In this document: positions 1 through 64,000 of the stretch, in pieces
How positions within the stretch are numbered: position 1 is the stretch's first letter
How the letters are laid out: each line of letters starts with the position of its first letter
Source of the DNA: Thermoplasmata archaeon
GTDB taxonomy: Archaea > Thermoplasmatota > Thermoplasmata > Lutacidiplasmatales > UBA184
Length of the DNA: 64,000 nt
NCBI GenBank assembly: GCA_035656275.1
Contig: DASRSW010000062.1
Location: 986 to 64,985, forward strand
Direction of reading: 5' to 3'
The notes under the pieces: model-generated
Databases searched by the model: none
Seen by the model: only the letters and a program-made list of their open reading frames with translations
Told to the model about the DNA's origin: nothing
Position numbers and translations under genes: made by a program

Positions 1-132
1 CGGGTGTGCAGGCGCCCCTTGGGGGAATTGCTGCTAGATTGGGGCGGCGCAAATCTCTGGACACTACATTACAGTGTGACAACCTAGCAACCTACATCTA
101 CCCACACCACACTGTGGCGTGCGAGGTCCCTT

Positions 133-966
133 ATGGGAAGTCTTCGACTCTGGAAAGCGATCCCTGGACGGAAACCCATTCGAGCAGGACTAACCGGCAT
201 CGGCGGAGCGCTGGTCGCGCTGATCCTAGTCGCGGCCCCGATCTCCGCCTACACTTGGCATGGAACGACTTGGAATGCGCTGGGAACCACGTCGGCTGCT
301 GGTATCGTCTCCGGAACTGGCGTCGTCACCCCTGCTCTTGGGCAGCCGACCGCGGCTGGTCCGGGTCCCGTTACGGTGACCTTCGGCGCCTCCGCCTCCA
401 CAGGAGGTGGGGTGGGGCAGGCGAACTACATTCAAACGGCCCATGCATGGACAGCGACGACCTTTGTGGCGTGGAAACCCGCCGGGTCGCACTACAACAC
501 CAGCGTCCTTTACGGATTCAAGCTGGCCGCAGGCGACCTGAGCGAGACCGTGAACTGCTATGCCGGTGGTTCGGCCAACGCCACCGCCGTCATCTACGTC
601 GAGATCGCGATTTACGACGTAACGACGGGGGTCTACGCGGCCGCCCTTGGGCCAACGCCGACGCTCACGCCTCACGGGGCTTGGGGCCTTATCGCTGCGT
701 TTGCGACACCAGCAGCCCCATTCAATGTGGCCTGCATAGGAGTAGGAACCGTGACGGCCAACAGCCTGGCGATGACCATTCCCCCCTACGGGAACCTGAC
801 GGGGCCGATCGGGATCGTGCTGAATCCTGGAAACACGTACCAGATCGAGGGCTTCTTGGGGGCCTACGTCGGAGCGCAAACGACTATCGGTGGCGCGACT
901 GCGAGCGCGACGATTTCGTTTGCGCCGGGAGACGTTGCGGAGATCGTCAACGCGAACGCGTGGTGA
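133..966 (+). CDS. Secreted/surface protein with N-terminal signal peptide and many N-x-S/T sequons (paralog A of a duplicated glycoprotein gene)
   Basis: N-terminal hydrophobic signal-like segment (ALVALILVAAPISA). Repeated NxS/T sequons. About 45-50% identical by eye over the full length to the ORF at 12896-13720, with the same C-terminal ending (EIxxxNAW/Y). Confidence 0.6.
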   Translation: MGSLRLWKAIPGRKPIRAGLTGIGGALVALILVAAPISAYTWHGTTWNALGTTSAAGIVSGTGVVTPALGQPTAAGPGPVTVTFGASASTGGGVGQANYIQTAHAWTATTFVAWKPAGSHYNTSVLYGFKLAAGDLSETVNCYAGGSANATAVIYVEIAIYDVTTGVYAAALGPTPTLTPHGAWGLIAAFATPAAPFNVACIGVGTVTANSLAMTIPPYGNLTGPIGIVLNPGNTYQIEGFLGAYVGAQTTIGGATASATISFAPGDVAEIVNANAW

Positions 967-1049
967 AGCGCGTCCAAGAGGGACGGGCCGATCGGCCCGC
1001 CGGCTAACCCCGGCGGGCCAAATCCTTTCCTCGGCCGCGGGCCTAGCTC

Positions 1050-2744
1050 TTACGAACCCACAGCCGATGCGGAATCGAGTCCGAGTGACCTAAGGATCTG
1101 CCCTTGGTTTCGAGCCACGAACGCGTTCCGGATCGTGTAGACTCTTTCAGTCAGCTGGTTCCGACGGAGTCTCAGGAAGTCCTCCGTCACGTCGGCCGGT
1201 CGTTGAGTCAACCCCTCCGCATCGGCTCCGGCTTCGTGAATGTCGGCGAGACCTTCAACGAGCCCGAGAAGCATCTCGTTGCTCTCCCTCGTTACCTCCC
1301 TGAGCGATTTCTCATAGGATTCGGCTCCGTCCAGGTCGGGGAAGAGGCGTTCGCTTACGGCTCGCTCTTCCCATACACTCTTGAGAAGAGTCGAAAGCGC
1401 CCCGTTCCCATGAATCCATCCCGCGAAATTGACGAGTGGGGCCAGTTCCTCATAGAAAGCGTTCAAACGAGGATCGAGAAAGTCATAGTCGGGATTACAG
1501 ACGTCCCCACGGAACCGCCCGGTGGACTCCAGGGTCTTCTTGATCGGAGTGCCGTCGTACGGAAGCATTCGACAGAAGATCGCCGGATTGGTGCCGTCGC
1601 CGACGATCTGACGAAGGAAGCGAACGTTGGAGCGGACCGAATCGAACGTGCTTGAGGGATCGAGGAGCATGAAGCCGAAATCAAAGCGGATTCCGAGGCT
1701 CTTGAGAATCGATACAGCCCGAAGATTCTCCTCCACTGTCGTCCCCTTGTTCAACGTCTCGAGGCCCTCCTCCGTACCGGACTCGAGACCCATGTAGACC
1801 ATGTAGAGTCCGGCCTCCTTGAGCCTCGCGAATAAGGTCGATTCCACCGAGTCCGCCCGACAATTGATCTTCCAGATGGTGCGCTCCGGCAGCTTCGACC
1901 CGTGAAGTTCGCCGAGCAACTCATCGGTCCAGCGGCGCCAGGCTGGACCGAAAAGCGGGAAGTCATCGTCCTGGAACAGGAAGATGCTTGCGTCTTTCCG
2001 TTCGCGAAGGTGCAACATTTCGCGGACGACCTCCGCCGGACGGCGGGTCCGTACGACTTTGCCTCGGACGGAACGATAGAAGGCGTGGATCGAACAGAAG
2101 GAGCAAGTCCGGGAGCACCCTCGGCTGGCAAGTATCGGCATGATCCTTCGGCCCAGAATCATGTCACCGTCGTACTCTCGGTCGGGGAATGGCAGGTCGT
2201 CAAGGTTCGTAATCAGAGGGCGCAGCTCGTTGCAGACCCCCCCAATATCGCCCCGATAAGCGATGCCCCGAAGGTCATGCCACTCTCGGTGGGTTGCGAC
2301 TCGATCGACCAGCTCAAGGAGTGTCTGTTCTCCCTCGAACCGGACGACGCTGTCCAGATCAGGGATCAGATCGAGGGTCCGCTCCCAACTGAGACTGGGA
2401 AAGTGGCCTCCGATCGTGAAGTGAGACGACACGCCATGGGACCGAAAATAGCGGGCAAGGTACGCGAATCGGTGGACATGGAACTGAAAAATCAGGGAGA
2501 ATCCGATGACGCTGGGCTGCTCTTGCTGCGCCCGGCCCAAAAGCGTCTCGGCCTCGTCCTCGAAGTCGCCCACGATTACCTTGTACCCCTCTTGGCGAAC
2601 CACAGCCGAAAGGTAACCGAGCCCCAAGTTCCCCTGTTGTTGGAACCCAATGAGCATGACCGGACGCGACAAGTCTCGAGCGAAAGTCGAATCAACTCTT
2701 CCTTCGAGCCTCGAGAGCTGAACGAAGGAGGGGCCGACCGTCAT
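1050..2744 (-). CDS. B12-binding-domain radical SAM protein (class B rSAM)
   Basis: N-terminal cobalamin-binding-like Rossmann segment (VMLIGFQQQGNLGLGYLSAVV..). Canonical CxxxCxxC motif (ASRGCSRTCSFCS). Long C-terminal extension. Confidence 0.8.
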   Translation of the reverse strand: MTVGPSFVQLSRLEGRVDSTFARDLSRPVMLIGFQQQGNLGLGYLSAVVRQEGYKVIVGDFEDEAETLLGRAQQEQPSVIGFSLIFQFHVHRFAYLARYFRSHGVSSHFTIGGHFPSLSWERTLDLIPDLDSVVRFEGEQTLLELVDRVATHREWHDLRGIAYRGDIGGVCNELRPLITNLDDLPFPDREYDGDMILGRRIMPILASRGCSRTCSFCSIHAFYRSVRGKVVRTRRPAEVVREMLHLRERKDASIFLFQDDDFPLFGPAWRRWTDELLGELHGSKLPERTIWKINCRADSVESTLFARLKEAGLYMVYMGLESGTEEGLETLNKGTTVEENLRAVSILKSLGIRFDFGFMLLDPSSTFDSVRSNVRFLRQIVGDGTNPAIFCRMLPYDGTPIKKTLESTGRFRGDVCNPDYDFLDPRLNAFYEELAPLVNFAGWIHGNGALSTLLKSVWEERAVSERLFPDLDGAESYEKSLREVTRESNEMLLGLVEGLADIHEAGADAEGLTQRPADVTEDFLRLRRNQLTERVYTIRNAFVARNQGQILRSLGLDSASAVGS

Positions 2745-2759
2745 GCTCGGGGGCCGGCG

Positions 2760-2990
2760 CTAACGAGTGAGCGTCTTGGCGATCCTCTCGTTAGCCGAGA
2801 TCTGGGCATCAATCATAGCTCTCTGGGCTGTGAGCATCGCTCGCTCCCGCTCGAGCACGATCCCGGCGAGCTGCACCTGGAGCTCCCTCGAGAGCAAGGA
2901 AAGAACCCAGGGAACGGGATCTCCGATCGGCCACCGCGGAAGGCGCAACACTTCTGCAAGCATCTCGGCCTGCCTGTCTTGCTCTGGCAT
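2760..2990 (-). CDS. Small helical hypothetical protein (76 aa) immediately upstream of and co-directional with the rSAM gene
   Basis: ORF ends 16 nt before the rSAM start. No Cys. Predicted all-helical. Confidence 0.35.
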   Translation of the reverse strand: MPEQDRQAEMLAEVLRLPRWPIGDPVPWVLSLLSRELQVQLAGIVLERERAMLTAQRAMIDAQISANERIAKTLTR

Positions 2991-3322
2991 GGCAGGGACA
3001 TTGATATCCCCGATTAAAATCTATCTGACGGCCCTAGACACTTACCTACTACACCGGACCTTGTCCCAGAGGCTGAAGGTCAACCCGATAGCGCCCGAAT
3101 GGGGGATTGGCGCTAGCCGCGCGATTGGTTCCCGGAGTAGTCTCGATGAGCGCAGCCCCCGCCCTGCGTGCGACCTCTCGGCGAGGCTGTAGGCCAAGTC
3201 TCTGTGCGAGCCAGTCTACCCCCGGCAGGATAGGTCGCCACAGTAGTTGACGGCAGAATAGCGATCGCCGCTTCTCTGGGACAGGGAGCTTCGACGCAGG
3301 CAAGAGAAAGCCGCCTGACAAG

Positions 3323-3346
3323 GTTCGAACTCGCCGACGAGCTCGG
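3323..3346 (-). other. tRNA 3'-end-like remnant (T-arm plus CCTTGTCAGG), putative att scar
   Basis: Minus-sense GCGAG-TTCGAAC-CTTGT-CAGGCGG. No matching 5' acceptor half found nearby. Confidence 0.35.
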
Positions 3347-3681
3347 AAAGCAATCTGCCCTTCGTCGAGGTCTTCCCCGGCGAGAGCCCCCGCGACCCGG
3401 AGCTGCGGTGGGGTCCGGTAGCGACGTGTCTCTGTGGAGGTCCCGCGCGAAAGGACTCACACGGCCGCGTCGCGGTGGGGCGCTCGTGAAGCTGAACGCT
3501 ACGCGGGCTGGGAGGGTCGATGGTTTCCCCATTGTCGGGAAACCGATTGGCCAACAGGGCAAGGATTGGAAGGTACTCAGCTCCGATTGAAGAAAACACG
3601 CGGCTGGTCAAGTCAGGGACCTCCCCCGCGGAGGATCGACTGAGGAGTCCAATGGCAGCCGATCTGACGTCGAGCGCGTAG

Positions 3682-4065
3682 CTACGCCTTCGAGAGCTCT
3701 TGTATCAGCCCTCCAAGGTCAGAGTTCAGGAGGCTGGTCCTTCGACTTAGGATCACTCGTGCGGCGCCGGTGCATGGATCGTCGGGGTCGAAGGGGGGGA
3801 TCTTGTAGAGCCTCGTCGACCTGTGGAACAGGTTGGCGTCTGCGACTTTCACAGATAGCGCCCGAGCTTGGTGGAGTGTCCTGGCAGAGATGACCGCCTC
3901 CACGAATCGCACGTCGGCTGGCCGGAGCCTCAGTCGGGCTGACTCGTGACCGAGCAAGGTCCGGTAATTCGACATGGCACTGCGGAACGTGGGGTCGATG
4001 CGTACTCCCTCTTTCCTAGCGCGCACCTGGACTAAGTCGATGACTCCTTTAGCTGAACGGGGCAT
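3682..4065 (-). CDS. Hypothetical protein (127 aa)
   Basis: ORF only. Confidence 0.3.
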   Translation of the reverse strand: MPRSAKGVIDLVQVRARKEGVRIDPTFRSAMSNYRTLLGHESARLRLRPADVRFVEAVISARTLHQARALSVKVADANLFHRSTRLYKIPPFDPDDPCTGAARVILSRRTSLLNSDLGGLIQELSKA

Positions 4066-4092
4066 ACGGGCCGTAATGTATTACGGGTTAAG

Positions 4093-4968
4093 GTGATTGT
4101 CTTGGATACCGAGGATTCACAAGCTAGCGAAACGCCTGCCCTGGACACGACCCCCCTGCCGGTAACTCCATCGAGAATGGGATCATCCGGCGGTCTCGGG
4201 CAAGGGCTGGTCGCTCAGCCGCCATCAGGAGCGACCATGGATGGCGCGTTATCTCAGAAGAGACGCACCGCGAACAAGGAAGGTAAGCCTTCGGAGCTGC
4301 AGACCAAGATCGCAGAGCTTCACGGGATTCTCGCGGTCGCGTCGGAGAATGGACTCTTCGCGAAGGGGGCGGCTGGAGAGCGTCACTTCGCGGCGTTAAA
4401 GACATCGCTCGAGCGAGCGTCGGTTCTCTCAGACGGTGAGGTTCCGAGTGAACACGAGGCATACTCCGCCCTCCAGGATTTCTACAAGGAACTGAGTGAA
4501 GCGCAGAATGAGGCGGGGTTTGGATGGCGGTTCGTCCAGCTGTACGCAGTCCCGGCGTGGATCTACCTGGTGCTTACTCCGTTGGCGGTCTACTTCATTC
4601 AGAACTGGTACCACCTCTTGCCAAGCTCGCCCATTCTCGAAGCATCAATATGGGGACTTCTGGGTGGCTGCCTGCAGGGTTTCTACTGGATCTGGCAACA
4701 AGTGAGCCGCGGACAATTCAGGGCACAGTGGGCCTTCTGGGTGCTCTCACTTCCCCCGGGCGGACTGATCTTCGGGGCGATTGCCTATCTGGTCGTCACC
4801 GGAGGATTGTTGTCGCTGTTCACCACGTCGCCGCCTGCCATCAACGAGACATCGGCCTTTCTTTTCTCCGCATTGGCCGGCTTCAGCTGGAAGGACTTTG
4901 CTCGCCTGCTGAAACAGTTCTGGGATCGACTGGGAACGGAACCTGCAAAAGGTCAAGCAACCAAGTGA
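4093..4968 (+). CDS. Hypothetical membrane protein (soluble N-terminal half, about 4 C-terminal TM helices)
   Basis: Hydrophobic segments from residue ~150 onward. AT-rich box about 20 nt upstream. Confidence 0.55.
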   Translation: MIVLDTEDSQASETPALDTTPLPVTPSRMGSSGGLGQGLVAQPPSGATMDGALSQKRRTANKEGKPSELQTKIAELHGILAVASENGLFAKGAAGERHFAALKTSLERASVLSDGEVPSEHEAYSALQDFYKELSEAQNEAGFGWRFVQLYAVPAWIYLVLTPLAVYFIQNWYHLLPSSPILEASIWGLLGGCLQGFYWIWQQVSRGQFRAQWAFWVLSLPPGGLIFGAIAYLVVTGGLLSLFTTSPPAINETSAFLFSALAGFSWKDFARLLKQFWDRLGTEPAKGQATK

Positions 4969-5046
4969 CTCGCTTAACGCGCGGGAGCCTCTGTTGACGA
5001 CGATCTCCTAGGCACAGAACCAGGGTGGGAACCCGGTTGGTCGAGT

Positions 5047-5150
5047 CCTGACAAGGATTCGAACCGCCCAGCGTTTCAAAAGCTCTGGATTCGAGGGTAG
5101 GCATGTTATGGGGAGTTTCGGGGATTCGAGAGTCCATCCCCGGGTGGTCG
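5047..5150 (-). repeat. Array of degenerate tRNA T-arm/3'-end-like remnants (GGTTCGAATCC-CTTGTCAGG plus two further CTCGAATCC-like copies)
   Basis: The minus-sense sequence contains CTCGAATCCCCG, CCTCGAATCCAGAG and GGTTCGAATCCTTGTCAGG within about 100 nt. The T-stem does not pair canonically and no 5' half was found. I interpret this as stacked att remnants. Confidence 0.4.
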
Positions 5151-5415
5151 ACCACCTTTGTCCTCGGGTGTTGGGCGAGATTTCGTACTCATCCTGCACG
5201 GCCCGCGTCTCGCCCGGGATTCTCGGATGCTCAGATTCAACGTTCGTTCTGCGGGGGATCGGCTGGACCCCAGTTGGCGAGTTGTGTTCCACCGAGGAGC
5301 GAATTCCACTTGCGCCCCTCATCAGGTCCTTCCGAAGGCACCTGCATCTTCCTGATTCGTCTGCTCGGTACGGCAAGGAAGGATTGCAACCGAACGACCT
5401 CTCGGCCCGGTATGA

Positions 5416-7107
5416 CTACGGGAAGAGGCCGGTGTCGGGAAGCGGATCAACTTGAATGGGTATGGCTCCGCCATAGGTCACCCGTGGAGTCGGATTGTCT
5501 CTGGACCCCGAATCAGGCTTGGAAACTGTCGAGTCGTTCGCCTTAAACACCCTATGGTAACGCAGCATCGCCTCATTCGCAGACTGAGCTCTACCGAGGT
5601 CCGTATACACCTCGATTAGCGCGGGCAATAGGACGAAGCCTTCCAGCGCCATGTAGTTCGCCTGAAGAATCCTGTCAGCTTCCTCCAAGTATGGTAGGGC
5701 TTGTGTGGGCATGCCAGCCACACGGTAAAGATTGCCGAGAAGGCTAGATAGTCGAGCCCTGATCGCCGGAGGTAGTACTGTTCGATATCGTTCTAGTAGG
5801 TCTTCGATAACCAGGATGCCCTCTGCGGCGCCATCCGGCTCTTCAAGGATGCAGTTGGCGTACAGCAGTTTGCATTGGGCTTCTAGCATCGGACTCGGAT
5901 TGTTCAGGAGGTCCAACAATTGTACTGCTGTTGCGCTGTACAGGAACATCCTGGCTCGCATCTGTTGCACACGGCGAGTTACATCGAAGGGGGTTGAAGT
6001 CTCTGTGGAGCCAAGTTGCACCTGTCGGATTGTCGCGATTCTTCGTCCCACGGCAACCGCCGCAATGTAGTTTGTAATCAGCCTGTCCTCGACAGATTCT
6101 GCTGTCAAACTCATGCGGCTAAGATCAGCGGAGGGGATTTCTACCATGGACTTGCCGGAGTCGAAGGTACCCCACCAGGCCGCCTCTGTTAGGTTGAGGC
6201 GTATCACCGTCTGGCAGAACTGACGGGCGTTCGATAGGTGATACTGCAGCTTGTTGAGCTTTAGTCGGGGACTGGCTTGATGGACCGCTTTAGGACGGAC
6301 GAAGTCCTCCGTGATGGAGAGTCTTGCCAGAAGTTTGGCCAGGAGCGCTCTCGTATCGCACTTGACAGCGGTTCCGTGTAGTGATCCCTTCAAGTCGCTC
6401 CTGAGAACTGCGTTCAGGTCCTCGACCTGGAACCCCGGCCCTGCCTCCTGGTGATTGACCAATATCAGTCTGCTATCAGTCGGACCGATGTCTCTGAGAG
6501 TTGGGTTAATGTCGAAGTAGTCAGAAAAGCTGTAACCAAGTACTAGCACGAGCCCATGCCCATCTTTTGCTAGGAGCTCTTCTAGACTTGAGCGGAGCTC
6601 CGGCCTGGCCTGATTACGAACAAGCTCCTCTGACGTGGCCTTAACGGAAGCGGGGTCAGAGGCTCGCCCGTGAAGATGGTCAACGTCCAGCCTGAACTCC
6701 TCAGTGGGGTCCAATCGAAACCGGCCCGACCGGCTAAGAGAATTGGCCGCTTTCTCCACAAGTTCATCAAAGTTTGTCGTCACTACCCGTCTGGTGCAGC
6801 CCGCCGACATAATCGCGGCGATGGCGTAGTGCTCGAACGTTGGCTCCGCCGATGAAAATACATCCAGCAGTTCGCCGTAGAAAGAACCACCAAGTGATCC
6901 GATTATCACCTCAAGCGGGAGCTGTCTCACTCGAGGAGGAATCGGGTCGAGCCACAGCGCCGACAAAATTGAATTCGAGATGCTGAGAGCACCAGGGATT
7001 CCCGATGGTATCGAGACTCCCGCACCTAACCATAATGCTAGCTCGCCGCGTCTCGCGGAGCCAGCCAGAATCTCGATGATACCGTCAACAGAGTCCGGAG
7101 TCGTCAT
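5416..7107 (-). CDS. SIR2-like (SIR2_2 / DHS-like NAD-binding) domain protein fused to a C-terminal TPR-like helical-repeat domain
   Basis: N-terminal motifs LWLGAGVSIPSGIP, VVTTNFDELVEKA, VDHLHG and LVLGYSFSDYFD match the defence-type SIR2_2 signature (GAGxS / TTNYD / LHG / GYSxxD). The C-terminal ~300 aa is a helical repeat. Confidence 0.75.
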   Translation of the reverse strand: MTTPDSVDGIIEILAGSARRGELALWLGAGVSIPSGIPGALSISNSILSALWLDPIPPRVRQLPLEVIIGSLGGSFYGELLDVFSSAEPTFEHYAIAAIMSAGCTRRVVTTNFDELVEKAANSLSRSGRFRLDPTEEFRLDVDHLHGRASDPASVKATSEELVRNQARPELRSSLEELLAKDGHGLVLVLGYSFSDYFDINPTLRDIGPTDSRLILVNHQEAGPGFQVEDLNAVLRSDLKGSLHGTAVKCDTRALLAKLLARLSITEDFVRPKAVHQASPRLKLNKLQYHLSNARQFCQTVIRLNLTEAAWWGTFDSGKSMVEIPSADLSRMSLTAESVEDRLITNYIAAVAVGRRIATIRQVQLGSTETSTPFDVTRRVQQMRARMFLYSATAVQLLDLLNNPSPMLEAQCKLLYANCILEEPDGAAEGILVIEDLLERYRTVLPPAIRARLSSLLGNLYRVAGMPTQALPYLEEADRILQANYMALEGFVLLPALIEVYTDLGRAQSANEAMLRYHRVFKANDSTVSKPDSGSRDNPTPRVTYGGAIPIQVDPLPDTGLFP

Positions 7108-7455
7108 GCTCCTGCCATTGAATTAGAGCGCAAACACTGTTTGAATCTTGGTTGCCCAGGCCCCCACGAGCCGCTTCTGTAATAGCACTCGGCCATTCCA
7201 ACGCCGCCCTCTCAAGCACTCGCGAGCACGATTCGACCGGCGGAAGGTGTTCCCGCCCAGACCCGAGGATCCCGGTGCTTTACCGAGACTAGTGCATCAA
7301 GCCGTCCCAAGCCTGGATGAGGAACCGAACCAGCTCCCTTCCCTGGGCCAGACCCTTGTCCGGTCGCCAACTTCGATGCCGAGTGCGAGTTCTCGTGATA
7401 TAACAGTCCTGGGGGGTTGAGATAGACCGACTTGAGGCAATCCGCCTAGCGCTTC

Positions 7456-8268
7456 CTACAACGTGCAGGTGACGGACTTCACATGGTGGAGGCCCACGAG
7501 GTCAGTGTACTCAACCGTAATGTCCAGCTGCTTCGGATCCTTGGTGAAATGGGACGAGTCGAGCTCAAATTCCGCCTTTTCACCTGCAGGAAGAACGGAA
7601 ACGTATGGCCTCCGATTAGCATCCCATTGACCGGTCGGACTTGAGAACCTCAGGGCGATCGTTACCTCCTCGGCGGGACCAAGGCCAAGGTTTCGGACCC
7701 CGACCCAGCGATGGTCCGCACGTATCAGATGCCCTTCGAATCGATAGTAGGGATCCATTGCAGGAGCGATCTTTGCGCGCTCAGTGCTGTGGCGCTCAGA
7801 CTCTGCCATGCGTTTCGCTTCCCCAGCTTCTGCAGTGAGCGAAACTATGCGGTCTTCCGCAGCGTGAAGGCGGTCCTCGAGCCGTCTTCTGTCTTCCGCG
7901 GCCTCTCGCCGCGTGTTCGTTACCTGCTCGCGAAGCTCCTTCTCGACGGCTTCGGCGGTCAGCTTTGCCTCCGAGGCTTCGCGTTGAACTCGCGAAATTT
8001 CCTGATCCTTCAGAGAAGAGTCTCTGCGCGAGGCATCCAACTCGTGTCGGAGGCGCGCGCTCCGCGAAATCGAAGCAACGAGGTAGAATCCGCCCAAGCC
8101 CAGAAGAGCGAGGAGCCCTCCGAAGGCGGATGCTTCGGATGGGTCTGCCCCAAAACGGCTGAGACTGTACGCAATAGCCGCAGCGATCCCTAGGATCGTG
8201 ATTACCGCTGCGAGGTACCCTAGAGGCCGGTCGGATTCTGAGAGCAGGCCCTGGGCTTCTCGCATCAC
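7456..8268 (-). CDS. Membrane-anchored coiled-coil protein (2 N-terminal TM helices, a long charged coiled coil, a C-terminal beta-rich domain)
   Basis: Two hydrophobic helices at residues ~18-65, then an E/R/A-rich heptad region. Confidence 0.55.
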   Translation of the reverse strand: MMREAQGLLSESDRPLGYLAAVITILGIAAAIAYSLSRFGADPSEASAFGGLLALLGLGGFYLVASISRSARLRHELDASRRDSSLKDQEISRVQREASEAKLTAEAVEKELREQVTNTRREAAEDRRRLEDRLHAAEDRIVSLTAEAGEAKRMAESERHSTERAKIAPAMDPYYRFEGHLIRADHRWVGVRNLGLGPAEEVTIALRFSSPTGQWDANRRPYVSVLPAGEKAEFELDSSHFTKDPKQLDITVEYTDLVGLHHVKSVTCTL

Positions 8269-8523
8269 GGCAGACCGTACCGCGAGTGGTGAGATAGAGA
8301 TATTGGGTTCCTATCAAGGAACGGTATCGTAGTGTCCGCGAAGTGTACTGGGTTTCTGCACGCGGCGGAAACCTGAGTGATGTCCTCGGCTGAGCTCGGT
8401 GGCCAACGACAAAAGAACTCTCCTGATGGTCCATGCACCTACACTCCTGCTGCCAATCTTGGGGGCGCTGAGAACCGCACTCCGTGACCGGTATCTTTGA
8501 AAGTTGAACAGGCCCGTTCAGAA

Positions 8524-8546
8524 CCCTCACAAGGATTCGAACCTGG
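8524..8546 (-). other. tRNA 3'-end-like remnant (CCAGG-TTCGAAT-CCTTG-TGAGGGT)
   Basis: Near-canonical T-arm (one mismatch). No 5' acceptor partner found within 150 nt. Confidence 0.35.
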
Positions 8547-8872
8547 AATAGAACTCGGTCCTCGAGGCCTCCCCAATCGTTCAAGTCTGGGCCGGCCTAT
8601 TCCTTGGGCTGGCACTCCTCGTCACTCGAACCTACGCCTTGCCGGTTGGTGCTGCTGGTAGATCTTCGGAAATCCCTGTCGCGAAATCCTGACTACCGAC
8701 CGTGTCGCAGCCACCTGGCTGAAGCACGTCTCCTAACCTGTCCGACCGCATCCTGGGCGCCTGGGGTGAAATGCAGGCGAGTCCCCTCGCAGATCCATCT
8801 CCGTCACGGTAAGCGAAGATGGGTCTCCAGGTTGCCGCAGCTTTGTTAGGCACAAACGCGAAATGCCTCTGA

Positions 8873-9127
8873 GTGAGTCCTCCATCGATGGCCGAGAAGG
8901 CATTCCGGGTGATCTACACCACACAGTGGCTCGAAGACGGGCGGCCCAAAGTCTACAGTGAGATTGTCTATGGGTTGGAGCCGGTGAGCACGGGTGAAAC
9001 ATTCAAGAAGCGGAAGATGGACGAGCACAAGGGGCTGGTAGTCCGGTTGGTCGCGGTCAACGAGATCCATTTCTCGCCCAAGGGCACACCAAGTGAACCT
9101 TCCATCAGGCTAGTCGTCGGAGACTGA
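8873..9127 (+). CDS. Small hypothetical protein (84 aa)
   Basis: ORF only. Protein-like composition. Confidence 0.25.
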   Translation: MSPPSMAEKAFRVIYTTQWLEDGRPKVYSEIVYGLEPVSTGETFKKRKMDEHKGLVVRLVAVNEIHFSPKGTPSEPSIRLVVGD

Positions 9128-9321
9128 AGCTGTCTCTTCTTCCGCCCCGACGCACGCATCTGCCCCCAGCTCTCGGGCAGCCCCTGTACCACGAACCGGC
9201 GCTCTCGAACAGCTCCGTCAATCTCCTGAAGTTTCCCTGAGCAAGAGTTCCGGCTTTCCGCCCTCGTGACATGGGTTGCCACGCGAGTGGTTCGAGGGCG
9301 GACCACAGCCCAGTTCGGCGG

Positions 9322-10359
9322 TCAGTCGGAGGTAGGAGCTGGATGAAAGCCTCGTAGTACGCTCACCATTCTTTCGATAGCCTCAATCGAGCGATAGACG
9401 GCGGGAATCTCGAATCTCCTCTGACTCTTGTGGATGATGTTATTCCTGATGTTGTAGACTTTCTCGACATCCGCAATCAGCTGGCTTACATCAGACCGCG
9501 CTTCAAGTACTTCGATAATGAACCTGGTGAGTCCGATTAGTGGAATGTTCCTGATGATCTCCTCGGCGTGGGTTCGCCTTTGCTCCTCCACTCCGCTCTC
9601 GGTTCCGAATCTAGACGCGAGATAGGCTTCGATCTCGGCTTCTAGCGCTATCACCAGCTCGATGTAGACCAGGTCGTATTCCCTAGTCACGTAGTGAATT
9701 CTGCATCTGGCGAGGTAGTTTCGTCTAAGCTGCGTGCGTCCGTCGTAGTCGATTGTCAGGATTCTGAATCTCTCAAGCTCTGCCCGACCAGCCGGCCAGT
9801 CAGCGGTGTAGCACAAGTCTAGGTAGACGATTGCTTCAGGGGGAGTTGTCTCGAGAATGAAGCGAATCTTGCGTAACGTCGGTAATGGGCCTAGGTCCGC
9901 ACTCTTCACGCGATAGGAGGTCTCCCAGTACCCTTCGGAGGCGGTATCGTCGATGGCGGCCGCGAGCCTTTCTTCCAGATTCGTTGTATCAAGGCGACCC
10001 GCCGAGGCCAATCCCAATTCGTAGTCGGAGTAGTCGAGCACTGCCAGTTCGACGGACTCGACCGGGATCCCCGCCGCTTCCGAAATCCACTTGTCAAGAT
10101 TCTGACGGGTCAGCCCGAGACCGTCTAGGCGGACAATGGCGGTACCCACCGTAGTCTCGTACCAACAGTCGAGTCCGTCATGCTCGCGAGACGGAGCGAA
10201 CGCCGCAGAATCGGGATTCGGCCGGCGAGAATCTAAGTCTATTTTCCGATCTGCAGGTCGGAATAGACAGCTCAGGGCGTGGTCGTCAGTCTCCGGGACC
10301 GCGTTTCGCCATTTCAACGCCGCTGAATCGCCTATCCAGAGAGTCGACCAATCCGCCAT
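9322..10359 (-). CDS. Hypothetical protein with C-terminal HEPN-like module (RNxxxH motif IRNNIIH)
   Basis: Helical C-terminal ~110 aa carries R-N-x3-H about 45 residues from the C-terminus. The N-terminal ~230 aa is an unknown domain. Confidence 0.6.
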   Translation of the reverse strand: MADWSTLWIGDSAALKWRNAVPETDDHALSCLFRPADRKIDLDSRRPNPDSAAFAPSREHDGLDCWYETTVGTAIVRLDGLGLTRQNLDKWISEAAGIPVESVELAVLDYSDYELGLASAGRLDTTNLEERLAAAIDDTASEGYWETSYRVKSADLGPLPTLRKIRFILETTPPEAIVYLDLCYTADWPAGRAELERFRILTIDYDGRTQLRRNYLARCRIHYVTREYDLVYIELVIALEAEIEAYLASRFGTESGVEEQRRTHAEEIIRNIPLIGLTRFIIEVLEARSDVSQLIADVEKVYNIRNNIIHKSQRRFEIPAVYRSIEAIERMVSVLRGFHPAPTSD

Positions 10360-10617
10360 CGCCGGGACAAAGGGCGCCGTCCCAAAGCGATTGTCTTGTA
10401 CCAGGTCCGGTGGGGCCTATTGACACGCGACTCGACCTACCTCGCCCGGCTCCGTGCGTCAATGCGCTGTTGCGAGGTCCCCTCTCAGACCCGTTTTGAG
10501 AAAGAGTGGCCCATCACATGCCGTCTCCGCCCGGGCTTCTCGCACCTCGGCCGTTACGGGCTCGACACGGTGTGCGGGCCGAGCGCACCATCCGAAAGGT
10601 GGCTTCAGGCGGCGCGA

Positions 10618-11583
10618 TCAAATCGTCTCTTCCCTCCCACCCGAAAGCTCCCGGGCACGGCCTACCAAGAGCAATCGCACTAGCGCCCGGAGGTACCCAT
10701 ATCCGTTATTCAACTCGTCTGGGCTCTTCGCGTCCCACTCGTCATGCACGACCCTGTTTCGGGTCTCCCCCAGGGCCTCCAACTTTTGGACCTCGACATC
10801 ATTCAAGCCGAGCCTCCGGGCGGCTTCCATCCGCTGGGCCTCGTGCTCGTTTGTAAGGCAGACTACGGCCTTCCACAAGAGGACCATCGCGAGCGCCCCC
10901 GCGTATCCAAAGCCCTTCTGGACCTGAACCATGCTCTCGCGCTCCTCTCGTGCCGCGTTGATTCCGGCCTCATACACCCAAATCGCCCGCTTGTAGAATA
11001 GCAGTGCAGAACTGAGGGCGCTGTCCGCCGCTGTGGCCCACTCTGCTCCTTCGCGAAAGTCAGAGGCGAGCCGCGTCGTGTTCCAGCCGGCAAACGAGTG
11101 AGTCATCATCTCGGAAGTTCCGACCGTTCCGCCGGCCTCAGTCCAAGCACGTTGATACTTCGCCTTGAAAACCACGTTCGTCCCCAGCCCAGCGGTAACC
11201 TCCAGGTCCCGAACAGCTTCAGTGGTGAGGTCAATCGCGCCCCAGAGATCGTTCCCCATAACAGTGAGGGACACAACCAAGATGTTGTCCTTGAGAGAGT
11301 ACTGGTAACCCTTGAGGGGGAACGTGATGTCAATCGCCTCCTCTGGCGACCTGCTCCGCGGCGTAGTTTCGCCGTCAGGCTGTAGCAGGGTGGTTCCATC
11401 CGGAAGTCCGAACTGCGTCCGAGGTTCGAGTTCGAACTCGACGAATGCTCGCGTGGGGACTGGAGGTGGCCCGAACCACTTCCTACGCGCTTCCTCATCC
11501 ATGCGACCCAACAGGTCCTCCTTCTCAAGAAAGCTCCCAGAGCTCGACGGTCTGATCGGTCGGGTCCTCCCCCTGGGCCGCAA
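10618..11583 (-). CDS. Hypothetical protein with C-terminal HEPN-like module (RNxxxH motif TRNRVVH). Divergent tandem neighbour of 9322-10359.
   Basis: Same layout (unknown N-terminal domain plus helical C-terminus with R-N-x3-H about 50 residues from the end). The N-terminus is unrelated to its neighbour. Confidence 0.6.
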   Translation of the reverse strand: MRPRGRTRPIRPSSSGSFLEKEDLLGRMDEEARRKWFGPPPVPTRAFVEFELEPRTQFGLPDGTTLLQPDGETTPRSRSPEEAIDITFPLKGYQYSLKDNILVVSLTVMGNDLWGAIDLTTEAVRDLEVTAGLGTNVVFKAKYQRAWTEAGGTVGTSEMMTHSFAGWNTTRLASDFREGAEWATAADSALSSALLFYKRAIWVYEAGINAAREERESMVQVQKGFGYAGALAMVLLWKAVVCLTNEHEAQRMEAARRLGLNDVEVQKLEALGETRNRVVHDEWDAKSPDELNNGYGYLRALVRLLLVGRARELSGGREETI

Positions 11584-12883
11584 TGGCGTGGATTCTCGGT
11601 CCTACCCCTCGGGCCGAATCCCTAACCAGGAATCGCAGATCTGTTCGCATCTGGAAACTGGTGCCCCGCTTGCGGACCGTTCATTCCTTTCAGCCTCGGA
11701 GCCAATCGGAAGTGAACCACATGGACGCGACGTTCAACTTTCTGGACGCCCCCCTGTCACCGTAACAGCGAGGGCGGAGAGCCTGAGGAAGGACTCCTGA
11801 CTGGCCCCGGCTCCGAGACCCATCTCCTCTCGCCGGCAGGCCTGCAACCCGCCACCATGTTCGTCTTCAGACCCTCCCTTACCCGATCATGGGAAGGGTT
11901 TCACGGTCCAGGAATCGGCACAAGAGACCGACTTTGTCATGAGGTCCAGCCGCGATGCTTGCATTAGACGGATCACCCTCGCCGAGCAAGGATCCCAGCA
12001 GCCGTGGGGTCCGTTATGTGGGCTAAACCGACTCTGCGGCCAACGCCCTGTCTATGAATACAAGAGCTTGGGCCGACGTCGATCTAAACTCTCTTCGAGC
12101 CACCTTCTGAAGCTTCGTCAGAAGCCCCTTCGGCAGGTAGACGGCTAGCGCAGCTCGGCCCTCCGCTTGCGGCTTGCGTGAACGCGACATTCCCCGGTTC
12201 CCTCAATGGCCAGCAGCCAATCCGTCGAGAGGACACCCGGCGCCCCCTCGACTCGGGACGTTCGGTGGACAACAGCGGCGCGTATATATTCGTTAGCCGA
12301 GGCTCGCTCTCGGGTCTCATTGGCCAGCCGTTCCGGCTCTGACTCCTGGGACAGGAGTCGCACCTTGAACTCGCACCGCCGTCACCATGCTGATAGGTGT
12401 CGGCGAGAGTAGAAAGCAAGAGCCTAACTAGTCCTATCGACGCTGTACGTCACAGCTCGAGGTTTCGGGCAGAAGATTTACGAGGGGGCCGATCTGCCCG
12501 ATGGCGGCTGCCTCCGATCGCACTCGAGATGGTAAAAGTCTTGGCGCCATCAGCTAGCAAGCTTGGCACCTAGCGTTTTCCCGGAACCGGGCTGCCATGT
12601 CGAGGGAGCAAGCCAATCGATGTCGTTAGGGCGTTACAGACGACATTTGTGACTGTTCACGATGGATCATTGGCCCGATCCGGCAACTCTCCGCGAGCTG
12701 GCCACTAGGCATCCTATTCTTCTAGGACGCCCTCTCGCCTCTGGCGGTTACTAATCCTTCCCGGCATCCATTTGGCCAACCGGCAAACCGGGTGTGCAAG
12801 GAGCCCCTTGGGTGACCTGCTGCTAGAGTACCTCCGCGCACGACACTATACAACATGTTGCAGCACTAAGACGCTAGGGTACG

Positions 12884-12890
12884 TTATATT
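12884..12890 (+). promoter_or_regulatory. Archaeal TATA-like box (TTATATT) about 35 nt upstream of the probable ATG at 12924
   Basis: AT-rich heptamer in otherwise GC-rich DNA at the expected distance. Confidence 0.35.
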
Positions 12891-12895
12891 CTAGC

Positions 12896-13720
12896 GTGCC
12901 ACTACGGCGCACAGGTGGGTCTATGCGACGAAATCCTCAAGAAGAAACTGCCGTCCACGTGAAAAGACGAATCCCAAGGGGAATGATCGGCCTCGGGGCC
13001 GTTGCCCTGGCGCTGCTAGTAGCAGTGTCGCCGTTGGCGTCGGCCAACTGGGTCAATGGGACTTGGGTGAGAATAGCGACAGCCTCTGTGGCGGGCCCGA
13101 CCGCAGGGAGTGGGGTCAACACCCCGACTCCCGGGCAGCCGACAGCCGTGGGCCCAATTCCCGTCAGGGTAACTTTCGGCTTTACAAGCACTTCGGGCCC
13201 GGCGATTGGGTGGGCGAACTACCATCAGCAGGCCACGGCCTGGGCCCTCCCCACTTTCGCTGCGTGGAAGGGGGTCGGGGCTAGCTACAATGTCAGCGTT
13301 CTCTTCGGTTACCAGATCAGGGCCAACGACGTCGTGGCAAGCGTGAACTGCGTGAACGGCGGGACAGCGAACGCGACCGCCATCATCATCGTCCAGCTTG
13401 CCATCTACGACGTGACCACCGGTACGTATGCAGCGGCGCTGGGCCCCCCAGGCGGGATACCTATCTGGCTTCCGTACCAGGTCAGCTGTACCACCGGCGG
13501 GTCCGCTACGGCTGGCAACCCGGCGATGAGTCTTCCTGCGCTGGGCAACCTGACGGGTCCAATCGGCATCCACTTGACCGCCGGAAATGTCTACCAGGTC
13601 GAGGGACTGATTGCGGCGTACGGGAGCGCTTACACCACGGCGGTGGGAGCCACGGCTTCGGCGACCGTCAACTTCCCCGCGGGCGATTACGTCGAGATCG
13701 CGAGCTCAAACGCGTACTGA
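12896..13720 (+). CDS. Secreted/surface glycoprotein paralog B (probable true start ATG 12924; the GTG at 12896 is a finder artefact)
   Basis: Signal-peptide-like MIGLGAVALALLVAVSPLASA. Sequons NGT, NVS, NAT, NLT. Paralogous to 133-966. Confidence 0.65.
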   Translation: MPLRRTGGSMRRNPQEETAVHVKRRIPRGMIGLGAVALALLVAVSPLASANWVNGTWVRIATASVAGPTAGSGVNTPTPGQPTAVGPIPVRVTFGFTSTSGPAIGWANYHQQATAWALPTFAAWKGVGASYNVSVLFGYQIRANDVVASVNCVNGGTANATAIIIVQLAIYDVTTGTYAAALGPPGGIPIWLPYQVSCTTGGSATAGNPAMSLPALGNLTGPIGIHLTAGNVYQVEGLIAAYGSAYTTAVGATASATVNFPAGDYVEIASSNAY

Positions 13721-14172
13721 GGGTGAATCCGCGGAGCCGTAGCCTGCCGCGCTGTGAGCCACGCCAACCCATTCCCTTCTCTCTTTTCAAGGGGCGCGCC
13801 ACGTGACCTGAGTGGATAGCCCTGATCGAGCATGCCGGCCACGAAACTTGGATCCATCCGGAGTGCGGGTTCCTACGGACGCAACTCTGGAATCCGACTT
13901 CCTCTTTCGAGCTCACTGAACGCGTGCGAATGTCAACAGGCATTAGGACTGGGGCAGACTGTCCAAAAGATCTCGGGCGCCTCTCGCTGAAGGGGTTGGC
14001 AAGGCGAGGGCCGCTACTACGTCCGGTCCGCTGATGCAACGCGGTTGGAACGTACGCTGGCGCTTGGCGCCCCGGATTCTGCAACAGGGCTCCATATTGC
14101 CGCCACTAGTCATCGAGATGAGCGCACTCAAACCCTCGCTCCGTTCTCGGCGGTAGAGCGGAAGCCCACTAC

Positions 14173-14709
14173 TCATCCGGTGGGGGTATCGTTGGTGTTT
14201 TCTCCTCCGATCTTCTTACCCATGAACTGGTACGTAGCCTCGTAGCCCATTGATCGGTAGAATGCATGCGCTTGCGCATTCCCGGCGAAGGTCCCCAAAG
14301 TCGACCAGTCGAATCCGTCGCACGAAAAGGCCTGCTCAATCGCGGAAAAGAGTTCCCGCCCTATCCCACGTCGACGGAAGGCCGCATCCACATGGGCCTC
14401 CATAATCATGAGCGTCTTCTTGCGCGTCTGATCCCACGGCTGAGCCTCCTTGGGTAGTGCTGCAATGAACCCGCACCTCGTGCCCTCTTCCAGGGCAACG
14501 AGGAACTTGCCCCCCTCGTTTTGAGTCTTTTGAATCAGTCTTGGGAGGTAACTGTCGGGGAAGTCGTCTCCTACACCCATTTCGGGAACACGACGTCTCT
14601 CTTCTTCAAGATAAGCGGCGAAAACCGATCTCACGAATCCAAAGTCCGTTTCCTCATAGGCCCTCACCACGCGCGTCATTCGCGGGACCGAGGGCGGTAA
14701 CTGGTACAA
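14173..14709 (-). CDS. GNAT family N-acetyltransferase
   Basis: Acetyl-CoA binding motif RRRGIGRELF and overall GNAT fold pattern. Confidence 0.75.
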   Translation of the reverse strand: MYQLPPSVPRMTRVVRAYEETDFGFVRSVFAAYLEEERRRVPEMGVGDDFPDSYLPRLIQKTQNEGGKFLVALEEGTRCGFIAALPKEAQPWDQTRKKTLMIMEAHVDAAFRRRGIGRELFSAIEQAFSCDGFDWSTLGTFAGNAQAHAFYRSMGYEATYQFMGKKIGGENTNDTPTG

Positions 14710-15000
14710 ATAGCGGCACCCTTCCGCGACCTTGACCTCGCCCCTCGCAATCCGGCTTCACGGTAGCTTGAGTTCGTCAAGATCCCAAATTAGTGCTTGC
14801 TGCGGGCTATTTGACTGTCCGTAGAGTTGTGGTATTCGAAGCGGCTCTTGTCCGAATTCCATATCTTAACCGAAGTGTAACTCCAGCCTACAATAGATCT
14901 GTTGCCCGATTAGGAAACCAAAAGCGACGCTCGGAAGAACAAGGCTAGCGTACGGCCCTGATTCAGGATCGCGTCGGGCCATCCGACACGCGGTAGGTTC

Positions 15001-15870
15001 CTAACACCAACCGGAAAGCATGCGATGGCAGTCCCAAGGAAGGTAGTTCCGAAAGGCGATAGGGAGAGGCTGCTCGAGTGAGCAGTCGAGTGAACCCAGA
15101 GCCGACCCGTGGCGGGCGAGGAGGTTCCGTGTCTCGCGGGGTTCTTGAGCGACCCGGTTCCTCCGGACAGTCTTGGTGATACGACCGTTCTTGATCTTGT
15201 GGTCCACGTCGCACCGCTCCGCGATCCACGGATCGTGGGTCACGATGATGGTGGTCGTTGCCGATTCGCGAGCCGCCCGGAGGAGATATTCCAGCACGTT
15301 CGACCGTGCGCTGGGATCGAGATTGCCTGTGGGCTCATCGGCCAGGATGAGTGCAGGACGCTTGGCGATGGCGCGGGCGATTCCCGCCCTCTGCTGTTCG
15401 CCACCGCTCATATGCCCGGGGCGATGTTCGGCCCGTTTAGCCATCCCTACTGCGCGGAGCGCCTCCATGGCACGCTCCCGCCGTTCCCTCTTCGAGACGT
15501 CCAGCGGCTCCAGCGCAGCCGCCACGTTCTCCCGAGCCGACAGCCAAGGGAAAAGATAGTACGATTGGAAGATGAACCCCACCGTGTGCGCACGGTAGTC
15601 GACCAACTCCCGATCCGACATCTCGGTCAGTTCACGGCCGTCGACCGAGATGGAACCAGAGTCCGGCCGATCGAGGCCGCCAATCAGACTCAGCAGGGTT
15701 GTCTTCCCGCTGCCGCTGTCGCCTCGAATGGCCACGACCGCTCCCTTCGGCACGCGCAGACTGATCCCCGTCAATGCATCGACTTCGGCAGTCTTTCGAG
15801 TCGCCCGATAGCGGCGGCACACGTTCCGCACAACGACCATGTCGCCGCTGTCTCCTTCGAGTTCACTCAT
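15001..15870 (-). CDS. ABC transporter ATP-binding protein (MacB/LolD-like)
   Basis: Walker A GDSGSGKTT. ABC signature LSGGEQQR. Walker B ILADEPTGNLD. Confidence 0.85.
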   Translation of the reverse strand: MSELEGDSGDMVVVRNVCRRYRATRKTAEVDALTGISLRVPKGAVVAIRGDSGSGKTTLLSLIGGLDRPDSGSISVDGRELTEMSDRELVDYRAHTVGFIFQSYYLFPWLSARENVAAALEPLDVSKRERRERAMEALRAVGMAKRAEHRPGHMSGGEQQRAGIARAIAKRPALILADEPTGNLDPSARSNVLEYLLRAARESATTTIIVTHDPWIAERCDVDHKIKNGRITKTVRRNRVAQEPRETRNLLARHGSALGSLDCSLEQPLPIAFRNYLPWDCHRMLSGWC

Positions 15871-17092
15871 CGCGAAGCGCCTCCGTAGGCGGCAGGCGAA
15901 GCGCCCGAATGCTCGGATAAATAGCCCCGAGGACGCCGAAGAGAAGGGTCACCGCCAGCCCGACCAAGAGTAGGTCCGTCGTGAGAACTATCTGAACGCC
16001 ATTCAACAGTTGGCCGCCAGCGTATCCCCCGGCCGCGCCGCCCACCGCCCACTCAGCCACTGCGGGGCCCAGGAGGAGGGCCAAGCCGAACGCGGCGGGG
16101 AGTCCGAGAAGTGCTACCAGAAACGACTCCAGTGAAACTTGGGCCAGGATTCTGGAATTGCGGTGGCCCAACGCTTTCATGAGTCCGAATTCTCGGGTCC
16201 GACGCGAGGTGACGACAACCATGGTCGTGACGACCACAAGCGCGCCCCCGACCAGTGCGACATACTGGGCGGTTTCGGAACTGGCGAGGATCGACGATAC
16301 GGCTCCCCGAAGCGCCTCATGATTGGCGTTGGCGAGGCTCTGGACGTTGTAGCCGCTGCCGAGGGAGTGCTGCAGGCTTGAGACGACCGAGGAGACTTGC
16401 GCCTTCGGCGTGAGGTAGGCGTACACGATTGTGGCGTTCGTAGTGCCGAGCGCCGACGTTCCGCTGGGGAACGGTGCGATGACGGTTTCTCCGCCCTCGG
16501 CACAAGTCGGCGCGTTAAAGATGCCGACCACGGTGAATGTCGCACCGTTCAGGCTGAGCGGACTCCCCGCCCGTAAGCCATTGTCGGAGGCGTATTCTGA
16601 CCCGACTACGGCCGCGCTTCCCTGCTCGTCACCGTACGACAGGGTACGTCCGGCGTTCATTGTGAGGGTGGTCGCGCCTCCCAATCCCGCCAACAGGAGG
16701 AAAACCGGGCCAGTCGTATCGATGGCCTGAACGTTCGGATCGCTGCTGGACCCGCATATCGGGTTAGAGGGGTTCAGAAATTCGGGCTGCCAGGTGATGC
16801 GCTGGACCGATGCTACCGTCGATAGCTGATCGATTTCCTGTACCGTGCCCGGCGTAACTCCAGCCCCAATCGAGAAATTGAACGTCCCCCCGCCGAACGA
16901 GTTACCCGCCAACTGAACTGTCACAATGTTCTGAACCGAACTGACGGCCTGCCCGGCCCCGGAGACCACGGCGGCGTTTACTTGGCTCAGAACAAGGAAC
17001 ACCCCGAGCGTAAGCGCGACGACGACAAGGACGCCGATGCTCCGGACAGGGTGGCGACTTACGGTCGAACCTACCCTCGAGAGAAGGCTCAC
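15863..17092 (-). CDS. ABC transporter permease, FtsX/MacB family, with a large extracytoplasmic domain
   Basis: N-terminal TM, a long Ser/Gly/Thr-rich extracellular domain, three C-terminal TM helices with FtsX-like MKALGHRNSRIL. An 8-nt overlap with the ATPase gene indicates an operon. Confidence 0.8.
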   Translation of the reverse strand: MSLLSRVGSTVSRHPVRSIGVLVVVALTLGVFLVLSQVNAAVVSGAGQAVSSVQNIVTVQLAGNSFGGGTFNFSIGAGVTPGTVQEIDQLSTVASVQRITWQPEFLNPSNPICGSSSDPNVQAIDTTGPVFLLLAGLGGATTLTMNAGRTLSYGDEQGSAAVVGSEYASDNGLRAGSPLSLNGATFTVVGIFNAPTCAEGGETVIAPFPSGTSALGTTNATIVYAYLTPKAQVSSVVSSLQHSLGSGYNVQSLANANHEALRGAVSSILASSETAQYVALVGGALVVVTTMVVVTSRRTREFGLMKALGHRNSRILAQVSLESFLVALLGLPAAFGLALLLGPAVAEWAVGGAAGGYAGGQLLNGVQIVLTTDLLLVGLAVTLLFGVLGAIYPSIRALRLPPTEALRDE

Positions 17093-17576
17093 CCACGTTG
17101 GAGCCCGCCACTCCTACATATTCCTTAGTGGTCTTCTCAGCGAGTCGAGGGGCCGAGAGGGGGCCTCCGTCGCCAGAATCGCCTGTTGCGTGACTTCGAC
17201 GAACAGCACCTGCCGGAGACGCGCATTCACCTGACGCCACTGCACTGCACCCAGAGCAGCTGTTGGAACTCACCCACTCTTCTGGTCAGACCGCACCGTT
17301 TCACCTGCCTTCCGCGGGGTGAGACGATGAACCAAAGCATCACTCCGCCCACGACCGAGCCCGCCGACCCCCGCTGCGACAACCGGTGTCCCCCGCCTCC
17401 GCACCGTCACCGGAAACCGATGGCCCCGATAGTGCGGCTGTAGCCAGCCGATCCCCCACGACCCCGAGATCCGCTAGGTCGTCGACTTCGGCGCCTCGCG
17501 CCCCTACCCCGCCTATCTCCGTGAGCACTCCCCCGACTTCGGGAGCTATCGCGGGGCGGCGTCCACCGGGCCGAAG

Positions 17577-17927
17577 GTGACGGTCGTCGAAGTCCCCCGG
17601 TTCACCCCCGCGAGCGATCTTCCTTGTCCAACGGCCGTCGCGCCCGAGATCGCCCACGCCAACGACGACTCCTCTCCCTCGCCCGAGGCCGGTCGCGCCT
17701 GGGCCCTCGGCCAGCTCGTCATCAACGCGGGCCAGTTCGAGTCCGCCCGCAGCGGCTTCGCCTCCTACGCCGCGAACGGCGAAACCGAAGCGCAGCTCCG
17801 TGCCCGCGTGAACCGCGTCATCCTCGAGGACCTGGAGCAGAAGGTGCTCGCCCTCCGCGAGAAGCTCCGCGACCGCCTGGAAGGCTCGTCGTTCGGGGAT
17901 TTCGTGGCGCGTGGCCATCCGAGGTAG
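17577..17927 (+). CDS. Hypothetical protein (116 aa)
   Basis: Protein-like composition. The opposite-strand ORF 17340-17963 looks antisense (G/R-rich). Confidence 0.3.
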   Translation: MTVVEVPRFTPASDLPCPTAVAPEIAHANDDSSPSPEAGRAWALGQLVINAGQFESARSGFASYAANGETEAQLRARVNRVILEDLEQKVLALREKLRDRLEGSSFGDFVARGHPR

Positions 17928-18141
17928 GTCCGGCTGGGGGGAGCTCGGGGAGATTACTATCAAAGCCTCAGACTCTGAAGTTTGCCGCTGCCACTAATCG
18001 ATTCACTTTGACGGAAGGACGAGAACTTATTCGAGTCCCAAATTTTGGGCTTTCTTGCTTGGTGGGAGGCTGTTTTGGCTCCGTCGAGCTCGGGGATCTA
18101 ACTTTAGTCGACCGTCTGGAAAGTCGGAGTCGGCGTCCTAC

Positions 18142-18702
18142 TCAGTCGTGAGGCTCGAGCCATTTTCCCATGCACAGAACGTCGGTCGGAACGTTTCGTA
18201 ACACGACGTGACCCCGAAGGCGACCCTCCACCTCGAAACCCACCTTCCGATAGAGTGCGATGGCCGGCTCATTCGAAGCGAATACTACGAGAGCAAGCTT
18301 TCGAATTCCGACGTGCCGACTCCACTCAATCCCCTGGAGAAGTAGTGCTTCGCCGAGGCCCAGCCTGCGCGCTCGGCGTTGGATCGATATCGCAATTTCC
18401 CCTACATGGGCGTTCTTTTCGAACTTTCCCCGAATGAAGTCGATGGCGGCCACTAGTCGACCATCGCGAAAGGCTACAAGGGAGAGACCTCGCGTCCCAT
18501 CGTAGCTCTCAAGTCGCTTTCGTTCTTCCTCCGGCGAGCGTGTCACTCGCTCGGGTCCAATGTAGACTTCCTCCGCGCCCACTTCGTTAAGGTGGGCCAG
18601 AAGGGCTTCCGCGTCACCCTGTTCGGCTCGACGGACTAAGGCAGTGGATCCATCCTTCAGCTGAATCGTTCTCGGCGAGAACATGATTTGGAAACCGGGC
18701 AT
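18142..18702 (-). CDS. GNAT family N-acetyltransferase
   Basis: RRARRLGLGEALL acetyl-CoA motif. Typical GNAT length. Confidence 0.8.
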   Translation of the reverse strand: MPGFQIMFSPRTIQLKDGSTALVRRAEQGDAEALLAHLNEVGAEEVYIGPERVTRSPEEERKRLESYDGTRGLSLVAFRDGRLVAAIDFIRGKFEKNAHVGEIAISIQRRARRLGLGEALLLQGIEWSRHVGIRKLALVVFASNEPAIALYRKVGFEVEGRLRGHVVLRNVPTDVLCMGKWLEPHD

Positions 18703-19040
18703 TGACCCGCCTAGGGCCAGCTCCTCAGCCCATACAGCGGATCCCCGATACTCCGACCCCCGTCAGCCCCCTCATCTGGATGGTCAGCCGCCCACTCCAA
18801 GAAGGTGTCCGTCGCGGCCGCCACGCATTCGGGGTCGAGCACCAGCCGGCGGAGAAGGAAGCGGAGCTTCCCCAGGTCGACGTCCGCCGAGAGGCGACTC
18901 TTCAGCGAGCGGGCCGCGTGCCAGGAGCGGACCTTGGGGTTCTGGGGCAGCCCATGGCCGGGTCCAGGGCCGATATTCGCAGGCATTCCGGGGTTTCCAA
19001 ATCGGTCTAGTATTTGTGTATTCAGACCGCTCCGACCGAG

Positions 19041-19071
19041 GGGCGGGGACGGATTCGAACCGCCCGGCGGT
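19041..19071 (-). other. tRNA 3'-end-like remnant (GGCGG-TTCGAAT-CCGTC-CCCGCCC)
   Basis: Canonical T-arm with one G-U. The anticodon arm could not be folded and no 5' acceptor GGGCGGG was found. This may be an intron-containing or split tRNA that I could not resolve by hand. Confidence 0.35.
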
Positions 19072-19264
19072 TCAAGTATTGTGGAGGATGGCGAGGAGAC
19101 TGAATCGTCGGGACGGCACGCTCAATTCAGTGTCGACTTACGCGCCTCGCTCGCAGACTTCTATTCCCGGTCGAAGTGCAGAATTGGCGGGGCGACCGTC
19201 GACAGGGGCTCCCGATCCCAGGGCCTCTGAATCCAGGACGCAGTTCGTTGCCCACCCATCCTGG

Positions 19265-19747
19265 CTAACAGACGAGGTTGGCCGCTAGTTCTAGTTTGTC
19301 GAGACAGTTGTTCGTCCCCGGGACGAGCTTTGCGAATACCTGAGGCGCACGATGCTCGAGTTCCTCCAGCCCCTCGTGAACGACTAAGATGCTCGTCCGA
19401 TTTCCCGAGCGGGGCCTGAGACGGACCGTGACGAGCGTGTCAATGTACTCCCCCTTCTCCGGCTCAGTCCCGACAAAGGCCCACCGGTATACGAGGTGTT
19501 TTGGGGGGTCTATAGTGAGAAAGACTCCCACAAACTTTCCGGTACTGGACCCGTTCCTCGAATGCCAAACCTCAATCCGGCCGCCGACTCTCGGATCGAC
19601 GGTCACTCGATCAACTTCCAGTTCATCGGGCGCAATCCACCGGCGCAGTAAGTCTGGGTCCAAAAAGGCGCGGAAGACGCGGTCGGGCGGGGCGTTCAGG
19701 GTCCGGCCAATCCGTACCGCTAGGGGAGCCATTCTGGGCCAGATCAT
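19265..19747 (-). CDS. SRPBCC / AHSA1 (activator of Hsp90 ATPase-like) family protein
   Basis: Sequence pattern RVFRAFLDPDLLRRW ... GG.IEV typical of AHSA1/polyketide-cyclase-like proteins. A 4-nt overlap with the upstream ArsR gene. Confidence 0.7.
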   Translation of the reverse strand: MIWPRMAPLAVRIGRTLNAPPDRVFRAFLDPDLLRRWIAPDELEVDRVTVDPRVGGRIEVWHSRNGSSTGKFVGVFLTIDPPKHLVYRWAFVGTEPEKGEYIDTLVTVRLRPRSGNRTSILVVHEGLEELEHRAPQVFAKLVPGTNNCLDKLELAANLVC

Positions 19748-20118
19748 CGAGATTCCCGTCCTCGGGGGCGTGCCTCTTCCGAAAGAACCCTATCGAGCCG
19801 ACTCAAGCCGCGCGCCCAGTATCGCTCGTAGTACGACAGCCACTTGGAGGCCTCTTGAAACGGTCGGCCTTGAATCGAATACAGATGCTGCCGGCCCGCT
19901 TTGCGGAGGCTGACCATCCCCGAGTCCAGCAGCAAGCGCAGCTGCTTCGACACCGATGGCTGCGACAGGCTGGTCTGGTCGACCAATTCATTGACCGACC
20001 TCTCACCGTGACGAAGGGCGTCGAGCAACCGTCTGCGTGAGCGTTGAGCGAGGATTTGAAAGACGTCGGCCATGGAGAAGGAATGCCCAAAGGGATATAT
20101 GTCAGCTACGGCATGCAT
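19744..20118 (-). CDS. ArsR/SmtB family transcriptional regulator
   Basis: HTH region LRHGERSVNELVDQTSLSQPSVSKQLRLL. Classic ArsR-AHSA1 operon arrangement. Confidence 0.75.
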   Translation of the reverse strand: MHAVADIYPFGHSFSMADVFQILAQRSRRRLLDALRHGERSVNELVDQTSLSQPSVSKQLRLLLDSGMVSLRKAGRQHLYSIQGRPFQEASKWLSYYERYWARGLSRLDRVLSEEARPRGRESR

Positions 20119-20176
20119 CTACAGCGCGAACCGTAGTACTGAATTCGGACGGCGCCGCCAAGGGAGTTGGAAACCG

Positions 20177-20767
20177 ATGCGCAAAGTCACGGCCAATGTC
20201 TACATGACTGTCGACGGGCGTGGAGAATTCCCAAAGTACCCCGGATGGGATAGAGATTCGGGCGAAGCCAATCCGCTATTCGAAAAGATGTGGATTCCGA
20301 GATACAACGACGTGACCACAGTCGTCATGGGTCGACGGTCTTTCGTCGGTCACCGGAAGGTGTGGACCGAGAAGGCGCGGAAGCCGAAGGACCCGAAGTA
20401 CGCTCACGATTTCGCTCGATTCCTTGACCGGGTCGACAAGGTCTGTCTTTCCCATCGGCTCAAAGCCTCGAAGTGGGAGAACACTCGGATCATGAAGGGG
20501 GACCTTTCGAAGATTGTGGCGAAACTCAAGCGCGAGAAGGGCGGGAACATCATCATCGAGGGGGGCCCTCGGCTGATTTTCGATGTGTTCCGCCGGGATC
20601 TCGCGGATGATTACTGGTTCGTGATGATGCCGGTGGTGTACGGTCGCGGGCCGCACTACTGGGGTAAAATGAACAGTCAGTGCACGCTGAAGCTTCTGGA
20701 GTCCACTGCGACCCAGGATGGTGAACTCTTCCTCCACTACGATGCGGTTCATGGATTCAAGGGCTAG
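20177..20767 (+). CDS. Dihydrofolate reductase-like (RibD C-terminal domain) family protein
   Basis: ANVYMTVDG...TVVMGRRSF...IIEGGPRLIFDVF pattern. Start moved to the internal ATG at 20177. Confidence 0.7.
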   Translation: MRKVTANVYMTVDGRGEFPKYPGWDRDSGEANPLFEKMWIPRYNDVTTVVMGRRSFVGHRKVWTEKARKPKDPKYAHDFARFLDRVDKVCLSHRLKASKWENTRIMKGDLSKIVAKLKREKGGNIIIEGGPRLIFDVFRRDLADDYWFVMMPVVYGRGPHYWGKMNSQCTLKLLESTATQDGELFLHYDAVHGFKG

Positions 20768-21039
20768 TCTGGCCCACGCGCCTTGAATCGTTCCACGGTT
20801 AAGACTGCCGAGAGAGACCTAACGATCGCTGCCCCAGTCAGTCCAAGAAGTCCCTGGATTTCGTGTAGTCCCGACCTAGCGGCAGATTTCTTGACCCCAA
20901 ACAAAACTGTCGAGCTTCAAACACCTGTCGGCCTGTGCTGTCGGAATGGGGGTTGAGCGGCATTCGTGCGTTGACTTCACGTCAATCGGGCCATCTCCAG
21001 CCCTTTGACTCGACTTCCTCAAGCAGGTCCGCAAACTGG

Positions 21040-21680
21040 CTATGACTCTCTCGACTCCCGTGAGAGCTTCGGCGGATTTGTGGTCGTCAATGCAACCACT
21101 CGCAACCCCGCAGCGCGAGCGGACTCGATTCCGAGTGGTGCGTTCTCCAACACCAAGACTTCATCGGCATTGACGGCCAGCTTCTTCAGTGCAAGCAGGT
21201 ACGCATCTGGGTCGGGCTTTGTCCTCGAAACATCCTCGGCGGTCACAATCACTTTGAAAAGGCTCAGTATGGCCCGAGATTTCTGGTGACAACGTCGTGC
21301 CAATTGCCCGAAGCAAGCGCGAGGCTTACTTGATGCGCTTGGAGTTCGCGGATGACCCTCTCGGCATCAGCGTAGAGAGGCATCGTCCCGAGGAAGTGGA
21401 AGAGCAGCTGATGGAGCTCGCTCATCTAATCCAACTGTTCCTCCGTGAAACTGACCCCGTGGTCCTGTGCGACGATACTTATCAGGTCCCGGGATCGTCT
21501 ACCCTCATTCGCGAGGACTTCACCAGGAACGATGGCTAGACCGAACCGACGAAAGATGGAAAGGTACACCTCGGCGTTCAGTTCCATCGATTGGAAGAGA
21601 ACTGTGTCTCCGTCGAAGATGACCCCCCTTAGTCGCCGCCGGATTGTGTCGGGGCCTGGGGGATGACGAATCGACGCCAT
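21040..21680 (-). pseudogene. HAD-IA (beta-phosphoglucomutase-like) hydrolase pseudogene, split by a frameshift into ORFs 21426-21680 and 21040-21303
   Basis: The N-terminal fragment has a degenerate motif I (GVIFDGDTVL). The C-terminal fragment has KPDPDAY...VLVLENAPLGIESARAAG. The two ORFs are in different frames with a 123-nt gap. Confidence 0.55.
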
Positions 21681-22140
21681 AGCCCACAGTCAATCCGCCT
21701 GGGCGACCTTCATCCGGGACCTCGGGGCACCGCCCCCGAAGGTCCAGATCAGCCGCGGGGAGTTGTATTCGACCTGGACGGAACGCTGGTCCCGAGTCAC
21801 CACGACTTTAGGAAGATGCAGGACGCGATCATCTCTATCGCTGTTCGTACTGGCGCCCGGGAGAGGACATTGGTCGCCACCGAAAGTGTCGGAACGAGTC
21901 AGATTCTGAGCGACGCACGGAGAGAGTTGATCCGCGCAGAAGTCTCGACGAAAGCCCTTGCACGATTTCACGAGGAGGTGGCATTCGTTGTAGACGCAAT
22001 AGAGATGACCGCGGGCAATCGGACGACGCTCCGACGCGGGGCGAAGGAACTCCTCGAGTACTTGAAAGGGCAGGGCTACCGGCTCGGGCTCTTCACCCGC
22101 GCATCGGGCCCATTCTGCGTTGAAATCCTGACAAGGATTC
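21663..22140 (+). pseudogene. Truncated HAD hydrolase gene (motifs I and II present, motifs III/IV missing). The reading frame runs into the tRNA-like remnant at 22127.
   Basis: GVVFDLDGTLV and GYRLGLFTRAS are present. No K/DD motifs follow before the att-like sequence. Confidence 0.45.
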
Positions 22141-22147
22141 GAATCCA
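22127..22147 (-). other. tRNA 3'-end-like remnant (CCTGACAAGGATTCGAATCC), shares a 17-18 nt core with 5047-5066
   Basis: Exact match of CCTGACAAGGATTCGAA to 5047-5063. The T-arm is non-canonical (palindromic GGATTCGAATCC). Confidence 0.35.
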
Positions 22148-22575
22148 GTCCCGCCGCGTGTCACAGCGTTTTTGAAGGGTTCGGCTGATTGGCACGGGCG
22201 GTGCCCTCTAGCTCAACCTCGGGACACAGTATCGTGTCCTGTACACCACTCGACTGGAGCTTTTTCCACCGTCGGGCCGTGGCCGATGTTCTGACTACGG
22301 CCAAGCGGTGGCAATCTGCCATGATGAGCGGCGAACTATGACTAACTCGTGCTACTTTCACCACAGCGAAGGACGAAGAGGAAGATCAGCGTCGAGTCAA
22401 GGGGGGTGGAGCAGGTAGTTTACCGCTCCGGAGCTAAAATCCATAGAAACGCTGCGTCACGCGCAGCCATGCACTGATTCGCCGACGCTCCCCCTCCAAT
22501 GCCGAACTCGGCGGATCGACCTACTACAACTGTGCATTGTGCTCACCATGGTGAGGGCCCTGCGAGCCTTCACAC

Positions 22576-23391
22576 TCAGAATCGTACCCAGCCCAACCAC
22601 TCCGCAAGAGCGATTCCCCCTGCGACTACCGCTGAGCCCAGGACCGACGCTTGGAACCACGCTTTCTCCCAGAACGACCTGATCTGAAAGTCAAGTCTGT
22701 AGGTTGAGGACTTGACACGACCCGCTGTGCTGTAGCTCAGGGTAAACGGAATGCTGTAGGTTCCCGCGGCCGCCCAGAACGGGATTTGGGCACGAATTAG
22801 GAAGGGCTGGTGGCGGACAATGACTCCCTCGGAACTGATTTCGGTGATGTCTACCTCTCCCACCGTCCGGTACCCCCTGTCAACTTCCGAGTCCTCGGGT
22901 CGGCGAGAGCCGCGGGGATTCGCGCTCGTCAGGAGGGGGAAGAAGTGGGCGATTGGCACCTTCATGTCCGCGCCATGTTGAGTGACAAGGATTTCGTGGA
23001 CGTCCTTGATCGCGACCAGCGGAGTTCCTTCTGGAATCGCTTCTTCCGCGATTCCTTGCGGCATGCCGGTCGATATCGATGAGGTTACTGAAATGCAATC
23101 GTCCTCACTCGATTGTCCTCGCTTGAGAAACAGCCCGAGCGGCGGATAGAAAGAGAGCTTTGCCCACTGAGGTATGCCGTAGCCCGAAAAGTAAACGTGA
23201 ACTAGCAAGTCATCACCCCACCCGAGAGAGTGTTTCTCCACTCTCGCGGAGAGATCCCAGTTCGCTTCACCTGCCCCGGCCTCTCCATAGGGAACCACCG
23301 GACTGAGGATATCTCGGGCGGGGACGTGCGGGGGCCCGTGGGCAGGGAACCCTTGGTCGGGGACGTTGACGGGGCGAATCCTCTTCGGCAA
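22576..23391 (-). CDS. Hypothetical protein (271 aa), downstream of the NERD-like gene
   Basis: ORF with protein-like composition. No recognisable motif. Confidence 0.5.
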   Translation of the reverse strand: MPKRIRPVNVPDQGFPAHGPPHVPARDILSPVVPYGEAGAGEANWDLSARVEKHSLGWGDDLLVHVYFSGYGIPQWAKLSFYPPLGLFLKRGQSSEDDCISVTSSISTGMPQGIAEEAIPEGTPLVAIKDVHEILVTQHGADMKVPIAHFFPLLTSANPRGSRRPEDSEVDRGYRTVGEVDITEISSEGVIVRHQPFLIRAQIPFWAAAGTYSIPFTLSYSTAGRVKSSTYRLDFQIRSFWEKAWFQASVLGSAVVAGGIALAEWLGWVRF

Positions 23392-23650
23392 ATTCGATTC
23401 TCGCTCTACCGCCCCTCAGCGGCCGAAGCTGCCTGCGTCTCCTGTGGGTCAGTGAACGTGGTAAGAGCTAGGGAGTGCCGATACAAGGGGATGGCGCACG
23501 TGGATCATAACCTGGAATGCTGACTGGCCGAAATACACCAGCTGCAATGGTCAGGCTAACGCAAAGCTCGAAATGCGCGACACCCTCAAGCTTGATTCTG
23601 CGGCCATGGCAAGCTTTCGGATTGGCGTCTAGTCCGACCCGTCAGATTGC

Positions 23651-25378
23651 TCAGTCTGGGGCCTCAGACCCTGGTTCACTAAGGCTCGGAATCAACGCGT
23701 CGGCCGAGCTTGCGCCTCGTCGAAGGAACTTCTTCACGTAGCTTGGAGGCGGATCAATCATCAGATCTTCATAGGGATCAAAGTTCAGAAGTCGATCGGC
23801 CTCAGCAAGACACTGCTTCTGATATCCTACGTCGCTCCCGATTATCGAAACTCGAACCTGTTTCCGTTCACCGACTTCCCATCGAGCTTGATCTCGTATG
23901 AGGAAGGCCCTGAGCATGTCGAACTCATCGGTGGGGAGCGTAGTCTGAAGTCGAAGTCGCTCAGACCTCCAGTCGAGATAATCGACGAGCTCCGAGGATG
24001 GGATCTTGTCGAGCAGGTAATTGAAATCGAAGACGTTGATGATCAACGGCCTCGTCAGTCCTTGGAGTGCCTTTCCAATTGTCCCTTTCATCGTGCATTG
24101 AAGGGGAATAGCCGGAAAGTAGGCCTCGAGAACAATGAGATTCCCGAATATGTTAGCCGAGTCGAGTCCCTCCTCGCAGGCGTGCGCCTGCTCAGCGGCG
24201 TGCAGAATCGTGCTTTCGACGTCGCGGTAGAATCCGAGGTAAGTTCCCCAGCGACCCGCGGGCGATAGGGGGCGGGCTTTGCATTGGACAAAAAAGCGGC
24301 CACCGCTTGGGAGCACCATGACGAGATCGATTTCTGGAGACCGCGGGTTCGAGCGAACATCGTTGTGAACCATGACTTCAGGCCAGGACCGCTTGATTCG
24401 GCCTGCGACGACTCGCTCAAAGGACTTGCCAATAGTCGACCCGTAGTAACCTAGTTCTCGCGAGTCGAGACGTTCGGCCAACCCCCAATGAATAGCTGAC
24501 GGAAGTTCGCGATCGAGGATGTGGGTGTCGAGCAACTGAACCCCTCCGTCTCGTCTCTTGAGAAATGTCCAGCGGCTGATCGACGGAAAGGGCTCTGCGA
24601 GAGCGTTCAGGTCTGTCGCCAGGAAGAATGGAACCGCTGGATTCAGTCCGATGAGTGGAAGTCGGTCGAGCTTATCCTTCGAAAGGGTGATTGCATCCAC
24701 TATCATTTCGAGGAACACGGCGGGAGGAAGCAGGACTCGGCCCGCGTACTTGTGCGGGTGCCGGCCGTACCATCGCATCTGAGCCATCTCCTTACGAAAC
24801 CCGGACACGGCCGGCGTTCCGCGATGGACCATCCACCATGCAAACCGACAGGCGTCCTCCGAGGTGAACCCAAGGTGCTTGACCAACAGCTGGTCTGATG
24901 TCCAAAACTTCTCCATCACATAGACCACGCATTCACCCAGAGTCGGACCTCCCTCCACCAATTCGGCCAGACTTTGAAGGGCAAAGGCAGCCGAACCCGA
25001 TTCCGAGTGTTCCGGCTCCAGGTCGATGGGCTCCAAGGGGTTCAATCCAGGGCCTTCGCCGAACGCCTCGTAAAGGCCCTGCAAGACCTCACGAGTCTTG
25101 ACCAGAGTCGCCCGCTCTCTCCCGCTCCCAGAGCTGCGTTCCAGTGTTCGACGGACTGCAAGGTGGGTCGGGAGGAGCTGTCCTGGCATTTCACCGTTCC
25201 AGAGATGGATCGCTGCCTCAGCAGCCAGGAGCTCCTCAACGTCGAGCTGACTGATCCGCGCTGTGAGAGCCTCTGGTTGACTGACTTGGGCTCCATGGTG
25301 CGCGTCTCGTCTGGCGTGCCTCATCCTCAGGACATTGGGTCCTGCGCCATAAGAGTACAATAGGAGAGGACAGGTCAC
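23651..25378 (-). CDS. Hypothetical protein with a NERD-like / PD-(D/E)xK-like nuclease motif
   Basis: The segment EIDLVMVLPSGGRFFVQCK matches the NERD pattern (E-I-D-hhhh ... G-hF-V-h-E/Q-x-K). Confidence 0.55.
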   Translation of the reverse strand: MTCPLLLYSYGAGPNVLRMRHARRDAHHGAQVSQPEALTARISQLDVEELLAAEAAIHLWNGEMPGQLLPTHLAVRRTLERSSGSGRERATLVKTREVLQGLYEAFGEGPGLNPLEPIDLEPEHSESGSAAFALQSLAELVEGGPTLGECVVYVMEKFWTSDQLLVKHLGFTSEDACRFAWWMVHRGTPAVSGFRKEMAQMRWYGRHPHKYAGRVLLPPAVFLEMIVDAITLSKDKLDRLPLIGLNPAVPFFLATDLNALAEPFPSISRWTFLKRRDGGVQLLDTHILDRELPSAIHWGLAERLDSRELGYYGSTIGKSFERVVAGRIKRSWPEVMVHNDVRSNPRSPEIDLVMVLPSGGRFFVQCKARPLSPAGRWGTYLGFYRDVESTILHAAEQAHACEEGLDSANIFGNLIVLEAYFPAIPLQCTMKGTIGKALQGLTRPLIINVFDFNYLLDKIPSSELVDYLDWRSERLRLQTTLPTDEFDMLRAFLIRDQARWEVGERKQVRVSIIGSDVGYQKQCLAEADRLLNFDPYEDLMIDPPPSYVKKFLRRGASSADALIPSLSEPGSEAPD

Positions 25379-25761
25379 CGATGCGCTTCAAACCAACCCG
25401 GCTCACCACATTTCGATCTCCAGTTCCGACTGAGGACCCTGACCAGCAGTCGACGAGTTCACGACTGCTACTCTGAGTGTGGAGCAGGAAACAATGGTCC
25501 TGAATGTGTGACAAATGCACGATGATTCCGCCGGTCCGACTCGTAGGCCTGACTAGAACCAAACCCTCAACGGCCAGACCATGATTCCCCCAGAGCAAGC
25601 CAGGGACTTCGAGCTCAGCCCCACGGGGACAAGACGCGTGGCCAGCACGCTTACAGAGGGGGGCTCGTCAATCACTTCCGCATTCCTTGCAGCCCGTGGG
25701 TTCCCTAACCAAGAACTGAACGTGGGACGGGCGTAGCCAACGTCGAGCCGGCGTCGGTTGG

Positions 25762-26460
25762 TCAGATGGTCCCCAATGTGCTCTGGTTCGGGGTCGGCCC
25801 GCGGTGCCTGGCTAGGCCTGTTGCTTGAAAGATCCTCGAAACCCGGTGTGACCCGACTCGGCCAAACTTCACGAGCTCACGCTGCCGAAACCCCCGTCGG
25901 ACGAGGTTCTCGATGACCGCGTCGGTCGCTCCGAATCTCGCGAACACTTCTACCGGTGAACCTTCGGTCCAAGTCCGCACTCTCTCGCCACGCTCTCGGG
26001 CCGCCTCCTCCTGGGCACGCCGCTCCGCTTCGGCGGCGAGTCGCTGGCGAGCAGCCTGGGTGGCGAGGGCTAGATTCCGTCGCGCCCTCTCAGCGGCTTG
26101 TGCTCTCCAGTACCGACGACATTCGAGCTGATAGTCGTTCACCGCTCGGACCAAGGCTTGGTCAACCTCGGGAGGCGGAACCAAGTAAGTCTGTCCTGCG
26201 CCCTCGAGAAGTAACCCGTTCGCCACCGCACTCTCCAGCGCATGGGGCATGATCTTGACTTCCCCCCAAGTACCCCCCCGTCCGGTTCGAGTCTGCCAGC
26301 GCCAGCAGGCTAGCACCGCTTTGTGGGCGTCACCGGCGCGACGGAGATAGTCGAGGTAGTACCTGTATCGTGCAGGGTCATCCAGCCGCCGAAGGAGTTC
26401 GCGTCTCACGAGATATGTGAGAACCCGCGGGCCTAATATCCGCTTTGGAAGCGACGGCAT
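25762..26460 (-). CDS. Hypothetical protein (232 aa)
   Basis: ORF only. Confidence 0.5.
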   Translation of the reverse strand: MPSLPKRILGPRVLTYLVRRELLRRLDDPARYRYYLDYLRRAGDAHKAVLACWRWQTRTGRGGTWGEVKIMPHALESAVANGLLLEGAGQTYLVPPPEVDQALVRAVNDYQLECRRYWRAQAAERARRNLALATQAARQRLAAEAERRAQEEAARERGERVRTWTEGSPVEVFARFGATDAVIENLVRRGFRQRELVKFGRVGSHRVSRIFQATGLARHRGPTPNQSTLGTI

Positions 26461-26544
26461 CCGGCCGGCATCGTAACCAGCATCACGGGGACATCAGCGT
26501 CGGCATCAGCCACGGCATCAAGCGTCCGGCTGACCCATCCGGCT

Positions 26545-26590
26545 ACGCGCGCGTGCGTAACGCGCGCGCCTAACGCGCGCGCGCCAGGCA
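26545..26590. repeat. Tandem (CG)n-containing repeat, about 3 x T(A)ACGCGCGCGC, in the upstream region of 25762-26460
   Basis: ctacgcgcgcgtgcg / taacgcgcgcgcc / taacgcgcgcgcgcc read directly. Confidence 0.5.
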
Positions 26591-27379
26591 ACCCCGTCCG
26601 CATCCGCCTGACCCCGGCGGACGGATCACAGCGGGGTGGTCAGCCGGACCGTTCGCCCAATGCTTAGGCTACACGAGAAGGCAACGCGTGTGCTGAAGAT
26701 GGATCGGTGGACCGCCTAAGTAGACGACATGGTCGAGATTCACGCGAATCATGCCAGTCGGTTTGGGCCATGGACGTCCCCGACTGACTCGAGAAAGACT
26801 GGCCTCGACTAGTGGTCGAAGGACGCCGGCGTGCCGGTTGCAACCAAGCGCCAACGGGCCCGTCAGCGGCCCAGCGATGGCGAAGGTTGCTTTGGCCCCA
26901 CATGCGCCGCATCGTCTCGGGTCGGGGTTTCCACTCTGATCTCTCCAGACCAACTGCGCACCACCCTCGGCGGACATACACGATCGCCCCGTGGGGGTGG
27001 CGCATTAGGTGTTCGCTCCATCGGCGCCGACATCCGGGCCGATTTCCATGCCACAAGTCTGACGGGGTCGTCAACTGACGGGTGACTGGCCACCTGCGTC
27101 TTCCGCGATCGGCCTGTGAGCCATCGGCACGGACCCCGTCCGACCCCGCGAAGATCGCTTTTGCAGTCCATCGGTGGGACGGCTAGTCCGCGGGGTGCCG
27201 ACCACACTCGCCGGAGTTCATCCGCACTCGATTCGCTCACCTTGATCGTCGGACATTCCTGGGCGACGGCGACCGCGGAGCTGGGTCACCTGAAAGGGAA
27301 CGAGCACCGGTTTCGACGCCGGTCAACCGAGGGATGCACAACGGGTCGACATCCCAGCGAAACGGTGCGGATGGGTAAC

Positions 27380-27994
27380 TCAGGCGACCACTTCTTTTCC
27401 GCCGATGGCGGCCGACTGCGTCCCAAAGGAGGTCAGTGAATCTCGTTCCACCGGGGAACGCGATACCGCGATGACGGTGCCGAAGTCCCGACCGACTCTG
27501 ACCCTCACGTCGACAAGTTCGGGTACTTCTGCGAGGAGAGGTTGCCACCAAAGCGGGTCGGACTCGCCCTTCGGTCGCCGCCACCGCACATCGGCGTCCG
27601 TGACACTCGTAGGATTCACTGCTGAAACGACCGCAATCGCTCCGATGCTCACTGCTGGGTAATGTCCGTCGGCGAGTCGGGGGAGCGGGCGCAAGCGATT
27701 GTAGAGCGAGTATCGTGCCTGAGGGCTTCGCGCCTTGCACAGAGCCGAGAAAACGCCTCGACGGTGGGCCTCAAGGTATTCGTCGACCTTAACGACCTTG
27801 CTGTGGCTTCCGCATTCACGAAAGGCATCCGCAATGGCATTGGTGAGTTGGTCCTCACTCAACCCTGAAACGAGAATCCTTGGACCGCGGTGATCCCGCC
27901 GTGCCGTCATCGGCCGGGGAGGGCACTCCTGCATTTCTCGTCTTCCTACCCATGGACGTAGCGCCATGGGTCGCTCTCCGTCGGGCAAACCCAC
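27380..27994 (-). CDS. Hypothetical protein (204 aa)
   Basis: ORF only. Confidence 0.4.
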   Translation of the reverse strand: MGLPDGERPMALRPWVGRREMQECPPRPMTARRDHRGPRILVSGLSEDQLTNAIADAFRECGSHSKVVKVDEYLEAHRRGVFSALCKARSPQARYSLYNRLRPLPRLADGHYPAVSIGAIAVVSAVNPTSVTDADVRWRRPKGESDPLWWQPLLAEVPELVDVRVRVGRDFGTVIAVSRSPVERDSLTSFGTQSAAIGGKEVVA

Positions 27995-28490
27995 GGGGCG
28001 CAGCGGGGACGCCCCGGCGGGAGACGACCGCGATCAACTACCAGCCCGCCTGAACGCCGCTTGCCTACACCTTGCTCCGCTCCCCGCCGTCCATCCGTGG
28101 GCCCAGACGGGTGGGCCCCGTGGGCGAGTCCGGTGACCGGGATTCGACCTCAGATTGGCACCGAAAGACCGGCGAAGCAGAAGAGCAGAGGGTGATCCGA
28201 CATGGCTGATCCAGGGAGTTCCCCGGAGCCTGCCGAACCCTCTGAGGGCGGAGGGTCCTCAAAACGCGCTGCGCATGCTGCTGAGGAGAGGGTGCGCGCG
28301 TCTGTATTCGTGGGTTCCAACCTTCTTTACGCCTGGCGATTGATTCAAGCCAGAGCTAACGAACTAGCAACCCACGTTGACACGTCTTCGAAGTCGAAAA
28401 CTCACGATGTGAAGGCGCTCTCGAGAAAGCCAAAGCCCGGCAAAGCGCCCCCGCGGGATGACCCCCCTCTGACGGCTCCCGGTCAGTCAC

Positions 28491-29270
28491 ATGCCGAAGG
28501 ACGTACCGACTTCTGAGCAACCGTCGAGAGCGGCCGACCCAGCGTCCGATTCTGTCGACGGTGAACGTGGCGTCGCTCTTTACATTCGTGTGAGCACGAA
28601 CGATCAGAGCCTGGAAGGACAGGAACGCGAACTGCGACAGGAGGCGACGAGCCGTGGCTGGACGGTCGTGGCCGTCTACAAGGAGAAGGCTTCGGCCAAT
28701 GGCAAGTCGGCACGCCATGCCTACGACAGGCTGATTCGAGACGCCGGCCGACCGCGCCGACCCTGGCGGCATCTGCTGGTCTGGGCGCTTGACAGGTTCA
28801 GCCGCGATGAGACCTTCACTCGGGCGACCCAGACGATACTCGACTTGGAGCGCACGGGCGTCAGATTCCACTCCCTAAAGGAGCCGACGTTGGACACTCC
28901 GGACGACGGACGACCCAACCTGGGTCGGGATGGCCTCCTCGCCCTGCTCCCGGTTATCGCCAGTTTCGAGTCGAGGCGTCGCTCGGAGAGAGTCCGAGTC
29001 GCGATGAGAGAGATTCGAGAGGGTCGCCGTCGCACGCGATCGGGTCGCCCACCGGGTCGACCGCGGAGGCTCACACCGGAGAAGGTGCAGCAGATTCTTC
29101 GCTTCCGGTCGCAAGGCCTCCCCTGGTCAACGATCGTTCAACGAGTAGGCTTACCCTCGGGCACATGCCGCTACGCCTTTTCGATGGCCAAACGCGCGGC
29201 TGTCGAGAACTCCGGTATGTGCAACGCGGGGGCGAGTAGCGGGAGTCCTGAAGGTCCTCCAACGGCATGA
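28491..29270 (+). CDS. Serine recombinase (resolvase/invertase family) with C-terminal HTH
   Basis: ALYIRVSTNDQSLEGQ with catalytic Ser. LLVWALDRFSRD. VRFHSL.EP.LDT. C-terminal HTH (WSTIVQRVGL). Confidence 0.85.
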   Translation: MPKDVPTSEQPSRAADPASDSVDGERGVALYIRVSTNDQSLEGQERELRQEATSRGWTVVAVYKEKASANGKSARHAYDRLIRDAGRPRRPWRHLLVWALDRFSRDETFTRATQTILDLERTGVRFHSLKEPTLDTPDDGRPNLGRDGLLALLPVIASFESRRRSERVRVAMREIREGRRRTRSGRPPGRPRRLTPEKVQQILRFRSQGLPWSTIVQRVGLPSGTCRYAFSMAKRAAVENSGMCNAGASSGSPEGPPTA

Positions 29271-29736
29271 CGCCGCGCGAAACCTAAGGTAGAGGGCATC
29301 CTGGACTCCCTTCGCCCTCACCGAGTGGGACGATTCGACAGGGCGCCACAGGCTTACGGTGACCCGCAACCTCCCATGGAATCCAGGAAGGACCGGGAAG
29401 CTCGGCTCACAGCGCCCCTTGGAGGGCCAAGGATTGCACCGGACGCGACGCGAGTAGCTGAGAGCACTCCGGGAAGGAAGTTCGACAGGTTCGCGTTGTC
29501 AATGCGGGACGTTGGAAAGGGTCAGACTTCCGGGCTCTCGGTGGGACGAGCCACGTGCGGGTGCGACCCCGGACTGCTGGCTGGGTGATACCGGTTAACC
29601 AAGAGTTTCCGGCTCGGTGCCGATCCCCAACCCCAGCATGACGACGTCGGTTACTGCGTCAAGTGCGAAATCCTCTCCCAGACCTTACTGGAGACGTCCT
29701 GAATCTCCGAACAGTCTGCCGCCCGCCGAACCACAG

Positions 29737-29745
29737 TTTATATAC
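29737..29745 (+). promoter_or_regulatory. Archaeal TATA box (TTTATATAC) about 35 nt upstream of the ATG at 29778
   Basis: gtttatataccgtaacc read directly. Suggests a leaderless transcript. Confidence 0.4.
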
Positions 29746-29777
29746 CGTAACCCCCGGAGTGCTAGCCGTTCCTCGAC

Positions 29778-30194
29778 ATGGACCCCGAACTGACTCTCGC
29801 ACTCGCTTTGCGCATCCCCGCTGCGATACTCTTTGGAGGCGCGATACTGATGCTCGCCCTGGCTTGGAAACGAAGCTCGCTCCAGGCTGCGCTGGCGGCC
29901 GCAGTGCTAGATCAGAGGCGAAGGGGTTCGACGGTCGCGGCGCTGCTCGTCTTGTTCGCGTTCGTCGGCATCGCAGTGGGCCTCTCGGCGTTCCAGGATC
30001 TGACCGCCGTCCCCTTCGACCTTTCTCAGGTCGTGGGCGGGGTGTTGCTTCTCTCAGCTTCACTTGCCACCTTCACGCTGACCTGGGTGGGCTTCACGAT
30101 GCTGCCGACGCCCGCGGAGGCAAAGATAGTCTTGGACTCCCCGGAGCCCTACTTGGCGTCCGTAGGGGTCCTCGACCGGAAGTTCGACCGGTAG
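29778..30194 (+). CDS. Small membrane protein (about 4 TM)
   Basis: Hydrophobic helices. TATA box upstream. The overlapping 233-aa R-rich ORF was rejected. Confidence 0.5.
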   Translation: MDPELTLALALRIPAAILFGGAILMLALAWKRSSLQAALAAAVLDQRRRGSTVAALLVLFAFVGIAVGLSAFQDLTAVPFDLSQVVGGVLLLSASLATFTLTWVGFTMLPTPAEAKIVLDSPEPYLASVGVLDRKFDR

Positions 30195-30318
30195 CCCTGA
30201 AGATTCGATTCTTGGTTCGATGGGCGCAGCGGTTCCCTTTCGGGGCATTGCACCTAGAAGGGTTCGATTTGCCATTCGGCCGCCATATCCTTAGGACTAT
30301 CGAACCTCCTTCTCCTCC

Positions 30319-31350
30319 CTACGTGACGGAATACTGCCGCCGCCAGTCACATTCCGCCGCTTGACACGACCCGGCGTTTCGGACCCAAGTCCTGGGTTTC
30401 AACCCGGCGTATCGGGCACGGGTCAGTTCTCCGCGGGGCGTCCAGTCATCGTCAAGGGGGTTCCGGCGCCGGTGGCGAGGTCCTCGCCCCGGGGGGAGTG
30501 GGTCCCAGCGGTCCGGGGGAGACTTGATCCCGCCAATCGCGGGAGAGTCGGTCGAAGGTGGGTCGCCCGGCCTCGGGTAGAGGTCTGGAACGTACTTGAA
30601 TCCAAACCCGATATCGACGCCCGCTTCTGCCGGCGCCCGTCTACCGATTGCGTTGGCGAGGTCGACAAGGGCGTTGACCTTCTTCGCGAATGCGTCCCAC
30701 TCATCGGCAAGGTAGTTCGGCAGGAGACCGATACCCGCACTCCGCCTGGCGTTCACGAAGTTCTGCGCACTGAGGGGTGAACGAGAGAAGTCGACCCCGA
30801 AGAGCCGGGCGGTGTAGAAGAACTCGTACGTGTCGAAATAGGCAGCCTCCCGGATGCGCCAGTCAAGGAGTCCCTTGAGCTGCGTCGCATAGGCGGCGCC
30901 GTTCGACCACGCCGTCAATTGAGCATGCGCCCGGGTTCCGGAGTCGCGCTGGGGCTGATTCCGTGGTGAGCCGCTCCTTTGACTTTCTTGGAGCCAGCTC
31001 TGCATGAGGCGATTGCCGACGGAGAGGAACTCCCGACCGGACCTGAACAGTCTTTCGTACTCGTTGAAGGCAGACGCAAGTTCGTCAACGAGGGCGCGAT
31101 GCCTTCGAATGTGCCGGCGGATGACCCACTCGCCGTACCACTCGAACGATCGCTGCCAGAAGCCGAGGTAAACGAACGACACGAACGCAAAGAGAACCAC
31201 AACGAGGCCCAGTGCCCAAAGCCGTTCGCCCGCTGCAGGGGCTATTACACCGATCTGGAGTGCGGCCGCGAGAACGACGGCGGTGAGGATGATGAGAAAC
31301 GCTTCCCGGTGGGCAAGTGGCCGGGCGTCGGTATCGGTAGTGGCGGCCAT
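30319..31350 (-). CDS. Hypothetical membrane protein (2 N-terminal TM plus a soluble domain)
   Basis: ORF. The N-terminus is hydrophobic and the C-terminal tail is possibly read-through. Confidence 0.45.
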   Translation of the reverse strand: MAATTDTDARPLAHREAFLIILTAVVLAAALQIGVIAPAAGERLWALGLVVVLFAFVSFVYLGFWQRSFEWYGEWVIRRHIRRHRALVDELASAFNEYERLFRSGREFLSVGNRLMQSWLQESQRSGSPRNQPQRDSGTRAHAQLTAWSNGAAYATQLKGLLDWRIREAAYFDTYEFFYTARLFGVDFSRSPLSAQNFVNARRSAGIGLLPNYLADEWDAFAKKVNALVDLANAIGRRAPAEAGVDIGFGFKYVPDLYPRPGDPPSTDSPAIGGIKSPPDRWDPLPPGRGPRHRRRNPLDDDWTPRGELTRARYAGLKPRTWVRNAGSCQAAECDWRRQYSVT

Positions 31351-31486
31351 TCCGGAACCTCCGTAGACGCTGAGAGTTAGCGGGTGAGATAAGCCCCCGG
31401 CGGTCCCGATGTCCCGCCCGAACCGGTCTCCCCGGTGGTTGCCCTCGGCGGTAGGTTCATAACCGGGCTATCGTCTCAACTCCGCC

Positions 31487-32254
31487 GTGAGCCTCGCCTA
31501 CGATGTCCTCGACCGGTATCTCTACAAGGAGGACGTTCAGCAGCTCGCCCGCGATCGAGGACTTCCAACTAATCGTCCGAAGGATGAGCTGATTGCCACA
31601 CTCCTCGGGTCGGGGCGATTCGTCCCGGCAGAGGCACTCCGGTACCTGAACAAACGGGAACTTCGCCAGATCTGCCGTGAGTACCTCTTACCAGACGAAG
31701 GAGGCCGCGAAGTCCTCTTCCGGAGAGTACTGGCCGCGATCTTCGCCGGAGAGAGAACGGACCTAGCCGAGGAGGTGCCCGACGTAGACGATGAAGATAG
31801 CGATGAAGAAGAGACCGAACCGGGGAATGCAAACATGGGAGAGGAGGAGAATCACCGCGACAAAGGCGGACCTGGACCCCCGAAACGGCGTACGTCTCTC
31901 AGGTGGCCGGCTAGTGAGGCCCCGGTGCCACGGGGTGAGAATCTTGAACCAGGCGCGGCTCTCGGGTTCATACGGATGCCCCCCGCCCCCTGGCCCACCT
32001 CTAATCCCTCGGCCTCGTACGCTCTGGCACAAGACGTGTCTCGAGAACATCCGGATTCCACCGGGCCGTGGGCGGTCGCGTCGATTGTCGCAGGAGCAAT
32101 CGTGGCAGCCGGGTTCTATCTCCTCATTCCGGCACTTGGCCTCGGGGAGGGCCTTGCGGCCGCTATCACTCTGGCGATAGTCGTCGCGGCGGCTTTGATG
32201 CTAACCCGACAGCGGTGGGTTCCGTGGCTCGCGGGACTTGGTCAATCCTCGTAG
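31487..32254 (+). CDS. Hypothetical protein: N-terminal SAP-like helix-extended region, acidic linker, C-terminal TM anchor
   Basis: VQQLARDRGLPTNRPKDELIATLL resembles a SAP motif. DDEDSDEEETE acidic tract. C-terminal hydrophobic helices. Confidence 0.5.
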   Translation: MSLAYDVLDRYLYKEDVQQLARDRGLPTNRPKDELIATLLGSGRFVPAEALRYLNKRELRQICREYLLPDEGGREVLFRRVLAAIFAGERTDLAEEVPDVDDEDSDEEETEPGNANMGEEENHRDKGGPGPPKRRTSLRWPASEAPVPRGENLEPGAALGFIRMPPAPWPTSNPSASYALAQDVSREHPDSTGPWAVASIVAGAIVAAGFYLLIPALGLGEGLAAAITLAIVVAAALMLTRQRWVPWLAGLGQSS

Positions 32255-32390
32255 GATGGAACGACTCATAGACCGCCGTAGTCGAACGCGCCCTACTCCC
32301 CCTAGCGTCAGCAGAGTTCATCCCACCTTTAAGCCGGACCGATGGAAGTGTACCGAATCCTGCTGGATGGTGACCAGCAAGACGACCTAG

Positions 32391-33836
32391 CTAACGTCGC
32401 GAGACTAGGCCAATCACGCGCTGCTGAAAGGCCGGGTCCCGAACTTCTGAGAGCTTGGCTGACGAGTACGCTCTCAGCGCTTTCTGGAACACTGCGTTCG
32501 TCGTCCTGCCTTCAAGAGACTTAGCCAAAGTCATGAAGCGGGAGGCTCGTGTGCTATCTCCTATTGCCTGCCGAATGTGGTCCTCTCTTGGGGACTGTAT
32601 GAACTCGACGATCTCTTCGTCCTGGAAGACGCTAATGAGAGTGTCGTAGATTGGCTTTGCGATGAAGGACACCCCGAACCTGTTTCCAAGTCTGCAGATT
32701 ACGAGGGTTTGTACGTAATCCTCGACTACGTCTGGAGGGATTGCCCCGCTCTTCGGAACGAGTCGTAACAGTTCTCTGGCGTGCGGCTCTTCATTGAAGA
32801 AGTTGTCCCACGCGAAATGTGCGCTGCGCAACTCCTGTATGCAGCTCGCCATCTCAACTGCTAGTTGACCCGTCGGAAGGTACCCGAGTCCGTCGATTCG
32901 GGACAGAAACCTGCGTGCGAGGGCGGCGCGGTCCGTTTCGCCGTTTGCAGCAAGAGTGCCGTACTTGATTCCGATCCCGTGCCGCGCGGACTCGCCGCAG
33001 CGACCCCAAATCGACTGGGCAATGAAATCTACGTTGGTTCGAACTCGTTCGTCAAGGTCCTTATCCACGTACATTCCGAAGACCGCCTGAACCAAGGAGT
33101 GAGCAAAGTCGTCGGGGAGTCCCTTGATGCTGGCCTGTATGGGCTTTGCCTCCCTCTCGGTTAGGGTCGTGGTCCGGAGACTTGTCAGAAGTCGTTTCAG
33201 CTCGACCAATGGACCTTCGGATGGGGCAGCCTGGACATTCCTCAGACAGGTTTCCAACCACGAGACCAAGCTGATGCCCGTAATCTCATTCAAGTTCGGG
33301 TGCGCTGCGCTGGCAAAGTTCCTCATGTCGCGTATGAAGTCCAGTTGCCGATACGCGATGTCGGAGAGAAGGCCAATTTCCTTGCAGCCCCGAATAAGGT
33401 CCCAGTCGCGCAAATTGGCCAGGTCCTCCACTGCTTTGAATTTCAGTCGCTCTGCGGCGTTCGTCACAGTCGCATCGAAGAAGTAAGTCAGATCGAACAG
33501 TACCACTCTGTCACGAAGAGTTACGACCGTCGCATCCCAGAGGTAGTTCAGTGCGGCGTCGAACAACCCTACCGCACACGCGGCAGTGAACTTCGAGATG
33601 TAGAACGCCTCAGAACGCTGTTCCGACTTTAGTACCGAGACGGTCTCCGGTAGTAGAGAAAATACCTTTCGTCTCTCCGGGAGCGGGGCGAGAATGTCTC
33701 TTGTCGGCAGATCAAGCGCCTTTAGGTAGGATGTGAGATCTGAATCGAGCGAGGCAATCTGAGACTCGACGGGTTCGCTAACAACGAGTGCCTTTGAACC
33801 GGACTTACTCTTGGCCGCTTCTGCCATTTGCGCCAA
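32391..33836 (-). CDS. Hypothetical protein (481 aa) containing an R-N-x6-H-P motif (FIRDMRNFASAAHPN)
   Basis: Long ORF in the lower-GC island. The HEPN-like motif is suggestive only. Confidence 0.6.
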   Translation of the reverse strand: MAQMAEAAKSKSGSKALVVSEPVESQIASLDSDLTSYLKALDLPTRDILAPLPERRKVFSLLPETVSVLKSEQRSEAFYISKFTAACAVGLFDAALNYLWDATVVTLRDRVVLFDLTYFFDATVTNAAERLKFKAVEDLANLRDWDLIRGCKEIGLLSDIAYRQLDFIRDMRNFASAAHPNLNEITGISLVSWLETCLRNVQAAPSEGPLVELKRLLTSLRTTTLTEREAKPIQASIKGLPDDFAHSLVQAVFGMYVDKDLDERVRTNVDFIAQSIWGRCGESARHGIGIKYGTLAANGETDRAALARRFLSRIDGLGYLPTGQLAVEMASCIQELRSAHFAWDNFFNEEPHARELLRLVPKSGAIPPDVVEDYVQTLVICRLGNRFGVSFIAKPIYDTLISVFQDEEIVEFIQSPREDHIRQAIGDSTRASRFMTLAKSLEGRTTNAVFQKALRAYSSAKLSEVRDPAFQQRVIGLVSRR

Positions 33837-34983
33837 TCATGTAGCAGGAGTATGATTGCCTTTCGCAGCCGACCTCGATCGCAAATCTCGGCCACCAGAT
33901 CCTGGGCGGGTCGCCCTCGGTCAATCTCGATTTACACCAAATAGTCGGCCGCCGAAAGGCCCGTCGGAATCCACTGCGTACGTGTACCGGAAGATAGCGC
34001 ATCTAGTCCTTGAGGTCGTGTGCCCAGCTGCATTTAGAGTCGGATTCAGTTTCCTTCCAACATCCGGCTGAGAGACCAATCCATTCCCTCGGCCGGCCCC
34101 ACTCCCTCTCGAACGCCCGAATCTCGAATGGAAAATGTCTTCATCGCTTGCCCATTACCGCGTCGGAATCCATTCAGGAAGCGAAGCCGACGTGGGAGTC
34201 GTTTAGGGGTCGGAGAATCATCCCCGTTCTTGGTGAAATCCACGAGCACATGGTCCGCGCTCGCGTTGAAGCGCGTAGGAACACCGCAGCCTTCGCCGAG
34301 GCGCTTCCGGTGCTAGCAGCGTTTCTGCTCGAAACCGCGCCACCAGAGGTCGTATCGACGTGCCGAGACGAGCCCACCTGTTTCCCGCTCGGTCTTCCCC
34401 TCAATGCCGCCCACTACTAGAGCGAGGGAGGGTTGCCACTCACCAACTACTTTGGAGCGAACGGCGAGCTTCCCCCAGAGGCCGCGCGAGAGGACTACTA
34501 TCTCAGCAGTCGGAGCTTCGCGAGCCGAGTAACCATGGGTATGGTTGATCGGGGTGCGACGATGTTCGCATGCCTCTCAAAGGCGATGCACGGTCGCAGT
34601 GGAGGCCGTCTCCAGCTCTGGACTCCCGATACCGAACGGACGACAGTGTTACTTGCTCGATAGACTTCGACGAGCCGGATTGGACTCCCAGATCTTCGCT
34701 CGAGAGCCAGGTTTGGGAGCGGAAAGCTCGATCCCCCTTCGGGGCATTCCGAGTCTCGATGCAGCTCTCATCGATTCTGATCGAACCCTCCTCGGAGTAG
34801 AAGCCATTAGAGATTCTCTCCTTGGACGTTCACATTGGCCAGTGGAGTCGCGGCTGCAAGACAGCTGTGAACCGTTAGGCTAAGATTTGATTCTCGTTGC
34901 CGTGCGTCTGTTAGAGGCTAAGGCGTCACACAGTAGCTAGGACCAAGTTCTTTTACCCTGATGAACTCGGAGGCATCAGGGGA

Positions 34984-36123
34984 ATGTTGCGTCAGGGAAA
35001 GAAGGACCTCAAGAAGCTCCTAAGTCGATTTAGTCGCACTGCCCTGGTCGAGATTCTGGATCACCTCGGAATCGACGCCAAGGCACCCACGCGCGCTGCG
35101 ATACTCGACTCTCTAGTCCGAAAACAGTCGGAGACGGCGCTAAGAATTGTAAGAACATACCAGCGTCTCACTGGCGTTTCGTTGAACCTTGCGGTCGACC
35201 AGCTCTACCTACACGACCCCTCGCTTGGCCCGGTCGTCCGAGACTCGAAGAACAAGCCGGACCTCGTCCGGAGGCTCTTTCTTTCGGACAGGACGGAGGC
35301 TCTCGAGTCCATCGCCTCATTCGTTAAGTTCGCTAGGAAGAAGAACGTCTCGCCGCTCACTTTCGAAGGCAACGCAGTCCGTGAGCTCGACCAAAAAGGA
35401 GTTGAGAGGTTGATCCAACGAGCGATAGATCGAATCAACCCTGGTAGACCCCGCCCAATCCTTCTTGACCGTGTGGAAGTCGCAGCGGAGGTCGGTAGGG
35501 TCAAGGTGGCGCTTTGGCGAGAAGGAGGGAAGAGGCACGTTCGGCAGCACCCCGCACGCGTTGGACGTGGGGCAGCCGTGGAGCATGACGACTACCCGCT
35601 TCGACCCCACGTGATTGAGGTTAGCCTCAAGGAAGGAAGGATTCGCACGACGTTCCGAAGTACCGACCGTGACGGAGAGGGTGTGCTGCGGGCGGTGACA
35701 GAGTCATTCATAACGTACTCTGCACCCCCGGCACGGTCGCGGTTTCTTTCGAATCCTTTCGATGCGGATGAAGCCGAAGAGCTCAAGCGACGCATCGGAG
35801 CATTGAGAAGGAGTCTACGGGTCGACGATTCCCGAATTGCTCTTCTCGACGCTCTAACCACCGCAAAGAAGAATCTGATCGCATTCAACAGCCTCCAGAC
35901 TGAAGGTAATCTGAAGAAACTCGAGGTCCGAGCCGACGATGCCGACAAAGCGCTCAGGGCTCTCGGGGCCAGGGTCGATCTTCTCCAAACGGCCAAAAGC
36001 CACGACTACGAATTGCGATTCGATGATGGGCGCACGATCCGAGTCTCACCTTGGAGGGTCGGTTTGACCGGAATCTTCACACCCGCCGAAAGGGAATCGG
36101 TCGAGCTTATCTTTTCAGAATGA
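34984..36123 (+). CDS. Hypothetical protein (379 aa), first gene of a two-gene operon
   Basis: Its stop overlaps the start of the next gene (ATGA). Confidence 0.6.
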   Translation: MLRQGKKDLKKLLSRFSRTALVEILDHLGIDAKAPTRAAILDSLVRKQSETALRIVRTYQRLTGVSLNLAVDQLYLHDPSLGPVVRDSKNKPDLVRRLFLSDRTEALESIASFVKFARKKNVSPLTFEGNAVRELDQKGVERLIQRAIDRINPGRPRPILLDRVEVAAEVGRVKVALWREGGKRHVRQHPARVGRGAAVEHDDYPLRPHVIEVSLKEGRIRTTFRSTDRDGEGVLRAVTESFITYSAPPARSRFLSNPFDADEAEELKRRIGALRRSLRVDDSRIALLDALTTAKKNLIAFNSLQTEGNLKKLEVRADDADKALRALGARVDLLQTAKSHDYELRFDDGRTIRVSPWRVGLTGIFTPAERESVELIFSE

Positions 36124-37571
36124 GCCTTGCCAACCTCGCCCAGACCCTCGATTTGGTCCTCTCCCTTCCCAAGGGCCAAACCATTCCCGGTAGAAGCCCC
36201 CTTGCAAGGCGAACGGAGACGAAAGCCGCAGTAGCGGCCCAGGTTCTGTCTCGGACCTCACAGAGGGTCTACTGCGCCGAACACGAAACCGACTGCGAAG
36301 TCGAGCGACGGGGGGGTGCTCTGGTCGCATATCATGCGGAGGGCGGCGTTCACCAGTTCGAGGTGACTGAGGAGGACACGTTCCACTACGTCGTATCGTT
36401 CCCAGAAACGGTTCGCTTCACTTCTAAACGCCTGTTTGGGGATAGTGCAACCGTTTCAGAAGTGTCTGAAAATCATGACATGGCGTCCGCGCTTGTCGAA
36501 GTCGGAAGGGAACGCATTCGGCTCATACTCGTGCCGAAGGCATCACGGGGTACGGAGGGGGCGATCTACAGCAGGCTGGCGGAAATGACGGGCACTCGCG
36601 CCGCCGGGATCATCGCGTTTGACCTCGACATCGACAAGTGCTCGGGCCCCGTGCACCTCCTGAGCAAGGGCTACGCAGGGATTTGCCTGACTTCATTCTT
36701 CGAGGAAGCCGGCTATGCCTCGTCGTTTAGCCGAGAGTGTCTTCAACGCGCAGGCATTGAGCGCGTAAGTCTGGATCTCTTTGGCTCTGCTCACGCGAGC
36801 ATCGGTTACGATATCGAGCCGGCCGTGTGCTCCGACACCAGCCGCTTTGTAGGTAGCCTTCTGGAGAGTTGTAGGGCTCATGAGTGGAAGGCCTATGAGA
36901 GGCTCTGTAGATTCGCACTCTCTCGATTGTATGCATCGCCGCTCGAAGGATTCGGAGCCGAGGACTCCGGAAGGCTCCCCGACTCAGTAGCCATCTTACC
37001 CGACAACAATGGGCGCCCGGACCGGTTCGTCATCATCGATTCGAAGTCGCTACTCTCGGCCAGACGCGAACGGTTTCGCTTTGAAAGGACCGACCCGGCC
37101 AAATATCTCAGCTACGTTCAGAATGCAGATGCGCTTTCAAATAGAATAGATTTGCATCGGGTTACCCTTCTTTTCGTAGCCCCCGAGTACTCTCCGGAGA
37201 ATTGTGAGGCGTTTGTATCGGACTTCAGAACGGAGCGGGAGAAGGCCCGATTGCAACTCCCCACGGACGTCGTTTTCCTTACCCACACTGCACTTGCTGT
37301 ACTCTATCTGACCTTTGCCAGCCCAACTCACTCTGTGGTCCTCAAGAGCAAGGACCCTCATGGAGAATTCGAGAGACTAATGATATCACCGCGGGAACTT
37401 CAGATCAAGCATCTGGTTGATGGCGGCGCACCATGCCCTAGATTTCAAGGCGAGGGCTATGTTATTCTGCACCCGGATGACATTGGACCCATCTTCAATC
37501 ACATTCTCCAGAACCCTGACTACTTCGCGGCTCACTATGAGACTTACAGAAGACTTTCAAAGCAACTCTAG
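36120..37571 (+). CDS. Hypothetical protein (about 484 aa) with a PD-(D/E)xK-like motif (GRPDRFVIIDSK)
   Basis: Start moved to the ATG overlapping the upstream stop. P-D ... I-I-D-S-K fits the restriction-endonuclease-like core. Confidence 0.6.
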   Translation: MSLANLAQTLDLVLSLPKGQTIPGRSPLARRTETKAAVAAQVLSRTSQRVYCAEHETDCEVERRGGALVAYHAEGGVHQFEVTEEDTFHYVVSFPETVRFTSKRLFGDSATVSEVSENHDMASALVEVGRERIRLILVPKASRGTEGAIYSRLAEMTGTRAAGIIAFDLDIDKCSGPVHLLSKGYAGICLTSFFEEAGYASSFSRECLQRAGIERVSLDLFGSAHASIGYDIEPAVCSDTSRFVGSLLESCRAHEWKAYERLCRFALSRLYASPLEGFGAEDSGRLPDSVAILPDNNGRPDRFVIIDSKSLLSARRERFRFERTDPAKYLSYVQNADALSNRIDLHRVTLLFVAPEYSPENCEAFVSDFRTEREKARLQLPTDVVFLTHTALAVLYLTFASPTHSVVLKSKDPHGEFERLMISPRELQIKHLVDGGAPCPRFQGEGYVILHPDDIGPIFNHILQNPDYFAAHYETYRRLSKQL

Positions 37572-37700
37572 GGGGCTCCTATCCTCGCAGGCGCCTTCGT
37601 TGCGGAACTTGTGTTCAACGCCGGCACACTGGCCATATAAGTGTAAGGTGGTGAAGGGGCGACTTCAGCGGGTGTAGCTCTCCGCAGTGGTCATATCTTG

Positions 37701-37728
37701 CGCAGGGATTCGAACCCTGATTCGACTC
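37701..37728 (-). other. tRNA 3'-end-like remnant (CAGGG-TTCGAAT-CCCTG with a partially duplicated GTCGAATC just upstream)
   Basis: Perfect 5-bp T-stem in minus sense. No 5' acceptor partner. Confidence 0.4.
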
Positions 37729-37880
37729 CAAGTGAGCCTGCTCATTCGTGCCGCTGTATCACGGCAGACTGCGGGCCCAGCTATTTCGAGAACACGGTGG
37801 GGCGTGAACTCTGCCGGAATGCCTACCTGACTCGCCCGTGGTCGGCGAGCCGCCATCCCGCCGGTGGCACGGCTGTTGGT

Positions 37881-38546
37881 TCAGAGGAAACCACCAATAA
37901 GAGTTGCCACTTTCGCGACTAGAGCGAGGCAGCCCCCGACCGCAGATGAAGCCTTCACCGCTTCCCACGCAACCTTCACGATGCCCCTCGTTGGTTCAGG
38001 CTTGGCTAGCTGCGATTGAATCGTTTCGATGTCTGCGACAGCTGCCATCTTGTCAAGTTCTGGTGCATTTGACGCCGTGACCGCGTTGCGCAACTCGGCC
38101 AACGCTTGTCCCAGGTCGGCAAACTTGGAATTGACCTGATTACCGTCACCAACCGTTATCACGTTCTGTCCTGTCGCTTCTATTCTTATGCCGTGAAACT
38201 TGGCGGGCGTGAATTCGCCAGGACCTTCAATCTTGTCGATTCCAGCAGCCGTGATCTTGTAGAAACTTGTAGTTGAGGGGATAAGGGTTCCACCGGGCGC
38301 TGGGAATGACTTCTCTATCTTGTCCTCTTCCACCCATCCTTGACTGATAAGGTAGGTAAGGTTGCTCTGAACCTCCTGCTGAGTAAGATTGTTAGATGCC
38401 TTCAATTCACTCTTAACATCGCTGATCCTGACTGCCGATCCCCTCTTCCCCCGAGCGCTAGTCGCGTACTTGTTGCGTTCGTAGAAGTACTGAAGCATGA
38501 GGCGACGAATCTCGTTATTCGTTGGAGGAACACGGACGGTCTTCAT
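37881..38546 (-). CDS. Hypothetical protein (221 aa). Noticeably lower GC. Divergent from the kinase-AdSS gene.
   Basis: ORF. K/N/S-rich composition unlike the rest of the replicon. Confidence 0.55.
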   Translation of the reverse strand: MKTVRVPPTNNEIRRLMLQYFYERNKYATSARGKRGSAVRISDVKSELKASNNLTQQEVQSNLTYLISQGWVEEDKIEKSFPAPGGTLIPSTTSFYKITAAGIDKIEGPGEFTPAKFHGIRIEATGQNVITVGDGNQVNSKFADLGQALAELRNAVTASNAPELDKMAAVADIETIQSQLAKPEPTRGIVKVAWEAVKASSAVGGCLALVAKVATLIGGFL

Positions 38547-38671
38547 TGCAATCGAAACACGGTCCTAATCGGAGCTACGATTGTGGCGATCAGTTCCTTC
38601 GACTGGCCCTGTCGGTACTTCATCATTGCGGTTAGCCAGCGACTTTCCGCCATCCCTGGCGTACTTGAAAT

Positions 38672-40303
38672 GTGGGGACAGGGTTTACCGAAACGGCACA
38701 CATGGGCGATCGAATCGTCATGCTCTCAGGTGCAATTGGTTCGGGTAAGTCCCTCCTCGGGAGGTCCCTAGCCGCTAGCGAGGGGGCCCGAGTATTCCGT
38801 ACGCGGGATGTGCTGAGACGACTCGTCCCTTCGGAGAGCGCGGATGACAGAAAGGCGCTCCAATCGGTTGGAGACCGACTGGACTTCGAGACAGAGCACC
38901 TGTGGGTCCTGCAGGAGTTCCATCAGTGGCTCGCTGGCCAAAGCGCTTCCAGAATGTCCGTTGTGGACTCGGTCCGTACCCTCGGCCAGGTAATGGCCTT
39001 TCGAGAGGAGTACGGGGCACGGGTGACCCGTGTCCACCTTTCGGCCCCTGTCGTCGAACTCGAGAGCAGGTACGCCCAACGCGCCCAGCCCAGTTCGGGC
39101 CGCGCGTACTCCTTTGCCGAGGCGCGGGCGAACGCCACCGAGCAGCAGATTGAGGCACTTGGGAACGTCGCAGACCTGGTCGTCGACACAAAGCGCTGCA
39201 CGCCGGCAGATGTCCTGATTCGTACACAGAGTCACTTCGGCGTGCGCCCCTCCGCGGGGCGTGGCTACGTTGACGTAGTGATCGGGGGACAGTATGGCAG
39301 CGAAGGGAAAGGTCAGATAGTCGATTTCATTTCGGAAGAGTACGACCTCCTAGTTCGGGTCGGCGGACCCAACGCCGGTCACTCGGTCTATCGAACACCG
39401 AGGCCCTACGTTCATCACCACCTTCCCTCAGGCACGCTCCGCGGATCGGCACGCCTTCTCATCGGACCTGGGGCCGTTCTGGGTGTTCAGACGCTCCTCA
39501 AGGAGATACGCGAGTGCGGGGTTGAGCAATCCAGGTTGACCATCGACGGAGGCGCTATGACGATCTCCGCGGACGACCTCACAGCCGAAAAGGGGCTCGT
39601 CGCGTCTATCGGGTCAACTGGTCAAGGTGTCGGGGCCGCGACTTCACGCCGAATCATGGGTCGTGGAACCGGGATCAAGCTGGCACGCGATGTGCCCGAC
39701 TTGGCCCAGTTCATCGGGAATGCGCTCGACGTGCTTCGGGAGACTTTCGCCTCTGGCGGGCGCGTCCTCCTCGAGGGTACCCAAGGGACCGGTTTGAGCC
39801 TATTTCATGGAAGCTACCCACATGTAACCTCGAGGGACACCACGGTCATGGGTTGCCTCTCCGAGGCCGGAATCCCACCGTCCCGAGTTCGGAGGATCGT
39901 AATGGTCTGCAGAACCTATCCAATTCGGGTTGAGAGCCCGGAGGCCGGCAGTTCAGGCCCCCTGCGTGAAATCTCTTACCAGGAGCTTGCCTCGCGCTCG
40001 CATATCGACGAAGCTGAGCTACTTGCAACCGAAAAGACTTCAACGACCCGGCGACAGCGACGCCTTGGGGAGTTTGAGTGGGACAATCTCCAACGAGCCG
40101 CGTTCTTGAACGCCCCGACCGACCTAGCGATAACGTTCGCCGACTACATCGACAAAGGCAATCGCGAAGCACACCGGTTCGAGCAGCTTTCTGAAGAGAC
40201 TATCAACTTCATCCAAGAGGTCGAGAGGGTTACTGGCGTCCCGGCCTCTCTGGTCGCGACTGGGTTCGGCGAGCGCAGTGTCATCGACCGACGGGCCTGG
40301 TAG
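38672..40303 (+). CDS. Fusion protein: N-terminal P-loop kinase-like domain plus C-terminal adenylosuccinate synthetase (PurA)-family domain with altered catalytic residues
   Basis: Walker A [14 protein letters not shown] in the first ~180 aa. The C-terminal ~360 aa aligns by eye to PurA: [19 protein letters not shown] vs [30 protein letters not shown] vs [23 protein letters not shown] vs [37 protein letters not shown] vs [39 protein letters not shown] vs TTGRRRRTGWLD. Asp13 becomes Ser and Lys18 becomes Gln. Confidence 0.8.
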   Translation: [543 protein letters not shown]

Positions 40304-40309
40304 GATATC

Positions 40310-40984
40310 GTGCGCGAGCCTGCCCTCTTCTCCCTATATCCGACCCTCTTCCACATGGCAGAGGACGGCAGTTGGCCAAGCATTCAGGAACGGGGTCTGC
40401 TCAGCACCACCGCCCTCCTCGACGCATACGGTGTGCAAGGGCCACAGCGAGTCGCAATAGAGTCTGCCTGGCGGCCCAAGAAGGTTGTTCTCAGACGTAG
40501 AGCGCTCCCAGACGCGGTGATTCGGGATCAGATCCCATTGCGGCCCGATCTGCTCGAACCCTGTCTCGTGGGCGGAGTTACGGTCCGGGAGTGGTACAGG
40601 TTGATCAACGGACGGGTGTTCTTTTGGCCAGATCGGAGGCGGCTGCAGTGGTTTCTCTCAGCCAAGGAGTACCGCGGCGAGCCACACATCGTCTTGACCA
40701 TGGACACTCGCTCGGTAGTCCAGCGACACCGGGAGAAGATTACGCTCTCCCAAATCAACTCGGGAAGCGCGTATCCCTCCAAAAGCACCGGGGTCGCTCC
40801 TAAGCGCGGTCCCTCGACCTTTCAACCCATCGCCGAATACCCCTTCCAGTATGCGGCTGAGCTCGTAGTAGAGGGCGGTATCCCTCAGGTCAACGGTCTG
40901 GTCCGTTCCGTTGAGCGCTGGGTTGCTCACAAGTCCGGAGACGAGGAGGCTATCTACGAACTCTTGGAAAGAATCTGGCCCTAA
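40310..40984 (+). CDS. Hypothetical protein (224 aa), starts 7 nt after the kinase-AdSS-like gene
   Basis: Tight operonic spacing. No recognised domain. Confidence 0.55.
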   Translation: MREPALFSLYPTLFHMAEDGSWPSIQERGLLSTTALLDAYGVQGPQRVAIESAWRPKKVVLRRRALPDAVIRDQIPLRPDLLEPCLVGGVTVREWYRLINGRVFFWPDRRRLQWFLSAKEYRGEPHIVLTMDTRSVVQRHREKITLSQINSGSAYPSKSTGVAPKRGPSTFQPIAEYPFQYAAELVVEGGIPQVNGLVRSVERWVAHKSGDEEAIYELLERIWP

Positions 40985-41847
40985 CTCGCAGCCTTGAACC
41001 CAAGGCCCCGTCGGCCGGCGCTGGCCAGGTCTTCATCGCGGTCGAACAGAGCAGCCCCCAAGTCGGGCTGCCCGATTCGGCAAGGGACCCCGCGACCGCA
41101 GAGCCGGTATGCCTCAACTGTCATCATGGCACCCCACATCTGCCCAATCCGCAGTCCTCTTTCCAACAAGCCCAAAGCATGCCTTGGCTGGGGAAGCAGC
41201 ACGAATACGACGTGGGACGTTCGAAAGGCAAACATCCATTCGGCGGCGCCCAGCGCCCCCAAGCGAGCCGCGAGGCGCGTTACAAAAGCGTCGCGGGGCG
41301 TGCGCGGGAAGTGCTGATACAAGAGTACCGAGTGGTCCTGGTCCAGAGCACGGCTAACTTCCACTTCGAATAGGTACTTCGACGATCGCGGCTTCCCCCG
41401 GCCCACTGACTTGACGGCGAGCCCATTGTCAGGATCAAAGAAGACGAGGTCGGATCCGTCGGAGAGCTCGAAGAAGCGGTCGAAGTACTCGTTCCGGCCA
41501 TCGGAGTCATCAACGAGATGGTCGTCGAAAAACTGGCAGTTCGACAAGATTCCCGCCTCGTGGATGGCACGCACCTCGCGTACGCCTCGGTCGATCACCT
41601 GGTGTCTGAGGAATCCGTAGACTACCGGGTCGTAGCCGCCCCAGGCATTGGGGTCAAATAGGTACGACGTGCGACTTCCATCACGACCTGTGTCGTCCGG
41701 AGTCAACGCCCAACACACGGTCGCGGCAAGTCGACCCCGCCCGGTCAGAGCCCGTATGAGGCTGTACTTCCGGTAGTCATTGAGGTCCCCGAAGTACTGG
41801 TTCTTCATCTCAAAGAACACCCCCCTTGGCATTTCGAACCAATGCAC
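40981..41847 (-). CDS. Hypothetical protein (288 aa), convergent with 40310-40984
   Basis: ORF with protein-like composition. Contains FFDPDNG...YLFEVEVS segment. Confidence 0.5.
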   Translation of the reverse strand: MHWFEMPRGVFFEMKNQYFGDLNDYRKYSLIRALTGRGRLAATVCWALTPDDTGRDGSRTSYLFDPNAWGGYDPVVYGFLRHQVIDRGVREVRAIHEAGILSNCQFFDDHLVDDSDGRNEYFDRFFELSDGSDLVFFDPDNGLAVKSVGRGKPRSSKYLFEVEVSRALDQDHSVLLYQHFPRTPRDAFVTRLAARLGALGAAEWMFAFRTSHVVFVLLPQPRHALGLLERGLRIGQMWGAMMTVEAYRLCGRGVPCRIGQPDLGAALFDRDEDLASAGRRGLGFKAAS

Positions 41848-42908
41848 GGTGGTCCGAGGTCACGTGGACCTCACTAGAACCGCGAACGCACTGAGCCCAC
41901 CGTATCTTCGCCCAACGGTCAAGGTCCCGTTGGGAGCGACCTGCAGATCGACCAAGACCTCGACAAAGCTATCGCTGCTGATCGTCCCCATCAGTCGGCG
42001 CTTTCGCTCCCCCACGGTCAGAGACTGAGACTTCTGGCCGGCTTTCCCCACGGCTCGAATGTGGGCTGTTCACGTACTTAATTCGTTCGCATGCGTTTTG
42101 ACTACAGTCAATCATCTTCTGTAGACGGTGTCCGAGGAGGTCACGCCCAAGGTCCACGTACCCGCAACGACCTCGGCGGAGGGCGCCCCCGGGGAGAAAC
42201 GCGGGGTTCAGGCGCCCAGAAGTGCCGAGGAGCAAGGAAGAATTCGACGGCAAGCACGGTCGAGTTTGGCGTCCACTTGGTTTCGGGTCAGGGTTGCTGC
42301 TTCATTCCGATCGCGCTGAAGCGCCTATCCCTCCGCCACAAGCTCGCTGCGTTGTATCCATCGGCGACGGTGCCATCCAGTCCGCATGGCTGGGCGTAGA
42401 TGCTCGCGCGCGAAAGCTGAGAACGAGTCGCTTCTCAACCGCACCTGCTCCTCTCCTTTCCCAGCCCCATTTCAACGATGGGCAATTCAAACCTGGAGCC
42501 ATTCGCGCTTCCCCCGTCGGACAGTACGGATGCCTCGCCATGAACCCGCCTCATGCGGGCCGCCTGTGACGCGCCCTCAATACCCCGGTGTTGGGCTCGC
42601 TCCGAATCTGTCGCGACGGCCGCTACACCCCCGTCAAGTAGGGTCGGCCCCCTAGGAAGTTGCCCGATTCCCTCCTATGGCGTCGTGCCGAGTCTCCCGG
42701 CACTCGATGACTATCGCTTTGGACGACGGACGAACGCTTACCCTGAGCCTGCCCCGGGCCGATTCGGTGGAGAAGTCGGCGGAATCAGTCCGCCGGCTCC
42801 TGATTCTCGATTCTGTGGTCATCGAAGACGATATCGTGGCTTGACGGCGGTGTCCTGTCCCTCGCTGAGCGTGCGTTTACCCCAGATGGCTGTCTGATGA
42901 GTCCTACT

Positions 42909-44393
42909 TCAGTGCAGTCGGCCGTCGTTGTCCGTCCGAGGGATCGGAGTGGGCCTTAGGATTGCACGGTTGGGTCCCAGTTGGGCCACGAACTCATAAC
43001 CCGACCCGATGAAGCGCTCCGCCTCGGCGAGGGAGACCACTCGCTGAGTCGAGGGAGGGCTGGGGGTGGCAGCCGGGGTCTGGAAAGGTAGTTCCTCGTT
43101 CGTGGCGGTGGTGCGTTGACCAGACCGCTTCCCGGGCTCTCCTCGGCTCTTCTCCTGCTCCGCCAGCATCTTCGCGAGGAACTCGATCGCCTCGGGCTCG
43201 CGGAGTAGCGCCGCCAAGCGCTCCTCCGCGCTCCGAGCTTCCTCGATTTGCTTCACGGCTGGAAGGGAGAGGGGGCCTCCGCAGGTCATGCAATACACTG
43301 CGCCGGGCGGGTTGACCGTCTTACAACGACCGCATCTGGACGGAGCCCGGCTAGGCTCCGGATTCTCCCTCGGGTCTGGCACTTTCACCCCGTAGCGTGC
43401 ATTCAGTGCACCGATCACATCCTTCCCACTCAAGTGGACGTAGTGCCGGGCGACGTCGCTCCCGGGAACCCACCCTGCTACCTTCTCGAGAATGGAGGTC
43501 GAGATTGCTGGGTCCTTAGCGAGTATAGTCAGCCGGGATCGGCGCAGCGCGTAGGCCGTCACCGGCTTCTTTATGCCCGCCCGCAGTGCGGCGGTCTCGA
43601 GCGCCTTGTACATCGCGCGATACGTGGCCGGCCTTCCCGACCGTTCCCCGCCCAAGTCGACCCAGAGAGGGGAGGAGGTGTCTTCCCGAGCCGGATGAGC
43701 GTTCAGCCAGGCCAGCAGCGCCGGGACCGCATCCTCGTAAACCGGGGCCGGCTCCGGGGCGGACCCTTTCTCCCGACTGACTCTGAGCTCGATGTATCCC
43801 TCGTCGTGAGGAACTACATCGCAAATCCGAAGTCGGTAGATCTCGCCAGGTCGGCAGCCGGAATTGAATAGTGTCCAGATCCAGGCCTTGTCACGGAAGT
43901 TCAGCGCCGCGTCAGCGATCCGAGCGACGTCCTCACGGGAGAGCATGTCCGATGGACCAGCCACGGGTTTCCATTTCTCCAGGCGGATTCGGAGCCAAGA
44001 AGGGTACTCCCTTCCCTGGCGGGCGAACCACCATCGCCAGAACGTTCCCAAGCAGTTCGTACCGGTCGCCCGTGTAGCTCGGGCGTAGACGCCCGGAGGA
44101 AAGGCCGCTGTGAATGCAGCCGGGGTCTCCTTGTCGGGGGAGAGGAAACGTGAGCCCAGCCGGGACGCTGCCAAAGGCAGCCAGGTTAGGAATGTCCGGA
44201 TCCGGACCTCGCTGACCTCGGGCCGGCGGGCCGAGACAAAAGCGAGAATCGCGTCCCGTTCAGATCGCTCGAGGTCGAGGACCGTGCCGACGGGTCCCCC
44301 CCCACCCAACTGAGCGAGACGTTTCTCGACGTAGCCAGACACGAGGTGGACGTCCCCGAACGGATCTTCGCGAAGTCGCTTCCGGCCCGCCAT
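42909..44393 (-). CDS. Tyrosine recombinase/integrase with C-terminal zinc-ribbon (CGRC...CMTCGG) extension
   Basis: Catalytic-domain residues ALRRSRLTILAK, ARHYVHLSG. Located 43 nt from the tRNA-Thr 3' end. Confidence 0.85.
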   Translation of the reverse strand: MAGRKRLREDPFGDVHLVSGYVEKRLAQLGGGGPVGTVLDLERSERDAILAFVSARRPEVSEVRIRTFLTWLPLAASRLGSRFLSPDKETPAAFTAAFPPGVYARATRATGTNCLGTFWRWWFARQGREYPSWLRIRLEKWKPVAGPSDMLSREDVARIADAALNFRDKAWIWTLFNSGCRPGEIYRLRICDVVPHDEGYIELRVSREKGSAPEPAPVYEDAVPALLAWLNAHPAREDTSSPLWVDLGGERSGRPATYRAMYKALETAALRAGIKKPVTAYALRRSRLTILAKDPAISTSILEKVAGWVPGSDVARHYVHLSGKDVIGALNARYGVKVPDPRENPEPSRAPSRCGRCKTVNPPGAVYCMTCGGPLSLPAVKQIEEARSAEERLAALLREPEAIEFLAKMLAEQEKSRGEPGKRSGQRTTATNEELPFQTPAATPSPPSTQRVVSLAEAERFIGSGYEFVAQLGPNRAILRPTPIPRTDNDGRLH

Positions 44394-44436
44394 CGCCCTG
44401 ACGGAGAGGCAACATGGGATATGAACTGAACGGGAA

Positions 44437-44509
44437 AGCCGCGGGAGGGGTTTGAACCCTCGACCTGCTCCTTACCAAGGAGCCGCTCTGCCAGCTGAGC
44501 CACCGCGGC
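44437..44509 (-). tRNA. tRNA-Thr (anticodon GGU)
   Basis: Hand-folded cloverleaf. Acceptor GCCGCGG/CCGCGGC. D-stem GCTC/GAGC. Anticodon stem GCTCC/GGAGC with loop TTGGTAA. T-stem GAGGG/CCCTC with loop TTCAAAC. 73 nt, no encoded CCA. Confidence 0.85.
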
Positions 44510-44529
44510 GCGTTGGGGGCTGACGCGTT

Positions 44530-45390
44530 TCAGTTCTTCCGCTTTGCCCCCGGCGGTGGCGGGGAGGATGCCCACGGAAACCCCTCCGAGAGCCGGTCCC
44601 AGTTCTCGCGGTCGCCCGGATTCCACGACCTCTTCTCGAGGAACGCCTGCATCCCGGCCTTCTGGTCGGGCGTCCCGAACAGTCGGGACCATAGTTCGAG
44701 TTCGTACGCGAGGTCGGCCTCACGCCCCGGGTCGAGGGCGTGGTTGAGCGCGTACTTGGCCGCCGCGAGCGCGGTCGACGATTTCTGGGAAAGTTCGTCC
44801 GCGAGACCTCGGGCGGCTCGGTCGAGCTCGGCCCGCGGCACGACCTGGTCGACCAGACCCTGCTCCAGCGCCTCGGGGGCTCGCACAGAACGCCCCGTCA
44901 GGATCCAGTGGCGCGCCCGGGCGGCCCCGATTCGGCGAGGAAGGCGCTGGGTCCCTCCCCACCCCGGCATGACGCCGAGGTTGATCTCCGGTTGCCCAAA
45001 CACGGCGTCGTCGCTCGCCACGATGAAGTCGCAGGCGAGCGCGATCTCGGTGCCCCCGCCGAGGCAGGATCCGTGGACCGCGGCGATCACCGGAAGGGGA
45101 AGCTCCTCGATCGTCACCGTCACCCCCTGTCCACGGCGGCCGTGGTGGCGGGCTTCCGCAGGACCCATCGGCGCCATCTCGCGAATGTTCGCGCCTGCGG
45201 CGAACGCTCGCTCCGCCGCGCCCTTCAGCACGACGACGCGGGCCCCCCGGTCGCCTTCCGCGTGACCGAGGGCCTCCGAGAGCGCGACGAGGACCTCGCC
45301 GCTCAGGACGTTCACGGGGGGATGGTCGATCGTCAGGACTGCGACAGGTCCGTCGCGTTCGTAGCGCACCAGCGGACGGTCGGGAGTCAT
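44530..45390 (-). CDS. Enoyl-CoA hydratase/isomerase (crotonase family)
   Basis: VAVLTIDHPPVNVLS, AAVHGSCLGGGTEIALACDF, FGQPEINLG. Confidence 0.85.
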   Translation of the reverse strand: MTPDRPLVRYERDGPVAVLTIDHPPVNVLSGEVLVALSEALGHAEGDRGARVVVLKGAAERAFAAGANIREMAPMGPAEARHHGRRGQGVTVTIEELPLPVIAAVHGSCLGGGTEIALACDFIVASDDAVFGQPEINLGVMPGWGGTQRLPRRIGAARARHWILTGRSVRAPEALEQGLVDQVVPRAELDRAARGLADELSQKSSTALAAAKYALNHALDPGREADLAYELELWSRLFGTPDQKAGMQAFLEKRSWNPGDRENWDRLSEGFPWASSPPPPGAKRKN

Positions 45391-45457
45391 CGAGGGGGCG
45401 ACTCCGCCCCGATTATAAAGCGCAGTCTTGGGCGCGTATCGGTCGCGTCAGGGTCGG

Positions 45458-46873
45458 TCACTTTCCTCCAGGCGATCGCTCGTCCGCGACGGGGAGCACG
45501 AGGGGGCGAAGGTGGGTGTGCTGGGGGAGCACGGTAGCGAGGTCGTCGAGACAGCCGACGCTCGCGTCGATATTCCCCCACTTCGGATGTACGAGCATCC
45601 CCTCGGCGACGAGGTCCCACTGGGGCGGGTCGGCCGGCCCGTCGACCGCGACCCCCAAGAACGGCTGGCCCGCGTGGCCGGCCCGATGGAACGCCGCGTA
45701 GCTCTCGACGATCTGGACGCCCGCGTACTTCCCGACGCCATGCCAGATCGCTCCGTCCTCCGGAGATACGAGCATGTAGATCGCGAACTGCGGCGAAGCC
45801 GGCGTCACGGCAAAGTCGTACTCCTGGAAACGGGACGGTTCCAACGAGAAGGCGGCCTCCGCGGCGGCGTGCGCCACATCCTCGGGGTCGACCTCGTTCG
45901 GATAGAGCGGGCCAGATCCGTAGCGGACCTCGACCCGTTCCACCCGTTCTTCGTTGACGATGATCTTGCCCCGGGCGAGCCGCTTCGACGCGGCCTTATC
46001 CGGAGCATGCGGCACCGCCGGAAGGAGGGTCTTCCGACGACCGAACTCCCGTCCAAAAAGCCCGTAGAGCTCGCGGAGGGTCGCGACGTCCCGGTGTGTG
46101 GCGGAGATCATCCGGTGCAGGAGACCGCTCGAGGACTCCGCGGTCAACGTGGCGAGCGGCATTCGGAGCGCCGGAATCCCCAAGTCGATGCCGAGGGTCT
46201 GAGACGCCTCCGCGAGCTGGCGGTACTTGACGCGGTCCACGAAGTCCACATAGCTTCCGTCGGTGACGGTCCCCAGCTCCTCCTCGATCACCCGGAGGTC
46301 GGGGTCGCCGATCAGCTTCCCTCGGTACTTTTCCACGAAGCCGGGGTCGAGGGAGAGCCCCTCGGTCCGGACCTCCGCGACCGCGCGCGCGCTCTGGCCC
46401 GACGCCACGATCGAGGCCCGGAGAGGATTGACCGAATACCGGTCCGGCTCGATATCGTCCACATTGAGTACGAACGGGACCACGCCCTCCTTCGGCGGGG
46501 CCCCCAACCGGGTCTTCATCTCGGCGAGGTCCCGCGGCTGGGGCCGTTGTCCCGGGTGGTCTCGCGCAAACGGCGCACTCACCTCGAGGAGCCGGGCCAG
46601 GAGCACGCCCTGGAGCTCCTCGAGGGTGACCTGGGGATTGGCGTACTCGACCGAAGTGCGGAGGAGGAACGTTTCCCCCGGCACAGACACGGGGTTGCGT
46701 CGGGACCCTTCGAAACGGAACAGCGGGACGGGGGGTCGCTGCCGCGCCGACCGGGTGCGCAGGGCCTCCGCCAGCGATTCGACCGCCGGCCACGAGTTCG
46801 TATGGAAGGAGGTCAGGAGCTGGCTGATGATCGCCTCCGACATGGATGGCAACTCGCGACTCTTCCCCCACAA
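45458..46873 (-). CDS. Conserved hypothetical protein (471 aa)
   Basis: Protein-like composition. The opposite-strand 812-aa ORF is R/G/D-rich antisense. Confidence 0.55.
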   Translation of the reverse strand: MWGKSRELPSMSEAIISQLLTSFHTNSWPAVESLAEALRTRSARQRPPVPLFRFEGSRRNPVSVPGETFLLRTSVEYANPQVTLEELQGVLLARLLEVSAPFARDHPGQRPQPRDLAEMKTRLGAPPKEGVVPFVLNVDDIEPDRYSVNPLRASIVASGQSARAVAEVRTEGLSLDPGFVEKYRGKLIGDPDLRVIEEELGTVTDGSYVDFVDRVKYRQLAEASQTLGIDLGIPALRMPLATLTAESSSGLLHRMISATHRDVATLRELYGLFGREFGRRKTLLPAVPHAPDKAASKRLARGKIIVNEERVERVEVRYGSGPLYPNEVDPEDVAHAAAEAAFSLEPSRFQEYDFAVTPASPQFAIYMLVSPEDGAIWHGVGKYAGVQIVESYAAFHRAGHAGQPFLGVAVDGPADPPQWDLVAEGMLVHPKWGNIDASVGCLDDLATVLPQHTHLRPLVLPVADERSPGGK

Positions 46874-47110
46874 TTGAACTCTTGGGCGGGCCGGCCCGAG
46901 GCGGATGGTTCATGGGAACGAATGGCCGTCCCGCGCCCCGTTGACGGCCGGAAAGAGCGACCGCGCATGGGATTTGGACGTCGAGCGGCGACGCAAGCCC
47001 CGAAAGCGCAGGGTGCGTTACCGTCACGCGCGGAACGCGAAAGGGACCGCGCGCGCAGGGGCCTCCACGGGGGGCGGGACCCGTCCCGCGCCACGGTAGG
47101 CGGCAAGCCT

Positions 47111-47866
47111 ATGGCGGGGGCGACGCTGGGCCGGAAAGTGCGCGCGCTGATCACGGGCGCCTCGAGGGGAATCGGAGCCGCGACCGCCCGGCGGCTCGCC
47201 GGACCCGGCGTAGAGCTGGCGCTGCATTTCCACGAGCACCGGGCCGAGGCGGAGAACGTCCAATCCGAGGTCGTTGCCCGGGGGGCTTCCGCTTTCCTCG
47301 TACCGGGGAACCTCGAGGATCCGGACGAGACCCACGGGGTCAGTGAAGCAGTACGATCGGAGTGGGACACTCTGGACGCGCTGGTGCTGAACGCGGGGGC
47401 GTACCCGCGGGCGCCCTTCGAAGAGATTAGCGAGGCCCAGTTTGAGGCATGCGTCCGGTTGAATTTGCTGAGCCCCGCGCAACTCGTTCGTGAGCTTCTC
47501 CCCTCGATGCGACGCGCGGCTTCGGGCCGGATCGTCCTCGTGTCGAGCGTTCTCGCCGTGACCGGCTCCGCGCACGGCGCCCACTACGCGGCGGCGAAGG
47601 CGGGGCTCCTCGGGTTGGGCCGGTCGCTCGCGCGCGAGCTCGCCCCGGCCATCACCGTGAACGTCGTGGCCCCCGGCTCGATCGACACGGCGATCCTCGC
47701 GGGAGACTCCGCCGGCCAGCGGGCGGAGCGCCACCGGACGATCCCCCTGGGACGGCTGGGAACGCCGGAGGAGGTCGCGAGTTCGATCGCCTTTCTGTTG
47801 GGCCCTGAGGCGGCCTATATCACCGGGACGACCGTCCACGTGAACGGGGGGGTGTATCTCTCGTGA
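47111..47866 (+). CDS. SDR family oxidoreductase (FabG-like)
   Basis: ALITGASRGIGAA. YAAAKAG. Full SDR layout. Start set at ATG 47111 inside the long artefactual ORF. Confidence 0.85.
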   Translation: MAGATLGRKVRALITGASRGIGAATARRLAGPGVELALHFHEHRAEAENVQSEVVARGASAFLVPGNLEDPDETHGVSEAVRSEWDTLDALVLNAGAYPRAPFEEISEAQFEACVRLNLLSPAQLVRELLPSMRRAASGRIVLVSSVLAVTGSAHGAHYAAAKAGLLGLGRSLARELAPAITVNVVAPGSIDTAILAGDSAGQRAERHRTIPLGRLGTPEEVASSIAFLLGPEAAYITGTTVHVNGGVYLS

Positions 47867-48897
47867 CCCCGCCCCCCCGTCGCGCAATCGTCGCCACGTG
47901 GTACGGCGCGTTCCTGTTGGAGGGGGGAGAGGTTCGGCGTTCCGAACTGTCGCCCACGGAGCCCGCGGAGCTCTTCGCCCGAGCCAAGACCCGGCTCGGT
48001 GGGGGCCTCACCGAAGAAGAGCACCGACTTCTCGAGGGAGTACCTCGGGAGGGTCTGGTGAGCCGAGACCGACGGTTCGAATCCGAAGGGGTCCGCTGGG
48101 CGCCGGTCGCGGCCGACGCCCCGGCCGCGGAAGGGCTGGGCTTCGCGGCAGCCCTCCACCGTGAGGTGCTCCTGGCCTCTGCGGCCGAGGCGCTGCGCAG
48201 CGCATGGGACCCCTCCATCCACGTGGAAGAGGCCGTCCGGGCCTCGGCCGACCTCGACCGGGTGCTGAATCTCGTGGCGGAGCGCCTGACCGGGTGGGCG
48301 GGACGGGATGCGATCGTCACCGACCTTGCGCTCTCCGATGACCCCCGACGCGTCGCCCGGGAGATCGTCGACGGCTCCTGGGGGTCCGCTTCCGAGCTCC
48401 CGCGCCTGGACGCGGCGCTTACCGAGGGGCGACGCGCGCTGGCACGGCTCTACCTAGAGGCGCTTTCCGCCCGGGACGCCCTGGACGCCGCGGTCGTGGC
48501 GACGCTTCCGCGCCGCGCACCGAACCTGTCGGCCCTTTTGGGACCCGACCTCGCCGCCCGGCTGATCAGCCACGCCGGCGGCCTCGAACGCCTCGCGCGT
48601 CTCCCCGCGAGCACCGTGCAGGTGCTGGGGGCCGAGCGGGCCTTCTTCGAGCATCTCCGGGGGCGGGGCAGCTCTCCGCGCCACGGTCTGCTGTTCCTGC
48701 ACCCGAAGGTGCAGTCCGCCCGGCGGCCGGAACGCGGCAAGCTGGCCCGCGCCTTAGCCGGAAAGACCTCCATCGCCGCCCGGCTGGACTTCGCCGGTGC
48801 GGCCCTTAGGCCCGAGCTCGCTGCCTCCTTCGAGGCGCGCGCCAAGGCGATCCGCGCAAGCCCCCGGTCCCGGGAGCGCGGGCGAAAGGCCCCCTAG
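47863..48897 (+). CDS. nop5: Nop5 (Nop56/58 homolog, C/D box sRNP protein)
   Basis: Nop domain pattern LLGPDLAARLISHAGGLERLARLPASTVQVLGAERAFF...HPKV...RGKLARALAGKTSIAARLD. GTG start overlapping the SDR stop. Confidence 0.75.
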   Translation: MTPPPRRAIVATWYGAFLLEGGEVRRSELSPTEPAELFARAKTRLGGGLTEEEHRLLEGVPREGLVSRDRRFESEGVRWAPVAADAPAAEGLGFAAALHREVLLASAAEALRSAWDPSIHVEEAVRASADLDRVLNLVAERLTGWAGRDAIVTDLALSDDPRRVAREIVDGSWGSASELPRLDAALTEGRRALARLYLEALSARDALDAAVVATLPRRAPNLSALLGPDLAARLISHAGGLERLARLPASTVQVLGAERAFFEHLRGRGSSPRHGLLFLHPKVQSARRPERGKLARALAGKTSIAARLDFAGAALRPELAASFEARAKAIRASPRSRERGRKAP

Positions 48898-49445
48898 GGC
48901 TTCCACTTGACCGAGCAGCCCAGCACGGGCAGTTCGGACTCGGCGATCGCACGCCCGTCGAGCGCCGCGTCCAGGGCTTCCACGAGGGATCGTCGATGGA
49001 CGGCCCCGGGGTCCCGGTGATTGTCGTCGATGCGCCCCTGGTAGAGGAGGCGTCGGTCGGGACCGAACAGCATCGGGTGGGGCGTCACCAGGGCCCCGTA
49101 GGAATGGGCGACCTGCTGGCTCTCATCGCGCAAGTACGGGAACGGATACCCTTTCTCCCGCGCCCGTTCGACCATCCGCTCGAAGCGGTCGTCAGGGTAG
49201 GCCTCGTCGTCATTCGGGTTGATGAGCACGACCTGGACCCCTTTCGGCCCGTAGCGGCGGCCGATGTCGATCATCCGCTCCTCCCACGCCTGGACATACG
49301 GACAGTGGTTGCACCAGAACACGACCAGGAGGAAGCGGGAAGCTGCGAAGTCGGGAAGGCTGTGCGTCTCTCCATCGACGCCCGGCAGCGAGAACGGCGG
49401 GGCACGCGACCCGGGATGCAGCGAGTACGTCGAGAGTTCGGCCAT
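48894..49445 (-). CDS. Thioredoxin-fold redoxin (AhpC/TSA-like thiol-disulfide oxidoreductase)
   Basis: FLLVVFWCNHCPY motif. Start trimmed to MAELSTYS. Confidence 0.75.
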   Translation of the reverse strand: MAELSTYSLHPGSRAPPFSLPGVDGETHSLPDFAASRFLLVVFWCNHCPYVQAWEERMIDIGRRYGPKGVQVVLINPNDDEAYPDDRFERMVERAREKGYPFPYLRDESQQVAHSYGALVTPHPMLFGPDRRLLYQGRIDDNHRDPGAVHRRSLVEALDAALDGRAIAESELPVLGCSVKWKP

Positions 49446-49532
49446 CGTTCTCCCGTCTGGCGAGGGGAGCCTTAGCGTTTCCGAAGCGGGGGAGAGGGTT
49501 TTCCGCCGGTCGCCCCCTGGGGAGGTGGGGCC

Positions 49533-50195
49533 GTGTATCGGGTTCGCGAGGAGGGGTGGCTCGACGCCGCCGAGAACCTGCGGCGGGACGAGGCGCTCCT
49601 GGCCCAGGGCTCGCCCGCCGCTAGAGTCGCCCGGCTGAGGGGCCCGGTCGTTTCCCTGGGGGTGGCTCAGCCCGCCGGGTCCCTGGTCTACGGGCGGGCC
49701 GAGAGGGAGGGGCTTCCGTTGGTCCGTCGCAGGTCCGGGGGAACCGGGCTCCTCCACCTGGAGGGGGACCTGGTCTGGTCGGTCGTCCTGCCTCGACCGG
49801 ACCCTCGCGTGGGACGCGATTATTCCCGCGCGTACGCGCGGCTGGGGGATCCCCTCGTGACCACCCTCCGCGGATTCAGAATTGCCGCGGCGTGGTCCCC
49901 CCCGATCGGGGTGTCGACCGAATTCTGTCTCCTCGCCCCGCGGGGGCAGGCCCTCTGCGTCGGCGAGAGGGTCCTCGGGGGAGCCGCGCAGCATGTGACG
50001 CATCGGGCGCTGCTCCACCACGGCACGCTCAGCGTGCGGGTCGACCGCCCCCGGCTCTCCACCCTTTTCGCGGTCGCACCGAGCATCCTGGAGCGCCACG
50101 TGACCGCTCTTTCCGAGTTGTCCGGGGCTCCCGAAGCGGAAGTCGTGGCCACGACGCTACGGGCCAACCTAGAATCTTGGCTAGGCCCGCCTTAG
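49533..50195 (+). CDS. Lipoate/octanoate-protein ligase family protein (BPL_LplA_LipB domain)
   Basis: RRSGGTGLLH...GDLVWSVV pattern. Confidence 0.7.
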   Translation: MYRVREEGWLDAAENLRRDEALLAQGSPAARVARLRGPVVSLGVAQPAGSLVYGRAEREGLPLVRRRSGGTGLLHLEGDLVWSVVLPRPDPRVGRDYSRAYARLGDPLVTTLRGFRIAAAWSPPIGVSTEFCLLAPRGQALCVGERVLGGAAQHVTHRALLHHGTLSVRVDRPRLSTLFAVAPSILERHVTALSELSGAPEAEVVATTLRANLESWLGPP

Positions 50196-51505
50196 CGCGG
50201 CGCGCTGGGACGGGCGGCCCAAAGCGCCTCGGCGGCGGTCTCGGCGCGCTCGCGCAGATCCTTCCAATCGGCCCGAACGAGGTGCCGGTGCTCCACCACG
50301 GGGCTCCCGTCCACGTAGACCGCGTCGACGGCTTCCTCGCTCATCGCGTACGCCACGTGTGACACGATCGCCTCCGGACGGGCCGGAACGAGGGTGGGGT
50401 GGTCGAGCCGGGCGAGGAGGAGGTCTGCCCGCTTCCCGACCTCGAGCGAGCCGATCTCCTGCTCCGCCCCGAGGATCCGCGCCCCCTCGATCGTCGCGAG
50501 GTCGAGGAGCACGGGGGCGGGAAGCGCCGCCGCATCCCAGCGGTGGTGCTTCTGCAGCAGGCCCGCGACGTGCATCTCCCGCAGCATCGAGAGCGCATTG
50601 TTCGACGCGACGGAATCGGTGCCGAGGCCGACCCGGGCACCGGCGTCCCTCAGCTCCACGACAGGGGCAACGCCGCCCGTCGCGAGCTTCAGGTTCGAGC
50701 TCGGGCAGTGGGCGACGCCCACCTTCCGCTCCGCGAGGAGCTGGATCTCCCGGCGGGTGAGCCAGACCCCGTGGGCCGCCACCTGGCCGGGTCCCAGAAA
50801 TCCGATCGACTCGAGCCAGATCGCCGGTCGCTCCCCGGTCTTCGCCTCGTGCTCGTGCACCTCGCGCCGGGTCTCCGAAAGATGGTAGTGGACGAGGGTG
50901 CCGGACCGCTCCGCGAGCTCCTTCGCGCCGAGCCAGGTCTCCCGGCCACAGACGTAGACGCCCTGGGGCGCGACCAGCGGGTGGACCCGATCATCGCTCT
51001 TCCAGCGCTCGAGGAAGCCCCGCGCATTGTCGAGGGGCCGGCCCTTCTGCGTCGTGAGCTCGGGGTCGAGGACGGCCCATCCGAGGTAGCCGCGGATCCC
51101 GAGGGTGCGGACGGCGCGGGCGACGGCATCCTCCCCGTAGTAGAGGTCGAGGAACGTCGTCGTCCCCGAGAGGAGCATTTCCGCAATGCCCGCGGCCGCA
51201 CCGGCCTCGATGTCCGCCTCCGTGCGGCGCGCGTCGACGGCGAACAGCGTCTCCAGGAACCCGGCCAGGTCCCGGTCGTCCGCGATCCCTCTCAGGAGCG
51301 ACATCGCCACGTGCGCGTGCGTGTTGACGAACCCCGGGAGGAGGGCGTACCCCTCCGCCTCCACCACCTGGGCGCCCTCCGTGGGCGCGTGCCCGCCGAC
51401 GTGCGTGATCCGGTGGCCGTCGACGCGAAGGTCCCCGCGCACGACGCGGCGGGCGGGGTCCTGGGTGACGAGGAGCCCGCCCCGGAAGACCGTCGAGGAC
51501 GTCAT
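50192..51505 (-). CDS. Amidohydrolase, MtaD/SAH-deaminase (chlorohydrolase) family
   Basis: PGFVNTHAHVAMSLLRG metal-binding motif. About 430 aa. Confidence 0.8.
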   Translation of the reverse strand: MTSSTVFRGGLLVTQDPARRVVRGDLRVDGHRITHVGGHAPTEGAQVVEAEGYALLPGFVNTHAHVAMSLLRGIADDRDLAGFLETLFAVDARRTEADIEAGAAAGIAEMLLSGTTTFLDLYYGEDAVARAVRTLGIRGYLGWAVLDPELTTQKGRPLDNARGFLERWKSDDRVHPLVAPQGVYVCGRETWLGAKELAERSGTLVHYHLSETRREVHEHEAKTGERPAIWLESIGFLGPGQVAAHGVWLTRREIQLLAERKVGVAHCPSSNLKLATGGVAPVVELRDAGARVGLGTDSVASNNALSMLREMHVAGLLQKHHRWDAAALPAPVLLDLATIEGARILGAEQEIGSLEVGKRADLLLARLDHPTLVPARPEAIVSHVAYAMSEEAVDAVYVDGSPVVEHRHLVRADWKDLRERAETAAEALWAARPSAPR

Positions 51506-51532
51506 CGCCGACGCGGGCGAGTCGGGGTGGGA

Positions 51533-52492
51533 CTAAAGACGTTGCGACTCGCGGGGCGGCTCGCCCGACGGAACGTCCGGTTCCATCTCGGGAAGGTCGC
51601 GGACCCCCTCCGAGGCCCGGGCCTCGTAGGCGGGCAGCCCCGCGAGGATCGTGCGCACCCATCGGGGACGCAGCACCAGGGCCAAGGGCACCATGGCGGT
51701 CGTCACCAGGACGAGGTCGACGACCACCCCCGGCACCCACGACGCCGACGGCATCCCGAGGATGGTGGCCGCCGTGTTGGGAAACAGGACCACCGCGCTC
51801 ACGAGGCCGAGGAGAAGCGCGATGTAGGTGAGCCCCAGCATGCGGATGTTCGAGATGTTCGCGAGCGCCGCGATCCGATTGGAGACCTTCGAGAGCCGGT
51901 TCGCCGCCTCCGCGATCCGGTTGGATTCCTCCGCGTTTCTCAGCAGGATGAGGTCCGAGAGCGACTGCTGGAGGTTCGCGCACAGCTGCTGCACCCGCCC
52001 CAGCTCGCCCTCAAGGGAGGGAAGCGCGGCGGAGAGCCCCGGGAAGGCGGCCCCGAACGGGCCCGCGAGCTCGGCGAGGGCGACCAGGCTGCGGCCGATC
52101 TGGGCGCGCAGCAGCGCGGCCCGCCGTTGGAGCCGCCAGACGTCGGGGAGGGGGACGGTGCGTCCGCGCTGCTGCGCCTCGCTCAGCTGCTGGTCCAGCT
52201 CCTCGATGCGCTCGAGGTAGTTCCGGGCGACGTCGACGATCGTGTCGAAGAGCTGGGCCGCGGGACCCGTGAGGCGATGGCTGCGGGAGGCGCCGTGGCT
52301 CTCGGCGGGGACCCCCAGGAACTGGAGGCCGGAAGGAGTGATCCACACCCCGCTCCAGAGGAGGCCCCCATCCGCGGCCGGTCGGCCGAAGGTGACGAGC
52401 GTCTCCCCGTTGCCGTGGAGGACCGGGTGGCGGACGACGTCCGCTTCCGAGCGACCCACCGCCGCGAGGGCGGGGACGAGGGAGGAGGCCAT
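51533..52492 (-). CDS. CorA-like divalent cation transporter (GMP variant of the GMN loop)
   Basis: Cytoplasmic helical domain plus two C-terminal TM helices flanking ILGMPSASW. Confidence 0.6.
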   Translation of the reverse strand: MASSLVPALAAVGRSEADVVRHPVLHGNGETLVTFGRPAADGGLLWSGVWITPSGLQFLGVPAESHGASRSHRLTGPAAQLFDTIVDVARNYLERIEELDQQLSEAQQRGRTVPLPDVWRLQRRAALLRAQIGRSLVALAELAGPFGAAFPGLSAALPSLEGELGRVQQLCANLQQSLSDLILLRNAEESNRIAEAANRLSKVSNRIAALANISNIRMLGLTYIALLLGLVSAVVLFPNTAATILGMPSASWVPGVVVDLVLVTTAMVPLALVLRPRWVRTILAGLPAYEARASEGVRDLPEMEPDVPSGEPPRESQRL

Positions 52493-52514
52493 TGCGCCCG
52501 GGTTCTCCGATCCC

Positions 52515-55242
<2,728 letters not shown>

Positions 55243-55254
55243 AAGGGAACGAAG

Positions 55255-56562
55255 ATGGAACGATCGTCCGAGATCTCCGGGTTCTACAAGCGAAGCGTCG
55301 AGGAGCGCCGCCAGGTCGTCCGCGAGTGGGCCGGCATCACCGAGGAGGAGGCCCGGGTCTACGACTTTCCGCCCGGGATCGACCCCACGATCCTCAATCG
55401 CATGATCGAGAACGTCGTCGGGGCATTCGCCCTACCGCTGGGCATCGCCACCCATTTCCGGATCAACGGGAAAGACTACCTCATCCCCATGGCCATCGAG
55501 GAGCCGAGCGTCGTGGCCGCCGCCTCGAACGCGGCCAAGGTGGCACGCGCGGCCGGGGGGTTTACGGCGCAGACCACGGCCCCGATCATGATCGGGCAAA
55601 TCCAGGTCATGGACGTGCCCGACCCCGCCGCGGCTCGGCTGCGAATCCTCGCGGAATGCGACCGCCTCCTTGAGGCGGCGAACACAAAGGACCCGATGCT
55701 GGTCAAGTTCGGAGGAGGCGCCCGAGACCTCGAGGTCCGAGTCCTGGCCTCTCCCCGGGGTCCGATCCTCGTCGCCCACCTCCTCGTCGATGCCCGCGAC
55801 GCGGGGGGGATGAACGCCGTGAACACCATGTGCGAGGCCTTGGCCCCGGAGGTCGCCCGGCTGGCCGGCGGTCGCTCCGTGCTCCGCATCATCTCGAACC
55901 TCGCCGTCTACCGGCTTGCCCGCGCTTCGGCCACGTTCCCGCGCGCGGCGCTTGCGACGCCCGAGGCGACGGGGGAGCAGGTCGTGGAGGCCGTGCTGGA
56001 CGCGTACACGCTCGCCGCCGTGGACCCGTTCCGCTGCGCGACGCACAACAAAGGAATCATGAACGGGATCTCCGCCGTCGTCGTGGCGACGGGGAACGAT
56101 TTCCGCGCCATCGAGAGCGGGGCGCACACCTACGCCGCCTTCCAGGCCCGCGAGGGGGGTGTCGTGAAACCGCTGACGACCTACGAGAAGAACCGGAATG
56201 GGGACCTGGTGGGCACGATCGAGCTTCCCATCGCGGTCGGGCTCATCGGCGGGGCGACGGCCGTCCACCCGACGGCGAAGGCGAACGTGAAGCTCCTGGG
56301 CGTCAAGGGCGCACAGGAGCTCGCCCAGGTCCTCGCCGCCGTCGGCCTCGCCCAGAACTTCTCCGCGCTGCGCGCGCTCGTCACGGAAGGGATCCAGCGG
56401 GGGCATATGGAACTCCACGCGCGGAACATCGCCGCCACGGCCGGGGCCAAACCCGAGGAGGTCGATGCCGTGGTCGCGCGTCTCGTGGCGGAGCACGCGA
56501 TCCGCATCGACCGGGCCCGGGAGATCCTGGGCGAGCTTCGCCAGGCCGCCGCCACCCGATGA
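55255..56562 (+). CDS. hmgA: HMG-CoA reductase (class II-like)
   Basis: ENVVGAFALPLGIATHFRINGKDYLIPMAIEEPSVVAAASNAAK and DAGGMNAVNTM motifs. Confidence 0.9.
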   Translation: MERSSEISGFYKRSVEERRQVVREWAGITEEEARVYDFPPGIDPTILNRMIENVVGAFALPLGIATHFRINGKDYLIPMAIEEPSVVAAASNAAKVARAAGGFTAQTTAPIMIGQIQVMDVPDPAAARLRILAECDRLLEAANTKDPMLVKFGGGARDLEVRVLASPRGPILVAHLLVDARDAGGMNAVNTMCEALAPEVARLAGGRSVLRIISNLAVYRLARASATFPRAALATPEATGEQVVEAVLDAYTLAAVDPFRCATHNKGIMNGISAVVVATGNDFRAIESGAHTYAAFQAREGGVVKPLTTYEKNRNGDLVGTIELPIAVGLIGGATAVHPTAKANVKLLGVKGAQELAQVLAAVGLAQNFSALRALVTEGIQRGHMELHARNIAATAGAKPEEVDAVVARLVAEHAIRIDRAREILGELRQAAATR

Positions 56563-57221
56563 AGGTCGGGGTCCTCGCCCTCCAGGGGGACGTACCGGAA
56601 CATGTGGCCGCGCTCCGCCACCTGCTCCCCCCGGAATCCGTCGTACCGGTACGGACGGTCTCCGACCTCGACCGGGTCGTTGCCCTCTTCCTACCGGGGG
56701 GCGAGAGCACCACCATCGGCCGGCTCCTCGAACACGCGGGGCTCGACACCGCGCTGCGCGAGCGGGGCTCGAAGGGGTTCCCCATCCTCGCGACGTGCGC
56801 GGGGCTCATCCTGATCTCCGGGGAGCTCGAGCCCAGCCCCGGCGGGCGCGACCCGCACCCCCTGGGACTGCTCGACGTCCGGGTGCGACGCAACGACTAC
56901 GGGCGACAGCGGGAGTCGTTCGAAGGGCCGGTCACGGTGAGCGGCCTCGACACCCCCTTTCCCGGGGTCTTCATCCGCGCCCCGCGCATCCTCAAGGTCG
57001 GCCCGGGGGCCCAGCCGCTCGCCCTCCACGGAGAGGAGGTCGTCGGGGTCCGGCAAGGGCATCTCTGGGGCCTGACGTTCCACCCCGAACTCTCCGGCGA
57101 CCCCCGGTTGCACGCGCTCTTCCTCGCGGAGACGCTCGGCTTCCTTCAGCCGGCTACGGCGAGGGCGAAGAGCACAGCCACCAGCAGCAGGGCGACCCCG
57201 ACCAGGACGGCGAGCCAGTAG
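56559..57221 (+). CDS. pdxT: Pyridoxal 5'-phosphate synthase glutaminase subunit PdxT
   Basis: MKVGVLALQGDVPEH..., catalytic ATCAGLIL, FHPEL. A 4-nt overlap with hmgA. Confidence 0.85.
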   Translation: MKVGVLALQGDVPEHVAALRHLLPPESVVPVRTVSDLDRVVALFLPGGESTTIGRLLEHAGLDTALRERGSKGFPILATCAGLILISGELEPSPGGRDPHPLGLLDVRVRRNDYGRQRESFEGPVTVSGLDTPFPGVFIRAPRILKVGPGAQPLALHGEEVVGVRQGHLWGLTFHPELSGDPRLHALFLAETLGFLQPATARAKSTATSSRATPTRTASQ

Positions 57222-57619
57222 ACCGCCCGGGCCGGGTGCTTCCAGCCGCCGAAGAAGAGCGGGAAGGGACCGAGCAGCAGGACTCCGCCCGATCCGCCCG
57301 ACGGGCGGGAGCCGTCGCGCGCGCCTAGCGGGGAACGCGGCGCCGGCGGGCCTTCTTCTTCGGACCTCGAGGCCAACACCAGCGGTAGGCTGAACAATCC
57401 CAGCAGAAGGACGAGAATCCCCAGGAGGAAGAGGGGGGAGCTCCCGCTCACCACGGGAATCACGAGGAACAGCGACAGCGTCGCTTCTCCGCGCACGATC
57501 GCCTCGGCGGTGAGTCCGGCTCCAGCGGCGAGGAGGGCCAGCGGTAGCGCGCGGAGGGGCAGCGACACCGCCCTCGCCGTCCGGCGTTGGGGCAGCGAGG
57601 ACCGCGGGGCCATCCTCAC
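57146..57619 (-). CDS. Hypothetical small membrane protein
   Basis: Three hydrophobic helices. Overlaps the pdxT 3' end convergently, so low confidence. Confidence 0.35.
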   Translation of the reverse strand: MRMAPRSSLPQRRTARAVSLPLRALPLALLAAGAGLTAEAIVRGEATLSLFLVIPVVSGSSPLFLLGILVLLLGLFSLPLVLASRSEEEGPPAPRSPLGARDGSRPSGGSGGVLLLGPFPLFFGGWKHPARAVYWLAVLVGVALLLVAVLFALAVAG

Positions 57620-57633
57620 CCGAACTCACGTCC

Positions 57634-58428
57634 TTACTTCGGACGCCGGGTACCCAGCGGACCCCGTTGCCCCCACCGTCGGCGTTCCCACAGGACGGCG
57701 CCGGCGACGGTCGCACCGCCGACGGCCCACAAGGCCGACGCGATCCACCAGCCGTTGATTGAAGCGACCCCGGGACTTTGATTTGGCTGCGTACCCTCGA
57801 ATCCCCCCGGCCCCTTGGAGGAGAAACTCGGACCCACCTGAGTGATCGGCCCCTGGATCGCACCACTGGTCGCGTTGGCCGACCAGTACTCCTGATAGCT
57901 GCACTCCCCGGACCCCCAGGTCCCGTTGGAGGGGCAGGTGTCGGTCCAGAAGAAGCCGAACGACACGAAGATCGCACCCGTCCGCGTGTTGCCGCCTCCA
58001 CCGAGCGAAAAGTTCTGGACTCCGACGCTCCCCAGCAGCCGGACGAACTCCGGGAGCGGGCAGACCTGGGCGAACAGCTGGGCGACCCGGCCGTCGGTCA
58101 GATTGGGCAAGGGGGGGAACATGGGAGGAATCGTTCCGTTGGTTCCGGGCATCGGAGGTGGACCCCCAGAAAAGTTTGCCTGGCCGGTGGTGCCGTTGGA
58201 CCCGTTAAACGCCGGGAAACCCGGAAAGAACGAGGTGTTGGACGTCACGTTCAGCAGCATCGGGTACACCGCACCGACCTGGTCGCAGGCGGGTACCACC
58301 TCCGGCGCCGCGCCCGCGGAACCGGTACCGGTTGCCATCGCCGTTCCAATCACCGCACAGAACGACAGCGCGAGGACGAGCACGCCCGCCGGGTGCCCCG
58401 CCTCGACGGCCTGGGCCCTACCGAGCAT
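57634..58428 (-). CDS. Secreted glycoprotein with C-terminal TM anchor (archaeal surface protein-like)
   Basis: Signal peptide LVLALSFCAVIGTAMA. More than 10 NxS/T sequons. C-terminal WWIASALWAVGGATVAGAVL anchor plus basic tail. Start trimmed from a 698-aa artefact ORF. Confidence 0.6.
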   Translation of the reverse strand: MLGRAQAVEAGHPAGVLVLALSFCAVIGTAMATGTGSAGAAPEVVPACDQVGAVYPMLLNVTSNTSFFPGFPAFNGSNGTTGQANFSGGPPPMPGTNGTIPPMFPPLPNLTDGRVAQLFAQVCPLPEFVRLLGSVGVQNFSLGGGGNTRTGAIFVSFGFFWTDTCPSNGTWGSGECSYQEYWSANATSGAIQGPITQVGPSFSSKGPGGFEGTQPNQSPGVASINGWWIASALWAVGGATVAGAVLWERRRWGQRGPLGTRRPK

Positions 58429-58490
58429 ACGGCCTCCGTAGGGTCGTAAGGGGCCGCGAGGAATATCAGCCCTCGCTCCGCGTCGCCGTC

Positions 58491-59570
58491 CTATCGGTAC
58501 GTGTCGAATCGATACGGGGCCAGGGGCAACTCCCCGAGGGCCATCAGGAACTCCGGCGGCGTCAATAACGGACGCGGATAGAGGGCGGAATCGTCGAGCG
58601 CGATGCGGGGACAGGCGGTGTTCACGTACGCCTCCATGTCCCGGCCCTCGAGGTCCCGCGGGTCGAGTCGGTCGAAGACGAGGATCTCCGCCTCTCGTCC
58701 TGCTCGCGCCGCCCGGCGCTGCAGCGCGAGCGCCATCGGATGCCGGTCCTGGCCGGCAAAGGACGAAGTGAGGATCCCCCAGCGCCGGGCATCGCGCACC
58801 GACGCCACCAAGAGCTGGCGGCGCCGGATGAGGGCCTCTCGATCGATGGGCTGTTCCAGGAGCTCCTGGAGCGGGTCGAGCGCCCAGACCGGGCGGTCGA
58901 CGGCGAACGCCAGTCCCAGCGGGTGAAACCGTCCCGTACCCACGAACAGGAATGCCTCCACGTCTCGTTGAATCGACTCGGCCGTCGAGTAGTTGCAGCC
59001 GAGGGCCTGGGCGGCGTAGGCCAACCGATGGTCCCCCGTCCCCGTGCGGGGGCGGTACCCGCGTTCCTCGAGGGCGCGGGAGAATTCGGGCAGCAGGTCG
59101 AGGTGCTGGACCGAGGCGACGATCCCGAGGGAGCGAGGGAGACCCGCCCGCTCCACGAGCTCGGCCATGGCTCGCGGGTCGCCCCCCGGCTCTCGCATCT
59201 CCACGAAGAACGTCGGGCGGGTCAGGTGGACGTTCGGAATCGGGGCATGCCCGAGCACGACCGCGAGCTCGGCGCCGGGGGCCTCGGAATCCGAGGGGAA
59301 GTCGCACGCCCCGAAGCAGGCTCGGGTCGCGAGGACGACGGGCTTCGCCGTTGCCTCCCGGATTTGGGCCGCCAGCCGATGGGCATTGCGCGTGAGACCC
59401 GCCGGCACCTGGAGGACCACCTTGCGCGCCGGATGACTCTGGATCGCCTCGAACAGGTCGGCGCCGACAAGGCGAAAGACACGACCCTCGGGGGTCGACG
59501 CGACCGGCGGGCTTGGGGCGTCCAGGATCTGGTCCACAGACTCGGTGGGGGGACCCGGCGGTTCGGTCAT
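58491..59570 (-). CDS. dph2: Diphthamide biosynthesis enzyme Dph2 (2-(3-amino-3-carboxypropyl)histidine synthase)
   Basis: LATRACFGACDF, FLFVGTGRFHPLGLA, YVNTACPRIA. Start trimmed to MTEPPGPP. Confidence 0.8.
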   Translation of the reverse strand: MTEPPGPPTESVDQILDAPSPPVASTPEGRVFRLVGADLFEAIQSHPARKVVLQVPAGLTRNAHRLAAQIREATAKPVVLATRACFGACDFPSDSEAPGAELAVVLGHAPIPNVHLTRPTFFVEMREPGGDPRAMAELVERAGLPRSLGIVASVQHLDLLPEFSRALEERGYRPRTGTGDHRLAYAAQALGCNYSTAESIQRDVEAFLFVGTGRFHPLGLAFAVDRPVWALDPLQELLEQPIDREALIRRRQLLVASVRDARRWGILTSSFAGQDRHPMALALQRRAARAGREAEILVFDRLDPRDLEGRDMEAYVNTACPRIALDDSALYPRPLLTPPEFLMALGELPLAPYRFDTYR

Positions 59571-60058
59571 GGGACCTGACCGGCGCGGTCGCTGACGGCC
59601 GGTGCCCCGAGGCCCGGCTTCGCGGAATCCTTCGAGATGCGCTGACCGAGCCGGCGAAGGGCCTCTTGGTTGTCCGGATAATGGAGCCGTTCGAGGGCGA
59701 CGGCCTGGGGGACCCACGCATAAGCGACATGCTCCGGGCTCAAGCGCGGCGGAGCGGGGTCGGGAAGCTCCACTCCGTACGCGTGGAGCCGCCAGGGGCG
59801 GCCATCCGGACCCGTAAACGGCACGTGCCAGTCGAGCGAGAAGGGATCTTCGTACGTGCGGAACCCCGTTTCTTCCGTAAGCTCGCGCCGCAACGCCGCG
59901 ACAAAGTCGGCGTCCGTCGGCTCGACCTTTCCGCTGACGGGCACCCAGATCGAGCCCCGGGCCGGAGGGCGACGCAGGAGAAGGAAGGAGAGCGGTCGCC
60001 GGACGAACAGGTACCCTTCGACGCACTCCTGGGCGATCGTTCCGGCGCTAGCCGCCAC
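59567..60058 (-). CDS. NUDIX hydrolase
   Basis: Nudix box GKVEPTDADFVAALRRELTEETG. Confidence 0.75.
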   Translation of the reverse strand: MAASAGTIAQECVEGYLFVRRPLSFLLLRRPPARGSIWVPVSGKVEPTDADFVAALRRELTEETGFRTYEDPFSLDWHVPFTGPDGRPWRLHAYGVELPDPAPPRLSPEHVAYAWVPQAVALERLHYPDNQEALRRLGQRISKDSAKPGLGAPAVSDRAGQVP

Positions 60059-60464
60059 CGGACCCCCGCCGTGTCAGCAGATGGAGGATCGCCTCCGCGG
60101 GCGCTCCGTCGGCGGCGCGGAGCGCCGCGAGCGCCTCCTCGCGCTCGACCCCCGCCTGCTCCATCACCAACTGGACGTCCTCCTCGGGCGGTCCCGCGGC
60201 CGCGGGGGGGGCGCTACGGGGGGGTCGTTCGGAGGCCCCTTCGGGCTCCGATCCGCGGGCACGGAGCATCGGTTGACCCACGACCTGGTAGGTGCGAACC
60301 CCCTGCACGGTAAGGATCGTGACCTCGGGACGCTCGAAGACGTGCTCCGTCGTCCGGGTCCGGACGATCACCTCCTCGACATCCTCGACGTTCTCCGTCT
60401 TCATGCCGAGACGGCGCATCATCATCTCCATCTGACGCGCGTTGCGGGGCCCCCCGGGCATCAT
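60048..60464 (-). CDS. Nascent polypeptide-associated complex (NAC) alpha-subunit homolog
   Basis: NAC domain (EVIVRTRTTEHVFERPEVTILTVQGVRTYQVVG) plus C-terminal UBA-like domain. Confidence 0.8.
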   Translation of the reverse strand: MMPGGPRNARQMEMMMRRLGMKTENVEDVEEVIVRTRTTEHVFERPEVTILTVQGVRTYQVVGQPMLRARGSEPEGASERPPRSAPPAAAGPPEEDVQLVMEQAGVEREEALAALRAADGAPAEAILHLLTRRGSGGG

Positions 60465-60473
60465 GTTCCGCTC

Positions 60474-61709
60474 CTAGGACTCGCTCTCGTCGTCGCCGCT
60501 GACGGACCGGATCTTGGCCTCGAGCTCCCGGTCCTCGCTGAACGTCTCCTCCGTCGCGGGCATCCGAATGCCCCGGCGCCGCCGGCGGCGCGCCTCTTCC
60601 GACGTCCGGCGGGCCTGCTCCGCGAGCTCCTCCATCACGTCCGCGATACCGGCGAAGAAGTTCCACGCCGTTTGACTGGCGTAGTAGATCCCGCGGTCGG
60701 TGTGCAGCCGCGCCTGAACGGTCGCGTCCCCCGAGCGATGCGTGGCGTGGGGGCTCACGTTGAGACTGAGGAAGTTCGGCTTCGCGTGGCGGGCGATGTG
60801 GCGCAGCCCCTTCGCGATCGCACGGTCGATCTCGGTCAGGATGGCGGGGTCGCCCGAGCCGCGGAGCCCGGTGACCTGGACGTAGACATCGCCGACGCTC
60901 TTGCCCGTCCGCTCGCCGCCGACGGCGAGCCCCAGGAGGTCGGCCTGCGAGACCACCCCGGTGGGCCGGTCGTTCTCCACGACAAAGACGCTCGAGATCT
61001 TCTCGCTCGACATCCGCGCGGCGGCGTCGCCCGTCGAGGTCCCCGCGGGAACCGTGACGGCCGGGGAGTGCATGATGGTGGAGACCGCGACGTCCAGGAC
61101 CGAGCCGCCCCGTTGTGCGTCCTCCTTCCCGGGCGAAGTAGGCCGCCAGAGGATCCGTCCGAGGTCGGCCACGCCGACCGCCCCGACGAGATGCCCTTTG
61201 CGGTCCACGACGGGGAGCGGGTGCTCCTCGAGGAGGCGGATCTGGGTGAGGAGCGTGCCGCAGCGCTCCGATTCCTGAACGAGGAGGCCGACGGGGCTCA
61301 TGATCTCCTCGACCGTGTGCTTCGTCAGGGTGGGGAGCCCCGGCATCGCCCGGACGAGGTCCGTCCGGGAGACGACGCCCTGCAGGTCGCCCTTCTTCCC
61401 GACGACGGGCGCGGCGCGGAGGCCGGCGGCGAGGAGTTGCTCGGCGAGCTCCGCATAGCTCGTGGTGGGGGTCACGACCGGCGGGAGGAGCATCAGGTGG
61501 GAGACCTTCGTTGCGAACGAGATGTTGCCCCGCCGGACGATCGATTCGAAGGTGATCATCCCGGTGAGGCGTTTTCGGTGCAGTACGGGCAACTCATGGA
61601 TCGCGTGGCTGCGCATGAGCCCGATCGCCTGAGAGAGCGGGGCGTCGGCGGGGACCGTGATCGGCCGGGGCGTCATCAGCTCCCCTGCGGTGGGCCACGC
61701 GACCGGCAT
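60474..61709 (-). CDS. CBS-domain protein (4 CBS repeats) with a C-terminal extra domain
   Basis: Repeated CBS patterns (MTPRPITVPADAPLSQAIGLM..., VSRTDLVRA, VSQADLLG). Confidence 0.75.
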   Translation of the reverse strand: MPVAWPTAGELMTPRPITVPADAPLSQAIGLMRSHAIHELPVLHRKRLTGMITFESIVRRGNISFATKVSHLMLLPPVVTPTTSYAELAEQLLAAGLRAAPVVGKKGDLQGVVSRTDLVRAMPGLPTLTKHTVEEIMSPVGLLVQESERCGTLLTQIRLLEEHPLPVVDRKGHLVGAVGVADLGRILWRPTSPGKEDAQRGGSVLDVAVSTIMHSPAVTVPAGTSTGDAAARMSSEKISSVFVVENDRPTGVVSQADLLGLAVGGERTGKSVGDVYVQVTGLRGSGDPAILTEIDRAIAKGLRHIARHAKPNFLSLNVSPHATHRSGDATVQARLHTDRGIYYASQTAWNFFAGIADVMEELAEQARRTSEEARRRRRRGIRMPATEETFSEDRELEAKIRSVSGDDESES

Positions 61710-61766
61710 CGACCGAAGGGGGACCGCTGAGGGGTTTTAGGGTTTCGTAGGGCCGGGCCCGCCGCG

Positions 61767-62291
61767 CTAGAGGTCGCGGGCCATCTGGTAGCCGTTCTCG
61801 CCGTCGGAGTAGTACCCTCGGAGGAGGTCCGTGACCGAGTAGCCGTAGTGGCTGTAGAACCGGATGGCCGTGGCGTTCGACACCCGTACCTCGAGCGTGA
61901 CCCGTCGCAGCCCTCGGGCACGGCAGCGGGCGAAGAACCGCTCCATGACGAGGCTCCCGATCCCTTGCTGCCGGTGGTCCCGGTCCACGGCGAACATGAG
62001 GATCCGGGCCTCCCCCTCCACCTGGTTCACTCCGAGCAGGAACCCCACCGGGCGGTCGTAGCCATCGGTCGCCACGAGAAACCCGGCGGGCCACTGGAGG
62101 CTCAGCGACTGGTAGAGCGCGGAATCGTAGTGCTCGTGCAGCGCCTCCGACACGATCTGAACGATATCGGGGATGTCTTCGGGCCGGAACTCCCGGAGGG
62201 CCGCCGGGGCGGCCACCCGCGGAGGCGCGCTAGTCAGCGCGCGGGGGGCGGAATCAGCGATACATCTCACCCGGCCCTTCGTCCTCCCCAC
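61767..62291 (-). CDS. GNAT acetyltransferase (RimI-like). The N-terminus is probably over-extended.
   Basis: HRQQGIGSLVMERF acetyl-CoA motif. Confidence 0.7.
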   Translation of the reverse strand: MGRTKGRVRCIADSAPRALTSAPPRVAAPAALREFRPEDIPDIVQIVSEALHEHYDSALYQSLSLQWPAGFLVATDGYDRPVGFLLGVNQVEGEARILMFAVDRDHRQQGIGSLVMERFFARCRARGLRRVTLEVRVSNATAIRFYSHYGYSVTDLLRGYYSDGENGYQMARDL

Positions 62292-63027
62292 GTCGCATGG
62301 AGTTCATGGACCTTTGCTGCGCCTCGAGATTCCTCCGGACTTCCGCCTCGAGCTGGATGGCCTTTTCGCGTAGCGGCTTCGTGTCGAGCACGAGCATCGG
62401 AACGAGGGGGTTCACCGTCTCAATGACCTTCGCCGCCGCCCGGGCGTCGGGGAAGTCCTTGTGCGCCTGGGCGACGAGGCAGAGCGTCGGAAGCCCCCGG
62501 TCGATCGCCGAGAGCATGAGCCCGCCGGCAAAGCCGGTGACGACCCCATTCGCCGGTTCGAACTGGTACTTTTCCAAGAGCGGCGCGGCCGCCCGATTGG
62601 CCATGGCGACGACGCGGGCGTCCCCACGAACCTCCTCCTCGAGCGGCTGCCCCTCCACCGCGACGACGAGCTGGACCCCCTTCGCCTCGGCCCAGTCGAG
62701 GAGGGTGCGGCCGAGGGCATTCAGAAGCTCGGGCGGGGGCTGGATGTCGCTGATGGCGACGACGAGTTGGTCGCAGCGTCGGTCGACCCCGCAGACGACT
62801 TTGCTCGCGTAGAAGCGGACGGGGGCCGTCACCACGCCCCCTTCCATGATCACCGTGGGGGGCAGCGACTCGCTCACCATGTAGGCCACGGGCTGCATGT
62901 CCAATGCATGCACGAGGTACGAGGCCGCTACCGAGCCGACCAGCCCGTGCGTGGGGAATCCGACCACCATCATCGCGCCGCGAATCGGCTCGTCGCGGGT
63001 CTCAGCGATGCGGAGTTCGCCGCTCAC
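62254..63027 (-). CDS. PAC2-family proteasome assembly chaperone (PbaA/PbaB-like)
   Basis: MMVVGFPTHGLVGSVAASYLV N-terminus typical of the PAC2 family. About 250 aa. Confidence 0.7.
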   Translation of the reverse strand: MSGELRIAETRDEPIRGAMMVVGFPTHGLVGSVAASYLVHALDMQPVAYMVSESLPPTVIMEGGVVTAPVRFYASKVVCGVDRRCDQLVVAISDIQPPPELLNALGRTLLDWAEAKGVQLVVAVEGQPLEEEVRGDARVVAMANRAAAPLLEKYQFEPANGVVTGFAGGLMLSAIDRGLPTLCLVAQAHKDFPDARAAAKVIETVNPLVPMLVLDTKPLREKAIQLEAEVRRNLEAQQRSMNSMRRGEDEGPGEMYR

Positions 63028-63153
63028 GGTCCCCCTAGCTCATGACCGCGTCAACCGCTTAAACCGTTGGACGGACGGCGGATCTCCGAGGAACGAGGGC
63101 CCGGCGCCCAGCACCATACCTAAATAGAACGGGTACCAACGAACCGTGGGTCG

Positions 63154-64000
63154 ATGAAAGTCCTCATCGCGGGCATCGACGGCTACTCCGGGTGGCCCCT
63201 CGCGTTGCACCTCCTCTCCCGCGGTCATGAGGTGGTCGGGGCCGACAATTTCGTCACCCGGCGGCGGGTCCGCGAAGTGGGGAGCTGGTCGGCGACCCCG
63301 ATCGGCACGTTCCCCCGTCGACAGGCGGCGGTCAAGTCGATCCTGGGGAAGGAGCTGAAGTTCCATCGCGGCGACATGGCCTCCTGGCCGTTCGTCCGCG
63401 ACCTGGTCCGCGCGGAGCAGCCGGACGCCATTGTCCACCTCGCCGAGCAGCGCTCGGCCCCCTACTCCATGATCGATGTCCATCACGCCGTCCGGACGCA
63501 GACGGAGAACCTCGCCGGGACGGTCCACCTCCTCTACGCCATGAAGGAGTCCGCTCCGCACGCGCATCTCGTGAAGATGGGGACGATGGGCGAGTACGGG
63601 ACCCCCAACCTCGACATCGCCGAGGGGTTCTTCGAGGTCGACTATCGGGGCCGGACCGACCGCGTCCCGTTCCCCCGCCAGGCCGGCTCGTGGTACCACT
63701 GGTCGAAGGTGCACGACTCGGGGAACGTGATGTTCGCGACCCGGATCTGGGGCCTTCGCGCGACCGACGTGATGCAGGGCGTGCTCTACGGCACCCGGAC
63801 GCCCGAGATCACAACGAACGCGCTCCTGACCCGTTTCGACTTCGACGAGGTCTGGGGGACCGCCCTCAACCGGTTCGTGGTGGAGGCGATCCTCGGACTT
63901 CCCATCACTCCGTACGGGAAGGGGGAGCAGAAGCGAGGCTTCATCGCCCTCGAGGATTCGATGCAGTCCCTCCGCCTCGCTCTCGAGCATCCGCCCGAGG
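63154..64000 (+). CDS. UDP-sulfoquinovose synthase-like (SQD1/Agl3) NAD-dependent epimerase. 5' partial; continues past the window end.
   Basis: MKVLIAGIDGYSGWPLALHLLSRGHEVVGADNF... strongly resembles the SQD1 N-terminus. It has no stop, which is why it is absent from the ORF track. The opposite-strand ORF 63040-63990 was rejected. Confidence 0.8.
   Translation, partial: MKVLIAGIDGYSGWPLALHLLSRGHEVVGADNFVTRRRVREVGSWSATPIGTFPRRQAAVKSILGKELKFHRGDMASWPFVRDLVRAEQPDAIVHLAEQRSAPYSMIDVHHAVRTQTENLAGTVHLLYAMKESAPHAHLVKMGTMGEYGTPNLDIAEGFFEVDYRGRTDRVPFPRQAGSWYHWSKVHDSGNVMFATRIWGLRATDVMQGVLYGTRTPEITTNALLTRFDFDEVWGTALNRFVVEAILGLPITPYGKGEQKRGFIALEDSMQSLRLALEHPPE

Follow-up and report, generated by a model that had tools for sequence, protein, structure and literature searches.

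The window, a stretch of 64,000 nucleotides from a high-GC Thermoplasmata archaeon from soil, carries in its left 44 kb six short repeats, c1–c6, which we tentatively explain as relic att-type junctions, left behind when mobile modules of a composite island underwent site-specific recombination in the past. The repeats are real, lie in one orientation and have mosaic arms, one of which (arm A) originates from a HAD phosphatase gene; they are neither tRNA genes nor matches to the neighboring tRNA-Thr. That a tyrosine recombinase made the junctions, and in which order the events took place, we infer from the arrangement of the sites.

The tRNA-anchored island

The left 44 kb of the window is a foreign island: positions 1–44.4 kb have a G+C content of 55–64% versus 68–72% for the host, and the region is rich in pseudogenes. 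In 33 related Thermoplasmata loci, the integrase was the only island gene located downstream of tRNA-Thr; in the search of relatives for empty sites or the island cassettes, close homologues of the SIR2 gene were too few. Synteny of ECH and tRNA-Thr is kept in the relatives, and their interval between tRNA-Thr and tRNA-iMet is a variable hot spot. A non-canonical D-loop intron is present in this lineage's initiator tRNA, which standard tRNA finders overlook. The whole feature is best read as an ordinary, decaying genomic island, anchored at a tRNA gene with an intact integrase.

The anchor is tRNA-Thr(GGU) (44437–44509, minus strand), whose 3' end is GGGTTCAAACCCCTCCCGCGGCT and whose T-loop is TTCAAAC. 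It was the only tRNA found in the window by ARAGORN with default settings and by Rfam at gathering thresholds, and it abuts an intact tyrosine integrase of 494 amino acids (42909–44393, minus strand), as the first-pass annotation had described. The family of this integrase is so far represented almost only in Thermoplasmata MAGs, its members following tRNA-Thr, Cys, Gly, Leu, and Met. The family readily changes its tRNA target, with at least five targets, which makes sister elements with a TTCGAAT overlap plausible. Conserved cargo proximal to the integrase comprises a kinase–adenylosuccinate-synthetase fusion, DUF7002, and a 288-aa ORF (38672–41847); this cargo is shared with an element at tRNA-Leu (L187).

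Besides the integrase, a single recombinase was identified in the window, a small serine recombinase with a resolvase N-terminal domain (28491–29270, plus strand). No cognate recombinase for sites c1–c6 was identified in the window, and no integrase fragments were found beside them in the ORFs scanned with PHROGs. Regarding known defense systems, PADLOC detected nothing beside the sites beyond SIR2-type and weak HEPN matches. No unusual GC step was observed at any of the six sites; the proposed division of the island into six cassettes by these sites thus lacks compositional support, GC marking no boundaries between the blocks.

Core repeats and their arms

The repeated core, GGATTCGAA(CC), is the reverse complement of the T-loop sequence GGTTCGAATCC, the commonest T-loop 11-mer; all six copies have a single orientation, that of tRNA-Thr. 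On the minus strand, GGTTCGAATCC was found five times, at 5055, 8533, 19051, and 37706, and with one mismatch at 22135, all within the left 44 kb, where about 0.02 copies of the T-loop 11-mer are expected by chance. The longer pattern CCTGACAAGGNTTCGAA, with two mismatches at most, matched at 5047, 8525, and 22127 versus 0.03 matches expected. With regard to a possible host-wide REP/MITE-like repeat, one extra copy of the motif was seen in the 20-kb host part, at 48074; it is located within a gene and is chance-like. In approximately 450 kb of the 33 related loci, no stray GGTTCRAATCC was found outside genuine tRNA-Thr and tRNA-Met genes. The core motif is thus non-random and strand-biased. 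An enrichment of the heptamer GATTCGA, which first seemed widespread, was discarded, the extra copies being unrelated coding sequence. Five of the six sites are intergenic (c5 is inside a HAD ORF), and the motifs are located at junctions of gene blocks: c3 and c4 between tandem minus-strand genes, the others between convergent genes.

All six sites are annotated on the minus strand. Site c1 (3316–3331; CCTGACAAGG-TTCGAA) consists of left arm A and a core with a 1-nt deletion; its right arm has no counterpart in the other copies. Site c2 (5046–5079; TCCTGACAAGGATTCGAACCGCCCAGCGTTTCAA) joins left arm A to right arm D and is a hybrid site without T-stem pairing. It is followed, 32 and 35 nt after it, by two degenerate core copies (5087–5130, minus strand; GGATTCGAG at 5087 and 5122), so the stack of T-loop copies reported here earlier is indeed present (GGATTCGAR three times, at 5055, 5087, and 5122), the second and third copies having only GGATTCGA in common. 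Site c3 (8511–8543; GGCCCGTTCAGAACCCTCACAAGGATTCGAACC) contains a near-dyad, CAAGG/CCTGG, around ATTCGAA. Site c4 (19040–19076; GGGGCGGGGACGG-ATTCGAA-CCGCCCGGCGGTTCAAG) has right arm D in common with c2 and a complete T-arm-like dyad (GGCGG TTCGAAT CCGTC, minus strand), its tail reading CCGTC-CCCGCCC. Site c5 (22126–22146; TCCTGACAAGGATTCGAATCC) is located inside the HAD ORF, where it covers the codons I-L-T-R-I-R-I. Site c6 (37703–37725; CAGGG-ATTCGAA-CCCTG) is a perfect 5-bp dyad with a 7-nt spacer and has a second GATTCGA 12 nt further on; it reads CCCTG-CGCAAG.

The first-pass annotation had taken the repeats for tRNA 3'-end remnants, each with a CCTTG T-stem half and an acceptor-like tail. 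The six repeats and their common orientation were borne out, while their identity as tRNA remnants was not; CCTTG with (C/G)AGG was found in c1, c2, c3, and c5 and is missing from c4 and c6. An identity of 17–18 nt among the copies at 3323, 5047, and 22127 holds for the 18-mer shared by c2 and c5, the copy at 3316–3331 having the 1-nt deletion. The copies were also said to diverge immediately outside this segment, which is incorrect for c2/c4, c3/c5, and c2/c5: these pairs align beyond the 17–18-mer.

Left arm A is present in c1, c2, c3, and c5; right arm D is present in c2, c4, and, weakly, c5. Sites c1, c2, and c5 share 10–12 nt in register adjacent to the core. To the right of the core, 14 of 16 nt are identical between c2 and c4; to its left, one alignment of c3 and c5 gives 17 of 21 nt in common, and another, which includes a 6-nt gap, gives 31 nt in 37 columns. 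Sites c2 and c5 align on both sides of the core, with indels. A similarity between the right arms of c3 and c6 was not significant (p about 0.17). The arms are thus mosaic, switching at or beside the core, and since the partner arms are unrelated in each pair, several independent switches are located at or beside the same core. The alignments support a reassortment of arms at the core, as would be expected of recombination junctions.

Core-type att sites of tyrosine recombinases of the T-arm class have inverted repeats flanking an overlap of 6–8 bp. Such repeats are present in c6 and in c4, where the plus-sense dyad is GACGG-ATTCGAA-CCGCC with one G-T pair; c3 pairs at four of five positions, and the hybrid sites c1, c2, and c5 have no dyad. 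The flanking arms reassort between sites at the overlap, as in this class. A T-stem-loop layout of the core site has been reported for tRNA-targeting integrases (review PMC8371274); the dyads of c4 and c6 around a 7-nt spacer have this layout and were therefore counted in favor of att junctions.

The hairpins also allow a different function, a minus-strand cis element in which the T-arm-like structure would act at gene ends, either as a binding site for a regulator or as a signal for RNA processing, stability, or termination. Intergenic location, often at convergent gene ends, strong hairpins in c4 and c6, core copies stacked at c2 and c6, and a weak match of c6 to the T-arm part of the tRNA-like mascRNA model (15.8 bits, E = 3.4) are consistent with it. 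However, the hairpin cannot form in c1, c2, and c5, no Rfam family scored above noise, the placement relative to neighboring genes is inconsistent, and the motif is missing from related genomes; we regard a cis element as very improbable.

Relation to tRNA genes and to the HAD gene

Sites c1–c6 are not tRNA genes, either with or without introns. No tRNA match was found at any of them with Rfam at E ≤ 10, while the positive control, the intron-bearing tRNA-iMet in L004, was detected at 23.6 bits. Relaxed intron-aware ARAGORN reported 26 candidates across the window, mostly judged spurious, and the structures printed for c4 and c6 were poor. Folding that allowed for introns was thus negative, and the earlier statement that the sites are not tRNA genes stands.

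Alternatively, each site could be the displaced 3' end of a tRNA, left by serial, separate integrations that brought in one cassette per block. The core equals the commonest T-loop 11-mer, every site is oriented as tRNA-Thr, and tRNA-Thr to tRNA-iMet is a hot spot in relatives; a further point in its favor is that archaea are known to have tandem integrations at a single tRNA (PMC8371274). Additionally, in c4 a full T-arm precedes a GC-rich 7-mer, a possible acceptor strand, and the 20-mer of c3 (GGTTCGAATCCTTGTGAGGG) was found in two phage tRNA genes, tRNA-Gln and tRNA-Arg. Against this, the 3' end of tRNA-Thr has no match among the six sites, and blastn-short found no repeat of this tRNA of at least 13 nt in the window; the sites are thus not scars of integration into the adjacent tRNA. 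The A-type 18-mer (TTCGAATCCTTGTCAGGA) was found in no tRNA gene among 241 million metagenome contigs: its 22 matches, about the number expected by chance from a rough estimate of the collection size, were all non-tRNA. A copy of the 18-mer in L088/L100, considered as a tRNA for its paired acceptor and T-arm, was rejected by the tRNA covariance model.

Among viral contigs, the c2/c5, c4, and c6 patterns had no match; GGATTCGAACCGCCC had 78, in which tRNA genes were mixed with unrelated sequences and from all of which the D arm was absent. The tail of c6 (CGCAAGA) is not acceptor-like, the tail of the A-type copies is native HAD coding sequence, and one arm is common to four of the six sites, which are therefore not independent tRNA scars. 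Together with the mismatch to the anchor and the absence of GC steps, which weaken the serial integration into tRNA genes put forward by the first-pass annotation, these findings make displaced tRNA 3' ends an unlikely origin of the sites.

The HAD-family phosphatase ORF containing c5 (21663–22175, plus strand) encodes 170 amino acids versus 236–263 in its homologues, with approximately 85 C-terminal residues missing. Its divergent partner, a second HAD_2-type gene (21052–21647, minus strand), is broken up by stop codons; L190 has both genes of the pair intact. What had been described as a T-stem and acceptor in c5 is the native frame of the HAD gene, codons I-L-T-R: a profile of homologues aligns the ILTR tail with a score that just 13 out of 1500 random tails reach. 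The gene can be aligned with its family up to the c5 core or slightly beyond, and the two-gene synteny with L190 stops inside the HAD gene, at about 22130–22150, which shows a real breakpoint at c5. The HAD similarity may run 2–3 codons beyond the core (I/L, Q/E, S/S), in which case the break would be located a few nucleotides beside the overlap and not inside it. The HAD gene is therefore truncated, as noted at first, but not by a remnant that interrupts it: the ILTR tail is native, and the break is at or just after the core. The core is exactly where arginine (CGA) takes the place of a glycine conserved in HAD proteins, and the motif is lacking from the L190 homologue, suggesting that the core itself is foreign to the gene. 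Simple tandem accretion into the HAD gene was rejected, as the A-arm copies are on the wrong side of its 5' part.

These relationships could also result from pseudogene debris, the A-type copies being duplicated pieces of the truncated HAD end that illegitimate recombination scattered in a decaying island, with a coincidental likeness to a T-loop (AGG ATT CGA A) and no recombination function. In agreement with this, c5 is in the HAD frame and scores as HAD, the left arm of c3 is homologous to HAD positions 22107–22143 with an in-frame 6-nt gap, c2 aligns with c5 on both sides of the core, and pseudogenes are plentiful in the region. Random breakpoints, however, would not coincide with or adjoin the same core in c1, c3, and c4; c4 and c6 combine the exact 11-mer with T-arm dyads and have no HAD-like arm, and the glycine-to-arginine replacement falls exactly in a core that is missing from the L190 homologue. 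We consider such debris a doubtful source of the sites.

Proposed origin and comparison with known systems

According to the preferred explanation, relic att-type junctions, the functional unit would be a tyrosine-recombinase core modelled on the tRNA T-arm, with an inverted repeat of about 5 bp on each side of the 7-nt overlap ATTCGAA (TTCGAAT in the tRNA sense). Strand exchange within the overlap would have swapped the flanking arms, producing the hybrids c2 (arm A with arm D), c4 (arm E with arm D), and c3 (arm A with arm B). Arm A (TCCTGACAAGG) is not tRNA-derived but coding sequence of the HAD phosphatase gene, which would have been disrupted at the core or slightly beyond it and duplicated together with the site; its capture presumably occurred by imprecise excision or at a look-alike secondary site. 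The resident integrase probably uses the 3' end of tRNA-Thr, the T-loop of which differs from the overlap of the sites at two of seven positions, and would have brought in an older mosaic or adjoin it.

Neither reciprocal products nor an integrase-bearing flanking element or an empty site was found, which counts against att junctions. Conservative recombination alone cannot make four copies of arm A, so one has to assume that the excised element replicated or that a duplication took place. Contigs of the Logan assembly of the same sample run unbroken through c4 and c5 and thus give no sign of present-day activity; look-ups of Logan contigs with genes next to c2 and c6 gave no match.

If the att junctions are genuine, the window is a worked example of the growth and decay of an archaeal tRNA-anchored island, in which modules were joined at T-arm-like core sites, one of which took in part of a host-type gene, and the junctions outlasted the recombinase. 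A T-loop 11-mer with a few more bases is insufficient to call a tRNA remnant, the "acceptor" here being protein-coding. By-products of the analysis are the multi-target Thermoplasmata integrase family, the kinase–adenylosuccinate-synthetase/DUF7002 cargo, and the intron in the initiator tRNA.

There is a slim chance that the T-arm-like sites are still usable, as an archaeal cassette platform of the tRNA-targeting integrase family. Multi-gene modules of defense and other cargo would then be shuffled in and out of a tRNA-anchored island via T-loop-centered sites, and chromosomal genes such as HAD could be captured through look-alike sequences; the platform would be integron-like in function, based on tRNA mimicry, with much larger cassettes. 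Integrons, reported in archaeal MAGs too, consist of intI, attI, and arrays of attC cassettes; their hallmarks are paired R/L boxes and a GTTRRRY core in attC and short, mostly single-ORF cassettes in one orientation. The island resembles them in having an integrase at one end and same-orientation sites between gene blocks. In contrast, its blocks are 1.7–15 kb long with several genes on both strands, and its integrase is of the tRNA-targeting type with its own att site at tRNA-Thr. Since c1–c6 also lack the attC architecture and the GTTRRRY core, an integron was rejected.

Islands anchored at tRNA genes with tandem or composite elements are known from Sulfolobales, Thermococcales, Methanococcales, and Thaumarchaeota (PMC8371274; see also PMC6563490). 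Like them, the island carries defense-type and miscellaneous cargo, short internal repeats in tRNA orientation, and modules also present in another island (L187). It differs in that its repeats do not copy the 3' end of the anchor tRNA, one of the repeated arms is derived from protein-coding sequence, and neither a second integrase nor split SSV-type int fragments were found in it.

The T-stem-loop is one of the sublocation classes of Williams 2002 for tRNA attachment sites of tyrosine integrases (summarised in PMC8371274). The sites resemble this class in the 7-nt loop as overlap, in the T-stem dyad of c4, c6, and nearly c3, and in the exchange of arms at or beside that segment, whereas they lie outside tRNA genes and the window yielded no cognate integrase. 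Recombination driven by an integrase between short tRNA-derived sequences has been described for Int-pTN3 in "Flipping chromosomes in deep-sea archaea" (PMC5495485). Int-pTN3 acts on the 5' half of tRNA genes, making inversions between inverted copies (PMC5495485), whereas all copies in the island are direct. As in that system, an archaeal integrase acting on short tRNA-like sequences distant from its own att site could give rise to hybrids of the c2 type and to the break in the HAD gene.

The island and its tRNA-Thr anchor

The host of the window is an archaeon of high G+C content from the class Thermoplasmata. Its enoyl-CoA hydratase gene (44530–45390, minus strand) had 61–73% identity to genes in Thermoplasmata MAGs from soil and peat, and its order with tRNA-Thr(GGU) (44437–44509, minus strand) was retained in 28 of 33 related loci. 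The G+C content was 55–64% from position 1 to 44.4 kb versus 68–72% to the right of tRNA-Thr. Of about 35 ORFs from the left part, only the tyrosine integrase (42909–44393, minus strand) had an equivalent after tRNA-Thr in the relatives; it was found in the same place in one related tRNA-Thr locus, L002 (71% identity). Thus, the GC contrast and the absence of these ORFs from the relatives' loci identify the left 44 kb as foreign DNA, an island with tRNA-Thr as its anchor. No repeat of the tRNA-Thr 3' end was found within the window; therefore, the far end of the island lies outside it.

Two ORFs of the island without Pfam matches (6–1007 and 12896–13720) have stretches at 71–77% DNA identity (repeat families D1–D3, spacing 12793) and are likely paralogues; a relative with 62% identity was present in locus L017. 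A Nop-domain (Nop5/Nop56-like) protein was encoded in the host part (47863–48897) without a neighboring fibrillarin gene and was kept in 30 of the fetched loci; it served to mark the host as archaeal. A Logan contig of the same sample (SRR12347819), 100% identical to 44460–51080 of the window, stopped inside tRNA-Thr at 44460, 23 nt from the tRNA 3' end, which suggests a repeat or strain variation beginning within this gene. Among the related tRNA-Thr loci (L002–L034), the next tRNA on the same strand, initiator tRNA-Met, was 0.9 to 9.7 kb away, and many MAG contigs stopped soon after tRNA-Thr; this variable spacing and the contig ends identify the stretch between the two tRNAs as a hot spot for insertions.

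The resident integrase family and its cargo

A search for the integrase family yielded 84 matches, nearly all of them in MAGs of Thermoplasmata or in unnamed contigs of metagenomes. Its members were located directly after tRNA-Thr (window, L002), tRNA-Cys, tRNA-Gly, tRNA-Leu (twice), and tRNA-Met in different Thermoplasmata (45–73% identity; window 42909–44509; L002, L021, L185–L188). Since the family occurs at several tRNAs, it switches its tRNA target easily. Between the tRNA and the first codon of the integrase, the five copies examined (window, L002, L185–L188) share a conserved GTTCATATCC(C) stretch, which looks like a promoter or a P'-arm element.

The cargo of the window was found again after the integrase of L187: the 272/288-aa ORF, DUF7002, and the kinase–adenylosuccinate synthetase fusion. 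This module (window 38672–41847; L187 12114–15264) comprises a 543-aa fusion of P-loop kinase (AAA_33) and adenylosuccinate synthetase, a 224-aa DUF7002 protein, and the 288-aa ORF. In L187 the anchoring tRNA is a different one, Leu-CAG, and the integrase beside the module is 67% identical; the homology spans 38708–44460 of the window and stops 1 kb short of c6, the rightmost of the six repeats considered below. The module may be nucleotide-modifying or defence cargo of the integrase's element family. The genes of a sister island at tRNA-Leu(CAG) (L188, 11449–21281) include SLATT, TIR (ThsB-like), UDG, and SIR2_2. Defence genes seem to gather in the islands of this integrase family, that of the window (SIR2 at 5416–7107) among them.

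Six T-loop-like repeats and tests of their tRNA identity

Six T-loop-like sites around the core ATTCGAA (TTCGAAT in tRNA sense) are located in the island: c1 (3316–3331), c2 (5046–5079), c3 (8511–8543), c4 (19040–19076), c5 (22126–22146), and c6 (37703–37725), all on the minus strand. The first-pass annotation had regarded them as tRNA 3' ends left by repeated integration into tRNA genes, with the gene blocks between them as cassettes. The repeats themselves are a real family: CCTGACAAGGNTTCGAA was found in the window at 5047, 8525, and 22127, far above the 0.03 matches expected by chance, and at 3316 with a one-base deletion. The T-loop 11-mer GGTTCGAATCC was exact at minus-strand positions 5055, 8533, 19051, and 37706 and had a single mismatch at 22135; GGATTCGAR was stacked threefold (5055, 5087, 5122). 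The sequence of c4 is GGCGGTTCGAATCCGTCCCCGCCC. All six sites have the orientation of tRNA-Thr, and five are intergenic. Related loci totalling ~450 kb had the 11-mer solely within genuine tRNA-Thr and tRNA-Met genes; therefore, the cluster is a property of the window island. The CCTTG stem half with an acceptor-like tail, ascribed to all six sites, held for c1, c2, c3, and c5 but not for c4 (CCGTC-CCCGCCC) or c6 (CCCTG-CGCAAG). The G+C content showed no step at c1–c6, and a division into six cassettes thus lacks independent support.

ARAGORN and Rfam at the gathering threshold identified tRNA-Thr alone in the window, and Rfam searches of short stretches at E ≤ 10 gave no tRNA match at any of c1–c6. 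This Rfam negative carries weight because the same model detected the insertion-bearing initiator tRNA-Met of L004 (20582–20685), missed by ARAGORN, at 23.6 bits. Intron-aware ARAGORN with relaxed thresholds called c3, c4, and c6 alongside ~20 other calls judged spurious; the structures printed for c4 and c6 had mismatched acceptor stems and weak D-arms, and the extracted c3 segment yielded nothing. The ARAGORN and Rfam negatives rule out c1–c6 as tRNA genes, intron-bearing ones included; tRNA-Thr is the only credible tRNA.

In the relatives, initiator tRNA-Met after tRNA-Thr carried a D-loop insertion of 27–30 nt following GTAGTCAGG (L004, L009, L012, L013, L016, L017, L021, L025, L026, L029, L032, L034). 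It folds as a hairpin with stem changes compensatory between genomes and looks like a non-canonical intron. ARAGORN missed or miscalled every such gene, and Rfam recognized the L004 copy only below the gathering threshold.

Integration scars derived from tRNA 3' ends are an unlikely source of the sites, and the claims of the first-pass annotation on tRNA 3' ends and on repeated integration into tRNA genes were not borne out. The tRNA-Thr 3' end is GGGTTCAAACCCCTCCCGCGGCT, which c1–c6 do not resemble past the generic T-loop; serial integration there would leave copies of GGGTTCAAACCCCTCCCGCGGCT, and none is present in the window. The 18-mer common to c2 and c5 (TTCGAATCCTTGTCAGGA in tRNA sense) had 22 matches in 241 million metagenome records, approximately the chance number by our rough estimate of the collection size, and none of them was in a tRNA gene. 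A single match with a paired acceptor-like stem was not recognized by the tRNA model. The most repeated part of the sites is probably not a tRNA end, and the tail of c5 belongs to a HAD gene, as described below. What probability an origin from tRNA ends retains comes mainly from c4, c6, and the exact T-loop core.

The HAD gene, mosaic arms, and origin of the sites

Site c5 lies inside a truncated HAD-family gene (21663–22175, plus strand; ~85 C-terminal residues missing), next to a decayed HAD gene with internal stops (21052–21647, minus strand). The truncated ORF has 170 aa versus 236–263 aa in homologues (n = 15), and the motif is translated as I-L-T-R-I-R-I. The homologue profile aligned through residue 163, covering the motif (FCVEILTRIRIQS vs. 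FcraaLaktglas); when the last 18 residues were swapped for random translated island DNA, an equal score was reached in 13 of 1500 trials. The divergent HAD pair is intact in L190 (4990–6717), and its synteny with the window (21052–22130) stops inside the gene at the motif. Codon-by-codon comparison identified the left arm, ATC CTG ACA AGG, as HAD family codons; the core puts CGA in place of a conserved glycine, and similarity ends after codon 163. Thus, the supposed stem half and CAGG acceptor of c5 are the HAD gene's own sequence, and the gene, instead of being truncated by a tRNA remnant, breaks at or just past the core.

Arm classes were defined by alignment anchored on TTCGAA. The left arm A is identical over 10–12 nt in c1, c2, and c5; c3 also has it, either at 17/21 nt or, in a mutually exclusive alignment that has a frame-preserving gap of 6 nt and extends back to HAD codons G-P-F, at 31 nt in 37 columns. 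The right arm D matches at 14/16 nt in register between c2 and c4 and occurs with indels in c5; other arms are unrelated. Consequently, c2 and c5 have the layout A-core-D, c4 a different left arm, and c1 and c3 different right arms. Several independent arm switches converge on, or beside, one core, a pattern not expected of random breakage. An origin of the sites as nothing but pseudogene debris, its T-loop resemblance being coincidental, is about as unlikely as one from tRNA ends.

The earlier suggestion of recombination scars is reasonable. The best-supported reading, though a tentative one, makes c1–c6 relics of att-type junctions at which modules of a composite island once recombined site-specifically. 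The recombination cores would have been patterned on the T-arm, and one arm would have been taken from the HAD gene and later copied together with the site. Three points weaken this reading. The four copies of arm A call for duplication or for an element that replicated after excision. Neither a cognate recombinase nor a reciprocal product nor an empty site was found for c1–c6. There was no sign of current activity; same-sample contigs run across c4 and c5, although one ends within tRNA-Thr at 44460. The window integrase is tied to tRNA-Thr, the T-loop of which (TTCAAAC) differs at 2 of 7 positions from the overlap of the sites (TTCGAAT); a sister element with the TTCGAAT overlap is plausible.

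Dyads of 5 bp surround a 7-nt spacer in c6 (CAGGG ATTCGAA CCCTG) and c4 (GACGG ATTCGAA CCGCC), and nearly so in c3. Core sites of tyrosine recombinases have this layout, and so do tRNA attachment sites of the T-stem-loop class (PMC8371274). A cis-acting hairpin is a very unlikely explanation of the sites. The island as a whole is decaying, composite, and tRNA-anchored, a fresh example of an already known kind of archaeal island.

Follow-up and report, generated by a model that had tools for sequence, protein, structure and literature searches.

DSR2 of Bacillus subtilis (PDB 8wy8, 8y13 and others) combines, in a single chain lacking an NTPase, a SIR2 NADase and a downstream alpha-helical repeat sensor. 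It is about 1000 aa long, comprises a MID domain as well as a HEAT-like C-terminal domain, and assembles into tetramers; according to a published account (PMC11850899), binding of a phage tail-tube protein to the repeat domain activates it. KomC of the Kongming system (PDB 8zsf, 9xvc) is a stand-alone SIR2 protein of 264 aa, devoid of TPR repeats, which forms a complex with KomB (PDB title 'KomBC complex'). ThsA of Thoeris (PDB 7uxt, 8bto, 6lhx) depends on the TIR protein ThsB and has a SLOG/STALD domain for signal binding at its C-terminus. In Avs5/SIR2-STAND (PDB 9nc9) and in the eukaryotic SIRim-NACHT-TPR proteins, oligomerisation is driven by a central STAND NTPase.

The stretch of 64,000 nucleotides analysed here (hereafter the window) holds, on its minus strand, a gene (5416..7107; ATG start, stop codon at 5416-5418, from the ORF list) for a 563-aa protein that is 100% identical to an NCBI 'SIR2 family protein' of a Thermoplasmata archaeon MAG. 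By analogy with the systems above, we consider it, with a probability of roughly 0.6, to be a defence-type sirtuin (SIR2_2, 'SIRim') that acts on its own as a single-chain sensor-effector. An earlier note on this DNA had called this ORF together with a 270-aa one beside it; both are present, and each matches its NCBI gene model at 100% identity.

The SIR2 domain and the helical repeats

All four motifs of the SIR2_2 set named in the earlier note (GAGxS, TTNxD, LHG and GYSxxD) are found in the translation, as GAGVS at residues 28-32, TTNFD at 110-114, LHG at 145-147 and GYSFSD at 191-196. They belong to a SIR2 (SIR2_2/SIRim) Rossmann domain spanning residues 1-262 (6322..7107, minus strand). 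The Pfam SIR2_2 profile (PF13289), proposed in that note as a check, matches residues 107-207 with 38.9 bits (gathering cut-off 24.5), and it equally matches 73 of the 73 nearest relatives. Residues invariant across these relatives include G28, G30, S32, T111, N112, D114, H146, G147, G191, Y192, D196 and D199; A5 and A6 show no variation in the subset G28-A-G-V-S32, N112, D114 and H146-G147. Every motif of the domain for NAD binding and catalysis is intact.

Compared with solved structures, the N-terminal profile comes nearest to the NADase KomC (E 3.6e-19 over ~200 residues), followed by ThsA (1e-15 to 5e-12), SIR2-APAZ (2e-12) and DSR2 (2.4e-11), with canonical sirtuins at E 1e-9 or worse. 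GAGxS, TTN(F/Y)D, HG and GYSxSD align between KomC and the 563-aa protein, the HG histidine of the SIR2-TPR family falling on the catalytic His146 of KomC. Among characterised proteins, the domain is nearest to defence enzymes that hydrolyse NAD+ (KomC, ThsA, SIR2-APAZ, DSR2), not to deacylases. By analogy with them, the protein could plausibly act as a defence effector that depletes NAD+.

The SIR2 fold supports NADase, ADP-ribosyltransferase and deacylase chemistries. Because SIR2-fold enzymes also act as ADP-ribosyltransferases and deacylases, we can only infer NAD+ hydrolysis by the 563-aa protein. The domain might instead be an NAD-dependent protein modifier of either kind, to which the TPR half recruits a substrate, with a role in conflict or regulation: the fold is compatible with all three chemistries, TPRs are generic protein-binding scaffolds, and alignment with Sir2Af2 and SIRT3 shows that the Asn and His motifs are common to deacylases. 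We regard this as unlikely, however, given the far better profile scores on NADases (3.6e-19 for KomC versus 1e-9 for deacylases). The Zn-ribbon is also missing, residues 1-262 containing only two cysteines (C104 and C250) and no CxxC pair in the translation; canonical sirtuins have a Zn-binding Cys4 module, which is thereby absent here, as it is from the SIR2_2/SIRim class (PMC12700824). Neither NCBIfam CobB (22.4 bits, cut-off 320) nor Pfam SIR2 (18 bits, cut-off 24) reaches its threshold, and a SirTM-type macro-domain partner was not found.

A confident AlphaFold model (AF2; pLDDT 85, pTM 0.83) places a SIR2 Rossmann domain with a small helical subdomain at residues 1-262, followed by TPR repeats at 280-525, and bears out the order of SIR2 and TPR-like repeats proposed in the earlier note. 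The two parts are joined in the model by an 18-residue linker with no P-loop domain in between. The helical repeat (TPR-like) domain (5533..6270, minus strand) has a degenerate sequence (TPR_14 E 0.055), and in the close branch to which the protein belongs the repeats are not significant against Pfam TPR models. Residues 526-563 (5419..5532, minus strand) form a C-terminal tail predicted to be disordered (pLDDT <50) and weakly conserved among the four closest homologues.

The likeness to DSR2 lies in the layout, a single chain with a SIR2 NADase before a helical repeat sensor and no NTPase, and Foldseek returned DSR2 chains among the top structural matches. In contrast to the much larger DSR2, the protein has 563 aa and TPR repeats, and the similarity is limited to the SIR2 domain, with a TM-score of 0.17-0.21 normalised to full-length DSR2. 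PADLOC gave no Dsr2 match and a marginal partial one to Dsr1 (E 0.004). The 563-aa protein resembles DSR2 in logic and is not a member of the DSR2 group.

The other described systems diverge in their partners or additional domains. Kom partner genes were not seen within the window. Unlike ThsA, the 563-aa protein has TPR repeats as its C-terminal half, and the PADLOC ThsA matches are weak (E 9e-4) and confined to the SIR2 part. Unlike Avs5/SIR2-STAND and SIRim-NACHT-TPR, it has no P-loop domain, and no Pfam NTPase match was obtained within it. Domain scans (Pfam, PADLOC) of the neighbouring ORFs (3682-4968 and 7456-13720) revealed no NTPase, pAgo, HerA or TIR, in agreement with the earlier note; HerA of SIR2-HerA (Nezha) and the short pAgo of SIR2-APAZ/pAgo (SPARSA) are therefore absent from these ORFs. 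PADLOC holds no full-length model for the protein, its matches being limited to the SIR2 core: Aga_SIR2 covers only ~50-100 residues of that core, and PDC-S65 (592 or 503 positions) only the 33 residues 88-120, with relatives aligning only to its profile positions ~120-220.

A widespread SIR2_2-TPR family

The earlier note had called the architecture unusual. This does not hold, because a large and widespread family has the same one. The SIR2 domain is related to 934 cluster representatives, and hundreds of clusters of uncharacterised SIR2_2-TPR proteins, annotated 'SIR2 family protein', share the domain order, size range and invariant residues of the 563-aa protein, namely an N-terminal SIR2_2 domain directly followed by TPR repeats within ~500-700 aa. 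The relatives are mostly 500-700 aa long (median ORF length 606 aa in 80 genomic loci), and clear TPR repeats (TPR_12) are detected in 61 of the 73 nearest. Fusions of SIR2_2 to TPR or TPR-like repeats already appear in published sirtuin papers, labelled in the tree of one and shown for eukaryotic members in a second. The spread is patchy, covering Bacteroidota, Acidobacteriota, Proteobacteria, Chloroflexota and five archaeal lineages.

Outside residues 1 to ~265, no similarity between the 563-aa protein and this wider family can be detected. Together with three or four close relatives, it forms a divergent branch of the SIR2_2-TPR family; P0002 and P0003 align with it over the full length at 39% identity.

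No conserved partner gene was found among the neighbours of the relatives. Recurrent neighbours are TIR-NB-ARC-TPR proteins, Eco57I-type R-M enzymes and Dcm methylases, as well as integrases, an OLD-family nuclease and WYL regulators, a possible defence-island context seen in a subset of the loci. In the viral contigs searched, SIR2 relatives were distant and partial only, and homologues of the 270-aa protein were not found. The literature searched contained no enzymatic or phenotypic report on any SIR2-TPR family member. Taken as a whole, this large and widespread family probably represents single-protein antiviral sensors.

Could the gene rather encode a housekeeping sirtuin-like regulator conserved in the Thermoplasmata lineage? 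The weak CobB and sirtuin profile matches, confined to the NAD-binding half, would fit such a role, but they score far under the curated CobB cut-off. No more than four of the 1.84 billion cluster representatives score at E<=1e-30. The closest orthologue, in L014, is a pseudogene split by DDE_Tnp_1 and ISAzo13 transposases, and its flanks are non-syntenic and unrelated to those of the SIR2-TPR gene. This makes the gene dispensable and mobile rather than a housekeeping one. Its low GC also speaks against a conserved regulator. We consider this explanation highly improbable, and a housekeeping deacetylase, the alternative that the earlier note had wished to see checked, was rejected on the CobB score, the missing Zn-ribbon cysteines, the patchy spread, the non-syntenic flanks and the interrupted orthologue.

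The gene has a GC content of 0.554, compared with 0.629 in the whole window and ~0.70 in the right-hand part of the window, and it is surrounded by a low-GC stretch with many ORFs without database matches. The surrounding region is large, variable and low in GC, and the SIR2-TPR gene is best regarded as one of several accessory genes that reside there independently; two HEPN-like genes are most likely independent residents as well. A further window ORF of similar length (1050-2744, 564 aa) encodes a B12-binding radical SAM enzyme and is no SIR2-TPR relative.

The 270-aa neighbour and the 19-nt repeats

The co-directional neighbour (7456..8268, minus strand) encodes a 270-aa protein that combines two TM helices with a helix of ~100 residues and a C-terminal, Ig-like beta-sandwich, in agreement with the 2-TM coiled-coil protein with a C-terminal beta domain described in the earlier note. 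Its suggested role as a sensor or partner fared worse. A two-gene module, in which this membrane coiled-coil protein senses or acts at the membrane for the SIR2-TPR protein, would agree with the adjacency and common direction of the genes and with the setting of the 270-aa family amid GmrSD, PDDEXK, IS110, NucS and an integrase. By tblastn, however, no 270-aa homologue turned up at any of the 83 loci of SIR2-TPR relatives, nor a SIR2-TPR relative at any of the 10 loci of 270-aa homologues; co-occurrence, which the earlier note had proposed to examine, is thus absent in either direction. The two genes are moreover separated by 348 nt with no ORF between them.

Two loci seemed to offer more distant parallels. 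A distant SIR2-TPR relative (L003) adjoins a convergent gene whose product has a like layout (2 TM, coiled coil, beta domain), but the two membrane proteins are non-homologous (hhalign probability 3%). In L006, a 270-aa homologue lies 3.6 kb from a SIR2_2 gene, but the SIR2_2 protein (564 aa) shares only one short motif with the 563-aa protein by BLASTP and was rejected as a relative. The closer orthologues have different neighbours: the upstream gene in L002 shows no homology to the 270-aa gene, and the flanks in L014 are dissimilar. As judged from these sequence searches, the idea of a two-gene module appears largely refuted by the missing co-occurrence, and we hold it to be very unlikely. 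The 270-aa protein is most likely an independent resident of the same variable region as the SIR2-TPR gene.

Both genes are bracketed by a 19-nt direct repeat, with a left copy CCTGACAAGGATTCGAACC at 5047..5065 (plus strand; T-loop-like on the minus strand) and a right copy, 18/19 identical, at 8525..8543 (plus strand). The earlier note had read tRNA 3'-end remnants into these positions and a discrete cassette into the segment between them. The direct repeat is real, and on its reverse complement the stretch GGTTCGAATCC is similar to a tRNA T-loop; a tRNA origin is not borne out, since no tRNA or tRNA fragment was detected by ARAGORN and Infernal in 4700-9300 at E<=10, and a third 18/19 copy lies elsewhere, at 22127-22145.

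Site-specific insertion of a ~3.5-kb cassette (5047-8543) into a tRNA-derived att site would account for the precise bracketing of the two genes, for the T-loop-like core and for repeat similarity that stops about where a tRNA 3' end is expected. It would also agree with the frequency of the 15-nt core, which occurs 4 times in the window with <=2 mismatches versus 0.13 expected, and with copies that are all intergenic and in one common orientation. Yet a full tRNA stands at neither end, T-stem pairing is poor in the 5051 copy, and the segment contains no integrase. Given the third copy at 22127 and a related T-arm-like hairpin near 37702, the two repeats are not a unique bracket of the gene pair. 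The repeat is missing at the L014 orthologue and at the 270-aa homologues, and the SIR2-TPR and 270-aa genes differ in evolutionary distribution. A metagenome search with the left-flank gene for an empty site gave one homologue (L119), non-syntenic, and no such site.

The only tRNA in the window by ARAGORN and Rfam is tRNA-Thr (44437-44509). Its T-arm differs from the 19-nt repeat, no att repeat of it was found within the window, and it belongs to a genuine tRNA-Thr and integrase junction at 42.9-44.5 kb, about 36 kb from the SIR2-TPR gene. We consider the insertion of such a cassette quite unlikely, and as a discrete unit it does not stand.

Proposed mechanism and its meaning

By analogy with DSR2, with the TPR sensors of Avs/STAND proteins and with the peptide-binding TPRs of Rap/PlcR, the 563-aa protein may work as follows. 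In the resting state its NADase would be kept inactive. The TPR array would bind a protein or peptide arising during infection by a virus or another mobile element, and binding would switch on NAD+ hydrolysis through a conformational change, oligomerisation or both. The resulting NAD+ depletion would then arrest the infected cell, by abortive infection or dormancy.

Extended to the family, NTPase-less SIR2-TPR proteins, the Thermoplasmata branch among them, may constitute a widespread, partner-free form of single-chain pattern-recognition immunity, in which the TPR half senses a viral protein and NAD+ is depleted; by analogy, we give this slightly less than an even chance. If true, they would be a compact counterpart of the DSR2 and SIR2-STAND (Avs5) receptors and among the very few such effectors linked to archaeal viruses. 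A lineage-specific partnership between the SIR2-TPR protein and the adjacent membrane coiled-coil protein seems scarcely probable. The analysis also has corrective value, in that the architecture is common and neither the proposed partner nor the cassette boundaries hold.

If our reading of the 563-aa protein as a single-chain sensor-effector is right, it would extend the SIR2 defence repertoire by a minimal design of two domains, a sensor and an NADase, with TPR sensing controlling a SIR2 effector without a STAND NTPase. Archaeal members would then open a way to study antiviral NAD+ depletion in Thermoplasmata, a group with very little experimental work.

The SIR2 domain and its TPR array

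The 563-aa ORF at 5416-7107 (minus strand) is identical to a gene model of a Thermoplasmata archaeon MAG named 'SIR2 family protein', and its co-directional neighbour of 270 aa at 7456-8268 (minus strand) to one named 'hypothetical protein'; 348 nt without any ORF lie between them. Both gene models come from one 85-kb contig of this MAG, which makes the window archaeal. All four motifs named in the earlier note are present in the translation of the former, the SIR2-TPR protein: GAGVS (residues 28-32), TTNFD (110-114), LHG (145-147) and GYSFSD (191-196). Its membership of SIR2_2 is upheld by the Pfam profile (38.9 bits, gathering cut-off 24.5); it stays under the cut-offs of canonical SIR2 in Pfam (18 bits vs 24) and of NCBIfam CobB (22 bits vs 320). 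With no more than two cysteines in residues 1-262, the protein lacks the Zn-ribbon found in deacylating sirtuins, an absence typical of SIR2_2 proteins (PMC12700824).

A profile of the N-terminal domain, made from 28 genomic relatives, was run against solved structures. The SIR2 NADase KomC comes first (E 3.6e-19), followed by ThsA (1e-15 to 5e-12), SIR2-APAZ proteins (2e-12) and DSR2 (2.4e-11), with canonical sirtuins at 1e-9 or worse. The histidine of the family's HG motif lines up with KomC His146, the residue altered in the deposited KomC(H146N) mutant. Seventeen residues are invariant among 73 relatives, including G28, G30, S32, T111, N112, D114, H146, G147, G191, Y192, D196 and D199.

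By sequence, the C-terminal half is no more than marginally TPR (TPR_14, E 0.055). An AlphaFold2 model obtained from the 73-sequence alignment is confident (mean pLDDT 85, pTM 0.83) and consists of a Rossmann-type domain (residues 1-262), a helix stack (280-525) whose final six helices are 15-19-residue pairs, and a disordered tail (526-563). Foldseek searches with this model place ThsA and DSR2 at the top. The proposed order, a SIR2_2 domain and then TPR-like repeats, is therefore confirmed. Altogether, the alignments and the model show a TPR array joined to a SIR2 domain of the NADase type, with a predicted intact catalytic site; a different NAD-dependent chemistry of the SIR2 domain appears unlikely.

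A large family and its neighbourhoods

The architecture had been considered unusual, a view contradicted when 1.84 billion cluster representatives were searched exhaustively with HMMER. The search returned 934 relatives at E<=1e-3 (402 at E<=1e-10), most of them 500-700 aa long with the SIR2 domain N-terminal. SIR2_2 occurs in 73/73 nearest relatives, TPR_12 in 61 (best E 6e-82) and MalT-type TPR in 45; the family profile matches TPR structures with E down to 1e-106. The median ORF length across 80 loci is 606 aa, and 563 aa is therefore ordinary. Such fusions are noted in two sirtuin papers: some SIR2_2 members of the FAM118 tree are labelled by an additional domain such as TPR (PMC12700824), and eukaryotic SIRim members include TPR-like and NBD-plus-TPR fusions (bioRxiv 10.1101/2024.09.18.613514). 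The term 'SIR2-TPR' was not found in the literature searched. PADLOC models match the SIR2 core and nothing beyond it, in the protein and its relatives alike, and the SIR2_2-TPR family is without a named, validated system of its own.

Surveying one genome per GTDB species, we counted 111 relatives with the pattern GYS[CF]SDxFD, from Bacteroidota, Acidobacteriota, Alphaproteobacteria, Chloroflexota, Nitrospirota and others among bacteria, and from archaeal groups including Thermoplasmata, Bathyarchaeia, Altiarchaeales, Halobacteria and Methanobacteriaceae. The protein belongs to a small divergent branch, its only close relatives being P0002 and P0003 (39% full-length identity), the fragment P0011 and an orthologue at locus L014.

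The L014 orthologue, from Thermoplasmata MAG Bin_56, is the nearest to the SIR2-TPR gene, with 71-72% nucleotide identity. At the equivalent of window 6494/6498 it is split by 2.76 kb (L014 1402-4162) carrying genes for DDE_Tnp_1 and ISAzo13 transposases and bordered on each side by CTTAG; this copy is a pseudogene, and its flanks have no similarity to the window. An orthologue that is broken by transposases and non-syntenic argues for a dispensable, horizontally moving gene and against a housekeeping role, which we consider hardly credible.

When all genes lying up to 4 kb from 83 relatives were clustered, no universal partner emerged. A hybrid histidine kinase family recurs at 14 loci, which probably reflects lineage; TIR-NB-ARC-TPR or TPR proteins are found at 7, Eco57I-type R-M enzymes and Dcm methylases at 6 each, integrases at 5, an OLD-family nuclease at 3 and WYL-WCX regulators at 2.

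The 270-aa protein, with two TM helices, a coiled coil and a beta-sandwich, had been suggested as a partner. Searching all fetched loci with the window proteins (tblastn), we found its homologues in 0/83 loci with a SIR2-TPR relative, and SIR2-TPR relatives in 0/10 loci with a 270-aa homologue. Other genes adjoin the closest orthologues of the SIR2-TPR gene (L001-L003), and the ORF-free gap further separates the pair. Two findings could point to a link, though each concerns proteins that are not homologous. In L003, the convergent neighbour of a distant SIR2-TPR relative (3146-3826, minus strand) also has two TM helices, a coiled coil and a beta domain, though an hhalign probability of 3% rules out homology with the 270-aa protein. 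In L006, a 564-aa SIR2_2 gene (2703-4397, minus strand) and a 270-aa homologue are 3.6 kb apart, though the product of this SIR2_2 gene has no BLASTP similarity to the SIR2-TPR protein past one motif and is ruled out as kin. We regard these as genes that occupy defence or mobile neighbourhoods independently of each other, brought together either by coincidence or by co-residence in defence islands, and hold a two-gene module to be very improbable.

The 270-aa protein has a family of its own, with five homologues at ~50% identity. These adjoin GmrSD, PDDEXK, a 1077-aa DEAD-like protein, an integrase, IS110, NucS and an MTase-Mrr fusion (L004/L005, L008/L009, L006/L007), and none has a SIR2-TPR relative beside it; this family could itself represent an uncharacterised kind of defence or mobile-element gene. 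A conserved protein of ~190-234 aa precedes the homologue in L004, L006 and L007; the window has no such gene.

Repeats and genomic setting

The two genes lie between copies of a 19-nt direct repeat, at 5047-5065 (CCTGACAAGGATTCGAACC) and 8525-8543 (18/19 identical), whose reverse complement contains GGTTCGAATCC. The repeat is real; its reading as tRNA-3'-end remnants bounding a cassette is weakly supported at best. Against it stand a third copy at 22127-22145 (18/19) and a perfect T-arm-like hairpin, CAGGG TTCGAAT CCCTG, at ~37695-37725 (near 37702, minus strand); like the copies at 5047 and 8525, both are intergenic, and all share one orientation. ARAGORN and Rfam give tRNA-Thr at 44437-44509 alone in the window and no tRNA at the repeat copies, and a permissive Infernal scan gives none in 4700-9300; the repeat is unlike the T-arm of tRNA-Thr. 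The motif is missing from 1.11 Mb of related loci. The left-flank gene has a homologue in L119 (62% identity), but the DNA beyond it is unrelated, and an empty site was thus not recovered. A repeat-bounded cassette, compatible with a stand-alone SIR2-TPR effector, is improbable; the third copy and the hairpin may represent an intergenic repeat specific to this genome, or else fossil att sites.

GC content is 0.55-0.64 over 1 to ~43 kb and ~0.70 from 44 kb to 64 kb. The jump coincides with the junction of tRNA-Thr(GGT) (minus strand) and a tyrosine integrase gene (42909-44393, minus strand) abutting its 3' end, an arrangement that resembles the boundary of a large integrated element or island. 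Measured from there, the SIR2-TPR gene (GC 0.554) is ~36 kb deep in an extended low-GC region where many ORFs lack database matches; one integrated element, or several, may make up this region. The window holds no second copy of the tRNA-Thr 3' end, so the far end is outside it or degraded.

Two adjacent genes (9322-10359 and 10618-11583, both minus strand) carry Rx4H motifs near their C-termini (RNNIIH and RNRVVH) and weak HEPN_LA2681 and CARF-HEPN matches, so both are possible HEPN RNases beside the SIR2 locus; they share no BLASTP homology and are absent from all loci of SIR2-TPR relatives. The gene at 1050-2744 (minus strand), near-equal in length at 564 aa, is unrelated and encodes a B12-binding radical SAM protein. 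A 543-aa ORF (38672-40303, plus strand), in the low-GC region close to the integrase, has an unusual fusion of an N-terminal P-loop kinase-like AAA_33 domain to an adenylosuccinate synthetase domain.

Proposed mode of action

The original observation was thus largely correct; the features that made the locus look exceptional fail testing. The compared loci show a SIR2-TPR gene without partner, in an accessory, mobile context. We now propose, with a probability of about 0.6, a single-protein system joining a TPR sensor to a NAD+-hydrolysing SIR2 effector. The TPR array would bind an infection-specific protein or peptide, and binding would lift inhibition or drive oligomerisation; the SIR2 domain would then hydrolyse NAD+, and the infected cell would be arrested. 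This logic parallels that of DSR2, whose helical repeat domain binds the phage tail-tube protein (PMC11850899). The SIR2_2-TPR family is large and its function putative, and the protein described here adds a new, divergent member from archaea to the defence-type SIR2_2 sirtuins that carry a repeat sensor fused to them.

Follow-up and report, generated by a model that had tools for sequence, protein, structure and literature searches.

Two neighbouring genes, A and B, lay on the minus strand of a 64,000-nucleotide stretch of DNA (the window) from a Thermoplasmata MAG, i.e. from an uncultured archaeon; the adjacent ORFs of 345 and 321 aa listed for this locus by a first-pass annotation were both present. 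Gene A (9322..10359) was a 345-aa ORF, predicted to encode an alpha+beta N-terminal domain of ~225 aa and a C-terminal HEPN domain. Gene B, for which a strand-rich N-terminal domain and a C-terminal HEPN domain were predicted, occupied an ORF open up to a TTG at 11583 (10618..11583, 321 aa), and 258 bp separated its stop from the start of A (10360..10617, from the coordinates). A scan of 9.0–12.9 kb for sigma-70 promoters and intrinsic terminators gave 0 sites, the consensus used being bacterial and unsuited to archaea, and Rfam and tRNA scans over 1–30 kb gave no match.

The public model of gene A (VFG07_07260) is 275 aa, and the NCBI protein (P0001) begins at V71. Fifteen homologs aligned with the window protein from Met1, and M1, S5, W17, P22 and D26 were invariant. 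Since the first 70 residues were conserved in all homologs, the public model was judged too short and the 345-aa ORF correct. Gene B is 294 aa in the NCBI model. Its homolog P0020 began at the aligned Met (ATG at 11502), and a GTG stood there in locus L003. Because these homolog starts agreed, and the TTG at 11583 fell inside a decayed gene remnant (described below), ATG 11502 was the likelier start, and gene B more likely comprises 294 aa (10618..11502).

HEPN domains are defined by an Rx4-6H motif with a polar residue (N, D or H) directly after the R; their two alpha-hairpins pack as an up-and-down helical bundle, an insert often separates helix 2 from helix 3, and the motif ends helix 3 (PMC3710099). 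An R-N-x3-H motif had been claimed near both C-termini and was found where it had been placed. The predicted catalytic motif of A was RNNIIH (9430..9447, minus strand; residues 305–310, i.e. R305, N306 and H310), its R 41 residues from the C-terminus; that of B was RNRVVH (10744..10761, minus strand; residues 275–280 of the 321-aa ORF, with R248 and H253 in the numbering of the 294-aa protein), its R 47 residues from the end. Both agreed with the HEPN definition, having a polar N after R and Rx4H spacing. When each protein was shuffled 200,000 times, the probability of an RNxxxH among the final 80 residues was P = 0.0032 for A and 0.0020 for B, jointly ~6e-6, in line with the earlier view that chance was unlikely to explain the shared motif. 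Further matches to R[NDH]xxxH elsewhere in the window were considered as marks of additional HEPN genes and rejected, as they lay in spurious frames or non-helical contexts.

Homologs of gene A were archaeal, from Thermoplasmata and Methanosarcinales, and the R, N and H of the motif were kept in all 15 full-length sequences (25–40% identity). Another conserved acidic residue, usually in an Ex3[KR] element, is an optional feature of HEPN domains. In the A family E240 was invariant, with K or R at +4 in 9/15 members and E in the window protein. The AlphaFold2 model of A (whole-model mean pLDDT 73.5) placed a HEPN domain at residues ~226–340 (9340..9684, minus strand), with pLDDT 76–92 over most of this part and predicted helices at 228–252, 259–270, 274–285, 292–311 and 318–336; the motif formed the C-terminal end of helix 292–311. 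When the model was compared with the PDB by Foldseek, the top matches were 5yjc (Csm6), 2hsb, 6tug, 5yep, 6m6u, 3o10 and 2q00, those with names being Csm6, the AF_0298 HEPN protein (probability 1.0, TM 0.66 by target), SO_3166, HepT and the sacsin HEPN domain.

The N-terminal domain of A (residues 1 to ~225; 9685..10359, minus strand), a putative sensor or regulatory domain, was modelled as a mixture of strands and helices. The HEPN/Toprim-NTD1 profile PF18871 matched the A-family member P0018 with 27.1 bits against a gathering cutoff of 25 (residues 1–82 on profile positions 1–79 of 223), and three further members matched it below threshold (E 0.005–0.02). The window protein itself gave no PF18871 match; it aligned over its full length with the matching members. 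Judged from these alignments, the N-terminus of A likely belongs to the HEPN/Toprim-NTD1-like type by way of P0018.

The B family was tiny, with four other clusters among 1.84 billion representatives and word-indexed hits. When the B alignment was run as an HMM exhaustively against the 1.84 billion representatives, two clusters only were returned, and a scan of viral and JGI metagenome contigs found no relatives. RNRV[VT]H was kept in 3/3 close homologs (P0006, P0007 and P0020; 45% identity), a small sample; P0021, the only remote relative, carried RDDYDVAH, i.e. Rx6H, and no acidic residue was invariant once this sequence was included. The AlphaFold2 model of B was built with an alignment of five sequences only and had a whole-model mean pLDDT of 62.5. 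Its HEPN part (10645..11022, minus strand; pLDDT 60–95, mostly >=80) had predicted helices at 160–185, 190–215, 220–229, 234–251 and 260–285 in 293-aa numbering, with the motif ending helix 234–251, and the uncharacterised N-terminal domain was predicted to be strand-rich. The top PDB match was again 2hsb, the AF_0298 HEPN protein (E 0.011, probability 1.0), and the HEPN toxins 7ae6, 7ae8 and 7ae9 matched with probabilities of 0.80–0.97. Matches of this model to kinesin and TRPML were discarded as meaningless, since they had low TM-scores and fell in the N-terminal part, where confidence was low, and a viral fold search (BFVD) with B was uninformative.

In both models the motif closed helix 3, ahead of the loop leading into helix 4, and a short extra helix preceded helix 3. 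No Foldseek match of either model had E <0.001 (E >=0.011; TM by target 0.5–0.66). Neither gene was recognised at threshold by Pfam, NCBIfam, PADLOC or PHROGs, the last of which gave no match at all. The weak profile matches on the C-terminal parts were all to HEPN families, namely LA2681, RiboL-PSP, Swt1, PF05168 and CARF_HEPN, with no curated HEPN profile reaching its threshold. The best curated profile was HEPN_LA2681 for A (12.9 bits vs a cutoff of 27) and HEPN_RiboL-PSP for B (12.2 bits vs 28.4, E 0.15–0.17); PADLOC CARF_HEPN matched A at E 0.006–0.009 over residues 222–333 only, and A-family members matched Pfam HEPN and HEPN_Swt1 at E 0.011–0.075 at best. PDB sequences searched with full-length and C-terminal alignment profiles yielded no HEPN chain, only noise. 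Fold prediction for the two C-terminal parts, at moderate model confidence, gave helical bundles with HEPN structural matches, and conservation of the motif in homologs agreed with it. The HEPN-like nature that the first-pass annotation had ascribed to these modules, backed by motif conservation, helix-3 position and top structural matches, was borne out, and from sequence and models together the best reading of each is that of a HEPN domain whose Rx4H site is intact.

Fusion of HEPN/Toprim-NTD1 to HEPN (MAE_18760/MAE_28990 or ERFG_01251 type) was described by Anantharaman et al. 2013 (PMC3710099), where this N-terminal domain is seen in Abi-like architectures as a fusion partner of HEPN, Toprim and Mrr nucleases. 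Gene A resembled this type in having a ~225-aa alpha+beta N-terminus followed by a ~115-aa HEPN domain with a conserved Rx4H, and in that genes of its family stood solo, in mobile or defence contexts. It differed in that its family is archaeal, whereas the described type is bacterial, in that only ~80 of the 223 profile positions of PF18871 aligned in the A family, and in that its HEPN part fell in no named family. Both A and B were also like the single-protein Abi HEPN effectors (AbiD/AbiF/Abi2, AbiJ, AbiU2, AbiV and HEC-08), with a variable N-terminus and an Rx4-6H HEPN domain, no obligatory partner and carriage in defence islands, but they are archaeal; profiles of the Abi families (Abi2/AbiD/AbiF, AbiJ, AbiU2 and AbiV) in Pfam and PADLOC matched neither gene at E up to 1. 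In HEC-08, a single-gene HEPN defence system, mutation of the motif His abolishes defence (bioRxiv 10.1101/2024.01.29.577857).

Csm6/Csx1 (CARF-HEPN) proteins share with A a C-terminal HEPN domain after a putative sensor, and Csm6 was among the best matches of model A; however, these matches covered the HEPN part only, the N-terminus was PF18871-like instead of CARF/Rossmann, and the scanned neighbours of the pair included no cas genes. The small HEPN proteins of HepT and AF_0298 type were the best structural matches of both models (2hsb, 5yep, 6m6u, 7ae6-9) and share Rx4H with them. HepT of the HepT/MNT pairs is a single-domain protein of ~130 aa whose gene neighbour encodes the MNT nucleotidyltransferase antitoxin, whereas A and B (345 and 294 aa) are 2–3 times larger and have extra domains, and no such nucleotidyltransferase was found among their scanned neighbours.

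Genes A and B lay within a low-GC island that spanned at least 44 kb and was delimited by an integrase and tRNA-Thr, with a SIR2_2 gene 2.2 kb downstream; when the window was searched for a second copy of the tRNA-Thr end (att site), no repeat of >=14 nt was found. Abutting the start of B was a dead 3′ end left over from a gene for a protein-primed family-B DNA polymerase (pPolB; 11516..11614, minus strand), in which one nucleotide was deleted and a TGA stood in frame. By tblastn and DNA alignment it matched the pPolB 3′ ends of loci L002 and L011 and, in L003, the DNA upstream of B, and a pPolB gene or its 3′ end preceded B in all three other B loci with enough upstream DNA (the same L002, L011 and L003). 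This remnant at its 5′ end showed that B had come from another mobile element, one that carried pPolB, and had been acquired separately from A. Genes for Fic, TIR, TGT/QueC (7-deazaguanine) and 8xMP proteins stood between or beside pPolB and B at B-family loci. Homologs of A adjoined the PADLOC candidate PDC-S14, with a retron-type RT and integrases nearby, and some lay near integrases and a PolB+Cas1 region. No match for A or B was obtained by tblastn against annotated phages and plasmids.

BLASTP of A against B gave nothing significant, the sole meaningful stretch being 16 aa around the motif (E 0.83). With hhalign the two families aligned at E 0.061 when compared end to end and at E 0.009 when only the C-terminal domains were used, and in the full-length profile-profile comparison the C-terminal helices alone aligned, so that the N-terminal domains were indeed unrelated, as had been claimed. 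No B relative stood within about 6–7 kb of A at any of 14 other A loci, nor any A relative at seven other B-family loci (five distinct). The 14 A loci had no common neighbours except within one set of near-identical genomes. In locus L001 a gene of 246 aa lay upstream of the A homolog, and its candidacy as a B-like or HEPN partner was considered and rejected (hhalign E 0.66, no Pfam or PADLOC match). The proposal that A and B are paralogs with swapped sensors was not upheld, the families being linked only at superfamily level, each occurring alone elsewhere, and B having been acquired separately. Nor was a diversified two-gene arrangement supported, as the architecture of A was already described in 2013 and the genes did not co-occur at other loci. 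Given different families, separate arrival and adjacency in this genome only, the locus was taken as an ordinary defence-island pile-up and no new paired system.

We therefore favour, at a probability of about 0.62, the reading that A and B, chance neighbours in the part of an integrated island that holds cargo and defence genes, are HEPN-superfamily effectors that act independently of each other, each encoded by one gene. In either protein a family-specific N-terminal domain is joined to a C-terminal HEPN domain bearing an intact R-N-x3-H. Homodimers of the HEPN domains would create a metal-independent endoribonuclease site, the N-terminal domain would hold this site off until it senses an infection-related cue, and RNA cleavage would then lead to growth arrest, as in abortive infection or with a toxin. 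This proposed mechanism is modelled on HEPN enzymes that have been characterised (RNase L/KEN, PrrC/RloC, Csm6, HepT and Abi proteins), from which RNase activity, dimerisation, an N-terminal sensor role and a defence phenotype may be expected of A and B; a defence function is suggested by their association with defence and mobile contexts.

The same contexts would also suit genes that serve the mobile elements themselves, the HEPN RNase being a toxin for addiction or stabilisation, or one turned against rival elements, especially in the case of B. The recurrence of B downstream of pPolB (L002, L011 and L003), the pPolB 3′ remnant retained by the window copy, the A homologs near integrases and the PolB+Cas1 region, and the position of the pair in an integrated island all point this way. 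But no antitoxin-like conserved partner was seen for either family, B loci number four or five only, and defence genes are typical mobile-element cargo too, so that context does not separate the two readings; service to the elements is a possibility that we hold to be rather unlikely. A more specific form is doubtful: B would be an undescribed HEPN family, near-obligate cargo downstream of pPolB in Thermoplasmata elements or viruses and serving them in superinfection exclusion or addiction, its strand-rich N-terminus a new kind of sensor and the window copy a domesticated or stranded survivor. In a weaker variant, A and B would have started, in this lineage, to work together as a HEPN heterodimer.

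That A and B already constitute one two-gene system, a heterodimeric HEPN pair with a composite site and two sensors or a toxin-antitoxin-like pair whose one member regulates or neutralises the other, would fit their adjacency on the same strand, their two HEPN-type modules and the precedent of HEPN enzymes, which act as dimers with composite active sites (PMC3710099). It is very improbable, however, given the gap of 258 bp, two families that are barely related, a pairing seen at none of the other A and B loci, and the separate acquisition of B shown by the pPolB remnant. It is also very improbable that the C-terminal modules are something other than active HEPN nucleases, i.e. generic bundles with a conserved RN..H or non-catalytic HEPN-like domains binding RNA or a ligand. 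Every sequence match to HEPN families was below threshold, Foldseek E-values were not significant, and helical bundles draw spurious matches, with 14-3-3 and designed repeats lower in the same Foldseek lists; yet HEPN entries headed these lists for both models with probabilities of 0.8–1.0 against <=0.1 for generic bundles, the R, polar residue and H stood at canonical spacing and position in two independent families, and the N-terminal domain type of gene A is known from fusions to nucleases, HEPN among them.

Archaeal immune and toxin genes beyond CRISPR and restriction-modification are poorly catalogued. Knowledge of how HEPN effectors work is unchanged by A and B. Gene A would carry the HEPN/Toprim-NTD1-HEPN architecture into Thermoplasmata and Methanosarcinales, and its analysis mends a truncated public gene model; gene B would stand for a HEPN family that is nearly an orphan and is tied to elements with pPolB. 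As candidate RNase effectors encoded by single genes, both could join catalogues of archaeal defence genes.

Two adjacent minus-strand genes, gene A (9322–10359, a 345-aa ORF) and gene B (10618–11583, a maximal ORF of 321 aa), lay 258 bp apart, both ORFs being present as the first-pass annotation had reported, and their products were identical to VFG07_07260 and VFG07_07265, listed by NCBI as hypothetical proteins of an 85-kb contig from a Thermoplasmata archaeon MAG. Each carried an RNxxxH motif, RNNIIH at residues 305–310 of A and RNRVVH at residues 275–280 of B (321-aa ORF numbering). Within the last 80 residues of shuffled sequences this motif occurred with P = 0.0032 for A and 0.0020 for B, a joint probability of about 6e-6, so its presence in both neighbours is indeed unlikely by chance. 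Further R[NDH]xxxH matches in the window were rejected as HEPN genes, being in spurious frames.

The AlphaFold2 model of A (mean pLDDT 73.5) contained C-terminal helices at residues 228–252, 259–270, 274–285, 292–311 and 318–336, with R305–H310 at the end of helix 292–311. That of B (mean pLDDT 62.5, mostly at least 80 over the C-terminal helices) contained helices at 160–185, 190–215, 220–229, 234–251 and 260–285, helix 234–251 ending in the motif. In Foldseek searches of the PDB, HEPN proteins took eight of the nine top places for A (Csm6 5yjc and 6tug, AF_0298 2hsb, SO_3166, HepT, sacsin HEPN, Csx1-Crn2 8y6z and 2q00), 2hsb matching with probability 1.0 and a TM-score of 0.66 by target. For B, 2hsb ranked first (E 0.011, probability 1.0), and the HEPN toxins 7ae6, 7ae8 and 7ae9 were matched with probabilities of 0.80–0.97. 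Kinesin matches of model B, with low TM-scores and from the poorly modelled N-terminus, were dismissed as noise. HEPN proteins thus gave the best matches of both models, but none of the matches had E < 0.001. Since, in addition, sequence-profile searches found no HEPN chain among PDB sequences, the predicted assignment of A and B to HEPN holds at the superfamily level and draws jointly on the motif, its conservation, the fold predictions and the domain architecture.

Homologs of A, three by a first search and 15 by a profile search (25–40% identity), came from metagenomes, Methanolobus sp. ZRKC5 and Methanosarcinaceae. All aligned from Met1, indicating that the 345-aa reading is right. The NCBI model of VFG07_07260 (275 aa) begins at an internal GTG (V71) and lacks 70 N-terminal residues (10150–10359, minus strand), equivalent to the first part of the PF18871 domain and conserved in every homolog; judged from these alignments, it is truncated. 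R305, N306 and H310 were invariant in 15/15 full-length members, bearing out the expected conservation of the motif, as was E240 in a YIELxIxLE helix kept in all 15, with K/R at +4 from it in nine. Window A alone matched only HEPN_LA2681 in Pfam (E 0.071) and CARF_HEPN in PADLOC (E 0.006–0.009), both in its C-terminal part; family C-termini gave weak HEPN_Swt1 and HEPN (PF05168) matches. PF18871 (HEPN_Toprim_N) was matched by 4 of 16 family members, one of which, P0018, exceeded the gathering score (27.1 vs 25; residues 1–82 on profile positions 1–79 of 223). Anantharaman et al. (2013, PMC3710099) described HEPN/Toprim-NTD1, an alpha+beta domain some 240 aa long, as a fusion partner of two HEPN families, of Toprim and of an Mrr-like nuclease, the fusions being Abi-like in architecture; the layout of gene A fits theirs.

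B is close to being an orphan: its family held only two close homologs (72–78% identity), and P0020 and P0021 were the sole additions from an exhaustive HMM search across 1.84 billion representatives. The motif residues recur in P0020 (45% identity, RNRVTH), but P0021 (E 3e-5) has an Rx6H form, RDDYDVAH. Pfam matched B only with HEPN_RiboL-PSP (E 0.15–0.17), in the motif region.

A protein-primed family-B DNA polymerase (pPolB, PF03175) lay upstream of B, intact or fragmentary, in the other B-family loci with upstream DNA. In loci L002 (pPolB at 2355–4373) and L011 (1790–3829) B was a few kb downstream, with Fic, or TGT, Ogg-like, QueC, TIR and 8xMP genes between, and in L003 the pPolB 3′ end (about 700–1200) abuts B, which Fic follows. 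The window has no pPolB gene; directly upstream of B, positions 11516–11614 (minus strand) align with the last ~35 codons of these three polymerases as a decayed remnant that contains a TGA and a 1-nt deletion. Since the TTG at 11583 falls inside this dead sequence, B by this alignment most likely begins at the ATG at 11502, to which a GTG in L003 and an aligned Met in P0020 correspond. The upstream pPolB elsewhere and the remnant here suggest that an uncharacterised pPolB element of Thermoplasmata-like archaea, mobile or viral, recurrently carries B as cargo. In the ~1.3 kb upstream of the remnant (11615–12895), which may be decayed DNA of a mobile element, no tRNA, Rfam match or convincing ORF was found.

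The first-pass annotation had suggested that A and B might be paralogous HEPN effectors with swapped sensor domains in an abortive-infection-type arrangement. BLASTP found no significant similarity between them, and profile-profile alignment covered only helix 2 through the motif (E 0.061 for full-length and 0.009 for C-terminal domains), values that at the profile level are usual between different HEPN families and would not indicate paralogy. No B relative was found by tblastn (E up to 1) in 14 other A-family loci, which had only A in common besides neighbours within a near-identical genome set, and no A relative in the B-family loci. These results argue against a paralogous pair; neither family had a conserved small partner in the loci examined. 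A and B are instead most likely two independent effectors of the HEPN superfamily, each with its own N-terminal domain, that were acquired separately and so came to lie together in a mobile island.

GC content was 55–65% (about 59%) over the left 44 kb of the window and 65–73% (about 70%) beyond. At this step lay a tRNA-Thr(GGT) gene (44437–44509, minus strand), adjoined by a tyrosine integrase gene (42909–44393, minus strand), indicating that A and B are inside an integrated island; at least the left 44 kb of the window resembles an integrated element. The window contained no att repeat of at least 14 nt, and the other end of the element therefore probably lies beyond the window. Downstream of A, a 563-aa SIR2_2 gene with a TPR-like C-terminal half (5416–7107, minus strand), matching PADLOC SIR2 models (pAgo-associated SIR2, PDC-S65 and ThsA), and beside it a 270-aa TM and coiled-coil gene (7456–8268, minus strand) may form another defence module. 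An 84-aa ORF of protein-like composition (8873–9127, plus strand), convergent to A and without a Pfam match, is alone in the 1 kb that separates A from the coiled-coil gene. Elsewhere, A homologs were near a retron-type RT, integrases and a PolB+Cas1 region. In Methanolobus sp. ZRKC5 (CP151792.1; 8030–8881 and 9517–14960 of locus L007), a PDC-S14 candidate defence gene (DUF4357, E 3.6e-106) follows the A homolog by 70 bp, a casposon-like region a few kb away has a Cas1 gene and a large PolB-like one, and two integrase genes are upstream.

Single-gene HEPN defence dependent on the motif His is known for HEC-08 (bioRxiv 10.1101/2024.01.29.577857). By analogy with characterised HEPN enzymes, the HEPN domains of A and B would be homodimeric and cleave RNA independently of metal, the N-terminal domain would gate this cleavage, and cleavage would lead to growth arrest.

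Follow-up and report, generated by a model that had tools for sequence, protein, structure and literature searches.

Upx is a single-gene defence system (Gao et al. 2020) for which a cryo-EM structure (9wuf) has been determined, and is described as a single-protein sensor plus nuclease (PMC13099982, PMC13601566). The protein of approximately 1,270 residues is composed of three domains, with an N-terminal sensor and the catalytic core at the extreme C-terminus (residues 1121-1272), and a D-x-R motif in its N-terminal domain is reported to be catalytically required (PMC13099982). GAPS1, a single-protein defence encoded on GMT islands, carries a PD-(D/E)xK domain near its C-terminus and has a phage capsid protein as its trigger (bioRxiv 10.1101/2023.03.28.534373). 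[quoted passage not shown] A predicted nuclease of a Thermoplasmata archaeon, encoded within an analysed stretch of 64,000 nucleotides (hereafter the window), is compared here with these systems.

The nuclease gene is located at 23651..25378 on the minus strand as a maximal ORF of 575 residues with a GTG start. The alternative ATG at 25324 (residue 19), which gives a product of 557 residues, is the probable true start, because the NCBI and JGI calls agree on it, the N-termini of homologs align at M19, and the predicted structure shows residues 1-29 as disordered. The same 557-residue protein, identical in sequence, is listed in NCBI under a Thermoplasmata archaeon MAG as a hypothetical protein. 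The motif EIDLVMVLPSGGRFFVQCK (24278..24334, minus strand, residues 349-367), from which a first-pass annotation of this DNA had proposed a NERD-type nuclease, was confirmed by translation, and when approximately 57,000 residues of stop-free translation in all six frames of the window were searched with a loose regular expression, this was the single match. The accompanying statement that the protein carries no other recognisable domain also held, as nothing significant was detected by Pfam, PADLOC, PHROGs or PDB sequence searches and only sub-threshold matches (E about 0.07-0.1) by NCBIfam. Searches of PDB sequences with the family profiles returned just a weak core alignment with SfsA (E 0.33), matches to the SecA SEC-C motif, and weak matches to RnlA.

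The structure predicted by AlphaFold2 (pLDDT 84.4, pTM 0.85) begins with an all-helical N-terminal domain (24524..25291, minus strand, about residues 30-285; helices 28-260), for which pLDDT is mostly high apart from a low-confidence loop at approximately residues 204-211. Residues 66/124-285 of this domain were aligned by hhalign with haloarchaeal and bacterial relatives, and the domain is a candidate for a regulatory, sensor or substrate-binding module. The catalytic core of PD-(D/E)xK (NERD-like) type follows at residues 287-460 (23999..24520, minus strand), as delimited by fold and conservation and checked by translation. Its elements in the model are arranged in the order alpha-beta-beta-beta-alpha-beta (helix 306-331, strands 336-341, 350-355 and 361-367, helix 380-404, and strand 410-417); E321 is carried by helix 1, D/E349-x-D351 by strand 2, Q365-C-K367 by strand 3, and Q397 by helix 2. 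The C-terminal helical region (23699..23998, minus strand, residues 461-560; model helices 461-562) contains the conserved residues Y467, W470-R471 and D484-E485-x-D487. Fold prediction, which had been recommended as a check on the nuclease assignment, gave a PD-(D/E)xK nuclease fold for the core and not a non-nuclease fold, and nearly all of the Foldseek matches with meaningful probability are PD-(D/E)xK nucleases.

The top Foldseek match in PDB was Upx 9wuf (E 5.8e-5, probability 1.0, 562 alignment columns), the closest PDB structure and the sole match reaching far past the nuclease core; its query-normalised TM-score was 0.43 versus approximately 0.18 for the core-only matches. With an rmsd of 11.7 A and 10% identity, an overall likeness of fold outside the core is tentative. 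Both are single proteins in which a big non-catalytic region is joined to a divergent PD-(D/E)xK domain, but the core of Upx lies at the C-terminus of approximately 1,270 residues, whereas that of the window protein (557-575 residues) is central, with about 100 residues behind it. No PADLOC model matched the window protein (E<=1) or its Bradyrhizobium homolog, and the 33 relatives (E<=10) gave three isolated weak matches but none to Upx, a model of which is presumably included in PADLOC 2.0. Membership of Upx was rejected on the lack of a PADLOC match, the 10% identity, and the different size and architecture. GAPS1 likewise consists of one protein, comparable in size (profile of 455 positions), with the logic of a sensor plus a nuclease, but it is bacterial and mostly found in Klebsiella. 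The core region gave weak but consistent matches to NCBIfam GapS1 (NF047931), with E 0.068 for the window protein and 0.051 for P0008; at 12.0 and 12.4 bits, within the core only, against a cut-off of 320 bits, membership of this family was likewise rejected. ZwsA, as the window nuclease, is one multidomain protein, and the spacing of E535, D567, E580 and K582 (32, 13 and 2) resembles that of E321, D351, Q365 and K367 (30, 14 and 2); it differs in being flanked by VHS, DUF647 and S4 domains.

After Upx, the next PDB match was Card1 (Foldseek probability 1.0), followed by weaker matches at the core level to EcoT38I, SduA, EcoO109I, NucS (0.72-0.77), VRR-NUC, LmuA, Hjc, McrC, MunI and FokI, while in BFVD the matches were to Mrr, PD-(D/E)xK, NERD, RecB and resolvase proteins. 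Card1/Can2 and the NucS, Hjc and Mrr-type nucleases resemble the window protein in the fold of the core and in where the catalytic residues lie, but this likeness is confined to the core (approximately 130-170 residues), and the window protein is without a CARF, PCNA-binding or winged-helix module.

Conservation of the motif in homologs, another check that had been proposed, was observed down to 14-28% identity. G317, E321 and D351 are present in 33 of 33 family members, an acidic residue (D or E) occupies position 349 in all 33, and Q397 is present in 30. Position 365 is Q in 25 and E in 4 of 32 members, with M, L or S in the remaining three, and position 367 is K in 27 and R in 5 (n=32). When bacterial and haloarchaeal relatives were added, G317, E321, D351, Q397, Y467 and E485 remained invariant. 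The retention of E321, D351 and D or E at 349 over such distances indicates a putative metal-binding site under selection; some members, however, may be inactive or altered in chemistry, given the R at the position of K367 in 5 of 32 and the M, L or S at position 365 in three. The archaeal family is very rare, with 34 cluster representatives among 1.84 billion. Searches with the close-clade alignment detected no relative in GTDB species genomes or IMG/VR and, in a metagenome scan, one locus that duplicates L001; a profile search of a 5.8-billion-protein set gave no gain over the seven close relatives already in hand.

A link to plasmid-encoded proteins was indicated by tblastn (E 6e-3), which identified a Bradyrhizobium plasmid protein of the same size annotated as NERD. 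By hhalign, the archaeal family was aligned with plasmid relatives over 326-400 columns at 98.1-98.3% probability (E about 1e-14); the alignment takes in part of the helical domain, the entire core, and the region after the core. The bacterial relatives (590-745 aa) carry the RefSeq names NERD or nuclease-related domain-containing, or SEC-C domain-containing protein; examples are those of Bradyrhizobium (WP_247790119.1), Pontibacter (WP_068840302.1) and Agrobacterium pAt (WP_099086648.1), together with a hypothetical protein from a plasmid of the haloarchaeon Halobaculum (WP_222609053.1). Such relatives are carried by 36 plasmids and form part of a larger family, itself uncharacterised, that is found on conjugative plasmids from Agrobacterium, Vibrio, Salmonella, cyanobacteria and haloarchaea. 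The archaeal and plasmid proteins have in common the G..E, E-x-D and Q-x-K motifs as well as Q397, Y467 and E485, and both are of similar size and encoded by solitary genes in accessory DNA. They differ in that the plasmid relatives are 14-17% identical to the window protein, that five of the seven aligned bacterial members are extended at the C-terminus, with a SEC-C zinc motif of SecA type at the end, an extension absent from the window protein, and that the first 65-120 or so and the last 80-100 or so residues of the archaeal protein are left unaligned.

The name NERD itself stood only in part. The Pfam NERD profile (PF08378) matched neither the window protein (E<=1) nor any of the 33 relatives (E<=10), and even the Bradyrhizobium homolog scored 16.9 bits (E 0.0095), below the gathering score of 22.1 bits. 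Against the single template sequence of pXO1-01, the type example of NERD, hhalign placed the G/E, D and (Q/E)xK positions in register, though weakly (E 0.48 for the archaeal and 0.012 for the bacterial profile). The window protein appears to follow the NERD pattern of G-x-x-x-E (helix 1), E/Q-I-D-h-h-h (strand 2) and h-h-h-E/Q-x-K (strand 3), with Q and not E at position 365. Despite the Pfam miss, the label of a NERD-type nuclease appears right in substance, as judged from the 98% profile comparison to the RefSeq NERD/SEC-C and haloarchaeal plasmid proteins.

The genes next to the nuclease were examined in 17 independent loci, nine of the archaeal type and eight on plasmids, and no consistently shared neighbour was identified. 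By tblastn and all-versus-all comparison of neighbours, the only neighbour type common to the window and another independent locus (L001/L009) is a resolvase with 32% identity, present near the nuclease in just two of the 17. The neighbours of relatives include IS110, integrase, resolvase and toxin-antitoxin genes, AbiEi, PLD plus AAA, and a P-loop NTPase, a context suggestive of defence, while at some loci they are plasmid transfer genes or ordinary housekeeping genes. No helicase is consistently located near the nuclease, and the helicase partnership that had been raised for such modules was rejected. The nuclease gene is without a conserved partner and is found in variable DNA rich in mobile elements.

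The gene for the 271-aa protein (22576..23391, minus strand, TTG start) is separated from the co-directional nuclease gene by a spacer of 259 bp (23392..23650). Both ORFs are present as previously annotated. The two genes are coupled neither tightly nor translationally. The 271-aa protein is predicted to consist of a beta-sandwich and a C-terminal transmembrane helix (residues 240-265, nt 22597-22674), in a model of low confidence (pLDDT 63), for which the fold matches were all to beta-sandwiches of a generic kind, among them arrestin, FnIII and GH3 C-terminal domains. Its homologs bear a precomputed DUF8164 (PF26498) annotation; a direct Pfam scan of the protein itself gave no match, and no mention of DUF8164 was found in the literature. 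A two-gene system of a nuclease and a membrane component could be imagined from the adjacency and common direction of the genes in the window and from the defence-like neighbourhoods of the DUF8164 homologs, which adjoin type IIG or ISP restriction-modification enzymes and an SLFN/AlbA_2 protein. The 259-bp gap speaks against such a system, as does the lack of co-occurrence: no DUF8164 homolog was detected at any of the 16 further independent nuclease loci, and no member of the nuclease family at the three further loci with DUF8164 homologs. This result rules out a conserved nuclease-DUF8164 pair and gives no support to the functional link that the earlier annotation had suggested, leaving a system of the two genes very improbable. 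The membrane-anchored 271-aa DUF8164 protein is an independent cargo gene and not the partner of the nuclease, and this negative result forestalls the proposal of a false two-gene system.

The nuclease travels alone in mobile and variable archaeal DNA and on bacterial plasmids, probably as a one-protein defence or as a mobile-element nuclease, and an autonomous function as sensor plus nuclease is the most likely from the comparisons above. The acidic residues would hold Mg2+ or Mn2+, and K367 would activate water for cleavage of a phosphodiester bond, while the non-catalytic helical domains may keep the nuclease inactive, or choose its target, until a cue derived from an invader is received. 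The protein would then act by itself in immunity or against mobile elements, in the manner of Upx, GAPS1 or ZwsA. Taken as a whole, a stand-alone metal-dependent enzyme with such a role is a proposition for which the chances appear evenly balanced. The broader proposal, that the archaeal, haloarchaeal plasmid and bacterial plasmid NERD/SEC-C proteins (500-750 aa) together represent an unrecognised single-protein immune system, with the architecture of a compact relative of part of Upx, is possible but doubtful; the helical domains in such a system would sense a protein or nucleic acid of the invader and set free the NERD-like nuclease. Instead of immunity, the enzyme could process DNA for the mobile element itself, for instance when plasmids and integrated elements recombine, replicate, are transferred or are partitioned. 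Relatives on conjugative or mobilizable plasmids are consistent with this role, as are the Bradyrhizobium gene directly downstream of MobC and relaxase genes on the same strand, the serine recombinase 76 bp upstream of the nuclease in L001/L009, the resolvase in the window, and the IS110 transposases flanking the nuclease in L002 and L016; NERD was also reportedly first described, by Grynberg and Godzik in 2004, as a DNA-processing domain of pXO1. Yet neither a recombinase, a relaxase nor a replication gene is consistently adjacent, the resolvase being shared by two loci at 32% identity, and the gene also occurs in chromosomal contexts without obvious mobile genes (L003, L010). Service to a mobile element is rather unlikely.

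Restriction of type IV, in which modified DNA would be recognised by the helical N-terminus and cleaved by the Q-x-K core as in Mrr, would account for the missing methyltransferase partner of this solitary gene, and F-E, D and Q-x-K are in register with FE...GIDG...VQAK of Escherichia coli Mrr; a viral Mrr-domain protein (probability 0.99) is also among the best BFVD matches. Pfam Mrr_cat, however, matched neither the window protein nor the 33 members, and hhalign of the archaeal profile to EcoKMrr was insignificant (E 0.14 over 69 columns). The bacterial profile left the Mrr core unaligned, whereas pXO1-01 NERD was aligned (E 0.012), and the all-helical N-terminal domain showed no match to known readers of modified bases. 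Mrr membership was rejected on the Mrr_cat, hhalign and reader-domain results, and a modification-dependent enzyme is considered unlikely. Slightly less probable again is a catalytically dead PD-(D/E)xK scaffold that only binds nucleic acid or protein. The R in place of K367 in five members, the non-polar residue or S at position 365 in three, and the Q, rather than E or D, at 365 of the window protein itself would fit such a scaffold, but Q-x-K is a working variant in Mrr, and E321, D351 and the acidic residue at 349 are maintained across sequences 14-28% identical. The D-x-R required in the N-terminal domain of Upx (PMC13099982) likewise argues against loss of activity.

An archaeal hypothetical protein can now be tested as an enzyme whose predicted catalytic residues are E321, D351 and K367, and a very rare archaeal family is now tied to a wider uncharacterised plasmid family, the bacterial members of which are easily tested for anti-phage or anti-plasmid activity. 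If defence is its function, one more single-protein nuclease system would be added, reaching into archaea; if not, it would be an ordinary mobile-element nuclease. Should the broader immune proposal be true, immunity by a sensor plus PD-(D/E)xK nuclease in the style of Upx, GAPS1 and ZwsA would extend to archaea and to many conjugative plasmids.

On the other side of the 271-aa gene, a HAD gene (21663..22175, plus strand) is truncated, Pfam profiles being covered to about position 125 of 191. The truncation itself agrees with the first-pass annotation. At the proposed tRNA remnant (22126..22158), no tRNA was called by ARAGORN or Rfam, even at Rfam E<=5; the T-arm-like sequence containing GGATTCGAATCC at this position, at the end of the truncated ORF, is one of four related short repeats in the window. 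The sites at 5046 and 22126 share an exact 18-nt sequence, the one at 8524 is an 89% copy, and that at 19051 is related; the four look like decayed tRNA 3'-ends or att-like sites. A serine recombinase (resolvase) gene (28491..29270, plus strand; Pfam Resolvase, E 2.4e-25) is located 3.1 kb upstream of the nuclease gene in divergent orientation. Further away, a tyrosine integrase (Pfam Phage_integrase, 42909-44393) and tRNA-Thr (44437-44509, by both ARAGORN and Rfam), together at 42909..44509 on the minus strand, mark the right edge of the lower-GC region that holds the genes (about 60% GC versus about 70% beyond). The tRNA-Thr 3' end has no second copy elsewhere in the window, and the element that goes with the integrase was therefore not delimited at its other end. 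Also encoded in the window are a PDC-M14B-like protein and a SIR2-domain protein, for which PADLOC gave weak to moderate matches to SIR2 families associated with defence.

The window protein is a new and divergent archaeal stand-alone predicted nuclease of PD-(D/E)xK/NERD-like type, located in mobile or defence-type DNA. Its ORF (23651..25378, minus strand; 575 aa, GTG start) and the neighbouring 271-aa ORF (22576..23391, minus strand; TTG start), which lies in the same direction at a distance of 259 bp, agree with the first-pass annotation in coordinates, lengths and shared strand. The nuclease start is placed at the ATG of residue 19 by the NCBI call, the JGI calls for relatives and the N-termini of homologs, and NCBI lists an identical protein of 557 aa, from a Thermoplasmata archaeon MAG, as hypothetical (residue numbers here follow the 575-aa ORF). 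The nuclease motif, EIDLVMVLPSGGRFFVQCK, occupies residues 349-367 (nt 24278-24334) and is the sole match of a loose regular expression in the stop-free six-frame translation of the window (about 57,000 aa). Neither protein gave a significant match to Pfam, PADLOC, PHROGs or PDB sequences, in agreement with the earlier description of the large protein as having no other recognisable domains, and the NCBIfam search gave matches below threshold only.

The nuclease family is rare: seven members were found among 5.8 billion clustered proteins and 34 by exhaustive phmmer search of 1.84 billion cluster representatives. In an alignment of 33 sequences of the archaeal family, with identity down to about 20%, G317, E321 and D351 are invariant, and position 349 is D or E throughout. 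Position 365 is Q in 25 sequences, E in four, and M, L or S in one each; position 367 is K in 27 and R in five; C366 is kept in 32 and Q397 in 30. The motif is thus conserved across homologs. When archaeal, haloarchaeal and bacterial sequences were aligned together, G317, E321, D351, Q397, Y467 and E485 were invariant in all 21.

The AlphaFold2 model built from the 33-sequence alignment is of good confidence (mean pLDDT 84.4, pTM 0.85) and consists of a disordered N-terminus (residues 1-29), a helical N-terminal domain (about residues 28-260), a nuclease core (H306-331, E336-341, E350-355, E361-367, H380-404, E410-417) and a helical C-terminal region after the core. The core is predicted to have the PD-(D/E)xK topology, alpha-beta-beta-beta-alpha-beta, in which helix 1 carries E321 and helix 2 Q397, while D351 is on strand 2 and Q365-x-K367 on strand 3. 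By Foldseek against the PDB, matches of meaningful probability were almost all nucleases of the PD-(D/E)xK superfamily: the top match was 9wuf, a cryo-EM structure of the defence protein Upx (E 5.8e-5, probability 1.0, 562 alignment columns; query-normalised TM-score 0.43), followed by Card1 (probability 1.0) and, more weakly and at the level of the core, by EcoT38I, SduA, EcoO109I, NucS, VRR-NUC, LmuA, Hjc, McrC, MunI and FokI. The prediction thus gave a nuclease fold where a non-nuclease fold had been named as the contrary outcome, and together with the motif conservation it supports the nuclease interpretation.

The label "NERD-type" was examined separately. No match to the Pfam NERD model was obtained with the window protein or with its 33 relatives, even at E<=10, and the only Pfam matches of the relatives were weak ones to DUF4143 in four members. 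By tblastn of plasmid records, residues 153-473 gave a collinear match (E 6e-3) to a 589-aa Bradyrhizobium plasmid protein, named "nuclease-related domain-containing protein" in RefSeq and scoring 16.9 bits on Pfam NERD (cut-off 22.1). The archaeal profile matched this protein with 98.1% probability (E 7.9e-14, 361 columns), the seven-member alignment of its bacterial relatives with 98.3% (E 1.3e-14), and a 579-aa Halobaculum plasmid protein with 98.25% (E 2.7e-14, 400 columns). The bacterial profile in turn matched the NERD type protein pXO1-01 (E 0.012) with the motifs in register. Relatives were identified on a total of 36 plasmid records, with hosts including Agrobacterium, Diaphorobacter, Pontibacter, Rippkaea, Shewanella, Salmonella, Vibrio europaeus, Acuticoccus and haloarchaea, and are annotated as NERD, nuclease-related domain or SEC-C domain proteins. 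Since profile comparison links the family to NERD-annotated proteins with about 98% probability in spite of the missing Pfam match, the label is right in substance, for a divergent branch of the NERD-like family, but formal Pfam membership does not hold.

The C-terminal additions of the relatives vary by lineage. An archaeal relative of 834 aa (P0008; locus L010, 8001-10505) carries a Cys-rich extension of about 300 aa with repeated CxxC pairs, and bacterial relatives (loci L022, L026, L027 and L029) end in a SecA-type SEC-C zinc motif, which five of the seven aligned bacterial proteins have; both additions are missing from the window protein. Two relatives, P0007 (382 aa; L001, 7452-9149) and P0006 (461 aa; L003, 1183-2874), have truncated gene calls in the databases; the full-length ORFs are of about 565 aa, and their alignment begins at residues 33-38 of the window protein.

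The protein combines a predicted PD-(D/E)xK NERD-like fold and a conserved constellation of metal-site type with extra helical domains that are likewise conserved. It would act as an autonomous metal-dependent nuclease, and the non-catalytic domains may gate the active site or direct it to a target, by analogy with single-protein immune nucleases, of which there are three precedents. Upx, with a large sensor and a C-terminal PD-(D/E)xK domain, is reported to degrade ssDNA as a Mg-dependent 3'-5' exonuclease once a phage protein has activated it (PMC13099982), its trigger being the large terminase (PMC13601566). For GAPS1 the trigger is a capsid protein of the phage (bioRxiv 10.1101/2023.03.28.534373). 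ZwsA is a stand-alone NERD-domain RNA endonuclease against RNA phages, and the spacing of its E535/D567/E580/K582 is similar to that of E321/D351/Q365/K367 (bioRxiv 10.64898/2026.04.06.716636). The wider family is known from sequence, its function being predicted; the analysis is most useful for naming the catalytic residues and for pointing to bacterial relatives that are tractable.

Three other readings are possible. One is an inactive scaffold, against which stands the residue conservation described. The protein may also be an Mrr-like type IV restriction enzyme: Mrr proteins are among the matches to predicted viral structures, all of them at the level of domains, together with PD-(D/E)xK, NERD, RecB-family and resolvase proteins. 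Against this reading, the bacterial profile did not align the core at all in the comparison with E. coli Mrr. It is also possible that the nuclease serves the mobile element itself.

The gene is solitary, in accessory and mobile DNA of both archaea and bacteria; its relatives are surrounded by IS110 transposases, integrases, resolvases and relaxases, and also by toxin-antitoxin genes, AbiEi, a PLD protein with a large AAA protein, a P-loop NTPase, DUF4209 proteins and, inconsistently, DEAD-box helicases. In an all-against-all comparison of neighbours a single gene recurred between loci: a serine recombinase, encoded at 28491..29270 in the window and also in the relatives' loci L001/L009 (32% identity).

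Two haloarchaeal plasmids (L025, 7154-12780; L028, 7154-12837) carry, after the nuclease homolog and on its strand, three hypothetical genes common to both and a DEAD/DEAH helicase; in haloarchaea, unlike elsewhere, the nuclease gene may belong to a larger cassette. Three loci that otherwise differ (window, 17340-17963; L010, 11661-14222; L016, 16770-17516) encode members of a family of small proteins (about 110-216 aa) on the strand opposite to the nuclease gene, 1-6 kb downstream of it, and a thermopsin or peptidase_A4-PKD protein is likewise common to L010 and L016. The reason may be an insertion hotspot that the hosts have in common rather than function.

Pairing of the nuclease with its 271-aa neighbour was not borne out, and a two-gene system was rejected: by tblastn the 271-aa gene was found in none of eight further independent archaeal-type and none of eight independent plasmid nuclease loci, and the nuclease was absent from three other loci with homologs of the 271-aa protein. 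A precomputed Pfam label, DUF8164, is carried by three of five homologs; when the window protein and four of the homologs were scanned against Pfam directly, no family was found. Its model (pLDDT 63) suggests, with low confidence, a beta-sandwich followed by a C-terminal transmembrane helix (residues 240-265), and fold matches were generic. In two of the three homolog loci (L005, L006) the DUF8164 homolog adjoins restriction-modification enzymes of type IIG or ISP, which are very large. In L005 its neighbours also include an SLFN/AlbA_2 and an RNase_Zc3h12a protein, and DUF8164 may itself belong to defence islands.

The region that holds both genes has a GC content of about 60%, as against about 70% beyond tRNA-Thr (44437..44509, minus strand): GC is about 0.56-0.65 over 1-44400 and 0.67-0.73 over 44500-64000, with the jump at this tRNA. 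A tyrosine integrase with a zinc-ribbon match (42909..44393, minus strand) adjoins the tRNA at the end of the region; a repeat of the tRNA 3' end was not found within the window. The left 44 kb would be a large foreign island or a mosaic of integrated elements, unless the MAG contig is chimeric. The first-pass annotation had placed both genes beside a tRNA remnant truncating a HAD gene. The HAD ORF is indeed truncated, but neither ARAGORN nor Rfam recognised a tRNA at 22126-22158. Two HAD-hydrolase relics lie back to back (21040-22175), one split into two minus-strand ORFs (21040-21303 and 21426-21680), the other (21663-22175, plus strand), which holds the supposed remnant, ending after about two thirds of the domain. 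The remnant is one of four related short sites (5046-5079, 8524-8541, 19051-19075, 22126-22158) built around GGATTCGAA, a palindrome-like core. Positions 5046 and 22126 share an exact 18-mer, TCCTGACAAGGATTCGAA; of the two arms at 5046, the left is that of 22126 and the right that of 19051. Read on the minus strand, the site at 19051 resembles the T-arm and acceptor 3' half of a tRNA. The four look like decayed att sites or tRNA 3' remnants from successive integrations.

The same low-GC region encodes a 563-aa SIR2_2-domain protein (5416-7107, minus strand) with weak to moderate PADLOC matches to the pAgo-associated SIR2, PDC-S65 and ThsA models, likely an NAD-depleting defence effector; an adjacent 345-aa protein (9322-10359) with faint CARF_HEPN matches; and a PDC-M14B-like protein. 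An unusual pair near the integrase (38672-40984, plus strand) consists of a 543-aa fusion of an AAA_33-type P-loop kinase-like and an adenylosuccinate-synthetase-like domain and, directly after it, a DUF7002 protein (E 7e-59). The presence of PurA-like enzymes in mobile DNA is reminiscent of viral PurZ and of defence enzymes that modify nucleotides. A 481-aa protein without Pfam match (32391-33836, minus strand) corresponds to phrog_27609, of unknown function (E 7.5e-64), which suggests virus-derived DNA 7 kb from the nuclease gene. A 255-aa protein (31487-32254, plus strand) carries two N-terminal SAP DNA-binding motifs, an acidic linker and a hydrophobic C-terminal tail, a combination that is odd for an archaeon.
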